Positions 1-64,000 of a stretch of DNA of 64,000 nucleotides are shown here, piece after piece. Source of the stretch: Endomicrobiales bacterium. Lineage in GTDB: Bacteria > Elusimicrobiota > Endomicrobiia > Endomicrobiales > CAWCFT01. The notes under the pieces were generated by a model that had not been told where the DNA came from, ran no database searches, and saw only the letters and a list, made by a program, of their open reading frames with translations. Where the stretch lies: NCBI GenBank assembly GCA_963794945.1, contig CAWCFT010000002.1, positions 1 to 64,000 on the forward strand. Direction: 5' to 3'. The position numbers and the translations under genes are program-made. Position 1 is the stretch's first letter. The number at the start of each line of letters is the position of its first letter.

Positions 1-3000
1 TACCAACCAGATGACCTTGAACTTCAGCTGGGCGGGGGTAAATGATTCCCCGGCTGGCCTTGCTAACTATATCCTAGAGGTTTCTACCGACCCGGCTTTC
101 TAGCGTAATCAGCTACAGCTCTGGTACCCTGCTTAACTAAGGCTTCGCTTACTCTTAACCGGTCCTCCTACACCTGGCGCGTTAATACCATGGATAACGC
201 ATTGAACTACACAACATCTACAGCTCAATATTTCGTAACCGTTGATACTTCACCGCCGCCGGCGATCTCGACCCTCACGGCGCCTTTAAATAACCTCACT
301 ACTAACCAGATAACTCTCACTTTCAACTGGTCGGCGGTTACTTCACCCCGGCTGGCCTCACTAACTATATCCTTGAAGTCTCTACTGACCCGGCCTTCGG
401 CGTGATCAACTATTCTTCCTGGGTTGTGATTAACCAGGCTACGCTTACACTTAACCAGTCCTCTTACACATGGCGCGTAAACACCATGGACAACGCCCTT
501 AACTATACAACCTCTACAGCTGTATTTTTCGTCACTGTTGACTACGACTTCGCCGCCGGCTGTAACTACACTCAATACACCTCCTAATAACCTCACCACC
601 AGCCAGATGGCCTTGAACTTCAGCTGGACAGATGTTACAGGTACCGGCGGCGGCATACTGACTACATACTTCAGGTAGCCACTGACCGGCGTTCTCGGTT
701 ATTAACTATTCGTCCGCCACGCCACTTACTAACGCTACTTTAACTCTTATCCAGTCCTCTTACACCTGGCGCGTTAATACCATGGACAACGCCCTTAACT
801 ACACAACCTCTACGGTCAATTTGTCCGTAGTGGTCGACACCACTCCGCCGCCGGCTGTCTCGAGCCTTACGGCTCCTTTAAATAACCTCACCACTAACCA
901 GATGACTTTGAATTTCTCATGGGGAACTGTCACTGATAGCCCGGCTGGACTTAAGAACTATATCCTTGAAGTCTCTACTTCACCTAACTTCTCGGGCATC
1001 ATAATTTCTTCATGGGTAGTTAATAACTCGGCTACTCTTACTCTTAACCAGTCCTCCTACACCTGGCGCGTTAATGCAATCGACAACGCCCTCAACTACA
1101 CTACTTCTACCGCTGTCTATTTCGTCACCGTTGACACTACTCCGCCACCGGCTGTGGCTACTCTAAATGCACCACTTAATAACCTCACTACTAACCAAAT
1201 GACTTTGACGTTTGGCTGGTCACCGGTTACTGACGCCCCGGCTGGCCTTGCTAACTATATCCTTCAAGTCTCTACTGACCCCGCATTCGGCGTGATCAAC
1301 TATTCTTCTTGGGTTGTTACTAACTCCGCTACGCTTACCCTTAACCAGTCCTCCTACACCTGGCGCGTTAATACAATGGATAACGCTCTTAACTATACCA
1401 CCTCTACTGTCAAATACTTCGTCACCGTTGATACTACACCGCCACCGGCTGTTAACGCACTCAGCACGCCGCTTATTAACTTAACTACCAACCAGATGAC
1501 CTTGAACTTCAGCTGGGCGGGGGTAACTGATTCCCCGGCTGGCCTTGCTAACTATATCCTTGAAGTCTCCACTGCCCCGGACTTCTCGGGCGTCATCACT
1601 TCTTCATGGGTTGTAAATAACTCAGCTACATTAACCCTTAACCAGTCTTCTTACACCTGGCGTGTCAACACTATCGACAACGCACTCAACTACACCACCT
1701 CTACTGTCAAATATTTTGTAACTGTTGACACTACTCCGCCGCCGGCTGTGGCTACACTCAACACACCTTTAAATAACCTTACTACTAACCAAATGACTTT
1801 GACGTTTAATTGGACTGGCGTCTCTGACGCCCCGGCTGGCCTTGCTAACTATATACTTGAAGTTTCTACTGACCCGGCTTTCGGCGTGATCAACTATTCT
1901 TCATGGGTTGTAAATAACACGGCTACCCTTACACTCAACCAGTCTTCTTACACATGGCGCGTCAACACCATCGACAACGCCCTTAACTATACAACCTCTA
2001 CAGCTGTCTATTTCGTTACCGTTGCCACTACTTCGCCTTCGGCTGTTTCGAGCCTTACGGCTCCTCTTAATAACCTTACCACAAATCAAATGACCTTGAA
2101 CTTCAGCTGGGCAGCTGTTTCAGGTACCGGCGGCGGCCTTGCTGATTACATACTCCAGGTATCTACTGACCCGGCGTTCTCGGTTATTAACTATTCGTCC
2201 GCCACGCCACTTACTAACGCTACTTTAACTCTTATCCAGTCCTCTTACACCTGGCGCGTTAATACCATGGACAACGCCCTTAACTACACAACCTCTACGG
2301 TCAAGTGGTCCGTAGTGGTCGACACCACTCCGCCGCCGGCTGTCTCGAGCCTTACGGCTCCTTTAAATAACCTCACCACTAACCAGATGACTTTGAATTT
2401 CTCATGGGGAACTGTCACTGATAGCCCGGCTGGACTTAAGAACTATATCCTTGAAGTCTCTACTTCACCTAACTTCTCGGGCATCATAATTTCTTCATGG
2501 GTAGTTAATAACTCGGCTTCATTAACACTTAACCAGTCCTCCTACACCTGGCGCGTTAATGCAATCGACAACGCCCTCAACTACACTACTTCTACCGCTG
2601 TCTATTTCGTCACCGTTGACACTACTCCGCCACCGGCTGTTTCGAGCCTTACGGCTCCTTTGAACAACCTCACCACCAACCAAATGTCTTTGACTTTTAA
2701 TTGGACTGGCGTCTCTGACGCCCCTGCTGGCATTGCTAACTATATCCTTCAAGTCTCAACCGACCCGGCTTTCGGCGTGATCAACTATTCTTCATGGGTT
2801 GTTACTAACTCCGCTACCTTAACCCTTAACCAGTCCTCCTACACCTGGCGCGTTAACACTATCGATAACGCCTTGAACTATACTACTTCTACAGCAGTGT
2901 ATTTTGTAACTGTTGACACTACACCACCTACGGCCGTGAGTACTCTCAATACGCCTTTGAACAGCCTCACTACCAACCAGATGACCTTGAACTTCAGCTG

Positions 3001-4410
3001 GGCGGGGGTAACTGATTCCCCGGCTGGCCTTGCTAACTATATCCTTGAAGTCTCCACTGCCCCGGACTTCTCGGGCGTCATCACTTCTTCATGGGTTGTA
3101 AATAACTCAGCTACATTAACCCTTAACCAGTCTTCTTACACCTGGCGTGTCAACACTATCGACAACGCACTCAACTACACCACCTCTACTGTCAAATATT
3201 TTGTAACTGTTGACACTACTCCGCCGCCGGCTGTGGCTACACTCAACACACCTTTAAATAACCTTACTACTAACCAAATGACTTTGACGTTTAATTGGAC
3301 TGGCGTCTCTGACGCCCCGGCTGGCCTTGCTAACTATATACTTGAAGTTTCTACTGACCCGGCTTTCGGCGTGATCAACTATTCTTCATGGGTTGTAAAT
3401 AACACGGCTACCCTTACACTCAACCAGTCTTCTTACACATGGCGCGTCAACACCATCGACAACGCCCTTAACTATACAACCTCTACAGCTGTCTATTTCG
3501 TTACCGTTGCCACTACTTCGCCTTCGGCTGTTTCGAGCCTTACGGCTCCTCTTAATAACCTTACCACAAATCAAATGACCTTGAACTTCAGCTGGTCAGC
3601 TGTTTCGGGTACCGGCGGCGGCCTTGCTGATTACATACTCCAGATATCTACTGACCCCGCGTTCTCGGTCATTAACTACTCATCAGCCACACTCCTTACT
3701 AACGCTACTTTAACCATTAACCAATCATCTTACACCTGGCGCGTTAATACCATGGACAACGCCCTTAACTACACAACCTCTACGGTCAAGTGGTCCGTAG
3801 TGGTCGACACCACTCCGCCGCCGGCTATCGCGAGCCTTACGGCCCCTTTAAATAACCTCACTACTAACCAGATGACTTTGAATTTCTCATGGGGAACTGT
3901 ATCCGACAGTCCCGCAGGATTGAAAAACTATATCCTTGAAGTCTCTACTTCTCCTAACTTCTCGGGCATCATAATTTCTTCATGGGTAGTTAATAACTCG
4001 GCTTCATTAACACTTAACCAGTCCTCCTACACCTGGCGCGTTAATGCAATCGACAACGCCCTCAACTACACTACTTCTACCGCTGTCTATTTCGTCACCG
4101 TTGACACTACTCCGCCACCGGCTGTGGCTACTCTAAATGCACCACTTAATAACCTCACTACTAACCAAATGACTTTGACGTTTGGCTGGTCACCGGTTAC
4201 TGACCCCCCGGCTGGCCTTGCTAACTATATACTCGAAGTCTCAACCGACCCGGCTTTCGGTGTGATCAACTATTCTTCATGGGTTGTTAATAACACGGCT
4301 ACGCTTACCCTTAACCAGTCCTCTTACACTTGGCGCGTTAATACAATGGATAACGCCCTTAACTATACAACCTCTACTGTTAAGTATTTCGTTACTGTTG
4401 ACACTACACC
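1..4410 (+). repeat. Coding tandem array: ~15 x 297-bp (99-aa) modules organised as a 5-module 1485-bp higher-order repeat
   Basis: taccaaccagatgaccttgaacttcagctgggcgggggta starts at 1, 1486 and 2971. atggacaacgcccttaactacacaacctctacggtc starts at 782, 2267 and 3752. Identical antisense ORFs lie at 1901-2089 and 3386-3574 (offset 1485). Confidence 0.95.
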
Positions 4411-7400
4411 GCCTACAATTTCAAATCAAATTTTTCCCGCAAACGGAACTAAATCAAACCAGCTTTCCCAACTGTTTCAATGGCAAACTGCAACAGATGC
4501 TTTCATAGGTTTTCAAAGCTATACATTGCAGCTTGCGACATCCACAGATTTCGGACTTATAAGTTTTTCATCTACAACGCTTCTTACAAACGCCACACTT
4601 TCTAATTTAATCCAAAATATTTACTATTGGCGCATTGAGGCTACTGATAATGTTTTGAATAATTCTTATTCCACCACTACATTCAGTATTACTATTGACA
4701 CAACACCGCCTTCAGTGCCTGTGCTTTCGTCTCCACTTAACGGCACAGTTACAACACAAATGAATATCATTTTTATCACGAACCCTTCAGATGATTCCGG
4801 AGTAAGGGGAAATTCAGGGATTTCGACTTATAATTTTTATATATCCACAGATCCGGCTTTTAGCGTGTTCACGGCTTCACAGTCGCTTGCCGGTGTTTCA
4901 TTTGCCCAAACGCTACCGAGCGGCATATATTTCTGGCGTGTTAACGCAGTAGACGGTGCGGGAAACTACTCAGGTTTTTCATCAAACTATTCGGTAAATA
5001 TAGACACTTTCGGTCCGCTAATACATGATAACCAGCCAAATGTCACCCAGTGGCAAAATTTTGGGAACATGCTTTACAACGTGTCTTTTGAAGATGACCT
5101 CTCTCTATTAAACAATGTCGGATACAGTATCTATTCGTCCTCAACGGTATTTAACACTTCAACGCAGCTTGTTGGATGGACGGCCATTGCTCAAAATATA
5201 AACGCGGCAACCTACACTAATAATTTCGCGATCAACTTTAATGCTCTGCCTCAAAATACCACATGCTTTGTCGCAGTCAGCGCGACAGACAACCTGCTAT
5301 TGTCTACAACATACTATAACGCTTTCTTTGTCCTCAAAGACACCACAAACCCGACTATAAATGACACACAGACGGGAGACAACACATGGAGGTCAGTTAA
5401 TAATGGCGTTTACAGCGTAGGGTTCGGTGATTCCGGAGGTTCCGGGCTTCAGAGGTTCGATACAAGAGTTATGTCCGGCCCGCTGGGAAGCGGCACTGTG
5501 ATAGAAGACTGGACGACAAACTCAACGATTATAGCCAACACAACTTACTACAATACTCCATGGCCGCTTAACGCAAGCACGTGGGCAAACATGCCGGATG
5601 GCAAATCTTATGTGTCTGTCAGGGCCCTTGATAACTCATATTCAGCAGCGCTGGGTTATAACATCTCTTTCAGTACGGACGCATTCTATGTATTAAAAGA
5701 TGCAACACCGCCGATCGTCATAAACAACCAGGCAGGAGACACCACCTGGCGCAATTCTAATTACCAAACATACAATGTGTCATTTCAGGACGCAAGTTCA
5801 GGCTCAGGGATTTCACAGTTTGAGGTCAGGGCATCGACGATAGTTTACCCTCAAGGGGCTTCTTCGCCGCTTTGCCCCTGGACAGTAGTAGCTACAACAA
5901 GTACGTACCTTTACCAGCAACCCTGGATGCTCCCTCAGAGCGTCTGGAACAGCCTCATGCCGTATGTAAACAATTATATTTACGTAAGCGTCGCTGATGC
6001 CGCAGGAAATGTCACGACGCCTAATGCGTATGAATTCTTTGTTTTGCAAGACACTATACCTCCAACCATAACCGACAATATATCAGGAGGCGACAATACA
6101 TGGAGGCTTACAAACAACGGAGTTTATGACGTTGAATTTGCTGACCTCGGCGGCTCAAACCTGAACAAATTCCAGCTTCTCGCGTCCACCGTGGCCTATA
6201 ACACTCCACCTTACGTTTTTGGCTGGACCGATTCCGGAGTTAACATCTACAATCAGTCGTCTTTTACTTCCGGATTCCAGATGCCTAACACGCTCTTTAA
6301 CCTTCTATCTCAAGGCACGAACTATATCTCAGTTCAGGTTTCCGATATAGCAGGCTCGACAACAACGCTTAATTCAGCATTCAGGATATTGAAAGATACC
6401 ATTACGCCTTTCGGCATAGCGAACGCGCCTACATATTCAACCAGCTATACTTTCAATATACCCTGCACAATAAATTACGGTGGTAGCGGGTTAAAATACT
6501 TAAAACTTTATTATACTACACAAACACAGGCCCCGTATACTTACAACCTGTTCACTACAACGACGGCTGCGCCTATTTCGTTCACAGCCGCCAGCGAAGG
6601 TATCTATGGTTTCCAGCTTATAACCTACAATAATTGCAACCAAACCAGCCAACAGGACCCGCCATCGACAAATCTGGCGCCACAATCGACAACATACGTT
6701 GACATTACTCCACCCGCGATAAATAACCAGCAATCCGGAGACGATACCTGGCTCAACGCGCCTAAATCCGCCGGTTACTCCGTATACTTTAATGACACTG
6801 GCTCGGGGCTCAACACGGCCCAGTATATAATTCGTGCCGGGGCAAATTCCAACTCCGCTGTATTAAAGAACTGGACAAATATATTCCAGTCAACAAACAC
6901 GGCTTCGTACAATATGAACTGGCCTATTGATTTCAGCTCGTGCCAATCCAGCTTCAACTATGTTTCCGTAAGCGTATGGGACATGGCAGGCAACACAAAT
7001 ACGCCTTCGGGATATTCGTTCTATGTCAAGAAAGACACTGTCGCTCCTAATATATCTTACAACGAATTCGCCGCTGGAGGTGATAACACATGGCGCTCAG
7101 TAAGCCGCTCCGGCGGTTACAACGTGGATTTCTTCGACGGATTGTCCGGCCTTTCAAAAGCCGAATACAGAGTTTGCTCCAGCTCCTCAGATGTCACGGC
7201 CGTAATAGCGGACTGGCAAACTATAGCATCAGGTATATCTTCTTCTACCTATGCGACGAACTGGCAGCCAGCGTTCACGTCGCTCGTTGAGAGTACTACA
7301 AACTTTATTTGGGTGAGGCTTACTGATATAGCGGGTAACGCTTCAACAAACTATGCTTTTTACATATTCAAGGACACCACGCCCCCATTCTTTATCAATA

Positions 7401-10400
7401 ACAAGGCCGCATATGATCCCCTATGGTATACCGGTTCGAGGAATTACAACGTACAGCTTTTCGATTATGCTTCGGCTGGACGGTTCGATAAACTAAACAG
7501 TCTGCAATACCTTGCCAATAGCCAGCCGGCCCTTTCTGGCGCGACTCTTATACCATGGACAACCGCAGCATTATTGATCGATGCGACATCATACACATCC
7601 GGAATCACCATCAGCCAGTTCAACCTGCTCAACGAAGGCACAAACTATATTTCGTTGTTAGGCTCCGACCTCGCGGGCAACACAACAACATGGGCCGATG
7701 CTTTCACCATTAAAAAAGATATTACCGGGCCTACAATTTATAATTATCAGGCTGGCGACGGCCAGTGGCGCGGCATAAATAACGGCCTTTACAGTGTCTA
7801 TTTCCAGGACCTGCTTTCGGGAGTGAGCAATTTCCAAACTGTAGCCTATAGCGGAGCGGGAATGACCGGGCAGCTGCTTGATAATTGGCGCACGGTACTA
7901 TCAACCCAAAGCGCATATTTTAACCAGCCCTGGCAGCTTCAGAACCAGACCTTTAACGCCCTGCAGGGCGGACAAAACTACATATCGGTAAAATGCTTCG
8001 ATGCCGCGGGCAATTCTTCCGTGCAAAACGATGTTTTCTATGTTTTAAAGGACACAGTGGCACCTATTGTCAATAATAACCAGTCCGTGGACAACTCATG
8101 GCACAATGCGGGAGGAACTTTATACAATGTCGCATTTCACGATGATGGAGGGTCAAACCTTTCATATGCGCAATACCAGATCTATTCAGCACAGGATCAA
8201 TCCGGAACACTGATAATGCCGTGGACTAATATCGCCACGGCTATTAATACTTCGGACTACACGAGCCCGTGGTCAATCAATTTCTCTTCTGCAGTAAGCG
8301 GAACGAATTATGTTTCCGTTGTAGCGGTTGACAATGCCGGCAACAGCACTGTTTCTCAGGACGTTTTCTATGTAAATGTTGATACAACGCCGCCCGCGGC
8401 TATCACTAACCTTAGCATCACAGGCACATCCCAACCTGAGGGCCAGATCAATATGACATGGACGGCCCCGGGCGATGACGGCAATGGCGGCGGCGCGGCG
8501 GTAAACTACATTGTAAAATACGCAACATTTGCCATCACCAACGCGGGCGGTTGGGCTGCGGCATCCCTGTATTCATCGAACTGGGCTCCTCAAAATCCCG
8601 GCACTACTGAGAACCGTTCAATAACAGGGCTTAATATATTGCAAACATATTCTGTGGCGATAATAACGGTAGATAAAGCCGGCAATCTTTCCCAGCTTTC
8701 GAACACAGTTTCACCGATAGCGCCGGGGCCAGATGTGACCCCGCCGGGAGTGATAACCAATCTTACCGCTTCACCAGGCACGGTCGCAGGACAGATACTA
8801 TTGACTTGGACTGCCGTTGGCAACGACGGATATACAGGCACCGCCACGTCATATGACCTCAGGTGGAGAAACGATATCATTATAAACACATCAAACTGGG
8901 ACAATTCAACTGATTATATACAAAACCCGTTGTGGACACCGCAAAGCGCCGGGAACACTGAAACAGAACTACTAAACGGTTTCACCATAGGCACAACTTA
9001 CTATTTTGCGATGCGCGTTAGCGACCAATCGCTTAATACATCAAGCACGTCAAACTGCGGTTCATCCGTGCCGCAGGTGGCGCAGGCAACTAACGGAGAA
9101 GCGGTCTGGGGTTCCGGAGCATTGCCATATAGCAGAGCAGAATACTGGCAGCCACCCGTTTGGGGAGCGCTGCAAAGCGGAGCTACCGCTGCAGCTACCA
9201 TAAGATGGGTAAAAGAGGCTTCTTGCCCCGTTCTGCGTAATGAAAAAATGGTTGGTGTCTGCAATCTAGTAAGCGGCAATGTGGGCAATTTATACATACA
9301 AAAATGGGATGGCGTCAACCAAGTTCTGGGAATATGGAAGCCCACTTGGACAGATTAACTCAGTAGCAAGCGCCCTTGACACCCGTTACCGCGGTTATGA
9401 CCTGGCATACGAACAGCAGTCAGGCCGCGTGCTTATAGCCTACTATAACGGAACTACCGGTCATCTAAGCTATAGTCTTTGGAGCTCAACGGCTAACGCA
9501 TACGTCCAATCAGGGACATTAACAATGCCTGGAACAACCGGCCTTATACGCTGGGTCAGGCTTGAGCCGAGGCCGGCCTCTAACGACATTATGCTTGTGG
9601 CGGAGGACGCGAACGATTTCATTTCGGCCGTGCCGTGGGTTAACGGCTCCTTTGATATAGCGATGTCGAGCAGCGTAGGCACATCAAATATTTCAACTCG
9701 GCAAAGCTTTGACGTCGCATGGGAAACATTTAACCAAAGAGCTATGATCTTATACGGCAGCAGCAACGCCACTTATCGTACGGCTTTCTGCATGTGGTCA
9801 TCTTCTGCAACACAGTGGACCGTTGGATATTCTACAGGGCCCAACATTGGCGCGGCTTCGGCGTGGATCAAACTTGCGGCCTCTCCCGCAGCGTCTTCAA
9901 ACAACATTGGTTTGACGAGCCTTGACAACTCATCTCACTGGAACGTAGGTATGTGGAACGGAAACATCTGGAGCGCAACCGGCCAACCCGGCGAACCCAC
10001 AGATGCCACCGGCATGGAAAGCAGCGCCGTTCGCGGAACTGACATAGCCTGGGAACATGACGGATCGATGTGTTTAGCCAACGCTGTGTTCGCTTCAACC
10101 TCATGTTTCAGCTTTGTTGCATGGAACCAGACAAACGGCTGGTACAATATAAACGGCACGGCGCTCAACAGCCTGACTAACGCCCAACGCGACACGTACG
10201 CTTTTACCGCGGCGGGAGGCTATCTCGAATCTCTTACACTTTATCCCGACCCGAGCTCGAACGAGATAATGTTTTTATGTTCGGATTCGCAATCAGGCCT
10301 CGATTCGCGTTTGTGGAATGGATCCGGCTGGACGCTTGGCGCAAATCTAGAAACCTCTCTTTCCGGAACAACTGCTTATGAATCCTATGCTTTCGCGTAT

Positions 10401-13400
10401 AACAAGCAAGACAATATTCCGCCAACAATAACCGACAATATGTTCGGCGGAGACAATACCTGGCGCATTACTAATAACGGCACCTACAACGTTGATTTCT
10501 TTGATACAGGCGGGTCACACCTTTCACTTTTCCAGGTAATGATCACCAGCGGCCCGGGCAAACAGGCACAGTCGAACAGGGGTGGACAACTATAGCAAGC
10601 GGTTTATCTCCGTCAGATTCTTATGTTTCAAACTGGAGTTTGCCGAACTCCGTGTTTAACAACCTCGAACAGGGTATTAACTATGTATCGGTTGAAGCTC
10701 AGGACATGGCTTTCAACGCGACGACCATTGTTGATGCTTTCCGCATTTATAAAGACACCGTGCCTCCAACCGTACCCGCGCTTATTTTACCAGCCAACAG
10801 CGCTATATTAACCAACATTAATCCACTCCTTGGCTGGTCGACTTCAACCGATGCAACTTCAGGAGTTAATAATTATACTGTGCAGGTATCAACCGACCCT
10901 ATTAATTTCACGCCGCTCGTATACTCCAATACTCTAAGCGTCTCTCAGAGCACTATCACGCCTTCCATTAACAGCGACGTGTATTACTGGAGGGTCCAGG
11001 CACAGGACGTGGCGGGGAATTACTCGGCTTACAGTTCGACTTATTCAATAATGATAGACACCATTCCACCAGTGATAGTAAATAATACCGCTCCCGACTA
11101 TGTCTGGCACGCGTCTTCAGGACAGGTGTATAGTGTTAATTTCTATGACCCATTAAGCAATTTGAATCACCCGTTAAGTATGCTTACTACAGCTTACTAC
11201 AAGATATTTACGTCAACTGGCATGAGCGGTATACAGATAACCCCGTGGACACCTATCAATACGCAAATCATAAGCTCAACATCGTATGCAACGAACTGGC
11301 AGCTAAGGTCATCTGACTGGAACCTGCTGCAAAACGGCACCAACTACGTTTCTGTCAGGGCTGATGACCTTGCAGGCAACACTTCCTGGTGGACCGACGC
11401 GTTCTTTGTCAGGAAAGACACCGTGCCACCCTCTGTTCCGCTGCTAACAAGCCCGACAAACGGCACATATCAAAGCAGCTCAACCGTGACATTTGCCTGG
11501 GCGCAAGCGATAGATATAAACTCCGGCATTAACAGCTACGATATTTATGTTTCCACGAGCCAGTTGTTCGGGGTTTACAGTTCGTCAGCGAACACAACCC
11601 AGAATTCCCAGAGCATCGCTTTAGCGAGCCAAGGGGCATTCTACTGGCAAGTCAGGGCAAAAGATAACGCCGGCAACTACTCGGTTTGGTCGTCAACGAG
11701 CCTTGTTTTGATAGACACTTCTCCTCCAGCGATACCGCTATTGGTATCGCCTTCAAGTAACACCATAACCAACGCAACCCAGTTCACTTTCAATTGGAGT
11801 GATTCTTATGGCGGCGGGGCGGGGCTGGAATACTATGTGTTCAACATGTCGACTTCGCCGTATTTCACAAATCTTTCGGCATCTGCGCTTCCGACAACAT
11901 CGTATTACACCCTTCCAGGCTCATTAACGAGCGGTATTTATTACTGGAGAGTGATGGCTCAGGACAACGCCGGATGGTATTCGTTGTGGTCGTCTACGTA
12001 TTCCGTAATGGTCGATACAACCGCCCCTGCTATAAGCAATTTCGAAGCGGGGGGAGACCACACATGGCGGAATGCTATAGAGCCGGGCGGATATAACGTA
12101 GATTTCGCTAAGGCCAATCTGGCAACGCTCAACAACATAGAATATTCCGTGTACTCCCAGCCGGCCCAGGGAGGGACAGCTGTAATAAACTGGACAACAG
12201 TGACCAGCACATATTCACCGTACAGCCCGGCATTCGTCCCTCCGTTAAACCAATATTTCTATACGCTCAATTTCGGCGTTAATTTCAACCTGCTGGCAAA
12301 TGGTACTAACTATATTTCAGTAATGGCGAGCGACCTCGCCGGGAATACATCAACTTGGATAGACGCTTTTGTAATTTTGAAAGACGTTACGCCTCCGACT
12401 TTAACAAACCTTGTAAGCGGTGATTATGCGTGGAGAAACTCATCCGGCACTCTCTACAATGTCCAGTTAAATGACACAGGCTCCGGGCTGTCAAAATTCC
12501 AGATAATGATCTCCACCTCCAACACAGCCGCCCCGCTGCTCGGCTGGTTCTGATTGCGTAACCAATATCGGAGGAGCTCAATCCTACACAACTCCATGGC
12601 CGCTGACTTCATCACAATTTAATGCGTTATACAACGGCGCGACAAATTTCATCTCGATACAGGAGTTTGATGTGGCAGGCAACACATCTACTTATTCAAA
12701 CGTATTCTTTATTCTTAAAGATACCATACCGCCAACAGGAATTGATAACGAAACGATAAACCGCGGCTGGTTCGCTTCTGATCCCGGGCCTATATGGTTT
12801 GTCAACTTCTTTGATACACCAATACCTGGAAGGAATCCAGGCTCTTCAATGCTGAATTCAGTAAGCTACAGGATCAAAACATCTACAGAAGGCGTGATAC
12901 TTGACTGGACACCGGTCGCGACCAATTTAAACACTACTTATTATGTCACGCCCTTTGCTATTAACTTTAATGCCGCGATCCCAGGTATAAACCATGTTGA
13001 CGTTATGGCATCGAACTTCGCCGGAAACACAACAGTCTTTATCGACGCTTTTACCGTAGAAAAAGATTCAACTGTGCCTTTGATACAGGTTATGTTCGCC
13101 ACAAACACTGTAACCTGGATAAACTCATCACAGCTTTACAGTGTTAATTTTTACAGCCAGGGCCCTTCAAACCTTAGTTCGATACAATACGCGGTTAACG
13201 ATAACCCGGGCTTTACAGGGACAAACCTCATTCCTTGGACAGATATTGCGACGCCTCCGCTAAATGCTCCTTCATACACTACTCCATGGCATGTCGCTTT
13301 CTCGCAGCTAGAGAACGGAGGGACAAATTATGTATCTGTCAGGGCATGGAACTTAACAGGTTCTACTGCCACCATAATTGATGCTTTCAGGGTACTTAAG

Positions 13401-16400
13401 GACGTAACTAACCCGACAATAAGCGACCCGATGTATGGAGGCGACACAGTATGGCGTTCGACGCCTGCGGCGGGCGGATATAACGTCAATTTCTTTGACG
13501 GCCCTCCTAATGGCTCGCTGCTTAACAGCTTCCAGTTGAAAGTTACGTCAGGCCCAGCACAGACTGGAAGTGTTTACCAGAACTGGGGCTCGAGCGAAAC
13601 ACTCAACATAGGAACCACTTATTATATCAACAGCTGGCAACTCAGCAATAACACGTGGTCGAATATGCAGCAGGGTTACAACTACGTATCTGCATTGGTT
13701 TATGACTATGCTGGGAACTCAAATGAGCTCACAGACGCGTTTTTTGTGTTAAAAGATACAACGCCGCCGCAGATCACGGATAACCAGACAGGAGACAATA
13801 CATGGCGGTCTTCTAACACAGGCGTTTACTCCGTAAGCTTTGTGGACACAGGTGGCAGCAACCTGCAAAGGTTTGAAGTTTCGGCTTCTACATCTGCCTC
13901 GGGCTACCCGCTGCTTAATACGTGGACTACGGTACAGTACAATATAAACTCAGGTTCGTATAACACTCCGTGGCAGATGCCGGCCTCTGTTCTGGCAAAG
14001 CCTGCGCTCGGATGTTACCGATTATATATTCGTCCGCGCGTTCGACAATGCGGTTCCGGCAAATTCATCGGCAACTGTCACGCCGGCATTCTTTGTTCAG
14101 GTTGACACCATCGCTCCAAATATCACTAACAACCAGTCGACACCGCTACCATGGCTAAGCTCAATTTCCGGGCTTAACTGGAGCGTTAATTTCCAGGAAA
14201 CCAACCCGGCACATTGTTCCGGGCTCGATACAGCGCAATGGTCAGCATGGACCGGCCCTGAAATGACTGGAACGCAGGTATGCGGCTGGACAAGCATGTT
14301 CTCAGGCCTCCAGCTTGCGACAACTAACGTCATCTGGAACCCGGGTATTTCGAACTGGAACCTGCTTGCCGCGGGAACGAACTACATTTACCTGCGCGCA
14401 TGGGATATAGCGGGCTCAACGAATACGCTTCCCGACTACGCTTTCACGGTTCGAAAGGATACTTTCGGCCCTACTATCATAAACGATGTTAACGGCTATA
14501 ATACGTGGCTCAGCCAGGACCCGGGACAGATATGGAACACAGGTTTTGCGGACACGCTTTCAGGCCTGGCGACAGCGTATTATGTTATTAATTCGGGGCC
14601 TGCTCTATCAGGCCAAAACATAACACCCAACATACAACTTTTTGCCTTTGCTGGAGCTGGCATCAGCACTACTAATGTTAACTTTGCGCTGCCTGTTTCA
14701 ACGTTCAGCCTGCTAAGCGAAGGAACGTCATACGTAACTGTGACGGCATTTGATAACCTCGGTAACCAGACCACTTTCTATGATATATTCTATATTAGAA
14801 AGGATACCGAAGCTCCTTCATGCCAAGTCATACAGTCTTCTTATACCGCCCACAACCAGCAGGACCTGAACTCTATTAATGTTCAGTTCTTTGATAAAGG
14901 CGGGTCGGGACTGAACTCAATTCAATACAGGATCTGCCCTTCAACTGGCAACGGAACCGCCTATATACTTGACTGGACGAATATCCAAGCACCACCCGTT
15001 GGCACTACATCATATGTACAGCCTTGGACAATACCGTTCTATCCGCTACCCAATAACACGACAAGTTATGTATCTATTCAAGCGTCGGACCTGGCCGGGA
15101 ATACGACTCTTTATGTTGACGCGTTTAGAATATACAAAGTAGCAATAGGACCTGAGATAGTCGACAACCAGATCGGGGATAATACCTGGAGGAATACGCT
15201 TGCAGGTGTCACTTATAACGTTAATTTTGTTTCTAACTCCGGGCTTAACCTCGACAAGTTCGGCATCATGGTAACTACCACAACCGACGGCTCCGGAGTG
15301 AATTACACAACATGGTCAGTAATAGCATCTAACATAGGTGCTCAAAACTATCTTTCAAGCTGGCAGATACAGCCGGACTCCTATTTCTTCAACACATGGC
15401 CGCAGGGGAAAAACTATGTACATGTGCAGGTATCCGACCTTGTGCCTTCAAGCACGACGCTTTATAACGCTTTTTATATCCTGAAAGACACCGCTCCGCC
15501 GTTTATAACAAACTTGCAGCAGAACGCAACTTTCTACGCGAGCTTGGCTGGCATATCTTATAATGTTAATTTCGCAGATGCCGGTATAGGCATATCAACC
15601 GCCCAGTACATGGTTTCGTATTCTTCAACCGACCCGCTTGATACTCAGCTCATGCCATGGACAACTATATTCAGCTCTGCCCCTCAACCAAGCTTCACAA
15701 ACAGCTGGCAGGTGAATTTCGCTTCATTGGCGCAATGGGCAACTAACTACGTTTCGGTACGTTGTTTCGACGGGCTCGGGTATGAGACAACATCTTTCGC
15801 CGTTTTTACAATATTAAAAGACACCACGCCTCCGAACGCATTCAGCCTTCTTTCTCCGCTGACGGCGCCGCCACTAATTACCCGGTGGTATCTTTCTCAT
15901 GGAATTCAACTGCTGACAACGGCCCATCCGGAATTAATGATTACAGGCTGCAGGTTTCCACATCTGCCTCATTTGTGCCGGTTATACTTGACACCTACAC
16001 AACAGGCACATCCATAAATAGTGTAAATCTTGTAAATTCTTCAACGTATTATTGGAGAGCCTGCGCCTTTGACAATGCCGGCAACCAGAGCACTTTTACC
16101 GGACCATGGAGCTTCATTATCGATACCACTCCTCCAACCGTGCCTATACTCGTGTCGCCTCTCAATGGCATGCCTACTGATCAGGTATCGATAGCGTTCT
16201 CATGGTCAGCTCAAGACATTGGGCCAAGCGGCATTAAGAACTATGAAATAACTATATCAACATCAATCACTGATTTCTTTGCATGTTACGATTCGATCAC
16301 AGTGCAAGACCCGGTTTCTGTAACGCTGGCGCTTGGCGCGAACACCTATTACTGGAAAGTCAAAGCAACGGATAACGCAATGAATTCTTCGGTGTATTCG

Positions 16401-19400
16401 TCGACTTCAGTTTTCTTTGTAGACCTGGCCGCCCCGCAGATCTCGTCAAATTCTGTATCGGGAGGAGACCTCACCTGGCGCAACAGCGCTAAAACCGGAG
16501 GTTACAACGTATCTTTCGCCGACCCTGCCGGTTTGCTCAACGCCTATTACACCATATATACAGGCCCGGGCATGACGGGATCTATGTGTAAAGACTGGAC
16601 GCCGATATTCACTAACCTCAATCAGACTACATATACCCAGAGCTGGCAGGTTGATTTCACATCCCTTCAGGAAGGGGGAACGAATTTTGTCTCAGTGAAA
16701 CTTGCAGACACTCTCGGCCACAGCGCTACTTACTATGATATATTCTTTGTGCTTGTCGATCTTACAAAACCATACTTTATCAACAACATGCCCGGCGGCA
16801 GTGATTCTACGTGGAGAAGTTCCGACCCCGGTGCCGTTTACAACGTTAATTTCTTCGACCTGCCGGCTAATGGTTCCAAGCTCTCTAAACTGCAAACCCA
16901 GTGCGTCACCGCTTCCGGCCAGACACTTTGGAACTGGACTGATACCATCACAAATATGAACACCACATCCTATTACAATAACTGGGATGTCTTCTTCTCG
17001 TCCTGTGTTGAAGGACAGAACTATATAAGCCTTCAGATTTTCGACAATGCTTCTAACAGCCAGCAGCTGCCTAACGCTTTCTTCGTGCTTAAAGATACTA
17101 CACCGCCGGTTATCTCCACAGGCTCGTGGGCCCAAAACCAGTGGTACGGAATTCCGCCTACTGTTAACATAGGGTTCAGCGATGCCGCCTCCGGGTCAGG
17201 CGTACAGAGCTTCTCTGTTATAACCTCCACAGCACCTAACATACCGGCGTCAAACTGGACCCTTGTGCAAACCACCAGTACATACTCGTACACCGCCAAC
17301 TGGCAGATACCACAAACGGTCTTTAACAGCATGGCTTCCGGGACAACAAACTACTTCTGGGTAAAAGCCTCGGATTTTGCTTTGAATGTCACTACCTGCC
17401 CCCAGGCTTTCATCGTGATGAAAGACACATCGGGAGTGACTATTGTTAACGGCGAAGCTGCCGGACAGGACTCCGTGTGGCGCTCAACTTCAACCGTGAG
17501 GTCATACAATGTTAATTTCGTTTCGCTAGGTCAGTCGCCTCTTGTAAGCGTGCAATACACGGCTTACACCCAACCGAACAGGCAAGGCACAATGCTGTTT
17601 GACTGGAAAGGTATACCTGAATTCACCGGCAGCGGAACTTCGTTCAATAACTGGCACATAGGCGCCATGGATTTCGCATCGCTTGTCGAATATACTACAA
17701 ACTATATATCCGTACAATGCACAAGCCTTTCAGGCTCAGCCACGACCTACAATGACGTGTTCTTTGTGAAGAAAGATACAACAGCGCCTACGGCGCCGTC
17801 TCTTACGCAACCGCTTAATGCTTCTGCGACCAACCAGACAACCGTGCCGTTCGGGTGGCTCGCCTCAAGCGACCTATCAAGCGGAACAACGTTGTATTAC
17901 ATGGCAGTTTCAACCGCGCCCGACTTCAGCTCGGTCATATTTTCATCTTACACTTCTTCACTTCTTGTAAGAGCTGTTTTGCCTCAGTCAACCTATTACT
18001 GGAAGGCAGAGGCAAAGGATGCGGCGAATAACTGGTCAAGCTACTCATCGCCCTGGACGGTTATTGTTGATACGACACCGCCCAACACCTTCGCGCTCTC
18101 GTCTCCCTTGGATGGTTTGACTACGAACTATATTAGCCCGCAATTCAGTTGGTCATCTACGACAGACAGCGGGCCTTCCGGGCTTTCGTACTACAGGCTT
18201 GATGTTTCTACTTCAACAACATTTGTGCCGCTCTATCTTTCATCAAGCACGCTGTCAACTTCATATACTCTCAACTTCCAGCAGTCGGCAACCTATTATT
18301 GGCAGGTAAAAGCTTTTGACAATGCCGGCAACTCGGTTAATTCAAACTCGTTCCGTACTATAGTCATAGACACGATAGCCCCGGCAGCGCCCCTGCTTAC
18401 ATCACCTATCAATAACTTTACCACCAACTATTCTAATGTGACGCTGACATGGGCAGCAACCGGATACGACCTTACACCAATAAACAACTATGTTGTTCAG
18501 CTATCTACAACGGCTAATTTCTCTACGGTCTATTCTTCAGCTTCAACATCAAGCACCACATATTCCGCGACGCTCAGTGTTTCCAGCACATACTTCTGGC
18601 AGGTGACGGCATACGACACGGCCGGCAACTTCAGCACGAACAATAACATATACAACATTATTTTCGATACGATACCGCCCTCGCAAGGATCGCTATTGTC
18701 GCCTTCCAGCGGCACATGCACGAACACTAACCTGATAAATTTCTCGTGGAATACTTCAACCGATTACGGGCCGGCGGGCACAGCGGGCTACGAACTCCGG
18801 ACCTCAACCGACCCAGCCATGAGCATTTACGTTTCAAGTATTACTTTGCTGACGCAAGCTAGCCTCTCTTACCCGCAGGGCCTCTATTACTGGAAAGTTC
18901 GCGCTTACGACCGCGCGTTCAACTACGGGCTTTTCAGTTCCACATGGTCCGTAATAATAGACACTACAGGCCCAACTCAAATTTCGAGCCTGACGGCCCC
19001 TCTTAATAACCTTACCACAAACCAGATGACGCTAAATTTCTCGTGGGGGGCGATTTCAGAAAGCCCGGCCGGAATGAAAAACTACATACTTCAGGTATCA
19101 ACCGACCCTGCTTTCTCGATCGTGAACTATTCATCTTGGGTAGTGCTGAACTCTGCGGCCATTACGCTTAACCAGTCGTCTTACACGTGGCGAGTAAACG
19201 CGATGGATAACGCTTTGAATTACACAACCTCAACCGCAAAATATTTTGTAACTGTTGACACAACGCCACCCCAGATAACCTTTAACCAGGGAAATACTAC
19301 AGGCTGGATAAACTCAAGCACCATGACAGGAATCGGTTTCGCCGATTCCTTAGTAGGGGTCATGATTTCATCATATACAGCTTGGACAGGCCCGCATAAT

Positions 19401-22400
19401 TCGGGCTCAAATGAAATTAACTGGACCACAATATTCAGTTCATCGCCTGCGCTCGCGGTATACTCAAGCCCATGGGCTGTCAATTTTAATCTGCTTGCGC
19501 CCGGAACGAACTATATTTCGCTAGTATCGCAAAATGCTGCGGGCAATATCACAGGCCTTACCGATGCCTTTTTAATATTAAAAGACACTATACCGCCGGC
19601 AAGCATTACAAACCTCTCGTCATACCAGGGAACATGGCCAACAGACAATGCCGGGTCCGTCACACTTTCTTGGGCTGCACCATCTGATGACGGGCTGACT
19701 GATATATCGAACAAGGCCGTCAGCGGTTACCTTGTTAAATATTCAACTTTTAATTTCACAAGCACAGCAGCGTTCCTGGCTTCCAACGCGACATTCTATC
19801 AGATATGGTCACCGCAGCAGCCTTCCGCTACGGAAACTCATGACGTTACCGGGCTGTTCGAAGGCGCCACCTATTTCATTGGCATTATACCGATAGATAA
19901 AGCCGGCAACTATTCAAATTCAATATCAACAACTTCAAACTGGGCATTGAGGGTCCCGCCGGGCCAGATAACAACACTAAATGCCACTACAGGGTCTTTC
20001 CCAGGCGAGGTTAATCTTACATGGATGGATCCCGGAGATAACTATTATGTAGGGACTTCAAGCGGGTATGTGGTCAAATACGCGACTTTTTCAATAACAA
20101 GTAATGCACTTTTCGCGGCGGCAACTACATTCGCCCAGACTTGGACCCCGCAGGCCGCGAGTACTTACGAACAGTACGTAGTCAACGGTTTAAACCCCGG
20201 AACTTCATATTACTTCGCCATGGAAGCCTATGACGCGGCTTCGAATTATTCTGTTATCTCGAACACCGTTTCGGCCGCCAGCGGCTCCTCCGGGGCGACA
20301 TCAGGCATTATCACATATGGAGACGCGACAAGCGGCTCTCCTGCGTCTCCTTCTTACAGAGAGTGGGTAGCGGCAAATTCCATTTATAACCCTAACCCGC
20401 CTGCCGCTCCCTATAGAGCCCAGGCTGCCGCCTCAACAATAAGGTACGTGCGCCTGCAGTCATGTAACGTTCTGCGCGACCAGAAAATGATGGGTGTGCT
20501 GACCTATAACGGCAACACAGCGCCTAACGGAGATCTTTACCTACAGCTATGGGACGGAACCGCTAACGGCGGCGCAGGCGGCTGGACAAGCCTTGGAATG
20601 ATCAACAGTTCGGAAGGCAATATGTACAGCACTTACAGAGGATTTGACCTTGCCTATGAACAGAATTCCGGTCGTGTACTCGTTTCTTACTTCAACGGTA
20701 CTACCGGGAAATTAAGCTATCAAGTATGGAGCTCAACCCAGGGAGCTTTTGTTGGCTCGGGCACCTTGAACTGCGGAACCCTGACGGGCAGTATTTATTG
20801 GGTCAAGTTGAAATCAAGGCCGGGTTCAGACCAGATAATGGTCGCGGCATCCGACTCCAACTCAGCGCTCTTTGGCGGCATATGGAACGGGCCGACAAAC
20901 AGCTGGATAGTCTCAAGCACAAAAACGTTCTCAACAGCGCTGTCTACCGGTACCAAACAATGTTTTGATATCGCGTGGGAAAACCAATCCGGAAGGGGAA
21001 TGATACTCTGGGGCACAGGGACCACCACGGATTTCGCGCTTTGGTCGTCAACCGCAAACGTATGGCTTTCAACCGGGATTGCGGCAGTGAACATAGGTGT
21101 CGCTGAAAACTGGGCTTCGCTAGCTGCTGACCCCATCTCAAATAGGATAGGGTTCAGCAGTATAGATAGCTCAAAACACTGGTATACCGATATATGGACT
21201 GGAACCGCGTGGAATACTGCGTCAGAACTCAGCACAACGCTTGAAACAAACAACGCAAGGTGCGCCGATATAGCGTGGGAAAATAACTCCGGCAATTGTA
21301 TAGCTGTGTGCGTTAATGTCAGCTCGACATCTATGGAGTGGTCAGAATCTTCAGCGGGCGGCGCATGGTCAGCTCTGGCTAAGGATTCAGCCTATAACTG
21401 GTCAGCCTATATAGCGTATCTTGAACTTATTTCAGACCCGAATACTAATAAAATAATAGCAACCGGCATAGATATCTCGGGGTCTTTGCGCACAAGGAAC
21501 TGGAGCTCAGGCTGGTCCGGAGGCTCAAGCCTTTGCGATACGGTCTCAGGCTGGACAGATGGCACCCTACCAAGCTATATGCCGGCACAGCTCGCGCTCG
21601 ACCTGCAGGATGACGTGCCTCCTATTATTACTGTCACAGGCCAGACGCCACTTCAAGGAGTTTGGATCAACAACAACAATGCCGAAATTTTCTCCGCGGT
21701 GACTTTCACCGATTCTGGAGGGTCGCATCTTGCTCAATTAAATTCAGCTGTTTATACGGGCCCTCAACTGGGTGGAGCAGCGCTAAAATCATTTACTGCC
21801 GGGTCTCCGGAAATAACCGGGATGAACACTGACTCATATTCAACTCCATGGTCTCTTTCCGCCACGACATTCAACCTTCTGCAGAGAGGTCAAAATAACT
21901 ACGTGTCACTTCAAGTGTCGGACGGCGCAGGAAACACTACAAAGTCGTATGATGTGTTCACGGTTTGGAAAGATACAGAACCGCCTCAGATTTCAAGCAC
22001 AACTGTAAACTACGGCTGGCAGAATGCGGGCGTTACATACAGCAATATCAGCATAGCAGACCAGCCGGGCCTTTCCGGCCTTGGCGCGGTTCAGTATTGC
22101 GCCTATACCAGCTCAGCCAATGCCGGCACGCAGGTGTTAAACTGGACAAACTTGCCCATATCGACGGGTTCAACAAGCGCTTACACAGGATTTACTATTG
22201 CCTTTAACCTGCTTGCCGCAAACACCAACTACATAAGCATGAGAGCATGGGATGTGGCGGGAAATACTACCACGGTAACTGACTTTTTTACGGTCTTAAA
22301 GGACACCCAGCCGCCCTCAACTCCAAGTGATTTTACCGCGACCCTTGGCCCTTACCGCGGAACTGTGCTCCTTACATGGACAGCACCCGGTGATGACGGG

Positions 22401-25400
22401 GCCTATGGAAACAATTACACTGGGAATTACATTATAAAATACGCAACTTATTCAATTTCATCGGTAGCGCTTTTTAACGCCTCTACTACATTCATACAGT
22501 ACACACCCGCTGTACCGGCAGGCTCACCGGACTCATTGACACTTTCCGGGCTTGCAACCGGCACGACTTTCTATTTTGCCCTGGAATCGACCAACAAGGC
22601 GAATAACGTTTCAGGCGTCGCTTATTCCGGAGGCATAATGCCCAGGGCAAGTAACATATATATTAACGAGGTATGCCCTACCGCGTCAGGCTCGAACAAC
22701 TGGGTAGAGCTTTACAACAATACCTCATCAAGTTTCTCGCTTACAGGGTGCCAGCTCTACTACAAACAGGGAACTATTGCATCGTCAGTTTCAGAAACAT
22801 CCGTATGGACAGGAGGCACAGGGCTTTCAATCGCTTCAGGAACATTCGTTGTGATACCCGGCCTTACACTGAATGGCAGCGCGTCTTACACCGTTGACTT
22901 AAGAGATTCTTTGAACAGGGTTATAGACCAGGTTCAGTGGCCGGTTATGCCTTCCGGCTACAGTTATTCAAGGATATCTGATGGGAACGCGAATTTCTTT
23001 GAAGCTAACCCTACGCCCACCATGGGTTATGCGAACTCTGTTTCAACGGGCGTTGTATGCATAAATGAGATAAATTACGCCTCGTCGCTGCAAACGATAG
23101 AGCTTTACAACACGTCCTCAACCACGCAGACACTGGTGAACTACATCATCAGGAACTCGAACGGTGTGCCTTTCAGGTTCACAAGAACTATACCGCCTTA
23201 TGGTTTCTCAGGGTTTGATTCTTCTTCAGTTGATAATAGCGGGAACAGCTGGACCGCTTGTTTCGGCGCTTCAGGACTAAAACCAACGGCTGATTTTATA
23301 GCGCTGGTAAGCAGCCCTTCGGGCCAGGTGATCGACCGCGTTACATGGAATGCGGGCTCAAATAACAACTATCTTAACTACCAGACAGTGGGAGTGCCGT
23401 TTGACATGCCAGCGAACGGAGGCATATCTTCTCCAAACACCATCGGCAGGTATCCTGACGGCGCAAACACGTTTAACAATAAGAATGATTTTTCAGTGTA
23501 TTCCGCGCCTTCTTTTGGCGGCAGGAACTATAACCCGACACCTCTTGCTTCCAACAGCGTTGACTATCCCGCGACAGGCACCCGCTTGCCGGCGGCCTTC
23601 AAGATAGATACCGCGCTTGGCTCTAATGTTTCGGCCGGCTACAATAACGCCATCTGGTTCGTTCGAACAGGGGGGACAGCTGATGGTAAATCGCCTCACA
23701 TATTCAGGCTGCAGGACATCGGTTTTAACCTTTCAAGCCTAACTGCCCAAACGACCATTCAGATCGGCTCAGCGCTAAGCGATTTTGACGGAAACAAGCT
23801 TATCAACGGAACCATATACTCGGTCATTTATAATATCGATAACGGCACCAGCGCGGCTCCGCAGATAACGGTCAATTCCGTATACTACGATGCAACGATA
23901 AGTTCCGCTGTTGTATACCCGATAATGTTCCAACAAGTAAATAATGGCGCTATCGCTGGAGTGTACAGGATAGACATAACCAACAACGCGCAATCCGGAG
24001 GCAACAACATTCAGCTTTATGATGTCAAGGCAAGGTTCACTGACGGTTCAGGCAACCCTCTGAACGAGACTCAGGTGCAGAATCTCATAACTAACGTTTG
24101 CCTTGTTGCCGACAACCTTGTTTACGGCACCCTGGGCACTTACCAGCCGGCCATTGACACGGGTACACTTGCTTCTGTAAGCGGCAATTTCATCACTGTT
24201 GATTCTTCCGGATCGATGGATATACCGGTCGCTATGCCCCAGGGCTCATTATCCACGATAGCGCCACAGCAGACACAAACCTACTTCCTGGGTGTAACAA
24301 TGGCCAACAATGCTTCAAACCAGTCACCAAACACGTTTAGGGTTAAAATGATACCCGGCACTGAAACCATATGGCGCGATGCCCCATCCCTTGTAACACA
24401 ACCCACGAATGCAGGCGCAGAAGTATTTGTGCCAAGCCCTTACATAATAGCACCTGCTTCGGCGCCTGCCGGCTCAGTGTACCCGCTGCCTGTAAGTCAG
24501 CCTGGAAAGACTCTTGCTGTATTTGGCCAACCATATATAGACGGAGCCATTAACAACAACTATGCTGCTTCTTCCGACGGTAATATATATATGGTTAGCG
24601 ATAACGGCTCGAGTATGTGGACATTCAATGCTGGCGGGGCAGTAACAACGATCTATGATTCAAACCTTGAAGAAGACGCCCCATACTTATACGCGGGGAC
24701 GAACAGCGGTTTGCTTTATAAACTGCAAAATAACGGCTCGTCCGTTTCACAGGTTTGGCAGTATCCGCTAAACCTTGGTTCAGCAGTTAGTTCGGATATA
24801 ACTTACTACGGCGGGACTGCTAACACGCCATACTTGTACGTAGGGACGAATGACGGACATCTATATAAAATAGATAACGGCGGCAACCTTGTCTCCGGAT
24901 GGATCACTTCCCCGGGCATAAACGGCGGCATGTTCGGCTATCCCGTAATAGACCCAAGCACTACATTGAACGACAACGGTGTATGGCTCGGAACCTCCGG
25001 TGGCTCATTCTATAGGGTAAATAACGGCGATAATGGAAGCATTACGGCCTCATCCACAACCGCACCTTCGATCCATACTTCACCTTTCTTAACGGTTGGC
25101 AGCAGCACTCACTTGATCTATTACGGCGACGACAGCGGAACGTTAAGGTGCCGCTACGCTTCAAATCTCAACAGTATACCGGCGGGCTGGACCGACGTCC
25201 ATGTAAGTTCGCCCATAAGGAGTTCGCCGTATGTTGATTCTGGCTACCCTGGGGCTACCAACGCTATTTATTTCGGCTGTGACAACGGCAAATTCTACAA
25301 AGTTGACGTTTCAAGCGGCGGTATATACTGGACATACCAGACGAACGGGCCTATACGCACCTCTCCTGTCGTTGGCAATAATGACGATGTGTATTTCGGT

Positions 25401-25619
25401 TCTGATGACGGCTATATGTATGGGTTAGACACTGATGACGGGACACCCACTATCGCAGGTTTCCCTGTAGCTACAGGGGCTGAAATCAGATGCAGTCCAA
25501 TATATGATATAGGTTATTTAGATTCCCCGGACCATCATCCGTACAACGATTATTTAATATTCTGTTCAAACGATGGAAAAGTTTATTGCATCGATATACC
25601 GGATCCAAGCAGTCAATAG
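1..25619 (+). CDS. Giant extracellular/surface repeat protein (>=~8,500 aa, 5'-partial), reconstructed across 5 frameshifts: FN3/Ig-like repeats, propeller-like domains, 2 lamin-tail domains, C-terminal PQQ-type beta-propeller
   Basis: ORFs 782-9358, 9279-10595, 10640-12553, 12672-14105, 14263-16017 and 15885-25619 join by single-base changes at ~9325, ~10558, ~12549, ~13991 and ~15859. Each join restores a repeat or domain motif present elsewhere in the same protein, and the repeats continue to position 1. Confidence 0.85.
782..9358 (+). CDS. Fragment 1 of giant protein: 99-aa FN3/Ig-like tandem repeats, ~115-aa modules, two WTAxGxDG-type FN3 domains
   Basis: 2858-aa ORF with recurrent DTTPP...W...Y...YTWRVxxxDNALN motifs. 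The listed Met is internal to a repeat. Confidence 0.8.
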   Translation: MDNALNYTTSTVNLSVVVDTTPPPAVSSLTAPLNNLTTNQMTLNFSWGTVTDSPAGLKNYILEVSTSPNFSGIIISSWVVNNSATLTLNQSSYTWRVNAIDNALNYTTSTAVYFVTVDTTPPPAVATLNAPLNNLTTNQMTLTFGWSPVTDAPAGLANYILQVSTDPAFGVINYSSWVVTNSATLTLNQSSYTWRVNTMDNALNYTTSTVKYFVTVDTTPPPAVNALSTPLINLTTNQMTLNFSWAGVTDSPAGLANYILEVSTAPDFSGVITSSWVVNNSATLTLNQSSYTWRVNTIDNALNYTTSTVKYFVTVDTTPPPAVATLNTPLNNLTTNQMTLTFNWTGVSDAPAGLANYILEVSTDPAFGVINYSSWVVNNTATLTLNQSSYTWRVNTIDNALNYTTSTAVYFVTVATTSPSAVSSLTAPLNNLTTNQMTLNFSWAAVSGTGGGLADYILQVSTDPAFSVINYSSATPLTNATLTLIQSSYTWRVNTMDNALNYTTSTVKWSVVVDTTPPPAVSSLTAPLNNLTTNQMTLNFSWGTVTDSPAGLKNYILEVSTSPNFSGIIISSWVVNNSASLTLNQSSYTWRVNAIDNALNYTTSTAVYFVTVDTTPPPAVSSLTAPLNNLTTNQMSLTFNWTGVSDAPAGIANYILQVSTDPAFGVINYSSWVVTNSATLTLNQSSYTWRVNTIDNALNYTTSTAVYFVTVDTTPPTAVSTLNTPLNSLTTNQMTLNFSWAGVTDSPAGLANYILEVSTAPDFSGVITSSWVVNNSATLTLNQSSYTWRVNTIDNALNYTTSTVKYFVTVDTTPPPAVATLNTPLNNLTTNQMTLTFNWTGVSDAPAGLANYILEVSTDPAFGVINYSSWVVNNTATLTLNQSSYTWRVNTIDNALNYTTSTAVYFVTVATTSPSAVSSLTAPLNNLTTNQMTLNFSWSAVSGTGGGLADYILQISTDPAFSVINYSSATLLTNATLTINQSSYTWRVNTMDNALNYTTSTVKWSVVVDTTPPPAIASLTAPLNNLTTNQMTLNFSWGTVSDSPAGLKNYILEVSTSPNFSGIIISSWVVNNSASLTLNQSSYTWRVNAIDNALNYTTSTAVYFVTVDTTPPPAVATLNAPLNNLTTNQMTLTFGWSPVTDPPAGLANYILEVSTDPAFGVINYSSWVVNNTATLTLNQSSYTWRVNTMDNALNYTTSTVKYFVTVDTTPPTISNQIFPANGTKSNQLSQLFQWQTATDAFIGFQSYTLQLATSTDFGLISFSSTTLLTNATLSNLIQNIYYWRIEATDNVLNNSYSTTTFSITIDTTPPSVPVLSSPLNGTVTTQMNIIFITNPSDDSGVRGNSGISTYNFYISTDPAFSVFTASQSLAGVSFAQTLPSGIYFWRVNAVDGAGNYSGFSSNYSVNIDTFGPLIHDNQPNVTQWQNFGNMLYNVSFEDDLSLLNNVGYSIYSSSTVFNTSTQLVGWTAIAQNINAATYTNNFAINFNALPQNTTCFVAVSATDNLLLSTTYYNAFFVLKDTTNPTINDTQTGDNTWRSVNNGVYSVGFGDSGGSGLQRFDTRVMSGPLGSGTVIEDWTTNSTIIANTTYYNTPWPLNASTWANMPDGKSYVSVRALDNSYSAALGYNISFSTDAFYVLKDATPPIVINNQAGDTTWRNSNYQTYNVSFQDASSGSGISQFEVRASTIVYPQGASSPLCPWTVVATTSTYLYQQPWMLPQSVWNSLMPYVNNYIYVSVADAAGNVTTPNAYEFFVLQDTIPPTITDNISGGDNTWRLTNNGVYDVEFADLGGSNLNKFQLLASTVAYNTPPYVFGWTDSGVNIYNQSSFTSGFQMPNTLFNLLSQGTNYISVQVSDIAGSTTTLNSAFRILKDTITPFGIANAPTYSTSYTFNIPCTINYGGSGLKYLKLYYTTQTQAPYTYNLFTTTTAAPISFTAASEGIYGFQLITYNNCNQTSQQDPPSTNLAPQSTTYVDITPPAINNQQSGDDTWLNAPKSAGYSVYFNDTGSGLNTAQYIIRAGANSNSAVLKNWTNIFQSTNTASYNMNWPIDFSSCQSSFNYVSVSVWDMAGNTNTPSGYSFYVKKDTVAPNISYNEFAAGGDNTWRSVSRSGGYNVDFFDGLSGLSKAEYRVCSSSSDVTAVIADWQTIASGISSSTYATNWQPAFTSLVESTTNFIWVRLTDIAGNASTNYAFYIFKDTTPPFFINNKAAYDPLWYTGSRNYNVQLFDYASAGRFDKLNSLQYLANSQPALSGATLIPWTTAALLIDATSYTSGITISQFNLLNEGTNYISLLGSDLAGNTTTWADAFTIKKDITGPTIYNYQAGDGQWRGINNGLYSVYFQDLLSGVSNFQTVAYSGAGMTGQLLDNWRTVLSTQSAYFNQPWQLQNQTFNALQGGQNYISVKCFDAAGNSSVQNDVFYVLKDTVAPIVNNNQSVDNSWHNAGGTLYNVAFHDDGGSNLSYAQYQIYSAQDQSGTLIMPWTNIATAINTSDYTSPWSINFSSAVSGTNYVSVVAVDNAGNSTVSQDVFYVNVDTTPPAAITNLSITGTSQPEGQINMTWTAPGDDGNGGGAAVNYIVKYATFAITNAGGWAAASLYSSNWAPQNPGTTENRSITGLNILQTYSVAIITVDKAGNLSQLSNTVSPIAPGPDVTPPGVITNLTASPGTVAGQILLTWTAVGNDGYTGTATSYDLRWRNDIIINTSNWDNSTDYIQNPLWTPQSAGNTETELLNGFTIGTTYYFAMRVSDQSLNTSSTSNCGSSVPQVAQATNGEAVWGSGALPYSRAEYWQPPVWGALQSGATAAATIRWVKEASCPVLRNEKMVGVCNLVSGNVGNLYIQKWDGVNQVLGIWKPTWTD
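9279..10595 (+). CDS. Fragment 2 of giant protein: propeller-like domain (YDLAYEQQSGR, FDVAWE, DIAWE repeats)
   Basis: Paralogous to ~20300-21610 of the last fragment. Continuous with fragment 1 after removing one base at GTTCTG 9323-9328. Confidence 0.75.
   Translation: MWAIYTYKNGMASTKFWEYGSPLGQINSVASALDTRYRGYDLAYEQQSGRVLIAYYNGTTGHLSYSLWSSTANAYVQSGTLTMPGTTGLIRWVRLEPRPASNDIMLVAEDANDFISAVPWVNGSFDIAMSSSVGTSNISTRQSFDVAWETFNQRAMILYGSSNATYRTAFCMWSSSATQWTVGYSTGPNIGAASAWIKLAASPAASSNNIGLTSLDNSSHWNVGMWNGNIWSATGQPGEPTDATGMESSAVRGTDIAWEHDGSMCLANAVFASTSCFSFVAWNQTNGWYNINGTALNSLTNAQRDTYAFTAAGGYLESLTLYPDPSSNEIMFLCSDSQSGLDSRLWNGSGWTLGANLETSLSGTTAYESYAFAYNKQDNIPPTITDNMFGGDNTWRITNNGTYNVDFFDTGGSHLSLFQVMITSGPGKQAQSNRGGQL
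10640..12553 (+). CDS. Fragment 3 of giant protein: Ig/FN3-like modules
   Basis: Same YYWRVxAxDxAGN and NYVSV motifs; flanked by frameshifts at ~10558 and ~12549. Confidence 0.75.
   Translation: MPNSVFNNLEQGINYVSVEAQDMAFNATTIVDAFRIYKDTVPPTVPALILPANSAILTNINPLLGWSTSTDATSGVNNYTVQVSTDPINFTPLVYSNTLSVSQSTITPSINSDVYYWRVQAQDVAGNYSAYSSTYSIMIDTIPPVIVNNTAPDYVWHASSGQVYSVNFYDPLSNLNHPLSMLTTAYYKIFTSTGMSGIQITPWTPINTQIISSTSYATNWQLRSSDWNLLQNGTNYVSVRADDLAGNTSWWTDAFFVRKDTVPPSVPLLTSPTNGTYQSSSTVTFAWAQAIDINSGINSYDIYVSTSQLFGVYSSSANTTQNSQSIALASQGAFYWQVRAKDNAGNYSVWSSTSLVLIDTSPPAIPLLVSPSSNTITNATQFTFNWSDSYGGGAGLEYYVFNMSTSPYFTNLSASALPTTSYYTLPGSLTSGIYYWRVMAQDNAGWYSLWSSTYSVMVDTTAPAISNFEAGGDHTWRNAIEPGGYNVDFAKANLATLNNIEYSVYSQPAQGGTAVINWTTVTSTYSPYSPAFVPPLNQYFYTLNFGVNFNLLANGTNYISVMASDLAGNTSTWIDAFVILKDVTPPTLTNLVSGDYAWRNSSGTLYNVQLNDTGSGLSKFQIMISTSNTAAPLLGWF
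12672..14105 (+). CDS. Fragment 4 of giant protein: ~115-aa modules
   Basis: KDTxPP...NYVSV...DAF motifs; the tail goes out of frame after GTTCTG 13989-13994. Confidence 0.75.
   Translation: MAGNTSTYSNVFFILKDTIPPTGIDNETINRGWFASDPGPIWFVNFFDTPIPGRNPGSSMLNSVSYRIKTSTEGVILDWTPVATNLNTTYYVTPFAINFNAAIPGINHVDVMASNFAGNTTVFIDAFTVEKDSTVPLIQVMFATNTVTWINSSQLYSVNFYSQGPSNLSSIQYAVNDNPGFTGTNLIPWTDIATPPLNAPSYTTPWHVAFSQLENGGTNYVSVRAWNLTGSTATIIDAFRVLKDVTNPTISDPMYGGDTVWRSTPAAGGYNVNFFDGPPNGSLLNSFQLKVTSGPAQTGSVYQNWGSSETLNIGTTYYINSWQLSNNTWSNMQQGYNYVSALVYDYAGNSNELTDAFFVLKDTTPPQITDNQTGDNTWRSSNTGVYSVSFVDTGGSNLQRFEVSASTSASGYPLLNTWTTVQYNINSGSYNTPWQMPASVLAKPALGCYRLYIRPRVRQCGSGKFIGNCHAGILCSG
14263..16017 (+). CDS. Fragment 5 of giant protein: ~115-aa modules
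   Basis: Same module motifs; the frame is open back to ~13992 and shifts again at ~15859. Confidence 0.75.
   Translation: MTGTQVCGWTSMFSGLQLATTNVIWNPGISNWNLLAAGTNYIYLRAWDIAGSTNTLPDYAFTVRKDTFGPTIINDVNGYNTWLSQDPGQIWNTGFADTLSGLATAYYVINSGPALSGQNITPNIQLFAFAGAGISTTNVNFALPVSTFSLLSEGTSYVTVTAFDNLGNQTTFYDIFYIRKDTEAPSCQVIQSSYTAHNQQDLNSINVQFFDKGGSGLNSIQYRICPSTGNGTAYILDWTNIQAPPVGTTSYVQPWTIPFYPLPNNTTSYVSIQASDLAGNTTLYVDAFRIYKVAIGPEIVDNQIGDNTWRNTLAGVTYNVNFVSNSGLNLDKFGIMVTTTTDGSGVNYTTWSVIASNIGAQNYLSSWQIQPDSYFFNTWPQGKNYVHVQVSDLVPSSTTLYNAFYILKDTAPPFITNLQQNATFYASLAGISYNVNFADAGIGISTAQYMVSYSSTDPLDTQLMPWTTIFSSAPQPSFTNSWQVNFASLAQWATNYVSVRCFDGLGYETTSFAVFTILKDTTPPNAFSLLSPLTAPPLITRWYLSHGIQLLTTAHPELMITGCRFPHLPHLCRLYLTPTQQAHP
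15885..25619 (+). CDS. Fragment 6 (C-terminal) of giant protein: FN3/Ig modules, propeller-like domain, two lamin-tail domains, PQQ/BamB-like beta-propeller
   Basis: 3244-aa ORF. INEVCP...WVELYN and INEINY...IELYN are LTD-like (~22650-23530). WTYQTNGPIRTSPVV...VYFGSDDGYMYGL is PQQ-like (~24500-25600). Confidence 0.85.
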   Translation: MVSFSWNSTADNGPSGINDYRLQVSTSASFVPVILDTYTTGTSINSVNLVNSSTYYWRACAFDNAGNQSTFTGPWSFIIDTTPPTVPILVSPLNGMPTDQVSIAFSWSAQDIGPSGIKNYEITISTSITDFFACYDSITVQDPVSVTLALGANTYYWKVKATDNAMNSSVYSSTSVFFVDLAAPQISSNSVSGGDLTWRNSAKTGGYNVSFADPAGLLNAYYTIYTGPGMTGSMCKDWTPIFTNLNQTTYTQSWQVDFTSLQEGGTNFVSVKLADTLGHSATYYDIFFVLVDLTKPYFINNMPGGSDSTWRSSDPGAVYNVNFFDLPANGSKLSKLQTQCVTASGQTLWNWTDTITNMNTTSYYNNWDVFFSSCVEGQNYISLQIFDNASNSQQLPNAFFVLKDTTPPVISTGSWAQNQWYGIPPTVNIGFSDAASGSGVQSFSVITSTAPNIPASNWTLVQTTSTYSYTANWQIPQTVFNSMASGTTNYFWVKASDFALNVTTCPQAFIVMKDTSGVTIVNGEAAGQDSVWRSTSTVRSYNVNFVSLGQSPLVSVQYTAYTQPNRQGTMLFDWKGIPEFTGSGTSFNNWHIGAMDFASLVEYTTNYISVQCTSLSGSATTYNDVFFVKKDTTAPTAPSLTQPLNASATNQTTVPFGWLASSDLSSGTTLYYMAVSTAPDFSSVIFSSYTSSLLVRAVLPQSTYYWKAEAKDAANNWSSYSSPWTVIVDTTPPNTFALSSPLDGLTTNYISPQFSWSSTTDSGPSGLSYYRLDVSTSTTFVPLYLSSSTLSTSYTLNFQQSATYYWQVKAFDNAGNSVNSNSFRTIVIDTIAPAAPLLTSPINNFTTNYSNVTLTWAATGYDLTPINNYVVQLSTTANFSTVYSSASTSSTTYSATLSVSSTYFWQVTAYDTAGNFSTNNNIYNIIFDTIPPSQGSLLSPSSGTCTNTNLINFSWNTSTDYGPAGTAGYELRTSTDPAMSIYVSSITLLTQASLSYPQGLYYWKVRAYDRAFNYGLFSSTWSVIIDTTGPTQISSLTAPLNNLTTNQMTLNFSWGAISESPAGMKNYILQVSTDPAFSIVNYSSWVVLNSAAITLNQSSYTWRVNAMDNALNYTTSTAKYFVTVDTTPPQITFNQGNTTGWINSSTMTGIGFADSLVGVMISSYTAWTGPHNSGSNEINWTTIFSSSPALAVYSSPWAVNFNLLAPGTNYISLVSQNAAGNITGLTDAFLILKDTIPPASITNLSSYQGTWPTDNAGSVTLSWAAPSDDGLTDISNKAVSGYLVKYSTFNFTSTAAFLASNATFYQIWSPQQPSATETHDVTGLFEGATYFIGIIPIDKAGNYSNSISTTSNWALRVPPGQITTLNATTGSFPGEVNLTWMDPGDNYYVGTSSGYVVKYATFSITSNALFAAATTFAQTWTPQAASTYEQYVVNGLNPGTSYYFAMEAYDAASNYSVISNTVSAASGSSGATSGIITYGDATSGSPASPSYREWVAANSIYNPNPPAAPYRAQAAASTIRYVRLQSCNVLRDQKMMGVLTYNGNTAPNGDLYLQLWDGTANGGAGGWTSLGMINSSEGNMYSTYRGFDLAYEQNSGRVLVSYFNGTTGKLSYQVWSSTQGAFVGSGTLNCGTLTGSIYWVKLKSRPGSDQIMVAASDSNSALFGGIWNGPTNSWIVSSTKTFSTALSTGTKQCFDIAWENQSGRGMILWGTGTTTDFALWSSTANVWLSTGIAAVNIGVAENWASLAADPISNRIGFSSIDSSKHWYTDIWTGTAWNTASELSTTLETNNARCADIAWENNSGNCIAVCVNVSSTSMEWSESSAGGAWSALAKDSAYNWSAYIAYLELISDPNTNKIIATGIDISGSLRTRNWSSGWSGGSSLCDTVSGWTDGTLPSYMPAQLALDLQDDVPPIITVTGQTPLQGVWINNNNAEIFSAVTFTDSGGSHLAQLNSAVYTGPQLGGAALKSFTAGSPEITGMNTDSYSTPWSLSATTFNLLQRGQNNYVSLQVSDGAGNTTKSYDVFTVWKDTEPPQISSTTVNYGWQNAGVTYSNISIADQPGLSGLGAVQYCAYTSSANAGTQVLNWTNLPISTGSTSAYTGFTIAFNLLAANTNYISMRAWDVAGNTTTVTDFFTVLKDTQPPSTPSDFTATLGPYRGTVLLTWTAPGDDGAYGNNYTGNYIIKYATYSISSVALFNASTTFIQYTPAVPAGSPDSLTLSGLATGTTFYFALESTNKANNVSGVAYSGGIMPRASNIYINEVCPTASGSNNWVELYNNTSSSFSLTGCQLYYKQGTIASSVSETSVWTGGTGLSIASGTFVVIPGLTLNGSASYTVDLRDSLNRVIDQVQWPVMPSGYSYSRISDGNANFFEANPTPTMGYANSVSTGVVCINEINYASSLQTIELYNTSSTTQTLVNYIIRNSNGVPFRFTRTIPPYGFSGFDSSSVDNSGNSWTACFGASGLKPTADFIALVSSPSGQVIDRVTWNAGSNNNYLNYQTVGVPFDMPANGGISSPNTIGRYPDGANTFNNKNDFSVYSAPSFGGRNYNPTPLASNSVDYPATGTRLPAAFKIDTALGSNVSAGYNNAIWFVRTGGTADGKSPHIFRLQDIGFNLSSLTAQTTIQIGSALSDFDGNKLINGTIYSVIYNIDNGTSAAPQITVNSVYYDATISSAVVYPIMFQQVNNGAIAGVYRIDITNNAQSGGNNIQLYDVKARFTDGSGNPLNETQVQNLITNVCLVADNLVYGTLGTYQPAIDTGTLASVSGNFITVDSSGSMDIPVAMPQGSLSTIAPQQTQTYFLGVTMANNASNQSPNTFRVKMIPGTETIWRDAPSLVTQPTNAGAEVFVPSPYIIAPASAPAGSVYPLPVSQPGKTLAVFGQPYIDGAINNNYAASSDGNIYMVSDNGSSMWTFNAGGAVTTIYDSNLEEDAPYLYAGTNSGLLYKLQNNGSSVSQVWQYPLNLGSAVSSDITYYGGTANTPYLYVGTNDGHLYKIDNGGNLVSGWITSPGINGGMFGYPVIDPSTTLNDNGVWLGTSGGSFYRVNNGDNGSITASSTTAPSIHTSPFLTVGSSTHLIYYGDDSGTLRCRYASNLNSIPAGWTDVHVSSPIRSSPYVDSGYPGATNAIYFGCDNGKFYKVDVSSGGIYWTYQTNGPIRTSPVVGNNDDVYFGSDDGYMYGLDTDDGTPTIAGFPVATGAEIRCSPIYDIGYLDSPDHHPYNDYLIFCSNDGKVYCIDIPDPSSQ

Positions 25620-25652
25620 AAAAGTATAGCAGTCTAAAAAGGTGGAACAAAC

Positions 25653-28229
25653 ATGAATATAATATTTATTAAAACACATCTCATTAAAATCTTAGTTGCT
25701 CCGATGTTCATAGGTTACTGGCTGATGAGCACCGGCAGCTGTAGCTATGCAGCGTCGTGGCCGCTTTTCAGAGGAACACCCCAAAGAACTGGGGTGCTCA
25801 TCGAGCAGGCCAGGCCGCCGCTTGTACCTCAATGGAACTTCCAGATACAAACCGGTTTTGTTTCTTCGCCGGTTGTATACAAAGGGATACTGTACTGCGG
25901 AGGGAGGGACAACAACATCTGGGCTCTTAATGCATATACCGGCGCCCAAGTATGGCACTGCCCAACCGGCGGCTGGACAGACGCAACCCCTTGCGTAACA
26001 TCTTCCACTGTTTACGTGCCTTGCAAGGACCAGAATATTTACGCCATCAACAGGCTGACAGGCAACGTTATATGGCAAACTAACACAGGTACAACCGACT
26101 GCTCATCTCCGGTTCTTTACGGAGGGAACCTCTATTTCCTCTCCGGTTACCCGGGCACGAAACTCTACTGTATCAACGCGTCTAACGGCAATATGGTAAA
26201 GGCCATCAATATCAGCAATTTCGGGTTCTCATCTCCCTCAGTAAGCGTCAGTGACAACCTTATGTTCTTTGGAACGAATGACGGATTGTTCCAATGCGTC
26301 GACCTTCAGAGTGGCACCCTAGCTTCCGGATGGGCCAAACCGACACAGGGTAATATTTCTTTCTGCTCGTTCGCGGTTGATGATAACTATGTATACGCGG
26401 TTTCCGGTGGCGATGAACAAAGGCTTTATTGTTTCACGCATGCGGGTTCACAGGTTTGGAGGTCAGCCCAATTCAACGGCAACACGGCCGCGGTATCGTC
26501 AGCCACGCTGGGCCAGGGAAAGATTTTTGTCGCGTCGTCGTTCGTGAATGGAACAGTGACCACCCTCAACCTTCTCTCGTTCGACAGCCTGGGAACCGGC
26601 GCCCCGGACCCGACCAACGTCGCTCCTCAATGGTCAACTACTATTGGACAGCCGCACCCTTCAGGCATTATCTCGTCGCCATCCTGCGCCGACGGCACTA
26701 TATACATCGGTTCTGGTGACGGCAGGCTGTACTGCGTGGATTCATCCAGCGGTTCATATATCGAGCCTGGAACAGGCAACCTTACAGCTACTCCAACAGG
26801 CTATTACCTCAGCTTTAACGGCAGTGTGTCAACGGGCATAGTCAGCTCGCCATGCGTTTCCAACGGGTGGGTATATGTCAACACGTATGACGGTAACATG
26901 TGGGGTCTTCAGGCCCAGAACGCACTTTACATCTCAAACCCAGATAATAGCGACCTTGTAGTCAACGTCGCTACGATATGCGGCTCAACACAAGGTTTGG
27001 GAACAAGCGGATTCGAGCTTGACTATGCGCCTGGATCATCACCAACAACATGGACCCACTGCTAACCTCCACCAATGCAGCCGCAGGCCAGGCACTCGCC
27101 GTGTGGAACACGAGATCGCTCAAGGATGGCACTTACAGTGTCAGGATGACCGCCCTTGGCAACTCTTCTCAAAGGGCAATAAACAGTTTTTCAATAAACA
27201 ACTCTCCTCCGCCTCCGACAAATCTTGTCGCTGTCGACACACCTTTCGACGGCGGCGGAAGCCTTACACTTAGCTGGCAGGTCTCGGGTGACGACGGAGC
27301 CGGGAACAACGATGTCGCAGGCTATAACATATATAAGAGCACTTTTAGCGGCGGTTTTGTCTATCTGGCGCACGTGCTTAAAGGGGTGACAACTTATATA
27401 GACAACGCCTGCCCGGTGTATACAACATTTTACTACACGGTGACAGCGCTGGACGCCGTTTCTGAATCTGATTTCTCCAACGTGGCATGGGCGTTCTCGC
27501 TGGCTGACGGTGTCCTTATAACGCCCGCGAACGGCGGTGTTGTGACAATTACCGTTAACGGCCTTACAACCGAAGCGGACTTTCCGCCGGGAGCCGTAGC
27601 TTCTAATGTCTGGGCCGGCATACTGATACCTGCTAGCTATTCGAACACTGGCGTGCCGGCATCAGCAAAATCCACGAGTCAAGTAAGGATATTCGGTGTG
27701 AACCCAAGCACTACAAAGTTCCTTAAACCAGTTATAATTAAGATGCCGTACTATCCTTCAGAACATAGTCAATATGAACAAAACAAACCTGAGAATTTAT
27801 TGGTGGGACGCAAGCAAGAATGTTTGGAGCGTCCTCAACACGTCCGATCCAAACAGCGAGAACGGGCGCGTGTGGGCAAGCCTTAACTATTTTTCGCCAG
27901 CTTCGATATACCGGATAATGCAGTATGTTCCTGGCCATGAACCTTTAATTTTGGGAGACAGGGTGTATACTTATCCGAACCCGGCATTGGGCAGTACGCT
28001 TACTTTCAAGTATTACCTTGGAGATATCGCCGATGTTTATATCGATGTGTACAGCGTCTCGGGCCAGCTTATAGCGCACCTGGAAAAACCAAACAACCCG
28101 GCCGGAATAGTTTCAGAGCTGCCGTGGGATATTTCTAAAAAGGCCAGCGGTGTGTATATTTTCAGGATCGAAGCAAGGACAAGCTCTGAAACCAGATCGT
28201 TAAAAAAGAAGCTGGCGATAGTGCATTAA
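25653..28229 (+). CDS. Secreted PQQ-type beta-propeller + FN3 protein with C-terminal T9SS type A sorting / FlgD-Ig-like domain (~858 aa after joining 3 ORFs)
   Basis: Signal peptide, then WPLFRGTPQRTG and SSPVV...GRDNNIWALNAYTG repeats; C-terminus YTYPNP...LPWD...ASGVYIFRIEA...KKLAIVH. Frameshifts at ~27055 (-1) and 27759-27764 (+1). Confidence 0.8.
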
Positions 28230-28262
28230 TTCAGCTATAAGTGGTAGGTAGGTGGAGAATAT

Positions 28263-29390
28263 ATGAGAAGTTTGAAAGTATTAAATTATCTCTATCAGGA
28301 GTTTAAATTTAAACGCAGTTTACTTGCGGCTATCCTGATCTTTATAATCTATTTACTCTCGGCTTATATTCTGCCGCTTAAGGCTGACGTCCAAATAGGC
28401 CCTAATGCCGGAACGACTTCTGCTACTTTCCTTAAATACGGCATAGGCTCTAGAGCGGTAGCCATGGGAAGCGCTTTCGGAGGCCTTGCTGATGATATGA
28501 CAGCAATGTATTGGAACCCGGCCGGCCTTGCGCAGCTTCAAACCAGCGAGATCAGCATTACCCACGACGAATCTTTTGAAGGCCTCAGGCACGATTTCGC
28601 TGGCTACGCCTTCCCTTATAAAGGAGGAGTGCTGGCTGCCGCCGTATACGGCCTCTATACCCCAACAGACAATGAGCTCCGTTCAGGCCTCAACGAGAAC
28701 GACCCGTATTACCCGATCTCGCCAGTTGAAGGACTCTTCCAGGCCTACGACGTCGCGGCGCATGTGTCTTACGCCCGCTGGTTCGGCAATAATCTTTCGT
28801 TCGGCGCTTCGCTTAAATACATACAACAAACCATATATGTTTATAACGCGTGGAGCGTCGCGGCCGACATCGGTTCCCTGTACAAATTCAAGACCCTGCC
28901 GCTAAGCTTTGGACTATCCATTCAAAACATTGGACAACCCATAAAATTCATATCACAGGCCTACGACCTCCCGCTAAACATCAGGTTCGGTTCTGCTTAT
29001 AAATTCAATAAAAAGCTCACGGCGACGCTTGACTTGAACCAGCCGAATGACGACTACCTGTCACTTTCTGCCGGCGCAGAATTCTGGCCGACAGATCTTT
29101 TTGCGATCAGGGCGGGGTACAGCTACAGGATGAACGGCAATGAGCTGGGGGACACCTACGGTTTGTCGGCAGGAACCGGCTTTAATTTTAAATTGAGGAA
29201 TATGGTATTGAAAGTCGATTATGCTTTTGTCCCATACAGCGTGCTTGGAAACTCACAAAGAGTGACGATCAGCATGGCGTTCGGAAACCCTAAACCTGTT
29301 ACACTTCCTCAAACCGCGGCACCTATTGCTCAGCGGAAACAAGCTGTAACGATACAGGCTTCAGCTCATTCGCCGATCGTGTCTGCCTAA
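28263..29390 (+). CDS. PorV/PorQ-family (UPF0164/FadL-like) outer-membrane beta-barrel
   Basis: ATFLKYGIGSRAVAMGSAF...AMYWNPAGLA N-terminal motif; GLSIQNIG, LRFG-type strands, AIRAGY, DYAFVPYSVLG. Confidence 0.85.
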   Translation: MRSLKVLNYLYQEFKFKRSLLAAILIFIIYLLSAYILPLKADVQIGPNAGTTSATFLKYGIGSRAVAMGSAFGGLADDMTAMYWNPAGLAQLQTSEISITHDESFEGLRHDFAGYAFPYKGGVLAAAVYGLYTPTDNELRSGLNENDPYYPISPVEGLFQAYDVAAHVSYARWFGNNLSFGASLKYIQQTIYVYNAWSVAADIGSLYKFKTLPLSFGLSIQNIGQPIKFISQAYDLPLNIRFGSAYKFNKKLTATLDLNQPNDDYLSLSAGAEFWPTDLFAIRAGYSYRMNGNELGDTYGLSAGTGFNFKLRNMVLKVDYAFVPYSVLGNSQRVTISMAFGNPKPVTLPQTAAPIAQRKQAVTIQASAHSPIVSA

Positions 29391-29436
29391 AGATTCAGCC
29401 CCTATAATACCTTCACTTTCTACAACCGCTTTCAAA

Positions 29437-29820
29437 ATGTTCGATGTTGATATCGACCTCAAGCGCAGGATGGCTGGCAGGCAGCAGTCGATGTATGTTA
29501 TGACAGGGAAAACCGACGGAAGCGATATAGTCTATCTTGAAGGAACGATCAAAACCGAAGGCACCGACCTATCTTTGGCGATTGGGGAAAAGTCCGGGGA
29601 AGGCAATGTTTACAAACATTTCCTGTTCGTGGAAAATAGCGGCTCGCCGGTTTACAAGATCGTATGCAAGGTACGGGTTCCGAAAATCATCAAGAACCCT
29701 GTCTTGAAGACTGAAGAAGGGGTAGAGATCAAGGCCCAGAAGACGCTTGAAGACGATAATTACGCGTATTATAAATTCTTCACCAACGCATTCAAGCCGT
29801 TCAGAGTAGAATCAAAATAA
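29437..29820 (+). CDS. Hypothetical protein, probably the frameshifted C-terminal extension of the PorV-family gene (joined ~518 aa)
   Basis: No SD before 29437. The frame is open upstream through a Pro/Ala/Ser linker, and a +1 shift near GTCTG 29381-29385 joins it to the PorV frame. Confidence 0.5.
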   Translation: MFDVDIDLKRRMAGRQQSMYVMTGKTDGSDIVYLEGTIKTEGTDLSLAIGEKSGEGNVYKHFLFVENSGSPVYKIVCKVRVPKIIKNPVLKTEEGVEIKAQKTLEDDNYAYYKFFTNAFKPFRVESK

Positions 29821-30656
29821 ATGGACAGGAACATACTGGCAAGGAATATCCTTATACTCAACCAGTTAGAAGAGATCGCTTCAGCGTTCTCTAAAAATAA
29901 TATCTCCGCCGTGCTCCTCAAAGGCGCGGCGCTTATTGTTTCTTTCCCGGCGTACTCCGGTATCAGGAATATGGAAGATATTGATATGCTTGTAAGGCCA
30001 AATGATATCACAGCCGCAAAAGATACGTTATCATCTATGGGTTACACCCCGGCACCCGAAGATCCGTGCGGTATGATAAACCCGACAAAACCTGCCCCTG
30101 TGGACCTTTCGGACAACATGTGGTACCTCGACCGCAAAGAAAACGAAACACTTTTCAATGAAAGCCTTCAGTTTATTTTCGATGGATTCTCAGGGCGCCT
30201 GTCGCGATTGAAAGCCGAAGATTTTTATATCCATGTGCTCGCGCATGGCGCCATCCATCACGCGGAAGCAGACCCGAAATGGAAAGAAGACCTTTTGCTT
30301 ATACGCGAAAACTGGGGGAAATCGATTAACTGGAGGGAAGTGGAAAACAAACTGAAGCTTTATGGTTTTCAAAAAGCCGCGGCGATTTATTTATCTCCGG
30401 CTTCAGGGAAAGGTTCTTTTTACGGCAGGCGCTGCGCTCAAGGGACAATCCGCTCAAAGGCCATATTTCCAGATTTATTTATCTGCCGTTTAATAAAAAA
30501 TTAACATATATTATTGAGGTATTTTTCCCTTCTAGCGAGTTTCTGTTAAACCGCTATGAACTGAAGAATTCGTTTCAGATTTTCTTATATAGGATATTCA
30601 GGCCGTTCCTGCTGCTGAAAAATCTTGCCTCATGCGCCAGGCACTTGCTTTCCTAG
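29821..30656 (+). CDS. Uncharacterised nucleotidyltransferase (NTP_transf_5-like), ~278 aa after one -1 frameshift near 30426
   Basis: LLKGAAL...RNMEDIDMLVRP motif and HxxxH. An alternative frame gives a plausible C-terminus (...FFPSSEFLLNRY...LYRIFRPF...LLS*) ending at 30656. Confidence 0.8.
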
Positions 30657-30661
30657 ATAGC

Positions 30662-31342
30662 TCAACGTTTGAATTTATCTGGGAACTGCTTGGCAATGCC
30701 CACAGCTAATATCTCGCCTATATCGGAGCTTTGTTTGAAAGTTGCCATAAAGAGCTTTTCATCAGGCTTGCTCAAGCTAACATGCTCCATATCCACCTCT
30801 TTTATGCTCATGGCACAATATTTATCCAGCGCCTCCGAAAGCCCGCTCTTTGACCAGGCAGGGTTGAAAGAATCGAACAAGTTCGCTATTTCTCCAGCTT
30901 TGCCATGCATGCCGCTGACAATACTTGCCCTGTCACCACCTTTGTTTATGGCATTGGAATAATCAATTGTAGCTTGAATGTATTGTGTGAAAAGCGTGGT
31001 TATCTGGCCGCCGGTAGAATCGCCGTAATAATTCTTAAAAACAAGGCCTATGTTGTTAATCGCTATCGTGAGTTTGTTCTGTGCTGTTTGAACGTCCGGC
31101 GCGCCGGTGAGGGTTTTAACCGCGAGCGACCGCTGTTTGTTCAGGCACTGCGTGAAAAGATTTCTTAGAGATGTTCTAAGCTTGATCTCGTTTGCCGAAA
31201 CCGCTGTTTTAACGTTACCAGTCCTGGCTTGCTGCGGCGCAGGCACGACAGCCTTGTTGTCAGCGTGAGCGGCCCGAGATGAAAATACAGAAAGGATCAA
31301 GACAGAGCATACAAAGAGCATAGCACCGGCGTGACGTTTCAT
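30662..31342 (-). CDS. Secreted alpha-helical conserved hypothetical protein (YYG...NPxW family)
   Basis: 226-aa ORF, SD GGAAGGAG upstream, Sec signal ending AAHA, FKNYYGD and FNPAWS motifs. Confidence 0.75.
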   Translation of the reverse strand: MKRHAGAMLFVCSVLILSVFSSRAAHADNKAVVPAPQQARTGNVKTAVSANEIKLRTSLRNLFTQCLNKQRSLAVKTLTGAPDVQTAQNKLTIAINNIGLVFKNYYGDSTGGQITTLFTQYIQATIDYSNAINKGGDRASIVSGMHGKAGEIANLFDSFNPAWSKSGLSEALDKYCAMSIKEVDMEHVSLSKPDEKLFMATFKQSSDIGEILAVGIAKQFPDKFKR

Positions 31343-31448
31343 TTTTTACTCCTTCCAACTGTATTAAAGAACTGCACGTTAATTATAACTAATTATGCCT
31401 GTAAAATAAAGGCTGACAATGTTTAATGACATTCATTGTACGGATGTG

Positions 31449-31477
31449 TTGCAAATGATACAATAAATAGCTAGAAT
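31449..31477 (+). promoter_or_regulatory. Putative sigma70 promoter for the 56-aa gene
   Basis: TTGCAA (31449-31454), 17 bp, TAGAAT (31472-31477). Confidence 0.55.
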
Positions 31478-31529
31478 ATTTTTCAGCTATTTTTCTAAGC
31501 ATACAACTAATATCAAAAGGAGTTGAATC

Positions 31530-31700
31530 ATGCATAAACACGGTTTTTTCGGCGGGACATACTGTATGGTAACGATCGGAGCAGCCATCTATTTTATTCA
31601 ACATACAACGACTTTTTGGGGAGGCGTGCTTGGTTTCCTCAAAGCTGTAGTTTGGCCGGTATTAGTCACGTACAAAGTCTTTGGTCTCTTGAGCATGTAA
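31530..31700 (+). CDS. Small membrane protein, 56 aa (MHKHGFFGGTYCMVTIGAAIYFIQHTTTFWGGVLGFLKAVVWPVLVTYKVFGLLSM)
   Basis: Below the ORF-track cutoff. SD AAAGGAG 8 nt upstream; two hydrophobic segments; FWxGVLGxLKAxVWP pattern. Confidence 0.8.
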   Translation: MHKHGFFGGTYCMVTIGAAIYFIQHTTTFWGGVLGFLKAVVWPVLVTYKVFGLLSM

Positions 31701-31726
31701 GTTGCGTGCGAACATACACAAATTAA

Positions 31727-32491
31727 TCAATAATTCCCTAGGTCGCCTTTTTCTCTTGTTTTTTTGTAAGCGATCGTGAACGCAAGCGCGCCGGCTGAAA
31801 ACAAAACAAGCGCCCATCCCGCCTGAACTGCGAATCCCGACAAGAGTGGTGTTTTTCCATAAAGAAGAATATCCCGCCACATATTCAGCGCATATGTAGT
31901 GGGAAGAGCGCCTGAAATATTTTTCAAGATATCAGGAAATACTGCGACGGGGAAATATATACCGCTTAACAAATCAACCGCCGAGCCAAGGATCCAGTTC
32001 ACCGGATCACCGCGTTTAAAATACAAAATAAAACTACCCGACAAAAGGCCTATGCCGCCCATCGCTATCGAGTTTAAAATGAATAACGGGATGAACAGAA
32101 AAAGATTTAAGTTGAGATCAGCCTTTAACAAAAACTTTCCTAAAAATAGAAGGCAAGCGGTCTCTATGGCCAGAAGAGCGAATTTAAACGCTGTAGAAGA
32201 AAGAAGCACAAACAATGGCCTGTTGGGGGACAGGAAAACATGTTCGATCGTGCCCCAGTACTGCTCCTGCCGGATATTCTCGGCAAAAACATTAAGCCAG
32301 AACTGAAAAAATCCGCTGAACACGAGCCCGATAAAAACGAACTTGAAATAGCCGTGATTACCAAGGAAACGGCTTATGAAAAAGAATATAATAAGCTGCG
32401 TAACAAGGCCGATGAGCTTAAGAACTAGATGGAAACGGTAAGTCCTTTCGATAGCGGTATCACGAAAAATGAAGGCCCATAATATATTCAT
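31727..32491 (-). CDS. ABC-2 type exporter permease
   Basis: Multi-pass. RQEQYWGTIEHVFLSP, LLSGIYFPVAVFP and LPTTYALN motifs. Probable start MNILW at 32491 overlaps the ATPase stop (ATGA). Confidence 0.88.
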   Translation of the reverse strand: MNILWAFIFRDTAIERTYRFHLVLKLIGLVTQLIIFFFISRFLGNHGYFKFVFIGLVFSGFFQFWLNVFAENIRQEQYWGTIEHVFLSPNRPLFVLLSSTAFKFALLAIETACLLFLGKFLLKADLNLNLFLFIPLFILNSIAMGGIGLLSGSFILYFKRGDPVNWILGSAVDLLSGIYFPVAVFPDILKNISGALPTTYALNMWRDILLYGKTPLLSGFAVQAGWALVLFSAGALAFTIAYKKTREKGDLGNY

Positions 32492-33144
32492 AATAGCGCC
32501 TCTATTCTGCCCCCGGAAAGAATACCCGAACGGTTTGAATATTCTTTGGCCCACAACCTGTCGTGGGTGACCACAACGCATGCGGCATTGCTTTCCAGGG
32601 AATAATCTTTAATGTATGTGGAAACTTTCTCTGACGAATCCTTATCAAGGCTTCTTGAAACTTCATCAACAAGCAATATCCCGGGAGCGATCAGCATCGC
32701 CCTCGCGAGGGCCAGCTTCTGCCTCATCCCAGATGAAAGATGGCTGAATTTTACTTTTCTGAAACTATCGATACCTAATCCTTCAAAAATGCGTTCTATT
32801 CGTCTTTTCGGCACATTACCGTAAAGTTTCGCAAAAAAACCGATATTGGCTTCAACTGTCATCATCTGGTAAAAGCTGTTTTCAGCCCCGCACATAAGCC
32901 CTATCCGCGATTTTGCTGCTTCAGGGGAACTCACAACGTTAATACCATCAGCAAATATCCCGCCAGAAGAAGGCAGAACAAGAGTAGAAATTATTTTCAG
33001 CAAAGTTGTTTTTCCTGAACCGTTCGCGCCCATTAAAGCGTAAACTTCACCCGGGGCCACTTCGAGTGAAAGATCATTAAGCACGTTTTTCGTGCCGTCA
33101 GGTGTCTTGTACGACTTAGATAAATTAGTAACACTTAATCTCAT
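32488..33144 (-). CDS. ABC exporter ATP-binding protein
   Basis: Walker A GANGSGKT, signature LSSGMRQK, Walker B ILLVDE, H-loop VTH. Probable start MRLSV at 33144. Confidence 0.92.
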   Translation of the reverse strand: MRLSVTNLSKSYKTPDGTKNVLNDLSLEVAPGEVYALMGANGSGKTTLLKIISTLVLPSSGGIFADGINVVSSPEAAKSRIGLMCGAENSFYQMMTVEANIGFFAKLYGNVPKRRIERIFEGLGIDSFRKVKFSHLSSGMRQKLALARAMLIAPGILLVDEVSRSLDKDSSEKVSTYIKDYSLESNAACVVVTHDRLWAKEYSNRSGILSGGRIEALL

Positions 33145-33327
33145 TTTAATGGTCCAACATGAATCCAAACCCAAACATTTTAAACCGAATTCACGATTTA
33201 ACAGCTTATATGTCAAAACACTATAATTTTATATATGATTGTTGATATTTTGCAAGATTGAGCTCAAAATACGTATTTCAGCACAATAATATATGTAAAA
33301 ACCTTGGTGTATTGTATCTAATTTTGC

Positions 33328-33356
33328 TTGACAAATCAATTTTATTCTTATATACT
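33328..33356 (+). promoter_or_regulatory. Near-consensus sigma70 promoter upstream of the glycan cluster
   Basis: TTGACA (33328-33333), 17 bp, TATACT (33351-33356), in an AT-rich divergent intergenic region. Confidence 0.75.
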
Positions 33357-33366
33357 TCATTTGTAA

Positions 33367-33849
33367 ATGAATACTTTTTTAAATGTCTTTTTCAAGGACC
33401 CAGTAATGCTCGCGGCTGGTATAGTTCTGGCAGGCACGGTGGGTATCGCGCTTTGGGCCCTAAAATCCTTGAATGAAGGTTCATCTGCACCCGAAGAAAT
33501 ATCTTACGAAGATATCCCTCAAGATGACGAAGATACATCACACGTTGACAATTCCGGGCTTACCGAGGCAAGGCTCCAGGCTATTGTAAATCAGCTCAAT
33601 GATATCAGCCAGCGCCTTATCGATATAGAAAAATCCATTAAGAACGCTAAACCTTCAGATCAGACGATACCGTCACTGCTCAATCCGGCTAAAATAGATG
33701 AGTCTTTCAAACGCCTCGAAGCCAAGATCGATGCAATGTCTTCAGTGAAGATCGTTCCCGAATCTACTCCGACCGATATTTCCGCCCTTGAAACAAAACT
33801 CGAGGGCATACACAAACTCCTTATCTACTTAACGGACAGCGGAAAATGA
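33367..33849 (+). CDS. Hypothetical protein with N-terminal membrane anchor and coiled coils
   Basis: One TM segment, acidic linker, heptad-like segments; overlaps the next gene (ATGA). Confidence 0.75.
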   Translation: MNTFLNVFFKDPVMLAAGIVLAGTVGIALWALKSLNEGSSAPEEISYEDIPQDDEDTSHVDNSGLTEARLQAIVNQLNDISQRLIDIEKSIKNAKPSDQTIPSLLNPAKIDESFKRLEAKIDAMSSVKIVPESTPTDISALETKLEGIHKLLIYLTDSGK

Positions 33850-34394
33850 CAAGAAAGAACCTCATTTCACTCATGGTGCTTGACCTCATAGTTATGGCGC
33901 TTGCAATAGCCCTTATGGCATACAGATACCAAGCCTTCTCAAGCCTTCCGATATCTTCTCTTAAGCAAAATACCAAACAGCTGTCAGATGAACCGGAAGC
34001 TGCTCCGCAAGCCATGCCGCAAGCAGCGCAAGCCGATATTGAAAAACCAGCCGAAAAACCTGATATTGAAACAGCACGCGAAGAAAAAACTGCTACAGCT
34101 GCCACGGCTGAGAAAAGGAACATATCTTTCACCTACAAGAATTCAAAGGTGAAAAAGGTTGAAATAATAGGTGATTTTACGGATTGGATACCTAAGAAAA
34201 TGTTGAAAGGCGCGGCGGGTTTGTGGAGGATCAACCTTGCGCTTGCTCCAGGCGATTACGCTTATAATTTTGTGATCAACGGCAAGCCAAAACGGGACCC
34301 GAACAACGCCAAGATATGTAACGCCGGTCGCGGTTTCCCTAATTCGTTCTTGAAAGTCAAACCTCTTTCAAATGATAACAATAAAGCGGAATAA
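33846..34394 (+). CDS. Membrane-anchored CBM48 / AMPK-beta-like glycogen-binding domain protein
   Basis: N-terminal TM, A/E/K/P linker, KVEIIGDFTDW...LAPGDYAYNFVING...DPNN. Confidence 0.85.
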   Translation: MTRKNLISLMVLDLIVMALAIALMAYRYQAFSSLPISSLKQNTKQLSDEPEAAPQAMPQAAQADIEKPAEKPDIETAREEKTATAATAEKRNISFTYKNSKVKKVEIIGDFTDWIPKKMLKGAAGLWRINLALAPGDYAYNFVINGKPKRDPNNAKICNAGRGFPNSFLKVKPLSNDNNKAE

Positions 34395-36060
34395 ACTTCT
34401 CGCACTCATCCTGTTCACTACATTCTTTTTCTGCCTACCGGCTTTTTCGGATGTTTTGTCAGACCAGACCCTCGCCAACGACCTGAACTATTACAGAAAA
34501 GTATCGAAGCAAAAAAATCTAAACGCCAATGACCGCACTTTTATCCTGAATCGTATTGAAGAAAAATACGATGGGTCCGGCATAGATACAACTCCAATTC
34601 AACAGGAACTGGATAAAACCGGCAAAGACGGCGCATCCGAAGACAGCCCTCTGCCGGAAAAGAAACCTATAGCTGTCAAGAAAAAAAATAACACAAAGGC
34701 AAAGGGCGCCAAGGGGAAGGTCGAGAAAATATTTATTTCGGAAACGAGAGATAGTTCTAAAATATTCATAGCGGCAGAGGGCGTTTCGAGGTCAAATTAT
34801 TTTCTCATGAAAGACCCCGCTGACGGCAAACCTTCTAAAATAGTGCTCGACCTTTACGACGTCCAGAACAAACTCTCGGCCGCAGCCAGTAATATTTCAC
34901 CCCGCGAGGGCTTGTTCTCAAACGTTTCTTCCAGCCAGTTTGAAGGCCCGCCAAACAACGTGGTACGCGTTATAGCAGAGCTTCGAATTGATGCCTCTTA
35001 CACGGTTAAGAGAGAAAAGAACCTCTGGATCATCACCGTTAACAAAACAGAACAGGATAATAAGCCCGATAAAACAGTTCAGGCTGCGGTAGCAACACCT
35101 CCAGCCGGAGACCCTGCCGTCAAGGTAATTGCAGGAGGCCCGCCGGTATCAGTTCCTGTTGAGATTAAGTCTGATTTACGGGATACTGCAAACACATCCC
35201 AACCGGAAAAGACGAATAAGAGCGTAGCTGATGATTATAAGATAGAAAACTCTGATATCCTCGGAGTTACGATTTATCCGGCGGATGAACTTTCAAGAGA
35301 GGTTGTTGTGCAGCCCGACGGGAACATTCCTTTTCCTCTCATAGGAGCTATCCAGGCAAAGGGCCTTACGATAAAGCAGCTAGAGAATAATCTTTCAAGC
35401 GAGCTTGGCCGTTATATCTCCTCACCGCAGGTCTCAATAACCGTAAAACAGTTCAGCAGAAGGCAGATCTTTATTACCGGTGAAGTAAAGGGAGTCGGGG
35501 CATACAGCTATAAGGAGAACCTTAGGCTGATGGAATTCATATCTTCAATAGGCGGTTTTACCGACGCGGCGAACAGGAAAGAAGTTAAGATATACCGCGG
35601 CCCTCCCACAAAACGCCAGGTCCATCTAGTTGATGTTGAAGACTTGATAAAATCAGGTGACTTTACAAAAGATTTTCTGCTCGAGCCAGGAGATATTATA
35701 GAGGTGCAGAAAGGACAGCCAAGGATCGCTATACTGGGAGAGATCAAAGTTCCTGGCTATTACGACTACAAAGAGAACATGCATCTTGTCGATCTGGTAT
35801 CCAGCGCCGGAGGATTTACGGACAACGCGAAAATAACTGATGTCAGTATCATACACCCTTCTCCGGACAACAAAATGACCGTGGTTAAGGTGAACCTCAA
35901 GAAAATACTTTCTGGAAAAGATAGAGATGTGGCAGTCCTGAGCGGTGACACAGTTTTCTTTCCTAAAGGAACCGTCGCCTCAGGAAGCCTTTTTATTACC
36001 AATATTATGCCGTGGATAACCCTTCTAACACTGGTTTTTGCTGTCAGAGGCGGAATATAG
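34372..36060 (+). CDS. wza: Polysaccharide export protein (OPX/Wza-like) with N-terminal AMIN-like domain and two SLBB domains
   Basis: VQPDGNIPFPLIG...GLT...YISSPQVSI (Poly_export); ITGEVK.G and ILGEIK.PG (SLBB); KIVLDLYD...VVRVIAELR (AMIN-like). Confidence 0.85.
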   Translation: MITIKRNKLLALILFTTFFFCLPAFSDVLSDQTLANDLNYYRKVSKQKNLNANDRTFILNRIEEKYDGSGIDTTPIQQELDKTGKDGASEDSPLPEKKPIAVKKKNNTKAKGAKGKVEKIFISETRDSSKIFIAAEGVSRSNYFLMKDPADGKPSKIVLDLYDVQNKLSAAASNISPREGLFSNVSSSQFEGPPNNVVRVIAELRIDASYTVKREKNLWIITVNKTEQDNKPDKTVQAAVATPPAGDPAVKVIAGGPPVSVPVEIKSDLRDTANTSQPEKTNKSVADDYKIENSDILGVTIYPADELSREVVVQPDGNIPFPLIGAIQAKGLTIKQLENNLSSELGRYISSPQVSITVKQFSRRQIFITGEVKGVGAYSYKENLRLMEFISSIGGFTDAANRKEVKIYRGPPTKRQVHLVDVEDLIKSGDFTKDFLLEPGDIIEVQKGQPRIAILGEIKVPGYYDYKENMHLVDLVSSAGGFTDNAKITDVSIIHPSPDNKMTVVKVNLKKILSGKDRDVAVLSGDTVFFPKGTVASGSLFITNIMPWITLLTLVFAVRGGI

Positions 36061-36091
36061 ACGCATTTGAGATTTAGTACCTGGAGACAAG

Positions 36092-38011
36092 ATGGCCCAA
36101 TATGAGCTAAACGTTCAAGATTATGTCAGGATATTCAAAAAGAGGCGCTGGGTAATTATACTCACGTTTTTTTCTATACTCGGTTCCGTAATAGTTTTTA
36201 CTAACCTGCAAACCCCGATATATCAGGCATCCGCGACCGTAAAAGTAGAGGCAAGCCTCATAATACCCGGCGTCGGCGTAGACCAGGCCGGCTGGGACAT
36301 GATAACGGTTCTGAACACGGAAGTAAAGATAATCAAATCCGAAATAGTATGCAAAAGGACCGCAAACAAGCTTAACATGATCACCCCTGATATGTCCGAG
36401 CAGCAGATACAGGCCATAGTCGGAGCTATCTCATCAAAGATAAACGCCGAGCGCGTGGGGGACACGAATCTCGTAAACATTTCCGCCATGTCTTCTGACC
36501 CAAAAGAAACCGCAAGGCTTGCCAACGCCACAGCAGAGGTCTATATCGAGAAAGGTATTGAAGACAGGAACAGGCGCGCCAGGGAGCTCAGGCAATTCAT
36601 CGAAGTACAGGTAAATGATGCAAAGGCAAAGCTGAGCCAAACCGAAGACGCTTTACGCAGGCATACTGAAAAGTCTGGAGCTACAGGTGTCGGTGGATAT
36701 ATGACCTCGCACCTTATCGAATTGCAAAATAAGAAAAGTGAACTTCAGAAAAGATACACTGAACACCATCCTGAAGTAGAAAAACTGAATGAACAAATAG
36801 AAGAGGTCCAGGCGCAGATGAAGCAGCTGCCCGCGGAAGAGCTTGAGTATGCGAGGCTGTCCCGCGATGTATCGATAAATAACGAACTATACACACTACT
36901 TGCCAAACGCCTTAAAGAAGCTCAGATATCGGAAGCCGACCGCGTACAGTCAACTTTTATAATCACCCCAGCAGTTGAACCTTCCGCTCCTATAAAACCC
37001 AACAGGAAAATGAATATCGGTATCGGAGCATTTCTGGGTATATTCCTGGGCTTTGTTTTCGCTCTTGCCATTGAGAACCTCGACACGTCTATAGGCACTA
37101 TCGAAGACGTAGAAAAGTACCTTAATCTTCCTGTAATCGGCATTATACCCCACGTTGACGTTGAAGGAAAGATCAAGACACTTTATTTGAAAGGTTCAAG
37201 CCGTGACCAGCGAATAAACATGATGCGGTCAAAACTTGTAGTCTATCAATCGGCAAAATCACCGTTTGTAGAAGCTTATCACACTCTGATGACAAATATG
37301 AAGTTTGTTAAAGGAGAGAATGTAGGAGGCGGCTCAAAAACGCTGCTATTTACCAGCGCCGGCATAGGGGAAGGTAAAACCATCACTTCTTCGAATTTCG
37401 CGCTTGCCGCTGCCCAGAGCGGGTTAAAAACCATAATTGTTGAAGCTGACTTGAGGCGCCCCACCCTGCACTGGATATTCGGGCTCCAGCGCGGGCCGGG
37501 ATTTTCTGACTGCATTATAGGCTCCAGGAACTGGAGAGATGTAATAAAAGGCACTACGGACTTCATCATGAGCGATATGGGATCGGATAAGATACTGCAT
37601 TATCCGGGTATCGAGAACTTAAGCCTTCTTACTTCAGGCCACATAACCCCTAACCCGATCGACATGCTCAACTCGCCCGAAACCGTAAGAATACTCAAAG
37701 AAATGGCGGAAGTTTACGACATAATTATACTCGACTGCCCTCCTGTGCTCCTTTTTGCGGACGCGCTTATTTTGGGCAACCACGCATCAGGATCGATACT
37801 GGTGTACCAAGTGGGAAGGATGGCAAGGCGCGCCTTAAAACGCGCCAAGGAACAGATGGCCAACGTAAAGGCGCCGATGCTGGGCGTAGTCCTTAACAAC
37901 GTCAAAACCACAGAAATCGGGTCTTACTATGGGTACGGTTACTACTATTCATATAAGTATTATGCCAAAGACATCCCTAAAGAAAAGGCCATGGGAATGC
38001 ATAATAAATGA
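36092..38011 (+). CDS. wzc: Polysaccharide co-polymerase / BY-kinase
   Basis: Two TM segments, coiled-coil periplasmic domain, Walker A GIGEGKT, ADLRRP, IILDCPP, Tyr cluster SYYGYGYYYSYKYY. Confidence 0.93.
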   Translation: MAQYELNVQDYVRIFKKRRWVIILTFFSILGSVIVFTNLQTPIYQASATVKVEASLIIPGVGVDQAGWDMITVLNTEVKIIKSEIVCKRTANKLNMITPDMSEQQIQAIVGAISSKINAERVGDTNLVNISAMSSDPKETARLANATAEVYIEKGIEDRNRRARELRQFIEVQVNDAKAKLSQTEDALRRHTEKSGATGVGGYMTSHLIELQNKKSELQKRYTEHHPEVEKLNEQIEEVQAQMKQLPAEELEYARLSRDVSINNELYTLLAKRLKEAQISEADRVQSTFIITPAVEPSAPIKPNRKMNIGIGAFLGIFLGFVFALAIENLDTSIGTIEDVEKYLNLPVIGIIPHVDVEGKIKTLYLKGSSRDQRINMMRSKLVVYQSAKSPFVEAYHTLMTNMKFVKGENVGGGSKTLLFTSAGIGEGKTITSSNFALAAAQSGLKTIIVEADLRRPTLHWIFGLQRGPGFSDCIIGSRNWRDVIKGTTDFIMSDMGSDKILHYPGIENLSLLTSGHITPNPIDMLNSPETVRILKEMAEVYDIIILDCPPVLLFADALILGNHASGSILVYQVGRMARRALKRAKEQMANVKAPMLGVVLNNVKTTEIGSYYGYGYYYSYKYYAKDIPKEKAMGMHNK

Positions 38012-39423
38012 ACAATAAATGGCGCTACGCGTTCTTTGTTCTCGCGGCAGTCCCTGTACTTATCCTCACCGCGCAGTCAATAACCGCTACACCCTTCCTT
38101 ATCACAGCCATAATAGCATCCATAATTGTAGCTGTTGTAACCTTTCAAAACCCCGAAAACGGCCTGACTATTATTGTATTTTCGATGCTGTTGTCGCCAC
38201 AGATAACCGTAGCCAGCGTACCGGGGCGCGATGTAACCATAAGAGTGGACGACCTTTTGATAGTTGTAATGCTCCTCGCCTGGCTCGCCTACACTGCCAA
38301 GGAAAAAGACTGGAAAGGCTTCATTAAAACGCCACTGGATTCAAATTTAGTTTTCTTGACCGTTATCTATGTTACCAGCACTGCTCTGGGCATAATAATG
38401 GGCGGCCTCAACCCCGTTAAAGGCGCTTTTTACATGTTTAAATACCTGGAATATTTCGTCCTGTTCTGGGTTACAGCCAACATAGTTTCAACTATCAAGA
38501 ATTTTCCGAGATTCCTGATCTCCGGAGCGGTAACAGCGGTTATCGTGGCGATTTTCGCGTACAGCGTTATGGGATCAGTGGAAAGAGTCTATGCCCCTTT
38601 TGAGTCCAACGGCGGAGAACCTGCATCGCTGGCGGGGTATTACCTTGTCATTTACGGCATGCTGTTCAGCTTTTTCCTTAACTCGGACATAAAAAAAGTC
38701 CGTTACTCCTGCATGGCCATAGCGTTGTTCATCCTGCCAACTTTCATAAAAACACTTTCTCGCGCGTCATACCTGGCGTTCGTACCCATGATATTAACCT
38801 TGTTGCTTCTAACAAAAAAACGAAAAGCTACTTTCGCGCTTTTGCTTATAGGAGGCACGGTTCTATTTCCTATAATTTTCAACGACCTATATACGCAAAT
38901 GGTAAGGCGTATCAATACGACGTTTGTCGGCGCATCTGAGACCAGCCGAGGGGAGAACCTAGCGGACAAAAAGATCAGGGACCCGTCAGCCACCGACAGG
39001 ATAGACAGCTGGAAAATGATCGTCAACGACAGATTAATGACTGATTTCAGAACAATGTTTATAGGCCACGGCGTCACCGGCGTGGGATTTATAGATGGAC
39101 AGCTTTTCACGTTCCTGGGCGAGATAGGAATTGTCGGTACGATAGCTTTTTACTGGATGATGTTTAAGATTATGTTTATAAGCTACCGAACCTATAAGAA
39201 TATAGAGAATGAAACTATAAAGTGCATCTCTCTGGGATTGATCGGCGGTTTAGTTGGGATGCTTTTCCAGTCAGCGACCACTAACACGTTCATCATAGTC
39301 AGGATAAACGAACCGTTCTGGTTCATCACGGCCCTGGTGATGATAGCACCGGACCTGTACACGTCTGAAACGACAGCCGCAGCTACTGGCCCCAATAACG
39401 AGAATACTTTAACGGTTGCTTGA
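38008..39423 (+). CDS. O-antigen ligase / Wzy-polymerase family membrane protein (Wzy_C)
   Basis: About 12 TM segments; TLSRASYLA, SATDRIDSW...FIGHG, EIGIVG motifs; located after wzc. Confidence 0.8.
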   Translation: MNNKWRYAFFVLAAVPVLILTAQSITATPFLITAIIASIIVAVVTFQNPENGLTIIVFSMLLSPQITVASVPGRDVTIRVDDLLIVVMLLAWLAYTAKEKDWKGFIKTPLDSNLVFLTVIYVTSTALGIIMGGLNPVKGAFYMFKYLEYFVLFWVTANIVSTIKNFPRFLISGAVTAVIVAIFAYSVMGSVERVYAPFESNGGEPASLAGYYLVIYGMLFSFFLNSDIKKVRYSCMAIALFILPTFIKTLSRASYLAFVPMILTLLLLTKKRKATFALLLIGGTVLFPIIFNDLYTQMVRRINTTFVGASETSRGENLADKKIRDPSATDRIDSWKMIVNDRLMTDFRTMFIGHGVTGVGFIDGQLFTFLGEIGIVGTIAFYWMMFKIMFISYRTYKNIENETIKCISLGLIGGLVGMLFQSATTNTFIIVRINEPFWFITALVMIAPDLYTSETTAAATGPNNENTLTVA

Positions 39424-39472
39424 AAAAATTCCCCGGCAGAGACTATATTGCTGACTATGACCTTTATGAGCA

Positions 39473-40195
39473 ATGACACGAATTCAGAACTTGAACTCAA
39501 AAGACTGGTGGAACAGCTTCTTTACAGAGTCCGGCGGCTGGGAGAAAAACACCGGGCGCCTTCAAACCAGGACTTTTGCTGAATGTTTCAACCGGGTAAT
39601 AGACATACCCCTGAGCGGCTTCTCACTTCTTGATGCCGGGTGCGCTCTTGGCGACGCTTTACCAGTATTTAAAAACAAGTACCCGGATGCGAAATTATCT
39701 GGCTGCGATTTCTCCGAAACGGGTATCGCACGCTGTCAGAAACAATTCGGCGACATATCATCGTTCTTTACAGCATCCATCGATTCCCTCAACGGCGAAT
39801 GGGACGTTATTTATTGCTCGAACGTCCTAGAGCATTTTCCTGATCCGGTAGACCTGGCGGATAAAATGCTCGGCCACTGCCGTATACTTTACCTGATGCT
39901 GCCTTACAGGGAACTCAACGGCGAAGAACTTCTTACTCCTGCCACAATGAACAAGAACGGTCACATGTATTCGTTCTTTAAAGATAGTTTTGACGGTCTT
40001 ATTGCGAAAGGCTCGGCTAAAACCATCAATGCATTCATAGATGACTGTCCCAAAGCCTGGGGATGGAAATTAAACAAAAAGATCTTCCATGTTTTGAGCG
40101 CTATCCGGCACTTTCACAACCTGAAAAGTATTTTCAGGTTCCCAAAAGAGATAATTTTTGAGATACACAGCAAGGTAATTAACAAAAATGGATAA
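39473..40195 (+). CDS. Class I SAM-dependent methyltransferase
   Basis: LLDAGCALG, GCDFS, DVIYCSNVLEHF. Confidence 0.88.
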   Translation: MTRIQNLNSKDWWNSFFTESGGWEKNTGRLQTRTFAECFNRVIDIPLSGFSLLDAGCALGDALPVFKNKYPDAKLSGCDFSETGIARCQKQFGDISSFFTASIDSLNGEWDVIYCSNVLEHFPDPVDLADKMLGHCRILYLMLPYRELNGEELLTPATMNKNGHMYSFFKDSFDGLIAKGSAKTINAFIDDCPKAWGWKLNKKIFHVLSAIRHFHNLKSIFRFPKEIIFEIHSKVINKNG

Positions 40196-41787
40196 AAATA
40201 TTACAACACAAGATAAAGCTTTATTATCACTATTTCCCGTGATGTTATTTATCATGATAATCGCAAGTGCATTATATGCATATTTCGGCCATGGAATAAT
40301 CGAAGCAATGTATTATAAAAGGATGCCTTTTGCTGCTCTAAATGTATTTATAAGAGGCCAGGCCACACATCTTTTGGGGTATTATTTTAAAGAATCGGAT
40401 GAGTTATTCCGGCAGAGCATTGCTATAGTACTAATTAATCTATTATGCGCATTCTTTGTCAGGCACAGGCTTATACTGTTGGTTAGAGAAACATTACAGC
40501 TGCCGGTCAAAATTAAACGCGGATTTGCGTTTTTCCGCGCCTTCCTATCGCGGAATATTGTCTTTGTCATGTTAACAACACTATTATTTACTATTTTTTA
40601 TTCTGTGTACTATGTGACAGGCACCTCGCTTTCAAAAACACGGGCCTTTAACGAAACGGATATTCTGTTCCAGGCGGATGTTCCCCGAGTTATAGGAGAT
40701 ATAACTGATTTTTCATTTAACCATTACCGCACAAAGGTTCATCCGCTGTACGTGCTGCTGGTGAACCCAACCGGCATTTTTCTCAGGTCTTTAATTCATT
40801 CTCAGGTCAACACGGCCGTGGCTTTAAATGCTTTTTTCGGATCAGCCGGAGTAGCTCTGGGTTTTGTCTTTTTCTACTTGTTTAACAAAAGTTTAGCGGA
40901 TTCATTTATTTTAGCGTCAATTTTTGGTTTAACCATGAGTCATCTTTATACATCGGCAGTACCCGAAACCTATTCCCTTGCTGTCTGCAGCCTTATCTTA
41001 ACGTATATTCTGTTTATTTACAGTTTACGGAACAAACGTTTGTCTTTTGGTCTCTGGGTTGCCGCGGGTATTATATCGCTGGGTGTCACATCAACTAATT
41101 TTGTTCAGAACTTTTATTTGTTTCACTGTCCTTACCGTTGTATTAGTAAAAGATGAAAGAAGATATACGACCATGATATATAACATAGGCGCCTTCGCTG
41201 TGGCCACGATGCTTATAACTGAACTTTTATCTGTATTACAAAAGTTTTTTTACCGTTCTTCGATCCTGTTCTTTTTTCCAAACCCGTACGCTGAGGAAAT
41301 CAATTATTTTAGCATGCTTGTATTCCAACACCCGCTCGCAGCGGCAAAGCTTATCTCAAAACATTTCTTTCTGGTTAATTTTGTGGCTCCCCTGCCGCAT
41401 GTTTTCGCTATGCAAGGCATGGTGAATCCGGCTGTAACATTTTCAGCTCCGACCGCCTTCACTTTAATCGGGCTAGTCGCAGCCGCCCTATGGGTATTTC
41501 TATTGCTAACTGGCGTTCTAAAAAGTATTTTCTCTTACCAAAATAGCGCGTTTTTTATCGGAGCCGCTCTATGCCTGCTATTTAATATGGCCCTGCACAG
41601 TATTTATGGAATCAACGAAGACTTATTTCTATACACTGGTGATTTCACCTTTTTGGTCCTGGCATTCGCCGCTGCCCACACTTTATCAAGAAATTATTAT
41701 ACAACGGCATTTCTTGCCGTATTCTTGATTTTCCTGGCTAGTAACAACCTGACAATAATCGGGGGAATATTAAAACTGTATTCTTAA
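40188..41787 (+). CDS. Polytopic membrane protein, GT-C-like (putative lipid-linked sugar transferase), ~532 aa after one frameshift
   Basis: ORFs 40188-41156 and 41047-41787 join at CAGAAC 41106-41111. Many TM segments; loop with KVHPLY and VPETYSL motifs. Confidence 0.55.
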
Positions 41788-41794
41788 ATTCACT

Positions 41795-43327
41795 ATGATA
41801 ATTACTCTACTGCATTGGCTCAAAACAAAAGAAAAACAGATACTCGGTGGAAGTTCTAACGGTGCCCGGTTCATGCGCGGAACATTTTGGATGTCCGCGA
41901 GCACTGTCGCAACGCTCATCCTCGGAATGACAGCTTCCATAACCGTCGCCCGAATGCTCAACAAAACGGATTTCGGCAAGCTGGGTATGATAGTGAACAC
42001 CATAGCAATGCTCGGCACGTTCGCGGGGCTCGGCCTGGGGCTCACTTCTCTCAAATACGTCGCCGAGTACAGATCAAGTGACCCGGCAAGAGCTTCGCGC
42101 ATCATTAATCTCTGCAACCTGCTTGCCGCGTATTCAAGCGGAATAGTCTGTATCCTTCTTTTCATTTTTGCTAAACAACTATCTTCACGTGTGCTTAATG
42201 CCCCGGAACTCACCAATGCCTTGCGCATGGGCACGGTGCTTCTTTTCTTCTATACGGTTAATGCCACCCAGTCCAGCTCACTTTCCGGGCTTGAGGCTTT
42301 CAGGTCGCAGGCAAAGGTAAGCGTTATGAGAGGCGCGATAAATTTCCCTGTTATGATCATAGGCACCTATCTGTTTGGTTTATACGGCGCCGTGGTTGGA
42401 TCGGTGATATCAAGCGCGTTTGGATGGTTCATGAACCATATGGCCCTGAGAAAAGAACGCAGGATAGCTAATATTCCAGAAGACGGGGGGAAAGCTTTCA
42501 GTGAATTTCCAGTATTATGGAAGTATTCGCTGCCGGCGCTTATTAGCGGAGCCCTCGCAGGGCCTGTTCTCTGGATAGCCAACACGATCCTTGCTAACCA
42601 GCCCGGAGGGTACGGGGAGCTTGGCCTGGTTAACGCGGCCAACCAGTGGCGAAACCTAATAACATTGCTTCCGTCAATATTTTGCGGCGTAGCGCTGCCA
42701 ATACTCTCTTCGGAACAGAGTTCAACGTCCGACAACCGCGAAACGCTCGACCTCACCCAAAAAGTTACTATATCAATTGTGATCCCGGTTTACACAGTCA
42801 CGCTGTTCCTTGGGGACTACATCATGGGCCTTTACGGGAGATCCTTCGCGGGAGGCTACCCGGTACTGGTCGGAATAACGTTCGCGATCTGCATAATGAC
42901 AATAGCAAACGTTGGCGGGACTAACCTGGCCGCGGCTGGAAAAATGTGGACAGGCCTTTTTTTCAATCTCGCGTGGGGAACGACACTGGTCGGCTTCGTG
43001 TATAAATTCGCCCCGGCCGGCGGCGCAAGGTCTTACGCTTTGGGGTACGTTATAGCGTATCTAGTTCTTTTCTGCCTGATGATATGGTATTTAAAAGATA
43101 TTTTTTCGCGCAAGACCTTAGTGCTGTCTCTGGCATCCGTATTGTTCCTGGGAGTTCTGACGCTTATAAGCCTCAAACTTTCTATGAGCAGCAGATTGAT
43201 GCTTGCCGCGCCTTTCCTCTTGTTCAGCCTGGCCGCATCGTTCGTTGTCCTAGGAAAGGGTTATTCCATAAGGATCCTTGACAAAATAAAGACCATTTTA
43301 TCTACAAAGAAAACGCTTTCAGTTTGA
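41795..43327 (+). CDS. wzx: Oligosaccharide flippase (Wzx/MOP family)
   Basis: VARMLNKTDFGKLG, FAGLGLG, YVAEYR; ~12-14 TM segments. Confidence 0.88.
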   Translation: MIITLLHWLKTKEKQILGGSSNGARFMRGTFWMSASTVATLILGMTASITVARMLNKTDFGKLGMIVNTIAMLGTFAGLGLGLTSLKYVAEYRSSDPARASRIINLCNLLAAYSSGIVCILLFIFAKQLSSRVLNAPELTNALRMGTVLLFFYTVNATQSSSLSGLEAFRSQAKVSVMRGAINFPVMIIGTYLFGLYGAVVGSVISSAFGWFMNHMALRKERRIANIPEDGGKAFSEFPVLWKYSLPALISGALAGPVLWIANTILANQPGGYGELGLVNAANQWRNLITLLPSIFCGVALPILSSEQSSTSDNRETLDLTQKVTISIVIPVYTVTLFLGDYIMGLYGRSFAGGYPVLVGITFAICIMTIANVGGTNLAAAGKMWTGLFFNLAWGTTLVGFVYKFAPAGGARSYALGYVIAYLVLFCLMIWYLKDIFSRKTLVLSLASVLFLGVLTLISLKLSMSSRLMLAAPFLLFSLAASFVVLGKGYSIRILDKIKTILSTKKTLSV

Positions 43328-43346
43328 TCACGGAGGCCCAATAGAT

Positions 43347-44087
43347 ATGCCTGAAAAACAACTCGACAGCAAACAGTGGCATAACGCTATAATAGGCGAC
43401 GCCTCTCCTGAAGACATTGCTGGAAGGATCTCGTCCGGGCAAACACCTGAATGGCTGAAACCCGTGCTAGAGCTTTCAAAGCCGGGCGATTCTGTTCTTG
43501 AGTTCGGCAGCGGGACAGGGCTTCTGTCTGGAGCACTGGCAAAGAACGGGAGATCGGTAACACTTATCGATTACAGCCCCGACAGCATAGAATTCTGCAA
43601 AAATGTTTTCAAGTCGGCCGGGCTGGACGCTTGCTTTCTGGTTGCCGATGTTCTCAACCCGCTCCCTATAAAAGACAGCTCTTTCGACTGTGTGTGGAGC
43701 GGCGGCCTGCTTGAGCATTTCACTGACGAAGACATAACACGCATATTAAAAGAATCTTGCAGAATATCCCGGAAATATGTCGTTTCGCTTGTCCCTAACG
43801 CTTATTCCTGCGCTTACAGGGCGGGAAAATGGTATCAGGAAAAGCACGGCTTATGGTCCTGGGGGGCCGAAGGCCCTAAGGGGTCCCTGAAGCCCCTGTT
43901 CAAGAGATCAGGTTTGAAAAATGTGAGTGAATATACTATCGCCCCTAAAGCATCGATAAATTTCCTGGCTCCGGTCAAGCCGGTATTGTTGGCAAAAATA
44001 GCCGCTAAGCTTTTTAATATGATCCCGGACAGGGCCATGAAAGCGTTAAAACAGGGTTATCTGCTTGTTACGATAGGAGAAAAATGA
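43347..44087 (+). CDS. Class I SAM-dependent methyltransferase
   Basis: VLEFGSGTG, LIDYS, FDCVWSGGLLEHF. Confidence 0.9.
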   Translation: MPEKQLDSKQWHNAIIGDASPEDIAGRISSGQTPEWLKPVLELSKPGDSVLEFGSGTGLLSGALAKNGRSVTLIDYSPDSIEFCKNVFKSAGLDACFLVADVLNPLPIKDSSFDCVWSGGLLEHFTDEDITRILKESCRISRKYVVSLVPNAYSCAYRAGKWYQEKHGLWSWGAEGPKGSLKPLFKRSGLKNVSEYTIAPKASINFLAPVKPVLLAKIAAKLFNMIPDRAMKALKQGYLLVTIGEK

Positions 44088-44127
44088 GGAGATAGCACGT
44101 AAGCGGCTATGCTGTTTTTTCAATAAC

Positions 44128-47116
44128 ATGAACAAGTGTTTAAAACTTTTTGCAATTCTTTTTATTTTTTCTTTGTCGTTCACTTGTTTAATTCAAAATG
44201 TTTACGCTGTAAAATTAGTGATAAAAGTAGTTGACCAGCAGGGCAGGGAGATCGCGGGTTCCAAGGTCAACGTGGCGAACATAGGCACGTTTACAACAGG
44301 ATCTACGGCGGACATACCCGCAGGGCAATATAGTGTTTCGGTTGCGCCCGGACGCTCCGGAAAAGCCGGAGATTTCAACTGCCTTGCCAGGAACGAAACT
44401 GTTAAAATTAATGCTGCCATGTCTTTATTGGAGTTTAAGTGGGTAATTTCGCCCGTGACAGTCAACATAGTTGACCAGAACGGTAATCCAGGCTGCTCGA
44501 TGATAACGGGTATAATGAACGATTATTTGTCTAAAACATATACTTTCTATTTGCCTGCCACGGATAAAATGATTTATCCCACAATTCGGGGCATCTGCTC
44601 TAATGGTTACACTCTCAAGAGCCCTGATTTCTTAAATAAAAATGAGGTATTCAAAGTTTCAGACCGTCCTCTGGCTATCAAAAGGACCTGGAATAACCCG
44701 TATTTTCCTGGTAACGGCATTACCACTGGAAGATTCGCGAAGATCATCGAAGGACGGGATGTAGACAAGGCTTTAAGGAAGCAGAACGAAGACTCCGTCA
44801 CGCCGTCCGAAGTACCCAGGCTTTACGGGAAACCGGGCGGCTTTACTGTTTTCGATGACGGCGTAGATATATGTTCTAAAGAATACGCCGACTTGAGAGG
44901 GTTCGAAAAGCCACTGGCTCCCGTGTACCAGGACCTTTCGAAAGGCTGGCCTAATCCGAAGGTTAAGTCTGGCAAACTGGCTATTGATCCAGCTAGCGGC
45001 CGGTTCGCACTATTTTCAGGCAACTACCCAACAAAATCTCTTATTTCCAGCAAAGGTTTTGCTTACACTGGTTTTGCGGTGCCCGGGAACGGTGAAGTCA
45101 TAGTGCAGGGGAATTATGCTTATATAGCTCCCGGGGAAGGCAATTTCCAGGTTTTTGACATAACTGATAAAAGAGCGCCGAAGCCTGTTGGCCATTTTAA
45201 CGCCGGCTTCAAGTACAACCCCGCAGTGTACAAGAACACAGCTTATCTTCTAAGGAAAAGTATTTATCCAGTTGATATAAGCCGGCCGGAAAACCCGAAA
45301 TGGCTTGATGGAAGCACACCATGGACGCCGCCTTCCGGTGGGGGCGCGGGAAATATAGTTATACATAACGGATATGCTTTCGTAACGGCGGCGGGTTCTA
45401 ATATTGGGTTTTATGTTCTGGATATTTCGAATCCCGGAAATTTAAAAGTGTTGGCCTCTTTAGACATAGGCGACCCAATGGGAGGCAGCGAGCTGTTTAT
45501 TGAGGGCGACAGGGCGTATGTCGCCATTCCCGGCAGGCGTGCCGATTACTCCGAACCGAAAGGCGGAGGTGTTGTGGCGATAGATATCAGCCGTCCGCTT
45601 TGTCCAAAGGTGTTAGGATCTTATAGGCCAAAACCCGGAGATGATGTTTATAGCTCGCCATACCTTATAGGGTGTAAAGGTAATATCATGGTCATGACCA
45701 GCGACTGGCGCCCTCCAAATTTTCCTCCCGAAAGACCGGGCAGTCTTATGCTGGTTGATATGTCCAACCCCGCAAGGCCGGTAAAAAGAGGGGTATATAC
45801 GTTCCTTGATGATCATGGAAAGATACAGGGCAACCTTAAGCTAATTGATTGCGCCACAAAAGACAATTGTATCTACGTGACCGATTGCAATTACGATTAC
45901 AATCAGGACTCAATGAGCAGGAACAACCCGCCAACGCGCCTTTTCACGTTCGATATCAGTAACCCGGGAAAACCGCTTTTAGTCGACCAGATCGAGCAGA
46001 AACCGGCCAGGTATTTCTTCGTATCGCGCTATGGCAATTACCTGTATGTGAACGATTACAACTACGGCATACGGATATTCGATGTCACCAACTCCAGGAA
46101 GCCTGCGTATGTTGGAGGAACGGTTACCGCGGGCGAAGGCCATTGGGCATGGACAAACGAAGATGAGACACGCTCATATATAAGCCAGACTTTCGGCGGT
46201 TCGATATTTTGCGCGGATGTCACAAATACTGGTAGCCCCACCGTTATTGGCAAACAATACTGGGATGGCGACTGTGTTGAAAACCCGATAAAGGGAAAAA
46301 ACAGCACCCTGTATGTGCCTCAGCTCTACAGCGTAAGTGTCGTTGATTTCAGCGACCCTTCCAACCCCGTTAAGACCTGTGAGCTGCCAGGACTGCCCGA
46401 GGGCATGACAGTTCCAAGGATAGACGTTGCGGGGAACAAGCTTTATGCGGTTTTGCGGGATCCGGCTAAAGCAAAGAACAGGCTTATAATATATGATATT
46501 TCCAGCCCGAACAAACCTGTATTCGTATCCGACACTGTTATTGGGTCCGGTAAACATGCCCCAAAAGTGTGCGTAAAAGGCGAATACGCATATATTATGT
46601 GCGGCGACCAGGACAAACTGTTTGTGTTTGAGATTAGCAACCCCAAAATCCCGGCCTTTTGCAGCGAGTTGTTCTGACGAACGGATTAATATCAATTTTG
46701 GCCCGGCTTACGCGGGCGACCTTGCTATCTCCAAAGGAACATTGTACGTTCTTTCAGGCCTGACGGGTGGCACAACACCGTTCTATGTTGTAGACGTTTC
46801 AGATCCTCAAAATCCATCATTTTCTAAGGCATATTGCGATAAATTTCAGCACAATGAACCGGAAAGCTTACTTGTGTATAGGGATTTCCTCATTCTAGAT
46901 GACTACTATTCCATTCATATATACAGCATTAAAGACAAAATCAACCCTGAATATATTGAAAGTACGCCTACAGGAGGCGTCGCATCTTGGAGTTTGGGGA
47001 ACATAAGAGGCTCAAACTTATATTACCCGACACTTGACGGTTTGAAAAGCGCCGCACTACCGGCAGTTAACGAGGGTTTGAAAGGCACTGTGGCAGTTCA
47101 GGCTAATTTCGAATAA
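44128..47116 (+). CDS. Secreted LVIVD-repeat beta-propeller protein, ~995 aa after one frameshift
   Basis: Signal peptide; many GxYAYV...xxDISxPxxP repeats; ORFs join at GTTCTG 46671-46676. Confidence 0.82.
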
Positions 47117-47131
47117 TTATTGGAGTAATTA

Positions 47132-48729
47132 ATGAAATCTTCCAGTCAATGGCTTGTATTTATTGTTGTATCATCCATATTTATAACTGTACTTAACCTG
47201 TCATCATTTTTCTCTATGCCGAATTTGCAAAAGATGAACGTTTTCCCGGATGATGCGTTCTATTATCTTATGCCTGCCCTGAATATAGCTAAAGGCAATG
47301 GGCCGACGGCTGACGGAACAAATCTCACAAGTGGATACCACCCTTTATGGATGGGAATACTGGCTTCAGCGGCCAGGCTTAGCGGAGAGAATAAACAAAA
47401 ACTGTTTGTTTTTTCAGTCACTTCCGGGGCATTGCTCCATACTTTGACGGCCGTCATAGTTTATATAACGGCGACAGCCGTTTGCCCGCCCTACATATCA
47501 GGCATTTTGAGTCTAATGTACCTCCTGTGCGCCGATGCCTTAAAAGAATCGATCGGAGGATCTGAGGCCGCTCTTCTCGCTTTTCTGATAGCACTATTTA
47601 TTCTATTAGAATCCAAAAAAGACGGTCTTCGCATACTTAAAGGAATAGTATTGGGCTGTATTTTTCTTGCTCGGACCGACGCGTTCATGTTCGTAGCACT
47701 GTTCTATTTCTTTTCGTTTATAAAAGGATCTATAGCTAGCGGTATGCCGTCAGCAATAAGGAAACTTGGGCTTAGCGCCGTGTTTACACTGCTGACAGCT
47801 TTACCATGGTTCCTTATATCGAAAGCAGTTTATGGCACCCTGACACAAAATTCCATGATGATGAAGCTGCTTTGGCGGGCGCGCTATTTTTCCGGTAAGA
47901 CTTTTTTTGACAAAGCCTATTTCTCGCTGGCGATGTTCAAGAGCTGGCTAGTGGCGCAGCGGACATGTACCCGTTTTTACTGTTTCTGCTTGCCGTACTG
48001 GCAGGCTACCTTGTTTATCAGTATGCTTCAGGCATTCGAAACGAAGAGCCGGCTTCACAGACAAAACAACGCTTATTAGTAAGCCTCGCCTCGCTCCTTG
48101 GCTATATCATTTTCGCTGGGATGTTTTACTCGATACGTTTCTATTTTGTGCGTTCCTGGTATTTTGCTCCTGCACGGCTTTTTTGGCCATTAGCTACGGC
48201 TCTTCTTTTATCGTTCGTTGCTTTTGACGCTAAACTTAAGGCAGCCAGGTTGATAAACAGGATAGTGATTACCGGATTGATATTAATAATTTCTTACAAC
48301 TCCCTACTGGCGGTTAAGAACTGCAAGTTAGCATCTGAAGCGACAAACAATGCCGCACAGTTTGTCGTGATGTCCGATTGGATAAATGAGAACCTTCCCA
48401 AAGACACCGTAGTTGGCGCCTATAGTTCCGGAATTCTTTCGTATTTCAGCGAAAGAAAAGTGGTAAACCTTGACGGTTTGTCTAACAATTCGATTTATAT
48501 GGCCAGCAGAAACAGGGCTATGGACAAATTCATTGACTCCATGAATATCGATTATCTTGCCGATTACGAATCTATCACCATGCCGAACAGAACCTGCGGG
48601 CTGCTGATGGATGGAGACCCTTCATTCGTAAAGAACAGGCTTAAAGAGGTATACAGGATGAAATGCAGCAGCGAGTACGGCGACCTGGTCGTTTATAAAA
48701 TACTTCCCAAAATAAATGATGAACAATAA
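47132..48729 (+). CDS. GT-C fold membrane glycosyltransferase (ArnT/PMT-like), ~532 aa after one -1 frameshift near 47948
   Basis: PDDAFYY...NIAKGNG...GYHPLW first-loop motif, LARTD, C-terminal GILSYFS...NLDGL. Confidence 0.72.
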
Positions 48730-50737
48730 AGTCAGTATAATTTTACCAACCCATAATGGCGAAAAGTTTATCGGCGAGTCTATTGACAGCTGCCTTGCGC
48801 AGACGTACAGCAATTTTGAGCTTATAATTATCGATGACGCGTCTACGGACGGCACATCCGCCGTTATAAATGAATACGCTCGCGGGGATAGCAGGATACG
48901 CTTATTACACAACGACACGAACCTCAAATTACCGCGTACGCTCAACAAAGGATTTGAGTCTTCGACCGGTGAATACCTGACATGGACCTCAGATGATAAC
49001 CGCTATGCACTGAAAGCAATTGAACATATGGTCTCTTATCTTGACGAACACCCAGATACTGATTTTGTGTATTCGAATTTCTATTATATCGATGAAAAGG
49101 GGAACATAACAGGAAAGACCAGCCTGCCCGGGCCGCGCATGCACCGTATCGGCCCGTGTTTTATGTACCGGAGAAAAATTTACGCGACAATTGGCGGCTA
49201 CAACCCTGATGTTTTTCTGGTAGAAGACTACGAATACTGGCTTAGGGTATACGATAAATTTAAGATGCGCAGGCTGAATAAATACCTTTACTACCACAGG
49301 CTCCACAAGGACAGCTTGTCCAGCCGCAGCAGCCAGCAAGAGATAACCAGATTGATGGAGCAGGCCAGGGACAGGCTCGTGCGATCAAAATCATTCTTGA
49401 ATTTTCTTAAGGCAGATAAAGCTATTAAGCAAAACGACTATAGCGAGGCGCGTAAATATTTTCTCAAATCTTTCTTTCAGAACCCTTTCAACTTGCCTTT
49501 GCTGCGCATCGGTATCATTCTGTTAACGGGGCCAAAATTAACCGAAAGAATACGCGACATAAAAGACGTACTGAAAGTATTTTTGCGCTTCAGGGGTATA
49601 TCCAAGTACTTATTGATGATGATTGGCAAGTTAGCGGCTCATATAGCGTCCGTGAAGTTTGACGGCCGGACGCTTTTCTTTTTTCCCACGTTTCATATTG
49701 GAGGAGCCGACATCGTGCACCTGCGCATATTCTCGGCGCTGCGTTCATCCGAAAAGGTTTGCTTTTTTACAAATAGGTCTTTCAATAAAGCGCTTAAATC
49801 AGATTTTGACTCCTGTGGGAAAAGCTACGACATACATGCATTGACCGTGGGGCCGATACGGTACTTGATGCTCGGATATCTAACCACGTGTATCAACAGA
49901 TCGTGTGACGTCAAGATATTCTGCGGATCTTCATCGTTTTGTTACCAGCTCATCCCATATATCAACAGTCGGGCGCGTATTTATGACCTTATCCATGCTA
50001 TCAAGACTGAGCCTGAAAAGTTGTGTATCCCTGTAACGAACGTCATTGCCAGGCGCTTTGTAGTAGTAGAAAGAGTCAAGAATGAGCTGTTAAAACGTTA
50101 CGCCGCGTCCGGCATTCCCGCGGATGAGTACGGCAGCAGGATACAGGTTGTAACAAATTACGTCGACGTCCCCGCGACTTTTGTAAAAAACAATATCACG
50201 TTAATTAAGGATGTGCTTTTTGTAGGCAGGTTCGTCCGTCTCAAACGCCCTGAGATATTCGCGCGGGTAGCCCAGAAGTGCGTTTCTGAATTCAACGGCA
50301 TGACATTTTCGATGGTAGGTGATTACGAACGTTTTAAGCACTTTTATTCAGATGATATTTTCAAACACTGCCATATGTACGGAGAGATCGCCAATTTCAA
50401 GGTTTTGGACGATATATATGACAAACACCAGCTACTGCTCGTGACTTCTTCGCAGGAAGGTTTCCCGCTAGTCATAATGGAAGCGATGGCCCGCGGGCTC
50501 GTTGTAATATCAGTTGATGTCGGAGGCATACGCGACCACATAAAGCATGGGGAGAACGGCTTTCTTGTGGACGCCACAAAAAATGAAGATGTAGTGAACG
50601 GATTCGTTAATATTATAAGCCGTATTAAAGACGATCGGGGTGTTATTGAGAAAGTCGCACGCAACGGTTATGACTATGCGTTGAAACATTTTTCGAAAGA
50701 TGTTTTTGAAAGAAAATATAACGAGGCGCTTCTATGA
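48716..50737 (+). CDS. Bifunctional glycosyltransferase GT2 + GT4
   Basis: VSIILPTHN...IIDDASTD...WTSDD...EDYE (GT2); FVGR...K...EGFPLVIMEAMARG (GT4). Confidence 0.9.
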   Translation: MMNNKVSIILPTHNGEKFIGESIDSCLAQTYSNFELIIIDDASTDGTSAVINEYARGDSRIRLLHNDTNLKLPRTLNKGFESSTGEYLTWTSDDNRYALKAIEHMVSYLDEHPDTDFVYSNFYYIDEKGNITGKTSLPGPRMHRIGPCFMYRRKIYATIGGYNPDVFLVEDYEYWLRVYDKFKMRRLNKYLYYHRLHKDSLSSRSSQQEITRLMEQARDRLVRSKSFLNFLKADKAIKQNDYSEARKYFLKSFFQNPFNLPLLRIGIILLTGPKLTERIRDIKDVLKVFLRFRGISKYLLMMIGKLAAHIASVKFDGRTLFFFPTFHIGGADIVHLRIFSALRSSEKVCFFTNRSFNKALKSDFDSCGKSYDIHALTVGPIRYLMLGYLTTCINRSCDVKIFCGSSSFCYQLIPYINSRARIYDLIHAIKTEPEKLCIPVTNVIARRFVVVERVKNELLKRYAASGIPADEYGSRIQVVTNYVDVPATFVKNNITLIKDVLFVGRFVRLKRPEIFARVAQKCVSEFNGMTFSMVGDYERFKHFYSDDIFKHCHMYGEIANFKVLDDIYDKHQLLLVTSSQEGFPLVIMEAMARGLVVISVDVGGIRDHIKHGENGFLVDATKNEDVVNGFVNIISRIKDDRGVIEKVARNGYDYALKHFSKDVFERKYNEALL

Positions 50738-51753
50738 AAATTTTATTTGCCGGATGGCACAACCCAAATTTTATGTCTTTGACCGAGTATATCGAACACG
50801 CGCTCTCGCGCCTGGGGCACACACTGGAACTATTCGAATACAGACAGTTCATGATCCCGGGCAGGATCAGGAACACAGTACCTTTTCTGCAAAACTACGA
50901 TGTTAACAGGATAAACAACAAATTGATCGACAGGGTGGGCCAATTCAAGCCTGATATTTTATTCATTCTTCAGGGAGATACCATCAAACCGGAGACGATC
51001 GATATAATCAAGAGTAAATTCAAAGTAATTACCGTAAACTGGTACATCGACCAAAACCCTCTTATTGCTAATCTTTCTCTAAAGGCCGCCAAACATTACG
51101 ACCATTTCTTTTACAGTCATTCGGACGGCGTCAGGATGAACCATGAATACGGGAACAAAAACGTCAAATTATTATACTTCGCGTGCGATCCTAATGTCCA
51201 AAAACCTGTTGTTCCGAGCGCAGACGATATAAAACTTTACGGCAGCGACATTGTATTCGTAGGCTCGCATTATCCGGAGAGAGAAAGAACGCTTAGCTTT
51301 CTCGCTGATATGGGCCTGTCTATCTGGGGGCCGCGTTGGTCGTCAATACCGGCAAGTTCTCCACTCCATAAATGCATAAAAGGCGGCACCGTAGACCCAT
51401 CAGTATGGATAAAGATATTCAATTGTTCGAAAATCGTCCTTAACATCCATGCAGGGTTCGATGGAGAAAAGGGATCTCTTGCCCAGCAGGCGACGTGCAA
51501 GGTTTTTGAGATCCTTGCCTGCGGCTCTTTTGAAATCACCGATTCGAGCACCGACGTCAACGCCCTTTTTCAAACTAAAAGGCATCTTATCACATATTCA
51601 TCCAACAGCGAGCTTAAAGAACATGTAATATATTATCTCAGCCATGAAAATGAACGCAAGGAGATAGCCCGAAACGGCTACAACGAGGTAATTGCGAAAC
51701 ATACTTACACTCAAAGGATGAAAGAGATGCTTAAAATAGTCACTGGCGAATAA
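50734..51753 (+). CDS. CgeB/YkvP-family glycosyltransferase (Glyco_trans_1_2-like)
   Basis: FACDP, DIVFVGS.YPER, SKIVLNIH, KVFEILACG, HTYTQR. Confidence 0.85.
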   Translation: MKILFAGWHNPNFMSLTEYIEHALSRLGHTLELFEYRQFMIPGRIRNTVPFLQNYDVNRINNKLIDRVGQFKPDILFILQGDTIKPETIDIIKSKFKVITVNWYIDQNPLIANLSLKAAKHYDHFFYSHSDGVRMNHEYGNKNVKLLYFACDPNVQKPVVPSADDIKLYGSDIVFVGSHYPERERTLSFLADMGLSIWGPRWSSIPASSPLHKCIKGGTVDPSVWIKIFNCSKIVLNIHAGFDGEKGSLAQQATCKVFEILACGSFEITDSSTDVNALFQTKRHLITYSSNSELKEHVIYYLSHENERKEIARNGYNEVIAKHTYTQRMKEMLKIVTGE

Positions 51754-51850
51754 AATATTCTTATACACAACATGATTGCAAACGATTATGCTAAACTATG
51801 TGACATATGCGGCTGCGGTTGTGATTTAGAACTAATTTAAGGAGGATCAA

Positions 51851-52525
51851 ATGTGCACAACTTTCATATTAACGTTTGGTATGCTTAACCTTACCCCAGA
51901 GGATGTAAAAGGCAAACGTATAATCGATATCGGTTCGTACAACGTCAACGGTTCGTTCAGGCCGATATTCGAGTCTTGGAAACCAGCCGAATACGTAGGC
52001 GTTGATATCGCTGAAGGGCCCGGAGTGGACGTTGTTTGCACGGCAGAAGAAACATTGGCAAAATTCGGGCCTGAAAGTTTTGACATGGTGATTTCCACAG
52101 AGATGATAGAACATACCAGGAACTGGCGCAAAGTCATTTCTAATTTCAAAAACTTGTGCAAACCCGGCGGGGTTATCCTAGTGACAACAAGGTCATACGG
52201 TTCGCATTATCACGCATATCCGAATGATTTTTGGAGATATGAAGCGGATGATTTTAAAAACATTTTTTCTGACCTTATCATCAACAAAATAGATACTGAC
52301 CCCGTGGACCCTGGTGTAGTTATAAAAGCCACAAAACCTGCGGGTTTTAAGGAGATCGACCTGTCAAACTATAAGCTTTATTCAATAGTGACCGGCCAGA
52401 AGATGATTGATATTGATGACAAAACCCTGGAAGCCTTCTACAGCAATTTTAACCGGTACGACAAGGTTAAAGACATCTTCAGGAATATTTATAACTTCAT
52501 TTTCGGTGAAAAAAAGGTCATATAA
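51851..52525 (+). CDS. Class I SAM-dependent methyltransferase
   Basis: SD AAGGAGG; IDIGSYNVNG, GVDI...GPGVD, STEMIEH, HAYPNDFWRY. Confidence 0.88.
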   Translation: MCTTFILTFGMLNLTPEDVKGKRIIDIGSYNVNGSFRPIFESWKPAEYVGVDIAEGPGVDVVCTAEETLAKFGPESFDMVISTEMIEHTRNWRKVISNFKNLCKPGGVILVTTRSYGSHYHAYPNDFWRYEADDFKNIFSDLIINKIDTDPVDPGVVIKATKPAGFKEIDLSNYKLYSIVTGQKMIDIDDKTLEAFYSNFNRYDKVKDIFRNIYNFIFGEKKVI

Positions 52526-52551
52526 TAAATCTTAAAAGGATTTACTCATAA

Positions 52552-53845
52552 ATGCCCAGAGATATTTCCATAATAATTCCTTCCTATAATGGTATTGAGC
52601 TTTTAAAAAAATCAATTCCATACGTTATGGAGGAATGCTCTAATTATCACGGCAAGACTGAGATAATAGTCGTTGACGATGGCGGGACGGACGCCACACC
52701 AGACGATATACCACATCGTTTTGCTGGAGTTAAAGTTGTAAAACGGGAGCACAACGGCGGCTTCTGTAAAGCCGCCAATGAAGGGATTCTTAATGCTTCG
52801 TACCCTTTCGTGTTCCTTCTCAATAACGATATCGAGATCACCGGAGGTATATTCAGCAAACTGTCAGAACTGTTTTGACGATCCTTCAGTTTTCGCTGTG
52901 CAGACAAAAATAGTTTCATCGGACGATGAAATAAAAAACAACTTCATAAATGTCTATTATTCGAAATTAGGCGTATTCATATATAAGTACACAAAAGCTT
53001 CAATAAAGAACGACCAGCCGGTTGAGATCGGTTTTGCCTCTGGCGGAGCCTCTATGTTCGATAGGGACAAACTGATAGCGCTCTGCCTTTTTGATGAGAA
53101 GTTCTCGCCTTTTTATGCTGAAGACCTTGACCTGAGTTTCAGGTCCAAGCTATGGGGCTGGAAAACCCTATTTCACCCTTCCGCCGTATCCTATCACAAA
53201 CATGTCGCTTCAACGATCAATACCAATTATTCTTTTGCAAAGAGAAATATAATCCACACCAGGAACATATTCTATTTCTATTGGAAGAACCTTCCTTACC
53301 TTAAGATATTTCCGCTTTGCATCGTGACATTGCCTCTGTATCTTATATACAAACTCCTAAGAGGCAACCCATGGTATCTGCTTGGGTTCATTTCCTCACT
53401 ATTTAGTTATTTTTCAAAAGCAACAGAACCCACAACGGTTTTCAGCAACGTGCTTTATGCGGGCGGCGTGCAGTCTGAATCCGATAAGACGTTATTGGAA
53501 TCCCTGCGGGCGCATCACAATGACGCCACTCATCACATATTTGCCGTTTACAACAAAAAACTAGAAACGGCCATGTCCGGGAACCCTGTGTGTTTCAACA
53601 ATATTTCTCTGCTAAATCCTGTGCCGGGCTTTATTAAAAGTATTTATTTAGCTAAAATTGTTAAGCCTGAGATAATTCATTGCTGTGTTTCCTCACTGCT
53701 ACATGGCCTTGTCTGGATATGTGTCGCAAAAATGCTTAAGATACCGATAGTGCTTCATTTCAGGGAAGATGAAATTAACGGATGGCAAGCCGGGTTTCTA
53801 TCAGGTCTGGCGAAAATAAAAAGGAGTAAAAATGCTCAAATCTAA
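52552..53845 (+). CDS. GT2 glycosyltransferase with a partial GT4-like N-domain at its C-terminus, ~430 aa after one frameshift
   Basis: ISIIIPSYNG, VVDDG, LLNND, FDEKFSPFYAEDLDL; ORFs join at CAGAAC 52865-52870. Confidence 0.82.
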
Positions 53846-54440
53846 CTTTATCTATATTAATTTCATTAAAATTCCCGTGAAGAAGTTTATGTGTTTTTTG
53901 CGAGGGATAAAATCCGGAACAAACACTTATATTTCGTTTAAAGCGGGGTTGAAGAAGCCCGGACAGATAACTCTTGGCACCAACGTAGTTGTAGAAAAAT
54001 ATGCCAGGCTCGAGTGCGTAGGCAAAACAGCCGAAATGAATATAGGAGAAGCGACTTTTATCAGGCCGTACGGTTATATTAAAGCCGATGGCAGCAAGGT
54101 GCGGATCGGCAAAAGGTGCACGTTCAACGATTTTTCATTGATCAACGCGGTGGGCGATGTGACCATTGGTGACGACGTCCACATAGCTTCGCACGTCGTA
54201 ATTGTATCGATGAACCATATATTCAAGGACCCGGCCAAACCCATTGCCTTGCAGGGTTCAAGCAAGGTTGGGATAACTATAGAAGATGATATATGGATAG
54301 GCACTTCAGCGGTAATTTTAGACGGCGTCACGATAGGGAAAGGTTCTGTTATAGCCGCCGGCGCGGTTGTCACAAGCTCGATACCGCCTTACTCAATAGC
54401 TGCCGGCGTTCCGGCAAGAGTTATAAAGAAAAGGGGTTAA
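53832..54440 (+). CDS. Hexapeptide-repeat (LbH) O-acetyltransferase
   Basis: IEDDIWIG...GVTIGKGSVIAAGAVVT...AGVPARVIK. Confidence 0.92.
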   Translation: MLKSNFIYINFIKIPVKKFMCFLRGIKSGTNTYISFKAGLKKPGQITLGTNVVVEKYARLECVGKTAEMNIGEATFIRPYGYIKADGSKVRIGKRCTFNDFSLINAVGDVTIGDDVHIASHVVIVSMNHIFKDPAKPIALQGSSKVGITIEDDIWIGTSAVILDGVTIGKGSVIAAGAVVTSSIPPYSIAAGVPARVIKKRG

Positions 54441-54449
54441 ACAACACTA

Positions 54450-55325
54450 ATGGCGACTAACGAGACATTTGAAAAATTCGAATTCATGAAAACCGACATA
54501 TCGAGGGCAGTCTTTGACAGGCGCGTGATCGATGTATCAGGATATTTTGGCTGGCGCGCCGGCTACCGGGCAGTGCGGTCCGGAATACCGTTCGGAAAAC
54601 TGAATATAATCGAGATAGGCTGCGGAACGGGAACATTTTGTCTTGCGTTCGCGTTAATGGGCGCAAACGTTACGTTATTCGATATCGACAATGATGCCCT
54701 TGAAACAGCAAAACAAGTTTACGCCTTGTACGGCCTTAAACCCACGACCGTCAGAGCTAGCGTGACCGACACTCTGCGCGGAGAATTGTCCGGTGAATTC
54801 GACATGTCCGTTTCCCTCGGCCTGGCAGAACACTTTACGGGAGATGAAAGGATCCGCGTAATTAAACTCCACAGGCAGCTTCTCAATGAAAGCGGCTTAA
54901 CCGTGATAGGCGTGCCAAACGGGATGAGCCCGTTCTACAGCGTTGTAAGATTTGTTAACACAGTCCTCGGACAGTGGAAGATAAAACAAGAATTGCCTTT
55001 TACTCCATCGGAATTAAGGTCTATAGGGAAAAAGGCAGGATATTCGGAAATCAACATCATAGGCAATCACGCTGTTAAGGACGACCTGTCTATCTATTCG
55101 AAAGGGCTTTTGTCCTCCCTATTTCATATTTTGCCTGACAATATACGAAAGTCCTTAAAACGCCCCTTCAACGGAGGAGAACACCCGGAGGCCGCGGCGG
55201 AGGCTGATATTTCAGTTTTAAGAGATAACCTTATCCAGAAAGCAAATTCCCTAAAACAGGATTCAGTAGAATCCGGGAAACTGAAAGACTTGATCAGTTC
55301 AGGACTATATCTCATAGGAAGATAA
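54450..55325 (+). CDS. Class I SAM-dependent methyltransferase
   Basis: IIEIGCGTG, LFDID, FDMSVSLGLAEHF, IGVPN. Confidence 0.88.
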   Translation: MATNETFEKFEFMKTDISRAVFDRRVIDVSGYFGWRAGYRAVRSGIPFGKLNIIEIGCGTGTFCLAFALMGANVTLFDIDNDALETAKQVYALYGLKPTTVRASVTDTLRGELSGEFDMSVSLGLAEHFTGDERIRVIKLHRQLLNESGLTVIGVPNGMSPFYSVVRFVNTVLGQWKIKQELPFTPSELRSIGKKAGYSEINIIGNHAVKDDLSIYSKGLLSSLFHILPDNIRKSLKRPFNGGEHPEAAAEADISVLRDNLIQKANSLKQDSVESGKLKDLISSGLYLIGR

Positions 55326-55330
55326 CATTT

Positions 55331-56203
55331 ATGGACACAAAAGTTGCGGCCCTGATTATAGCTTTCAATAACTCTAAGGGGTTAGATAATGTCCTAACCG
55401 CTTTACATTCACAGAAATTAAAGGCTAGCGAAATAGTTGTTATAGATAATGCCAGCACGGACGACACAAATTCGATGGTCAAGGAAAAATACCCGGATGT
55501 AACTTATATAAGGCTTGATGAGAATGTCGGAAGTGCTGGCGGCTATTATGAAGGTATCAAATATGCCGCCGTGAAAAACGACGTTATCTGGACGCTCGAT
55601 GACGACCTTACTATCTTTCCTGACACTCTATTAAAACTTGTCGAAACATTTGAATATCTTAAAACGATAGAGAATGTAGGAGGGGTTCGCTGTACAGTGT
55701 ATCCTGATACCAGGAGCTATTACGAGGCTGGCGGTTTTGCCTGGCGCGGCACTCTATTAAACAGTGAGGCAGTAAAAAAGATAGGGTATCCTAATAAGGA
55801 TTATTATCTCTATGCGGAAGATGTGGAATATTCCATGCGGATGTATAAAGCGGGATATAAGGTATTTTATGTGACTGCCAGCAAAATGGCCTTCACCAGG
55901 CCGAATCAAACTGTTTACAATGTTTTAGGTTTGAAAACGAGTTTTTATAACGACCCTGACAGGCTGTATTACAGTATCCGCAACTCAACTGCGACATTTA
56001 TAAAATACATCTTAATAATCCAATTATTTTATTTAATCGGTTATTCACTTAAAATATTATTATGCTTGATAAAATATCCTTTAAAGAATAAGGACAAATT
56101 CTTATCGGCTATCCTGCTTGGCTTTTTCCATGGCATTACTTCAAAACTTGGCAAATATAATAGATTTGTGCCAGAAGCAACATCTGAAGGGGGCGCACAA
56201 TAA
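55331..56203 (+). CDS. GT2 glycosyltransferase
   Basis: VVIDNASTD, ENVGSAGG, WTLDDD, YAEDVEYS. Confidence 0.9.
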   Translation: MDTKVAALIIAFNNSKGLDNVLTALHSQKLKASEIVVIDNASTDDTNSMVKEKYPDVTYIRLDENVGSAGGYYEGIKYAAVKNDVIWTLDDDLTIFPDTLLKLVETFEYLKTIENVGGVRCTVYPDTRSYYEAGGFAWRGTLLNSEAVKKIGYPNKDYYLYAEDVEYSMRMYKAGYKVFYVTASKMAFTRPNQTVYNVLGLKTSFYNDPDRLYYSIRNSTATFIKYILIIQLFYLIGYSLKILLCLIKYPLKNKDKFLSAILLGFFHGITSKLGKYNRFVPEATSEGGAQ

Positions 56204-56208
56204 TATCT

Positions 56209-56958
56209 ATGGAAAAATTAAGCGCTGCATTGATAGTTAAAAATTCCGAAGCCCATATTCGCGAGTGTCTTGAATCGCTCAAGTGGGCCGATGAGATAGT
56301 CATCCTCGACGGGTTCAGCACGGATAAGACCGTTGATATCTGCCGGGAATTCACAGATAAGGTCTATCAGAAAGAGTTCACGGGCTTCAACGAGGAACGG
56401 CAAGAACTTCTTTCGAGAACCGCCAACAAGTGGGTATTTATGGTAGACAGCGACATGGTTATTCCGAAAGAACTGTTCGAAGAGATCATGAAAGTGATGG
56501 AGAATCCCTTGTGTTCGGGGTATAATATGAGGGCTCTTACGCTGCTGTGGGGAAAGCCGGTTAAACACAGCGGCTGGTTCGCACCGGGTTATCTTAGGCT
56601 GTTCAATAAAGAAAAAGGCGGATACAATACAAAGCTCAAGTACCTCGATCTTTTTATAGTTAAGGAAGGGGAAACCGGCGTTCTGAAGAATCATTTAGTA
56701 CATTACGGTTATAATAGCCTTAAAGAATATGTTGATAAGGTCAACCGGTATACAACGCTTGATGCTCAGGACCTCAATACTAAAGGTGTTAAATTCTCGC
56801 TATTGAAGATCATCCTCCGGCCGCCCGCTATATTTTTCAACAGATATATTTACAAACTGGGTTTCCTCGATGGTATGACGGGCCTTATAATCGCTATATT
56901 TACAACATACACGTATATAGTTTCATACTTGAAGTTGTGGGAACTGCAGAAAAAATAG
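56209..56958 (+). CDS. GT2 glycosyltransferase (WaaE/KdtX-like beta-glucosyltransferase family)
   Basis: CLESLKWADEIV.LD..STDKT, KVNRYT, YIYKLGFLDG..G. Confidence 0.88.
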   Translation: MEKLSAALIVKNSEAHIRECLESLKWADEIVILDGFSTDKTVDICREFTDKVYQKEFTGFNEERQELLSRTANKWVFMVDSDMVIPKELFEEIMKVMENPLCSGYNMRALTLLWGKPVKHSGWFAPGYLRLFNKEKGGYNTKLKYLDLFIVKEGETGVLKNHLVHYGYNSLKEYVDKVNRYTTLDAQDLNTKGVKFSLLKIILRPPAIFFNRYIYKLGFLDGMTGLIIAIFTTYTYIVSYLKLWELQKK

Positions 56959-56974
56959 TTTTTGGAGAGGTTTT

Positions 56975-57628
56975 ATGGCTGTAGAGAACATGGATGGTGA
57001 ATACCTCTATACGGAAACTACAAGAAAAGAGATATTGCCGCTGATACATGAAAAAGCCGCCACAGCCCTTGAGATCGGGTGCAGCTTCGGCAACACTCTA
57101 ACATGGCTGAAGCAGGAAGGCCACTGCGAGAGAGCATTCGGTGTGGAGATCAATGAGCGTGCCGCAGAAGAAGCGCGCAAGCGACTGGATGGCGTATTCT
57201 GCGGTAATGTTGAGAACATCAAAATACCTTTGGCGCCAGGAAGCGTCAACCTGCTTTTGTGCCTGGACGTCCTGGAGCATCTTCATGACCCCTGGGGAAC
57301 TCTCAGGAAACTTCAGGAACAGCTGCTGGCTCCGGGTGGCATACTTATAGTCAGCGTTCCGAACGTTCAGCACCATTCCGTAGTATTCCCTCTTCTATTT
57401 AAGGGAAAGTGGCCGTACGCGGGTTCCGGATTGCTTGATAAATCGCATTTACGTTTTTTTACCCGAAATACCACAAAGAAAATGATAACCGATGCCGGTT
57501 TCCAGATCGAGGCTGTAACGAATACGAAATTCAGGAGTTCCATGAGGTTGATCAACTTTCTGACTTTTAACCTGTTCAAGCCCATGATGGTATTCCAATA
57601 CTTTATCAGAGCAAGGAAGATCCAATGA
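56975..57628 (+). CDS. Class I SAM-dependent methyltransferase
   Basis: LEIGCSFG, GVEIN, LDVLEHLHDP, SVPN, GLLDKSHLRFFT. Confidence 0.9.
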   Translation: MAVENMDGEYLYTETTRKEILPLIHEKAATALEIGCSFGNTLTWLKQEGHCERAFGVEINERAAEEARKRLDGVFCGNVENIKIPLAPGSVNLLLCLDVLEHLHDPWGTLRKLQEQLLAPGGILIVSVPNVQHHSVVFPLLFKGKWPYAGSGLLDKSHLRFFTRNTTKKMITDAGFQIEAVTNTKFRSSMRLINFLTFNLFKPMMVFQYFIRARKIQ

Positions 57629-58717
57629 TCACAGTCCTCTACTGGTCGAATTATTCATCGTTAACTACGGGCGGACAAAAGAGCCTTTCTTATATACTGC
57701 GTGATATTGACAGGTCCAGGTACAAACCGGTGCTCGCCTGCCAGAACGAAGGCGCTTTGACGGCAAGGGCTCGGGAGTACGGCATAGAAGTAGAACTGTT
57801 AAAGCTGCCAAAGGCGATGCGCCCCTGGTATCTGCCTTCAATAATCCAGTATATCTACGGCCTAAACAAGATAATCAACCGTCATGATGCAAAGATAGTG
57901 CACTCGGAAGAGCTGACCGTAGTATTCATGGCAAGCATTTTAAGGTTGTTTAAAAAATTCAAGGTCATATGGCACGTAAGAGTGCTCTGGGACAACCCTG
58001 CACAGAAAAAGATCGGCCTTTTTCTTTCCGATGCTGTCGTTCTGCGTTTCACGCTCGGTAGCGAACAGCTTCAAGTCATCTTCGGATAAGATCAACGTGG
58101 TTTGCAACGGAATTGACCCGTCAGAGTTCGCTCCGGGCGGTGAAAAAATGTCGTCCGAATTATTTTCGCCTCAAGACACGCTTATCGGTCAGATAGGGAC
58201 GCTCGTAGAGCACAAGAAGACCCATATCCTGGTGAAAGCGGCGCCGCTTGTCCTTAAGGACCACCCCGCGGTAAAATTCCTTATCATAGGCTGTGGCGGC
58301 GAAGATTACACGCTCTACCTTAAGAACCTTGCAAAAGAGCTAAACGTTGAGAAAAGCGTTATTTTCTGGGGTGAAGAGACCAATATCAAGCCCCTGTTAA
58401 ACAGGCTGGATATCATCTGCCTGCTTTCAAAGAACGAAGGCTTGTCCAGGACGCTTCTCGAAGCTATGGCTCTTGAAAAAGTGGTATTGGTTTCGGATAT
58501 ACCGCAAAACACTGAACTTGTCACCCACGGGAAAACCGGGTTTGCGGCAAAGCTAGACTCGCCGGAAGATACCGCGCGCTGCATTAACACTATACTCACC
58601 GATTGGGAAAAGTCCATGGAAATGGGGAAAGCGGCAAGAAAGCTTGTAATAAACGAGTTTTCGCTTCAAAAAACTATATCGCGGATCCACGGACTGTACG
58701 AAAGGCTCGGCTTTTAA
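57625..58717 (+). CDS. GT4 glycosyltransferase, ~363 aa after one frameshift
   Basis: GGQKSL, WHVR, VCNGID, EGLSRTLLEAMA; ORFs join at GTTCTG 58039-58044 (restores DAVVCVS). Confidence 0.88.
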
Positions 58718-59818
58718 TGATAAAGACTCTGATCAAGCCATTATATTTTTGGTTCAGGCGGCTCTTGTTAAACCTTATTCCTAGGCCAAAACACTTGACT
58801 CTGCTATCATCGGAGAATCCAAGGATACTCGTTATCAGGATTGACCGGGTGGGCGACCTTGCTCTCTCAACTCCTTTGTTCCGCATTCTGCGGGATAATT
58901 TTCCAAAAGCCGACATAAGCGTGCTTGTCAAACCTTTTAACGCTGAAATTATATTGAATGACCCTGCTGTTAACAATGTTGTTCCTTATGAGGGTTTCTC
59001 CAAATTTTTAACCGACTATGGAAGCAAATATGACATTGTCATAGACATGATAAACAGCCACGGCCTTAAGACAGCGCTTCTTGCGAGGTCTGCTCAATGC
59101 CCGTATAACTATAGGGTTTGACGTTGAAAAGAGAGGCATGTTCTTTACCGACCCTGTTGTCCCAAGCAATGAGAGAAAACATTTTGTCGAATTCATCCCT
59201 GACCTCCTTGCCCCATTAAAGATCAAGATAACCGGTGGCCTTGCCCCGAAAGTATTTGCATCGAAGGAACATTTAAATTATGCCGGCACCTTCCTTGAAA
59301 AGAATGGCGTTAAACAGGAAAATTTTCTGATTTCAGTTCATCCGGGAAGTTTCTACCCGTCACAACGCTGGCCATCAAAATATTATGCTGACCTTATCAG
59401 CCGTATTTCAGAGTTCAACCAGAATGCAAAGTTCCTTCTGCTTGGAAGCTCGGCTGAAAAAGAACTCTTGGGTGGTATCTACAAGATGCTAAAACCGGTG
59501 GCGCAGCGTAATACGCTCGTGAATGCAGAAAACGGTATAGGCAAAACAATCGCATTTATATCCTTGTCAAAGCTGCTTATAGGCAACAACTCCGGACTTT
59601 TACATATAGCGACGGCCTTAGCTGTACCGACAGTTTCATTTATGGGCCCGACTGTCCCATGGCTCTGGCACCCCTATGGGCCCGCTTCGAGCAATATAGT
59701 TTTCAGTAAAGGCCTCCCGTGCAGCCCGTGTAATCTGGGCGAGTGCGCCGAACACACCTGCATGGAAACTATAGTTCCAACGGAAGTGTTCGAGACTGTA
59801 AAGGCGTTATTAAAATAA
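58717..59818 (+). CDS. GT9 glycosyltransferase (ADP-heptose:LPS heptosyltransferase family), ~366 aa after one frameshift
   Basis: ILVIRIDRVGDL.LSTP, VHPGS...RWP, GNNSGLLHIA.A...PTV..MGPT, C.PC...C...CM. Start at TAATG overlap 58717; +1 shift near 59088. Confidence 0.87.
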
Positions 59819-59834
59819 TCAATAGAGGTATATA

Positions 59835-62800
59835 ATGAAGGTATTGGTAACCGACGCCGCACTGAGGACAGCCCTGTACGTTATCCGCTCGCTGGGACGG
59901 CAGAACGTTGATATCACCGCGACAGAAACCAGGATGAACATATTTTCCAATCCGGGTTTCGCATCGAGGTACGTCAAACGCAGAGCGATCGTAGCTGACC
60001 CCATATATAACGAAGATGCTTATATAGAAGGCCTGCTGAAGCTGTGCCGCGGGCATGATGTGCTATTGCCCGTATCGATGTACTCGATCAAAGCCGTATC
60101 TAAACACCTCGACGAATTTCGCAAGATAATCAGGGTTCCGATAGCTGATCACGCCAAGATCATGCAGGTCAACAGCACCGACACGGCCATTAAGACCGCC
60201 ATTAGCTCCGGTATTCCTATCCCGAAATCATATTTTATTGACGAACTTTCCCAGCTGGACCAGATCGCCGAAGAACTGGAGTATCCGGCCTTCATCAAGG
60301 TGAAAGATGAGCTTGAACTGGCGCCGTCTCAAAGGCATAAGGCCGTATTTTCAAGGGAAGATTTTATCAGCAAATATTATACTCTTCACTCGTACCAGCC
60401 GTTCCCTATCGTGCAGGAATTCATAAAAGGGGATGGAGCGGCCTATTTCGCGCTTTTCGATGAGTCAGCTACTCTGAAAGCTGAGTTCGGGCACAGGCGT
60501 ATCAGGGAATTCCCGCTAAACGGAGGCCCAAGCACATACTGTGAGAGTTATAACAACCCGGTAATGTTCGAGCACGGCAGAAAGTTTCTCAGTCATGTTA
60601 AATGGCAGGGGCTCGCCATGGTAGAATTTAAATTGGACACAAGAGACGGAACGCCCAGGTTCATGGAAGTAAACCCGCGGGTGTGGGGTTCAATGCCTCT
60701 TGCGATGGAAAGCGGCGTAGACTTCCCGTACCTCTGGGCAAAAACAGCGATGGGAGAAGATTTTAAACCGGTAACTGATTTTAAAACCGGCGTAAAGGTC
60801 AGGTTTTTCTTCAGTGATATCCGCGCGGCATCGACTTCATTGCTCAACCTCAAGCACATAAAGAAATACTTTTTAGGTTGCTTGATTGACCTTTTTGACC
60901 GCAAGATAAAAGACGGTATTTTCAGCTCGTCTGACCTGCTCCCGTGGATAATTTACCATACCAAAAGCATCCTAATAATGTTTGGATATTTAAAGCAAGC
61001 CGACTCAGAGATACGTTTCGACATACACGTTCACTCCAAGTATTCATACGATTCGGTTAGCGAGCCGAAAGACGTAGTTAGAGCCGCTAAGGCTGGCCGG
61101 GCTCAAAGCGGTGGCCGTGACCGACCATAACACGATAAAAGGCGCGCTAGAGGCTAAGAAATATGAGGCAGCGGATATCCAGGTTATAATCGGCGAAGAG
61201 ATAAGCACGGACAAAGGCGACCTCATAGGACTTTTCATTAAAGAGGAAATCAAACAAAGAGATTTTTATAAGGCGGTAGAAGAGATCAAAAAACAGGGGG
61301 GGATAGCTGTCCTTGCCCACCCGTTCAAACGCACTAGCTCGATAGAGGAATCGGTCCTTGGAAAGCTCGACGCGATAGAATCGTTCAATTCAAGAGCTGA
61401 AAAGAACAATACTACAAACAATAATTTCAAGGCATCGGCTCTTGCAAGAAAGTCAGGGCTTATCGAGCTCGCCGGAAGCGACGCGCATTTCCTGTTCGAA
61501 ATAGGCCGGGCTTTTACTGTAATTAAATCAACTGACGTATCAGCGATAGAAAGCGCCATAAGGTCCGGCAAAACGTATATAAGAGGAACGAAATCATCTC
61601 CTTTACTGGACTTCTTCAGCCAGTTCATCAAGATGATAAAGCTGCGCCGGCCGTCAATGCTGCTGAAAGCCCCGGGGAAACTTTTCAAGCTTTTCGGTAA
61701 ATATAAAGCCCCTGTAACGAACACTGCCGATGTTCCCGCCAAACTGAACGTACTGCTTGTACTTGACGACTTTTCTTTTTCTAATCCCGGCGGCGCAGGT
61801 ACCATGCTATACGAGTACGCGAAAAATCTTTCAAGGAACGGGCATTCGGCTTCCCTGCTGTTCCGCAAAGGCGGCAGCGAAATGCCCTTAAGAGGCAAAG
61901 TTGAAGGCATGAATATTTTCGCGTACGAAAATAACCACCGCAATACATTCCTATATTTCTTTTATTGTATATATAATACTTATTGCACTTACAGAGAAGT
62001 ACTAAAAACAAATAAACCCGATATTATCAACTGCCAGCACCCGCTGCCGGGCCTCGGTATTAGGCTTTTGCGCAGAGCCAGGAATATACCCATGGTATGT
62101 TCTTTCCACGCCTCCTGGGAAGCCGAATATATCTCTCATAAAGTTTTGCCCGGTTCCGGCCCATTAATGAAAATCTGGTTCAAATTGAATTGTCTGGCAA
62201 GGCGTTATATAGAAAAATACTGCATGTTCGAATGCGATAAAATTATAGTCATGAGCGAGTATACTAGAGATATACTTCTGAAAATCCACGGAGTTAGCAG
62301 TGAAAAAGTTAAACTTATCCCTGGCGGCGTAGACACGGATATATTTAAGCCCGCGCCGGACAAAAGTGTTGTAAAGAATAAATTGTTTTTTCCAAAAAAT
62401 AAATTTGTTCTTTTTACGGTCAGGCGCCTTGTTCCCAGGATGGGGCTGGAAAACCTTATCAACGCAGTATCTATTCTATCGAAACAACGCAAAGATATCT
62501 TACTTATTATTGGCGGCATTGGGCCTCTTGAAAAACGTTTAAAAGAACTCACAGCCAGCCTGAATGCGGAAAACTACGTTCGTTTTGCGGGTTTCATACC
62601 GACACAACAGCTGCCGCTCTACTATCAAGCTGCCGACTTATTCGTTCTGCCAACCATAGAACTTGAAGGCTTCGGGCTTGTAACACTTGAGGCGCTTTCT
62701 TCCGGCTTGCCGGTTTTAGGCACAGCGATAGGCGGCACAACCGAGATACTCAGCGGTTTTAACACAGATTACCTGTTCAAGGACCCTTCGCCTGAAACCA

Positions 62801-62967
62801 TGTCCAGGCAAATTTCAGATTTTATATCTCATACAAACAATATATCAATATCCGCCGCCTGCAGGGATTATGCGTTAACGAATTATTCCTGGAGAATTAT
62901 TATTTCACACGTTGAATCTCTATTAAGAGAAGTATTAGAAGCAAAAATAGCAAATGGTAAAATTTAA
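59835..62967 (+). CDS. Triple fusion: ATP-grasp ligase + PHP phosphoesterase + GT4 glycosyltransferase (~1043 aa after one frameshift)
   Basis: ORF 59835-61130: VQEFIKG, MVEFK, MEVNPRVWGS, then DIHVHSKYSYD. ORF 61111-62967: TDHN, GEEIS, AHPF, AGSDAH, then GT4 (EGFGLVTLEALSSG). The PHP motifs straddle the +1 shift at ~61091. Confidence 0.8.
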
Positions 62968-63013
62968 ATATCAAAGCTAATGAGTTGCCGGCATTACTAA
63001 AGGGAATGACATT

Positions 63014-64000
63014 ATGAACTCTTTCCACGCCGTTAATGAAACAGAAATGAAGGCCTTCAACGATTTTATAGCCAGCTCGCAAAGAGGCCATATTTTCCAG
63101 ACCTGGGAATGGGGAGAACTGAGGAAAGGCGACGGGTGGAAACCGCTGCGGTTCCTTGTCAAGGACGGCGATATCATAAAAGCCGCCGCAACTGTCTTGC
63201 AAAAGAAACTGCCCGGAGGGTGGTCAATATTCCATGCCCCCAGGGGGCCTGTTCTTGACTATGGCGACACCGTAACTGTCGAGTATTTGTTTGGCGAGCT
63301 CAAATCCTATTTATCCAAGAATAAAGCAATACTCTTTCAGATAGACCCCGACGTCAGGCAGGCCGATGAAGCCGCCAAGAGCCTGCTTCTGAAAGTGGGA
63401 TTCTTTTACAGAAAGGACGGCCTGTTCTTCATCCTGCAGCCGAACCATGTTTTCAGGCTCGACATAAGCAAAGATCTCGATGCCATACACGCGAAGTTCT
63501 CATCTTCGACCCGCAGGAACATCAGGATCGCCCAGAACGCTAATGTTGCTGTAGAGGCACGTGATGACATTGAGGCCGTAGAGATATTTTACCGCATGTT
63601 AAAAATGACAAGCGCGAGAAAACGTTTTCTCATCCGTTCCTTTGGGTACCAGAAGAGGCTGTTCAAATATTTCATCAGCAGAGGTTATGGCAAGGTTTTC
63701 CTCGCGAAGGCCGGAAAAGAATATATAGCGGCGCGCCTGGCGCTTAGGTTCGGCAACAAATGCTGGGACATGTACGCGGGATCAAACAGAAAACACGCTG
63801 AACTGAAAGCTAACCACCTGCTGATCTGGGAAATGATAAAATGGGCAAAATCCTTCGGCTGCACAATTTTTGATTTCCGGGGCGTGGGCGCGTGGGATAA
63901 TCCGAAACATCCTGACAGAGGTATATACGACTTCAAAGTTAAATTCGGCCCTGAACACTGCGAGTTCATCGGCGAGTATTACATGGTGTTCAACGAAGCC
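63014..64000 (+). CDS. FemABX-family tRNA-dependent aminoacyltransferase (3'-partial)
   Basis: Not in the ORF track because it runs off the window. Translated by hand: GHIFQTWEWG...APRGPVLDY...TRRNIRIA...NHLLIWEMIKWAK..GC..FDFRG...GIYDFKVKFG...EFIGEY. Confidence 0.9.
   Translation, partial: MNSFHAVNETEMKAFNDFIASSQRGHIFQTWEWGELRKGDGWKPLRFLVKDGDIIKAAATVLQKKLPGGWSIFHAPRGPVLDYGDTVTVEYLFGELKSYLSKNKAILFQIDPDVRQADEAAKSLLLKVGFFYRKDGLFFILQPNHVFRLDISKDLDAIHAKFSSSTRRNIRIAQNANVAVEARDDIEAVEIFYRMLKMTSARKRFLIRSFGYQKRLFKYFISRGYGKVFLAKAGKEYIAARLALRFGNKCWDMYAGSNRKHAELKANHLLIWEMIKWAKSFGCTIFDFRGVGAWDNPKHPDRGIYDFKVKFGPEHCEFIGEYYMVFNEA

Follow-up and report, generated by a model that had tools for sequence, protein, structure and literature searches.

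How might a giant protein that carries no outer-membrane sorting tag come to be held on the surface of its cell? The question is raised by the beginning of the window, a 64,000-nucleotide (nt) stretch from an Endomicrobiales bacterium that starts at the first base of its contig. It opens with the 3' part of a giant gene, which is followed by genes for a propeller protein ending in a type IX secretion system (T9SS) C-terminal domain (CTD), a PorV-like barrel, and a nucleotidyltransferase. The original prediction was that the propeller protein (the partner) presents the CTD-less giant on the barrel. We put the probability at about 60% that the untagged giant is held on the cell surface in this way, through a propeller/CTD adaptor on a PorV-like barrel.

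The module is real, and the giant, partner, barrel, and transferase are each one gene (Table 1). Their shared orientation and tight spacing are borne out by the coordinates: 33 nt separate the giant stop from the partner start and again the partner stop from the barrel start, and the transferase gene begins at the base after the barrel gene ends. The titles of related sequences name Elusimicrobiota or Endomicrobiales, which places the host outside Bacteroidota, as had been suspected. The proposed synteny across genomes held for the first three genes, with the giant propeller directly upstream of the partner at 53 of the 54 partner loci with upstream context and a PorV-like barrel downstream at all 63 loci with downstream context. 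It did not hold for the nucleotidyltransferase, which comes after the barrel at just 18 of the 62 loci that have context. Fusions of giant and partner, which bear on a split-gene explanation, were found in none of 53 loci and none of 36 library proteins. The module is larger than four genes. An ABC-2 permease occurs after the barrel at 44 of the 62 loci, and the permease/ATPase pair is a candidate peptide exporter. A promoter/terminator scan of positions 24500 to 33500 gave 13 terminator-like sites against 9.7 expected, an uninformative excess.

Table 1. Features of the module and its surroundings (window positions)
Feature	Position	Strand	Description or basis
Giant gene, 3' part	1..25619	+	Six frameshifted pieces; collinear with an intact 8,360-aa orthologue (G008)
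Stalk	1..20300	+	Arrays of two beta-rich Ig/FN3-like repeat types (~99 aa and ~125 aa) and FN3-like pairs; self-built repeat profiles
Trp-rich seven-bladed propeller	20301..21608	+	Predicted structure, pLDDT 86
Two lamin-tail (LTD) domains	22647..23400 (end approximate)	+	PF00932, 64 bits, 2 stretches
Conserved ~300-aa region just before terminal propeller	23532..24434	+	Present in 52 of 54 giants
Terminal PQQ-type eight-bladed propeller, predicted docking domain	24477..25619	+	PF13360; predicted structure
Partner gene	25653..28229	+	~850 aa when intact; two frameshifts at this locus
Partner signal peptide		+	
Partner PQQ-type propeller	25749..26921	+	
Partner beta-sandwich linker domains		+	
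Partner type A-like CTD	27972..28229	+	
PorV/PorQ-family barrel gene	28263..29820	+	One frameshift
Barrel domain	28413..29282	+	Followed by ~150-aa C-terminal extension after one frameshift
NTP_transf_5 nucleotidyltransferase gene	29821..30656	+	PF14907; one frameshift
ABC-2 permease and ATPase	31727..33216	-	Convergent with the module; domain matches

The giant had been described as a protein of >8,500 aa. The part seen here, ~8,540 codons over 25,619 nt, does belong to a single gene, but a single open frame is absent; the gene runs through six open reading frame (ORF) pieces that change frames (782-9358, 9279-10595, 10640-12553, 12672-14105, 14263-16017, and 15885-25619), and its first 780 nt are noisy. 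The partner lies in three pieces and the barrel and transferase genes in two each. As intact orthologues are collinear across these breaks, including all six pieces of the giant, each broken gene can be read as one. Stop-codon recoding was rejected as the cause of the broken giant: the frame changes from piece to piece, and each of the three stop codons closes at least one piece. Another contig (C14, 53671-66676) probably carries the 5' half of the giant gene, signal peptide included, and the complete protein would then be ~12,800 aa.

The claim that the giant lacks an export or anchor signal of its own stands for the C terminus, where a sorting signal is absent, but not for the N terminus, where a Sec-type signal peptide (judged by eye) is present, as expected, outside the window. 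As proposed, the last domain of the protein is a PQQ-type propeller, which PF13360 matches at 37 bits (cut-off, 27.6). No CTD was matched at E<0.1 among 55 giant C termini, no hydrophobic segment that could serve as a membrane anchor was seen in 54, and none of 36 library proteins sharing the last two domains has a CTD. The giant itself therefore does not carry the C-terminal CTD that marks T9SS cargo. Other giants of the same genomes (frames of 17,343 and 17,970 aa) end directly in a CTD-like match, making the untagged giant an exception. Its stalk gave weak matches to Big_13, fn3, and Ig_Rha78A_N; within it, near 9300-10400, the Trp-rich propeller occurs for the first time. This propeller has no Pfam match, no PDB sequence match, and nothing significant in a PDB profile search; its predicted structure is closest in fold to the Photorhabdus PHL/PLL lectins (TM-score by target, 0.66 to 0.70; 13 to 15% identity), and it likely binds glycans. 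The ~300-aa region also has no PDB match by sequence and nothing significant in a profile search. For the N-terminal region of the giant, a search of the ESM Atlas gave no usable match and Foldseek returned tandem jelly-roll proteins only, with TM-scores by query (≤0.20) so low that they leave the region without a whole-protein relative.

The partner had been read as a PQQ-type propeller followed by a T9SS type A CTD, and both CTD models exceeded their curated cut-offs (TIGR04183, 38 bits against 23; PF18962, 30.6 bits against 27). Signal peptides were scored as a hydrophobic segment ahead of the mature start, which 47 of the 48 partners open to this test have (6 more were not testable). The proposed contact between the giant's terminal propeller and that of the partner, both ~380 aa, was predicted by structure modeling, with a score of 0.74 against 0.00 for the best control, contacts that agree by at least 82%, and a partner pLDDT of at least 76. 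The mark used for this score was reached by 116 of 157 solved pairs and 2 of 215 mismatched pairs, counts that are only a rough guide here because the propeller model used our own alignments. As the controls were unrelated proteins rather than other PQQ propellers, of which many have been solved, the pass may partly reflect likeness. Interface residues showed no enrichment in conservation on the partner side (0.55 versus an average of 0.51; p 0.21) and no excess on the giant side (0.43 versus 0.52; p 0.94).

The assignment of the third gene to the PorV family was confirmed by NF033709 (175 bits; cut-off, 90). Its orthologues are 505 to 530 aa long; the PorV and PorQ equivalog cut-offs were not reached, the best specific model being PorQ (99 bits; cut-off, 220). 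A dedicated barrel is not special to this locus: 15 of the 25 PorV-like loci of the genome lie directly behind a CTD gene (0.07 expected), and the genome has 22 matches to the type A CTD (TIGR04183), 20 of them at or over cut-off. A SprA-like gene, anticipated for a T9SS-like system, is also present in the genome (G000) and in 275 of 301 genomes. As a single sequence its product gave 0 matches in the PDB, and a profile was needed; the Elusimicrobiota profile matched SprA only, in two stretches (E 6e-17). The protein contains two TIGR04189 segments (59 and 57 bits; cut-off, 200) in a frame of ~1,770 aa, compared with 2,403 for SprA. Being so short and so far below the cut-off, it may form a pore too small for a two-propeller complex. 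GldM, GldN, and GldK had no match in 5 genomes and GldL none in 2, although GldM and GldL controls in three FCB-type genomes likewise gave no real match. In a search that had no positive control, and in which G000 is 86% complete, PorU was represented in 5 of 5 genomes by its C-terminal part only (model positions 836 to 1094 of 1095), never over cut-off.

These components suggest the following arrangement. The terminal propeller of the giant would bind the propeller of the partner, as the model predicts, and the type A-like CTD of the partner would remain attached to the PorV-like barrel of the next gene, the partner having presumably crossed the outer membrane through the SprA-like pore. Because no PorU sortase was found, we infer that the CTD is left uncut and that the barrel anchors the partner permanently, in the way PorQ anchors PorZ. 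PorZ is itself a propeller protein that keeps its CTD. The giant's repeats would form a stalk of variable length carrying lectin-like domains. The partner could draw the giant through the pore along with it, or the giant could be exported on its own and captured outside; the passenger step is the least certain.

The broken frames suggest another explanation, that the locus is a decaying pseudogene cluster in the source organism, with real frameshifts and an IS110 break, which displays nothing here and works in relatives. Five breaks in the giant and four in the next three genes amount to ~0.3 breaks per kb, against 2 in ~26 kb of sampled syntenic housekeeping genes. On C14, moreover, the giant stops at an IS110 transposase, after which the contig continues with unrelated genes, and the C14 end and the C2 start match at only 90% over 285 nt; with the gene cut in this way, the copy in the source genome may be split. 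Yet the core genes groEL, secA, and lepA (3 of 4 checked) likewise continue in another frame, which makes assembly errors the most likely cause of the frameshifts. About 10 marker genes also have frames far shorter than their usual lengths, and all pieces of the broken module genes keep 36 to 57% identity to intact orthologues. We consider decay distinctly improbable.

Doubts about route and location weigh differently. The giant might exit by a secretin-based type II or pilus-type route, with the partner and barrel capturing it outside or being merely a co-expressed, independent pair of CTD cargo and carrier. Consistent with this are secretins, which exceeded their cut-off in each of 5 genomes, the pilin-like N termini seen by eye before the peptide cassette at several loci, the T2SS-like genes beside Omnitrophota giants (10.1101/2023.11.21.568195), and a SprA-like protein shorter than SprA. 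The window, however, contains no secretin or pilin genes, and the fixed gene order together with the predicted contact opposes mere co-expression, if not outside capture; on balance we think such a route unlikely. Alternatively, as the best matches of the partner propeller are BamB-type models (TIGR03300, 81 bits; cut-off, 285), the partner could resemble BamB and help with folding or assembly in the periplasm, in which case the complex would be a scaffold of the periplasm or envelope and not an adhesin on the outside. This seems very unlikely given a partner CTD over its curated cut-off with a carrier barrel behind it and a lipobox-like motif in only 2 of 48 partners; giant stalks that bear lectin-like domains and measure 3,000 to over 12,000 aa would also fit the cell exterior better. 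Surface display through the partner and barrel remains our preferred reading.

The nucleotidyltransferase (PF14907, 93.9 bits; cut-off, 31.2) had been counted as part of the export unit. Its scattered occurrence after the barrel does not support this, and by analogy with PsmN and LppN it is likely a tailoring enzyme of a RiPP cassette upstream of the giant. The cassette's precursor gene occurs in 43 of 46 giant-bearing genomes. Its RRE exceeds cut-off (PF05402, 63 bits); the peptidase does not (TIGR02228, 42 bits against 52), although Ser, His, and Asp are invariant in 5 of 5. The kinase matches are weak (ScmC, E 3.5e-7; HprK-related B, 4.4e-5), with nothing significant in a PDB profile search, and the transporter is of the ABC-2 type. 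Thus, the gene set of linear polyphosphorylated peptide (LPP) clusters (archaeal-type signal peptidase, stand-alone RRE, HprK-like kinase, NTP transferase, and transporter) is present, with the peptidase below cut-off and the kinase weak. The precursor matches no NCBIfam or Pfam model. Its leader shares YxxP and E[TS] with LPP, at a spacing two residues shorter and with Leu at position 3, and its core has three cysteines and a terminal Ser in 30 of 30. It does not show the LPP leader consensus YxxPxVLxHQxIxFETxxS, phosphorylated Ser3, and linear product, and a radical SAM enzyme is present too. On all 25 models listed for named radical SAM RiPP families (SynChlorMet, compared by model scores only, GeoRSP, ACGX, Wgk, ranthipeptides, and sactipeptides), the G012 orthologue scored below cut-off (best, 142 bits). 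The pathway likely would cross-link, phosphorylate, trim, and export a 48-aa peptide; our guess is that this peptide is a signal controlling the building of adhesin and exopolysaccharide.

In two papers, T9SS is described as confined to Bacteroidota or FCB, as requiring a proton-driven motor, and as choosing cargo by its own CTD (PMC11285876, PMC12618676). A literature search, with most subscription journals outside its reach, found nothing among the titles it listed on PorV/type IX secretion in Elusimicrobiota or on a propeller-adaptor route. What would be new is the proposed adaptor route for an untagged giant, T9SS-like surface anchoring itself being known. With this module one could test whether an untagged cargo relies on an adaptor, in a phylum where pore, carriers, and tags were detected and a motor was not. 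The module also links an uncharacterized radical-SAM phosphopeptide, throughout a phylum, with a giant surface protein. It is possible, if doubtful in its entirety, that a type IX-like system without motor or sortase operates in Elusimicrobiota: an untagged ~1-MDa lectin-bearing adhesin would pass the SprA-like pore as the passenger of a CTD adaptor and stay docked on a PorV-like barrel of its own, under the control of the co-encoded phosphopeptide, whose leader peptidase can form part of the adhesin N terminus.

Among known systems, the closest are PorZ-PorQ and PorU-PorV of Porphyromonas gingivalis, in whose T9SS attachment complex PorV-family barrels hold type A CTD proteins at the outer membrane (PMC12365241). 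The common trait is a type A CTD protein on a PorV-family barrel. The module differs in that its anchored protein is predicted, by modeling, to hold a CTD-less giant, in that full-length PorU, GldK, GldL, GldM, and GldN were not found (the motor controls having failed), and in that its host phylum lies outside FCB, where a 2024 paper states T9SS genes to be absent (PMC11285876). Bacteroidota type A cargo all share one PorV, unlike the multiple PorV-like barrels here. SprB-SprF of Flavobacterium johnsoniae, in which the gene for a type B cargo has that of its own barrel immediately behind it (PMC12618676), resembles the module in this order; compared with type B CTD/PorP-SprF shuttles, the module's tags are type A-like, its barrels are of the PorV/PorQ family, and its giant is untagged. 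The SprA/Sov translocon (PDB 6h3i, 6h3j) is the sole profile match of the Elusimicrobiota protein, which shares the two TIGR04189 segments but is shorter and below the family cut-off.

Bacillota LPP clusters contain the five components listed above beside polysaccharide loci and have the leader YxxP...FET (PMC13381572); in paeninodin/pseudomycoidin tailoring, the other close parallel, PsmK phosphorylates a C-terminal Ser and hexose addition needs PsmN (PMC6993621). The cassette shares the five components with the LPP clusters. It differs by an additional radical SAM/SPASM enzyme, a core with three cysteines and a final Ser, no Ser at LPP position 3, an ABC-2 instead of an MsbA-type transporter, and, at 7 of 30 loci, a peptidase fused with the giant. 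Finally, Omnitrophota giants are described as very large proteins with attachment-type domains, peptidase domains at the N terminus close to signal peptides, and transmembrane and SecA domains, encoded beside T2SS-like genes; the same study notes proteins of at least 10,000 aa in Elusimicrobiota (10.1101/2023.11.21.568195). Although the C terminus of the module giant has no membrane segment, size, attachment-type domains, and N-terminal peptidase domains near signal peptides are common to both.

A profile search with the partner, whose two search patterns both came from its C-terminal domain (CTD), listed 80 loci. The 68 strong matches (L039 to L106) were analyzed and belonged to Elusimicrobiota wherever a phylum was given; in the other 12, the match was confined to the C-terminal part. 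The nearest matches were assigned to Endomicrobiales or Elusimicrobia, which suggests Endomicrobiales as the order of the host. In counts among non-independent kin, with no statistical test applied, the giant's propeller lay directly upstream of the partner at 53 of the 54 strong loci with context and a barrel followed the partner at 63 of 63, an order whose conservation the original prediction had proposed to check. On the same footing, the giant's propeller occurred in 46 of 301 phylum genomes, one copy each, and was absent from two small-genome families (0/70 and 0/92 of these genomes). Open frames of the giant reached 10,482 aa across the 46 giant-bearing genomes.

We favor an adaptor-anchor model, with a probability of about 0.6. 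Both proteins would be exported by Sec; the partner would cross an SprA-like pore, guided by its CTD, and stay lastingly anchored on the adjacent barrel, and the giant's propeller would dock on that of the partner. As first described, the giant's C terminus lacks a sorting signal, with neither a CTD nor a hydrophobic anchor. In the partner, a PQQ propeller and linker sandwiches lie between a signal-peptide-like segment and a CTD that, as expected, scored above the curated cut-off. The proposed contact between the giant's C-terminal propeller and the partner's was also predicted by a complex model, which scored 0.74 versus 0.00 for the best of three controls unrelated to propellers, with contact agreement of at least 82% and partner pLDDT of at least 76. 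In calibration, 116 of 157 solved pairs and 2 of 215 mismatched ones attained the pass mark, rates that apply roughly here, and the numerous solved PQQ propellers in the PDB are a caveat on the score. The model supports propeller-propeller binding. Interface columns of the pair showed no unusual conservation; near-invariant residues inside the predicted interface included N177, G179, and G201 of the partner and N230 of the giant.

That the giant too passes the SprA-like pore, as a passenger, is a tentative extension that we rate below even odds. Alternatively, the giant may be exported separately and then captured, or merely co-expressed with the partner; secretins, present in the genomes examined, speak for separate export. 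We regard this alternative, co-expression included, as rather unlikely. A periplasmic scaffold formed by giant and partner appears very improbable.

As export background, the genome (G000) had 22 CTD matches and 33 PorV-family matches, the latter merging to 25 loci; 15 of these lay at most 700 nt behind a CTD (0.07 expected). The search for SprA suggested earlier yielded an SprA-like gene on contig C5, found in 275 of 301 phylum genomes, and the profile of its product had SprA as its sole PDB match. By eye, a transposase-like ORF precedes it and lptF/lptG-like genes lie nearby. No GldK, GldM, or GldN was detected in five genomes and no GldL in two; the control genomes were equally silent for the motor, so its non-detection does not amount to absence. 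Full-length PorU was not detected in five genomes. Several CTD matches fell in 119- to 146-aa frames (G000:C15:42526, C3:45185, C8:44025, C8:26368, and C15:16526) resembling a signal peptide plus CTD alone, each adjoined by a PorV-like gene; these are possibly plugs or minimal cargo, and some may be frameshift fragments. Window positions 33367-64000 carry an extensive polysaccharide locus that encodes Wza, Wzc, a Wzy-like protein, a flippase, numerous glycosyl- and methyltransferases, an LVIVD-repeat protein, and a FemAB-like protein, and Wza lies near the module in relatives too.

Locations of the pore-like gene, the transposase, and the peptide precursor
Feature	Location	Strand	Remarks
SprA-like gene	G000:C5:39155-44419 (L120:7155-12419)	minus	frameshift near its end
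IS110-family transposase	G000:C14:66690-68218 (L119)		single copy at DNA level; where the giant stops
Precursor, unannotated 48-aa RiPP-like ORF	G000:C14:53490-53636 (L119:5491-5637)		YxxP leader, three Cys, terminal Ser

The 2.9-Mb genome (19 contigs, 86% complete) has the window at the start of contig C2. Bases 1-25619 hold six ORF pieces in changing frames and no single frame, and an intact 8,360-aa relative of the giant aligns collinearly over all six (36 to 56% identity). The genes for partner, barrel, and transferase are broken too, and there again intact relatives span the breaks. The gaps between the four genes measure 33, 33, and 0 nt, the two of 33 nt as first described. Three of four core genes checked (groEL, secA, and lepA) were broken in the same manner, resuming in another frame, and in a marker-gene survey about ten markers had frames much shorter than expected; for this reason we read the module's breaks as probable assembly indels. 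The same observation counts against a dead module copy in G000, a question judged independently of mechanism; the break rate in the module is apparently above that of the sampled housekeeping genes, so some genuine decay is possible, and a dead copy is unlikely. A 226-aa ORF between transferase and ABC permease (30662-31342, minus strand) had no Pfam or NCBIfam match and was not at the same place in the relatives listed.

The giant's N terminus and the relatives' upstream genes map to C14:49920-66676, where the giant runs 13 kb to the IS110 transposase, with unrelated genes beyond. Past this point gene content shifts and GC later reaches 0.55, possibly a mis-join or contamination. The noisy start of C2 matched the end of the giant stretch on C14 at 90% over 285 nt, versus 79% for two other repeat copies. 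If joined, the contigs would give a gene of ~38 kb (~12,800 aa); real rearrangement and mis-join are indistinguishable here. At 782-4400, a 297-nt repeat array contains longer duplications ~1,485 nt apart (92 to 94% identical), which point to recent expansion and are a likely cause of the contig break.

After the giant's signal peptide comes a 620-aa region of tandem beta-sandwiches (pLDDT 84 in a model of the G005 orthologue); its likeness to carbohydrate-binding and jelly-roll proteins is only loose. Two types of repeat follow in arrays, their number setting the giant's length, and then a fixed C-terminal order: an FN3-like pair, the Trp-rich propeller, three repeats, a pair of LTDs, a 300-aa region, and the PQQ propeller. 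The Trp-rich propeller, modeled as seven-bladed and nearest to PHL/PLL lectins, may bind sugar. Directly tagged giants occur in the same genomes, with a CTD-like match in frames of 17,343 aa (G005:C6:90200) and 17,970 aa (G012:C31:31009).

Upstream of the giant on C14 lies a peptide cassette: HD-domain gene, HprK-like kinase, PqqD/RRE, radical SAM/SPASM enzyme, the precursor, and an S26-like peptidase. Of 301 genomes, 51 contained a match to the precursor, including 43 of the 46 that bear the giant. Precursor and giant lay on one contig in 19 genomes, and in 18 of these the precursor was upstream of the end of the giant. Twenty cassette loci chosen for long contigs comprised 15 that run into the giant, 4 adjoining partner/barrel/transferase genes, and 1 with neither. 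Three core Cys and the terminal Ser were present in all 30 precursors examined (of 52 matches), and the peptidase in 28 of the 30 loci, in frame with the giant's N terminus in 7, G000 included. By eye, 10 of the 28 peptidases (L130-L132, L134-L136, L138, L139, L147, and L151) have Cys at the catalytic Ser position, which suggests a cysteine-nucleophile variant.

The transferase, originally counted in the export unit, followed the barrel in 18 of 62 strong loci, and we place it provisionally with the cassette instead, because the cassette matches in part both linear polyphosphorylated peptide clusters (PMC13381572) and pseudomycoidin tailoring (PMC6993621); the radical SAM enzyme is an addition here relative to both. 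The cassette's products and role are putative. The literature searched contained no description of the module. The untagged giant with its conserved, predicted propeller adaptor appears new, as does the joining, at a single locus and throughout a phylum, of anchoring system and peptide cassette. According to PMC11285876, T9SS genes do not occur outside FCB. In Bacteroidota, one PorV serves all type A cargo, and type B cargo have adjoining private shuttles (PMC12618676); PorZ is anchored by PorQ (PMC12365241). Without assigning the module as a T9SS, we consider it T9SS-like in how anchoring works.

Follow-up and report, generated by a model that had tools for sequence, protein, structure and literature searches.

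The six consecutive open reading frames that open contig C2 of the Endomicrobiales assembly GCA_963794945.1 are most likely a single gene, with a reading frame broken only by long-read consensus errors. The window analyzed here is the first 64 kb (64,000 nucleotides) of that contig, in a bin of 2.9 Mb and 19 contigs that is 86% complete and 5.9% contaminated. This gene, with its 5′ third likely on contig C14, probably encodes an exported surface fiber (an adhesin). The fiber would have about 12,800 residues, and its cytoplasmic, N-terminal Sec11-type peptidase is predicted to remove the leader from a 48-amino-acid (48-aa) peptide whose gene lies immediately upstream.

A preliminary description of this DNA, made from the letters alone, had proposed that the six frames are one giant gene. 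This was borne out by unbroken relatives, by a short-read contig at the fourth junction, and by an error motif found genome-wide. The gene, its frames (stop to stop, from the ORF list), and the five junctions are as follows.

1-25619, + strand: giant gene, 3′ two-thirds (about 8,540 codons), running off the contig start
686-9358, + strand: frame 1
9273-10595, + strand: frame 2
10505-12553, + strand: frame 3
12510-14105, + strand: frame 4
13948-16017, + strand: frame 5
15786-25619, + strand: frame 6
9323-9328, + strand: junction J1, one surplus base in GTTCTG
about 10553-10562, + strand: junction J2, one base short in a C/G run
12547-12552, + strand: junction J3, one surplus base in GTTCTG
13989-13994, + strand: junction J4, one surplus base in GTTCTG
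about 15856-15862, + strand: junction J5, one base short in a C/G run

Successive frames overlap pairwise, each in a different reading frame. The junction words at all five breaks match those quoted in the preliminary description, and its joined length of 8,278 aa for 782-25619 is arithmetically right (24,838 nt minus 1 net base). No in-frame nonsense codon occurs in the 24.9 kb downstream of position 686, and positions 1-686 are error-rich, with at least five further frame changes. The earlier size of at least ~8,500 aa, with the true size larger, agrees with the ~8,540 codons counted from the contig edge but is an underestimate, as the 5′ third lies elsewhere. Signal peptides and clear ribosome-binding (Shine-Dalgarno) sites, which had been named as signs of separate genes, are absent at all five downstream starts, unlike the genes at 25653, 28263, and 36092. 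The ATG at 782 was rejected as a start: it encodes the Met inside the repeated word RVNTMDNALNY and has neither a purine-rich stretch before it nor a signal peptide after it.

The unbroken homologs that the preliminary description said to look for do exist. In relative G008, an open frame of 8,360 aa is collinear with the window, all six pieces lying on one diagonal (offsets 144-172, 37-47% identity). With an X placed at each break, 11 long frames from relatives were aligned locally; the best alignment crossed J1 in 9 of them and J2 to J5 in all 11. Because the giant protein is repetitive, some of these junction-spanning alignments are to sister repeats. Short reads, also suggested as a check, restored the frame at one break. 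A 151-nt contig from run X1 matches 13,971-14,122 with no mismatches and has one base fewer at 13,990, the in-frame form at J4; its depth is 2, and its left side covers only 19 letters against the 31-letter bridging mark of the tool. Among the short-read contigs listed, none crosses J1, J2, J3, or J5; a contig outside the list, in the 9148-9811 bin, might run across J1 and match the window there. Runs X2 and X3 gave only short, unlike pieces against the window.

The surplus bases at J1, J3, and J4 all lie inside GTTCTG. The same motif is present at two breaks of the giant gene on C14 and in five of eight other split genes checked within the window. Among 370 candidate extra-base junctions genome-wide, CAGAAC was found at 51 and GTTCTG at 31 (7.3 expected for each); one or the other of these complementary words was found at 78 of the 370 (about 15 expected) and, among 348 candidates for a missing base, at 18. 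No 5-mer of the genome is more depleted than CAGAC (observed/expected, 0.71; 0.92-1.36 in stretches from seven relatives). The giant gene retains 29 intact CAGAC/GTCTG sites, so the error strikes only some sites. The motif is found both with and against the direction of the gene, which disfavors ribosomal frameshifting. A genome-wide indel rate from overlapping frames (24.7 per 100 kb) was not clearly above that of the relatives' stretches (5-23) and was set aside because ordinary gene overlaps dominate the count; only the motif enrichment was used. Modification-mediated systematic errors in nanopore assemblies are described in the available text of PMC10687267. The errors here are alike in being tied to one sequence word, which in the Endomicrobiales assembly is CAGAC read as CAGAAC. 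By analogy, methylation may lie behind this change, and the sequencing platform may have been of the same kind. A type III methylase and restriction pair encoded on contig C16 is a candidate for the cause.

The missing start of the gene, for which leftward extension had also been called for earlier, likely lies on a second contig.

C14 53,671-66,655: giant gene, 5′ third (about 4,330 codons), with signal peptide, conserved head, and the same repeats

This part has about seven breaks of its own. It is preceded on C14 by an opp operon and by CCA-like, HD-GYP-like, kinase-like, PqqD, and radical SAM genes, and the window part is followed by genes for a sorting-domain protein, a PorV-like protein, a transferase, an ABC-2 system, and polysaccharide functions. 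The C14 upstream genes and the window downstream genes flank a single giant gene in four relatives (G003, G005, G011, and G012), with outer ends that vary somewhat. Giant frames are complete in G003 (10,468 aa), G012 (10,482 aa), and G005 (4,174 aa, a short form), with head and tail in the order seen here; the gene of G011 has about 12,345 codons in five pieces. The first unit of the window and the last unit of the C14 part are reciprocal best matches at 90% identity, the next best being 78-81%. Thirteen of the 23 codons that differ between these end units are silently changed, so they represent a sister copy or the allele of another strain, and the join and the total length are inexact: overlapping end units would give 4,328 + 8,444, or about 12,770, codons, and nonoverlapping ones at least about 12,870. 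These data make it likely that the 5′ third lies on C14 and that the gene encodes about 12,800 aa or more.

The C14 third ends in a mobile element: at 66,655 the giant frame enters a 1,650-nt IS110 element. Its DEDD recombinase matches NF033542 (209 bits; cutoff, 140), PF01548, and PF02371. CT cores stand at C14 66,654-55 and 68,304-05, and the joined ends create a sigma-70 promoter (TTGACT-17 nt-TATAAT). The left end folds into a pair of stem-loops. CTCCT and TTTAAA in the first of them match the cut site (CTCCT/TTAAA); this guide assignment was made by eye from one energy fold, on the model in the available text of PMC11208160. On the right, the element is flanked by a thioredoxin gene (its 3′ end, with the same CT/TTAA site) and not by the giant gene. 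Each junction has the appearance of a true insertion, the two sites being different, and C14 reflects either a genuine rearrangement or the joining of two IS110 copies. Since the C14 third ends at this element, the window part may be severed from its start in the sequenced strain.

The chance is only a little under even that the breaks are errors and that the gene is nevertheless truly split in this strain, through recombination of IS110 copies at two target sites. Such an event would leave a truncated 5′ product of 4,336 aa on C14 and a startless window part, and it is compatible with the reading of the family as a whole. The core, promoter, and guide-loop features fit this explanation, as does the thioredoxin gene end with its identical CT/TTAA site, and long reads should easily span a 1.65-kb element. 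Against it, the bin holds only one full IS110 copy, no contig end bears IS110, and the matching site at window position 281 is empty; given the completeness (86%) and contamination (5.9%) of the bin, a mixed population or a join via a collapsed copy could also produce this structure. That C14 and the window carry halves of two different paralogous giant genes is improbable: the end units are nonidentical sister copies and the bin is incomplete, but C14 alone has the head, S26 peptidase, and kinase, C2 alone has the propellers and tail, and both flanks are linked by one gene in four relatives. Real frameshifts, whether programmed or arising by decay once IS110 had broken the gene, can be given very little credence: the IS110 junction could have relaxed selection, and J2 and J5 lie off the error motif and outside the short-read contigs listed, but the J4 contig carries the in-frame form, the motif is enriched in both gene orientations (unexpected from ribosomal frameshifting), the frame past 686 is free of nonsense codons, and unrelated genes are split alike.

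With the six pieces and the C14 part taken as one gene, profile mapping identified the S26 peptidase, the head, about 53 A, 37 B, and 5 C units (break-split units merged), two Trp-rich domains, two lamin-tail domains, a domain termed X, and a PQQ-type propeller. The features within the window are as follows.

2-5000, + strand: about 17 tandem 99-aa FN3/Ig-like A units (profile mapping)
5000-8378, + strand: tandem Ig-like B units of about 115 aa (weak Pfam Big_13 match; Big_3/Big_13 look-alikes in the Atlas)
8381-9071, + strand: two FN3-type C units with an APGDDG motif (profile mapping)
9089-10420, + strand: first Trp-rich beta-propeller, with J1 inside
10420-20280, + strand: mixed A and B stalk units, the last two being C units (profile mapping)
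20286-21608, + strand: second Trp-rich beta-propeller, predicted fold nearest to PHL/PLL lectins
22641-23535, + strand: two lamin-tail domains (PF00932)
23526-24456, + strand: conserved domain X (about 310 aa), without a family name
24456-25619, + strand: C-terminal PQQ/BamB-type beta-propeller, with no C-terminal sorting domain

Within 2-5000, a five-unit A block (1,485 nt) is duplicated, and some units are identical. The window part contains 24% Ser/Thr and 9% Asn. Since the copy in the source genome (G000) is broken, the head was modeled from relative locus L048 (pTM, 0.91), giving four jelly-roll-like domains. Its best fold match, a weak one, is the single-chain C1q head (Z, 7.4; rmsd, 5.2; 214 aligned), and six head relatives, in longer proteins, were found among 8,000 candidates scored. 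For the Trp-rich propeller (pLDDT, 83; pTM, 0.88), PHL/PLL lectins occupy ranks 1 to 23 among the fold matches listed (TM, 0.57/0.70; 14% identity), which suggests that these propellers are lectin-like and may bind sugar. Neither the head nor the Trp-rich propeller has a sequence match in the PDB, and no named look-alike of domain X was found. Of the 31 genomes of the order, 9 carry the Trp-rich domain, the source genome among them. The protein is predicted to have a head of four jelly rolls, an Ig/FN3-like stalk, two lectin-like propellers, and a base of lamin-tail domains, X, and a PQQ propeller. Across relatives, the stalk ranges from 17 to about 95 units between a constant head and a constant tail; such variation would be expected of an adhesin. 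An extended Ig/FN3-like unit measures ~3.5-4 nm, and a stalk of about 95 units is predicted to reach roughly 350 nm if extended.

Two genes for an exported protein and an outer-membrane protein lie immediately downstream of the giant gene.

25653-28229, + strand: exported protein with signal peptide, PQQ-type propeller, FN3, and T9SS type-A-like sorting domain, split into three here
28263-29820, + strand: PorV/PorQ-family outer-membrane barrel (NF033709, above cutoff)
29437-29820: probably the broken-off C-terminal part of this barrel

In relatives the first of these proteins is one frame of 850-1,130 aa. The sorting domain (PF18962/TIGR04183) is found on this protein only, and the giant protein ends in a propeller blade. 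A SprA homolog scores above cutoff in the source genome. A search of that genome for a C25/PorU domain found none; the control was also without a match, and the bin is 86% complete. As in the T9SS of Bacteroidota, with its PorV shuttle and SprA translocon, a PorV/PorQ-family barrel, a type-A-like sorting-domain protein, and a SprA homolog are thus all encoded here. Unlike type-A cargo, the giant protein has an N-terminal signal peptide but no C-terminal sorting domain, and PorU is unmatched. The available text of the T9SS literature found has no mention of Elusimicrobi-. We infer that the giant protein would cross the outer membrane and be anchored by a T9SS-like route. Complex prediction for the last propeller of the giant protein with the downstream propeller scored 0.73 against 0.59 for the control, and nothing is claimed from it.

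At its N terminus, the giant frame begins with an S26/Sec11-type peptidase, in frame with the signal peptide and head. This fusion was found in seven of nine genomes (G000, G004, G005, G006, G008, G011, and G013), and such fusions span six families; the peptidase is separate in G003 and G012. It is fused in 5 and separate in 10 of 15 named loci. As the peptidase is its own gene in two of nine genomes and 10 of 15 named loci, the fusion is dispensable. The catalytic residues in the source genome are S13, H51, and D73; the His and Asp are invariant in 13 aligned sequences, and of 19 named loci, 8 have Ser and 11 have Cys as the nucleophile. The closest solved structure is SEC11A (E, 2.5e-6), and archaeal signal peptidase I and SipW also match. 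By eye, the signal peptide consists of a hydrophobic stretch and an A-x-A before a conserved RIKTVE in the source genome and relatives. The active site has no membrane segment before it, so the peptidase should face the cytoplasm; the A-x-A site is on the other side of the hydrophobic stretch. Both the kinase and the S26-head are single copy in the source genome. The S26-head and the propeller occur in the same 9 of 31 genomes and the kinase in these 9 and one fragmented genome; these genomes are kin and hence nonindependent.

The gene for the peptide predicted to be cut by this enzyme follows the radical SAM gene and precedes the giant gene; it is present in nine of nine genomes. The peptide has 48 residues, of the form KKPYxxPxIxSEKIIETAALACGKC...C...S (with variation, YxxPxIxSEKI[IF]E[TQ]AALACGKC), with three invariant Cys residues and an invariant Ser as the last residue, and it matches no Pfam or NCBIfam family. 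Upstream of the giant gene on C14, HprK-like, PqqD, radical SAM, and peptide genes form the cassette. The HprK-like kinase has a Walker A motif (GRSGAGKS) and a weak match to TIGR04352 (E, 0.003), far below cutoff. The PqqD protein, a discrete RiPP recognition element (RRE), matches PF05402 (E, 2.8e-17); its best NCBIfam matches are lasso-type PqqD families, below cutoff. The radical SAM/SPASM gene (PF04055, PF13186) and the three invariant Cys residues point to cross-links in the putative product. Two candidate members lie downstream of the giant gene.

29821-30504, + strand: NTP_transf_5 nucleotidyltransferase, an LppN-like cassette member (PF14907; E, 1.5e-26)
31727-33216, - strand: ABC-2 permease and ATPase pair, candidate exporter, at the same position in the relatives examined

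PADLOC gave no match for the kinase or the transferase. A search of a genome collection with the peptide returned 21 named loci, 19 of them titled Elusimicrobiota or Endomicrobia. PqqD and radical SAM genes are present in 20 of these loci, the kinase-like and S26 genes in 19 each, and the giant head in 15; these loci overlap the genome set, so counts from the two are not additive. The head lies downstream of the peptide in all 15 loci that are long enough, the other six ending no more than about 2 kb from the peptide. Locus L059 has peptide, S26, and giant genes but no PqqD, radical SAM, or kinase gene within 10 kb. Since the search patterns were built from this clade, the true range may be wider.

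The cassette resembles the pathway of the linear polyphosphorylated peptides (LPP) of Bacillota (LppA/B/K/S/D/N), described in PMC13381572, whose available text states that the biological roles of LPP and paeninodin peptides are unknown. There, the archaeal-type peptidase LppS cuts after FET, aided by an RRE, and an HprK-like kinase polyphosphorylates a Ser. Both systems have an archaeal-type SpI leader peptidase with Ser-His-Asp (38 residues from Ser to His here, 39 in LppS), a discrete RRE, an NTP transferase, a YxxP...[FI]ET leader, no lasso cyclase, and adjacent polysaccharide genes. An HprK-like kinase may be a further point in common, its candidate here matching TIGR04352 weakly. In contrast with LPP, the Elusimicrobiota cassette adds the radical SAM/SPASM enzyme and a three-Cys core, so that cross-links are indicated here where the LPP product is linear and primarily phosphorylated. 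The LPP leader is YxxPxVLxHQxIxFETxxS with a phosphorylated Ser3; the leader here has a shorter spacer, no VLxHQxI, and no Ser3, and its invariant Ser is the last residue. An ABC-2 pair takes the place of the MsbA-like pump, and the peptidase is fused to, or encoded just before, a giant surface protein in a different phylum, Elusimicrobiota. The main text of PMC13381572 contains none of the terms "radical SAM," "giant," and "Elusimicrob." The cassette would work like the LPP pathway but is not a member of it, as both its leader and its exporter differ.

SynChlorMet and GeoRSP cassettes likewise combine PqqD, radical SAM/SPASM, and a kinase-like gene. The proteins here score far below both the SynChlorMet cutoffs (ScmE, 117 of 400; ScmF, 78 of 400; ScmD, 26 of 100) and that of the GeoRSP radical SAM protein (102 of 400), and only one radical SAM gene is present.

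Does the proximity of cassette and giant gene reflect a shared function? It is possible, though it does not seem the better explanation, that they merely share an envelope/polysaccharide locus and its regulation, that the fusion is a harmless stop loss in one clade, and that the peptide has no effect on the fiber. The separate S26 gene in 10 of 15 named loci, several with genes between S26 and giant, is consistent with this, as are the LPP clusters in capsule loci, for which the main text of PMC13381572 mentions no giant gene. It accounts less well for the giant gene following the peptide in every named locus of sufficient length, for a fusion kept in seven of nine genomes and six families, and for a nucleotidyltransferase gene separated from the rest of the cassette by the giant gene. 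It is unlikely that S26 instead acts on the giant protein itself, releasing it as a dedicated signal peptidase of the SipW type. The matches to archaeal signal peptidase I and SipW and the direct fusion to a signal peptide would suit such a role, but the active site is expected to be cytoplasmic, with the A-x-A site past the hydrophobic stretch, and the neighboring peptide carries an LPP-type [FI]ET cleavage word.

Elusimicrobiota are among the phyla rich in proteins of >5,000 or >10,000 aa, which are poorly characterized (available text of PMC11573180 and bioRxiv 10.1101/2023.11.21.568195). The same sources report that Omnitrophota giants often carry an N-terminal peptidase near the signal peptide; that peptidase is C39 or S8, whereas here it is S26/Sec11 and tied to a peptide cassette. 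No such S26-giant family is described in the available text of either.

The roles of fiber, peptidase, and cassette can be proposed as follows. The fiber would be exported by Sec and cleaved at A-x-A, and the peptidase would stay tethered to the inner membrane by the fiber's signal anchor. PqqD would hold the YxxP leader of the 48-aa peptide. Cross-links in the CxxC...C core would be made by the radical SAM/SPASM enzyme, phosphate would be added by the HprK-like kinase, probably at the invariant last Ser, and the nucleotidyltransferase would decorate the peptide. The S26 peptidase would then cut after IET. The fiber, which lacks a sorting domain of its own, would reach and hold the surface by a SprA/PorV-type route with the downstream sorting-domain protein, head outermost. 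More speculatively, and with considerable doubt, fiber synthesis may be hard-wired to the ribosomal peptide pathway, each signal anchor bringing one membrane-bound leader peptidase, and the released cross-linked, phosphorylated peptide may be used on the fiber as an attachment tag, a cap, or a link to the polysaccharide whose genes lie in this locus.

For annotators, assembly GCA_963794945.1 carries the CAGAC-to-CAGAAC error, and members of this family get named for the small S26 domain. The broken giant gene itself is ordinary, since giant genes are known in the phylum and its breaks are most likely assembly errors. Nonexhaustive literature searches, which also missed the LPP paper, found no paper pairing such a cassette with a giant gene. 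The fused leader peptidase and the peptide cassette beside a giant gene are less ordinary. With its small defined peptide and its five small enzymes, the system is open to expression in a laboratory strain, making the peptide chemistry directly testable. A leader peptidase fused to a giant surface protein points to a cell surface role for the peptide, which, if true, would be the first biological role for LPP-like peptides.

Many genes throughout the source genome, the Endomicrobiales bin GCA_963794945.1, are broken by an extra base at CAGAC/GTCTG, which the assembly reads as CAGAAC/GTTCTG. Within the window, this error motif accompanied the break in five of eight other split genes that were checked. 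Type III methylase and restriction genes lie on contig C16, and the methylase is a candidate for CAGAC methylation.

Window 27759, 41106, 46671, 52865 and 58039: breaks at the error motif in other genes
C16 45,459-49,906 (L062:459-4906): type III methylase and restriction genes, encoded on the minus strand

Other very long frames are numerous on contigs C1, C3, C4, C6, C8, C16 and C18 (longest unbroken, 6,761 aa), and on these same contigs adjacent long frames occur in runs. The C4 run at about 258,000-318,000 may be a further falsely split giant gene. Within the stalk of the window's giant gene, a 1,485-nt block of five units is tandemly duplicated at 1487-4413, and some units are 100% identical; this duplication reflects either a recent expansion of the stalk or an effect of assembly.

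Among the 19 named peptide-cassette loci that carry the Sec11-type S26 peptidase, the nucleophile was Cys (GGCMRP) in 11; all five forms fused to the giant-gene N-terminus had Ser.

L045, L046, L050, L051 and L054-L060: Cys-type S26 (GGCMRP)

The giant gene, S26 and the peptide are all present at L059:6336-10563, where no PqqD, radical SAM or kinase gene was found within 10 kb upstream. The source genome encodes about 20 PorV-like paralogs, spread over most contigs, and one SprA homolog (C5, near 41,000). Directly 3′ of the giant-gene unit is a large polysaccharide locus encoding Wza, Wzc, a Wzy-like protein, a flippase and numerous glycosyl- and methyltransferases, together with one LVIVD-repeat, one ATP-grasp and one FemAB-like protein.

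Window 34372-64000: large polysaccharide locus

Contig C14 carries an IS110 element with a predicted target of CTCCT/TTAA(A), which reads TTAAAGGAG on the opposite strand.

C14 66,654-68,305 (L029:17654-19305): IS110 element

TTAAAGGAG occurs 29 times in the genome, with four copies in the giant-gene repeats, and immediately precedes start codons in several cases. These positions suggest that the element may target both the giant gene and ribosome-binding sites.

Contig ends (C14 end/C16 start; C13 end/C19 end; C2 end/C10 start/C9) either overlap (98%, 85%) or have a 1.45-kb repeat in common, which could aid closure of the genome.
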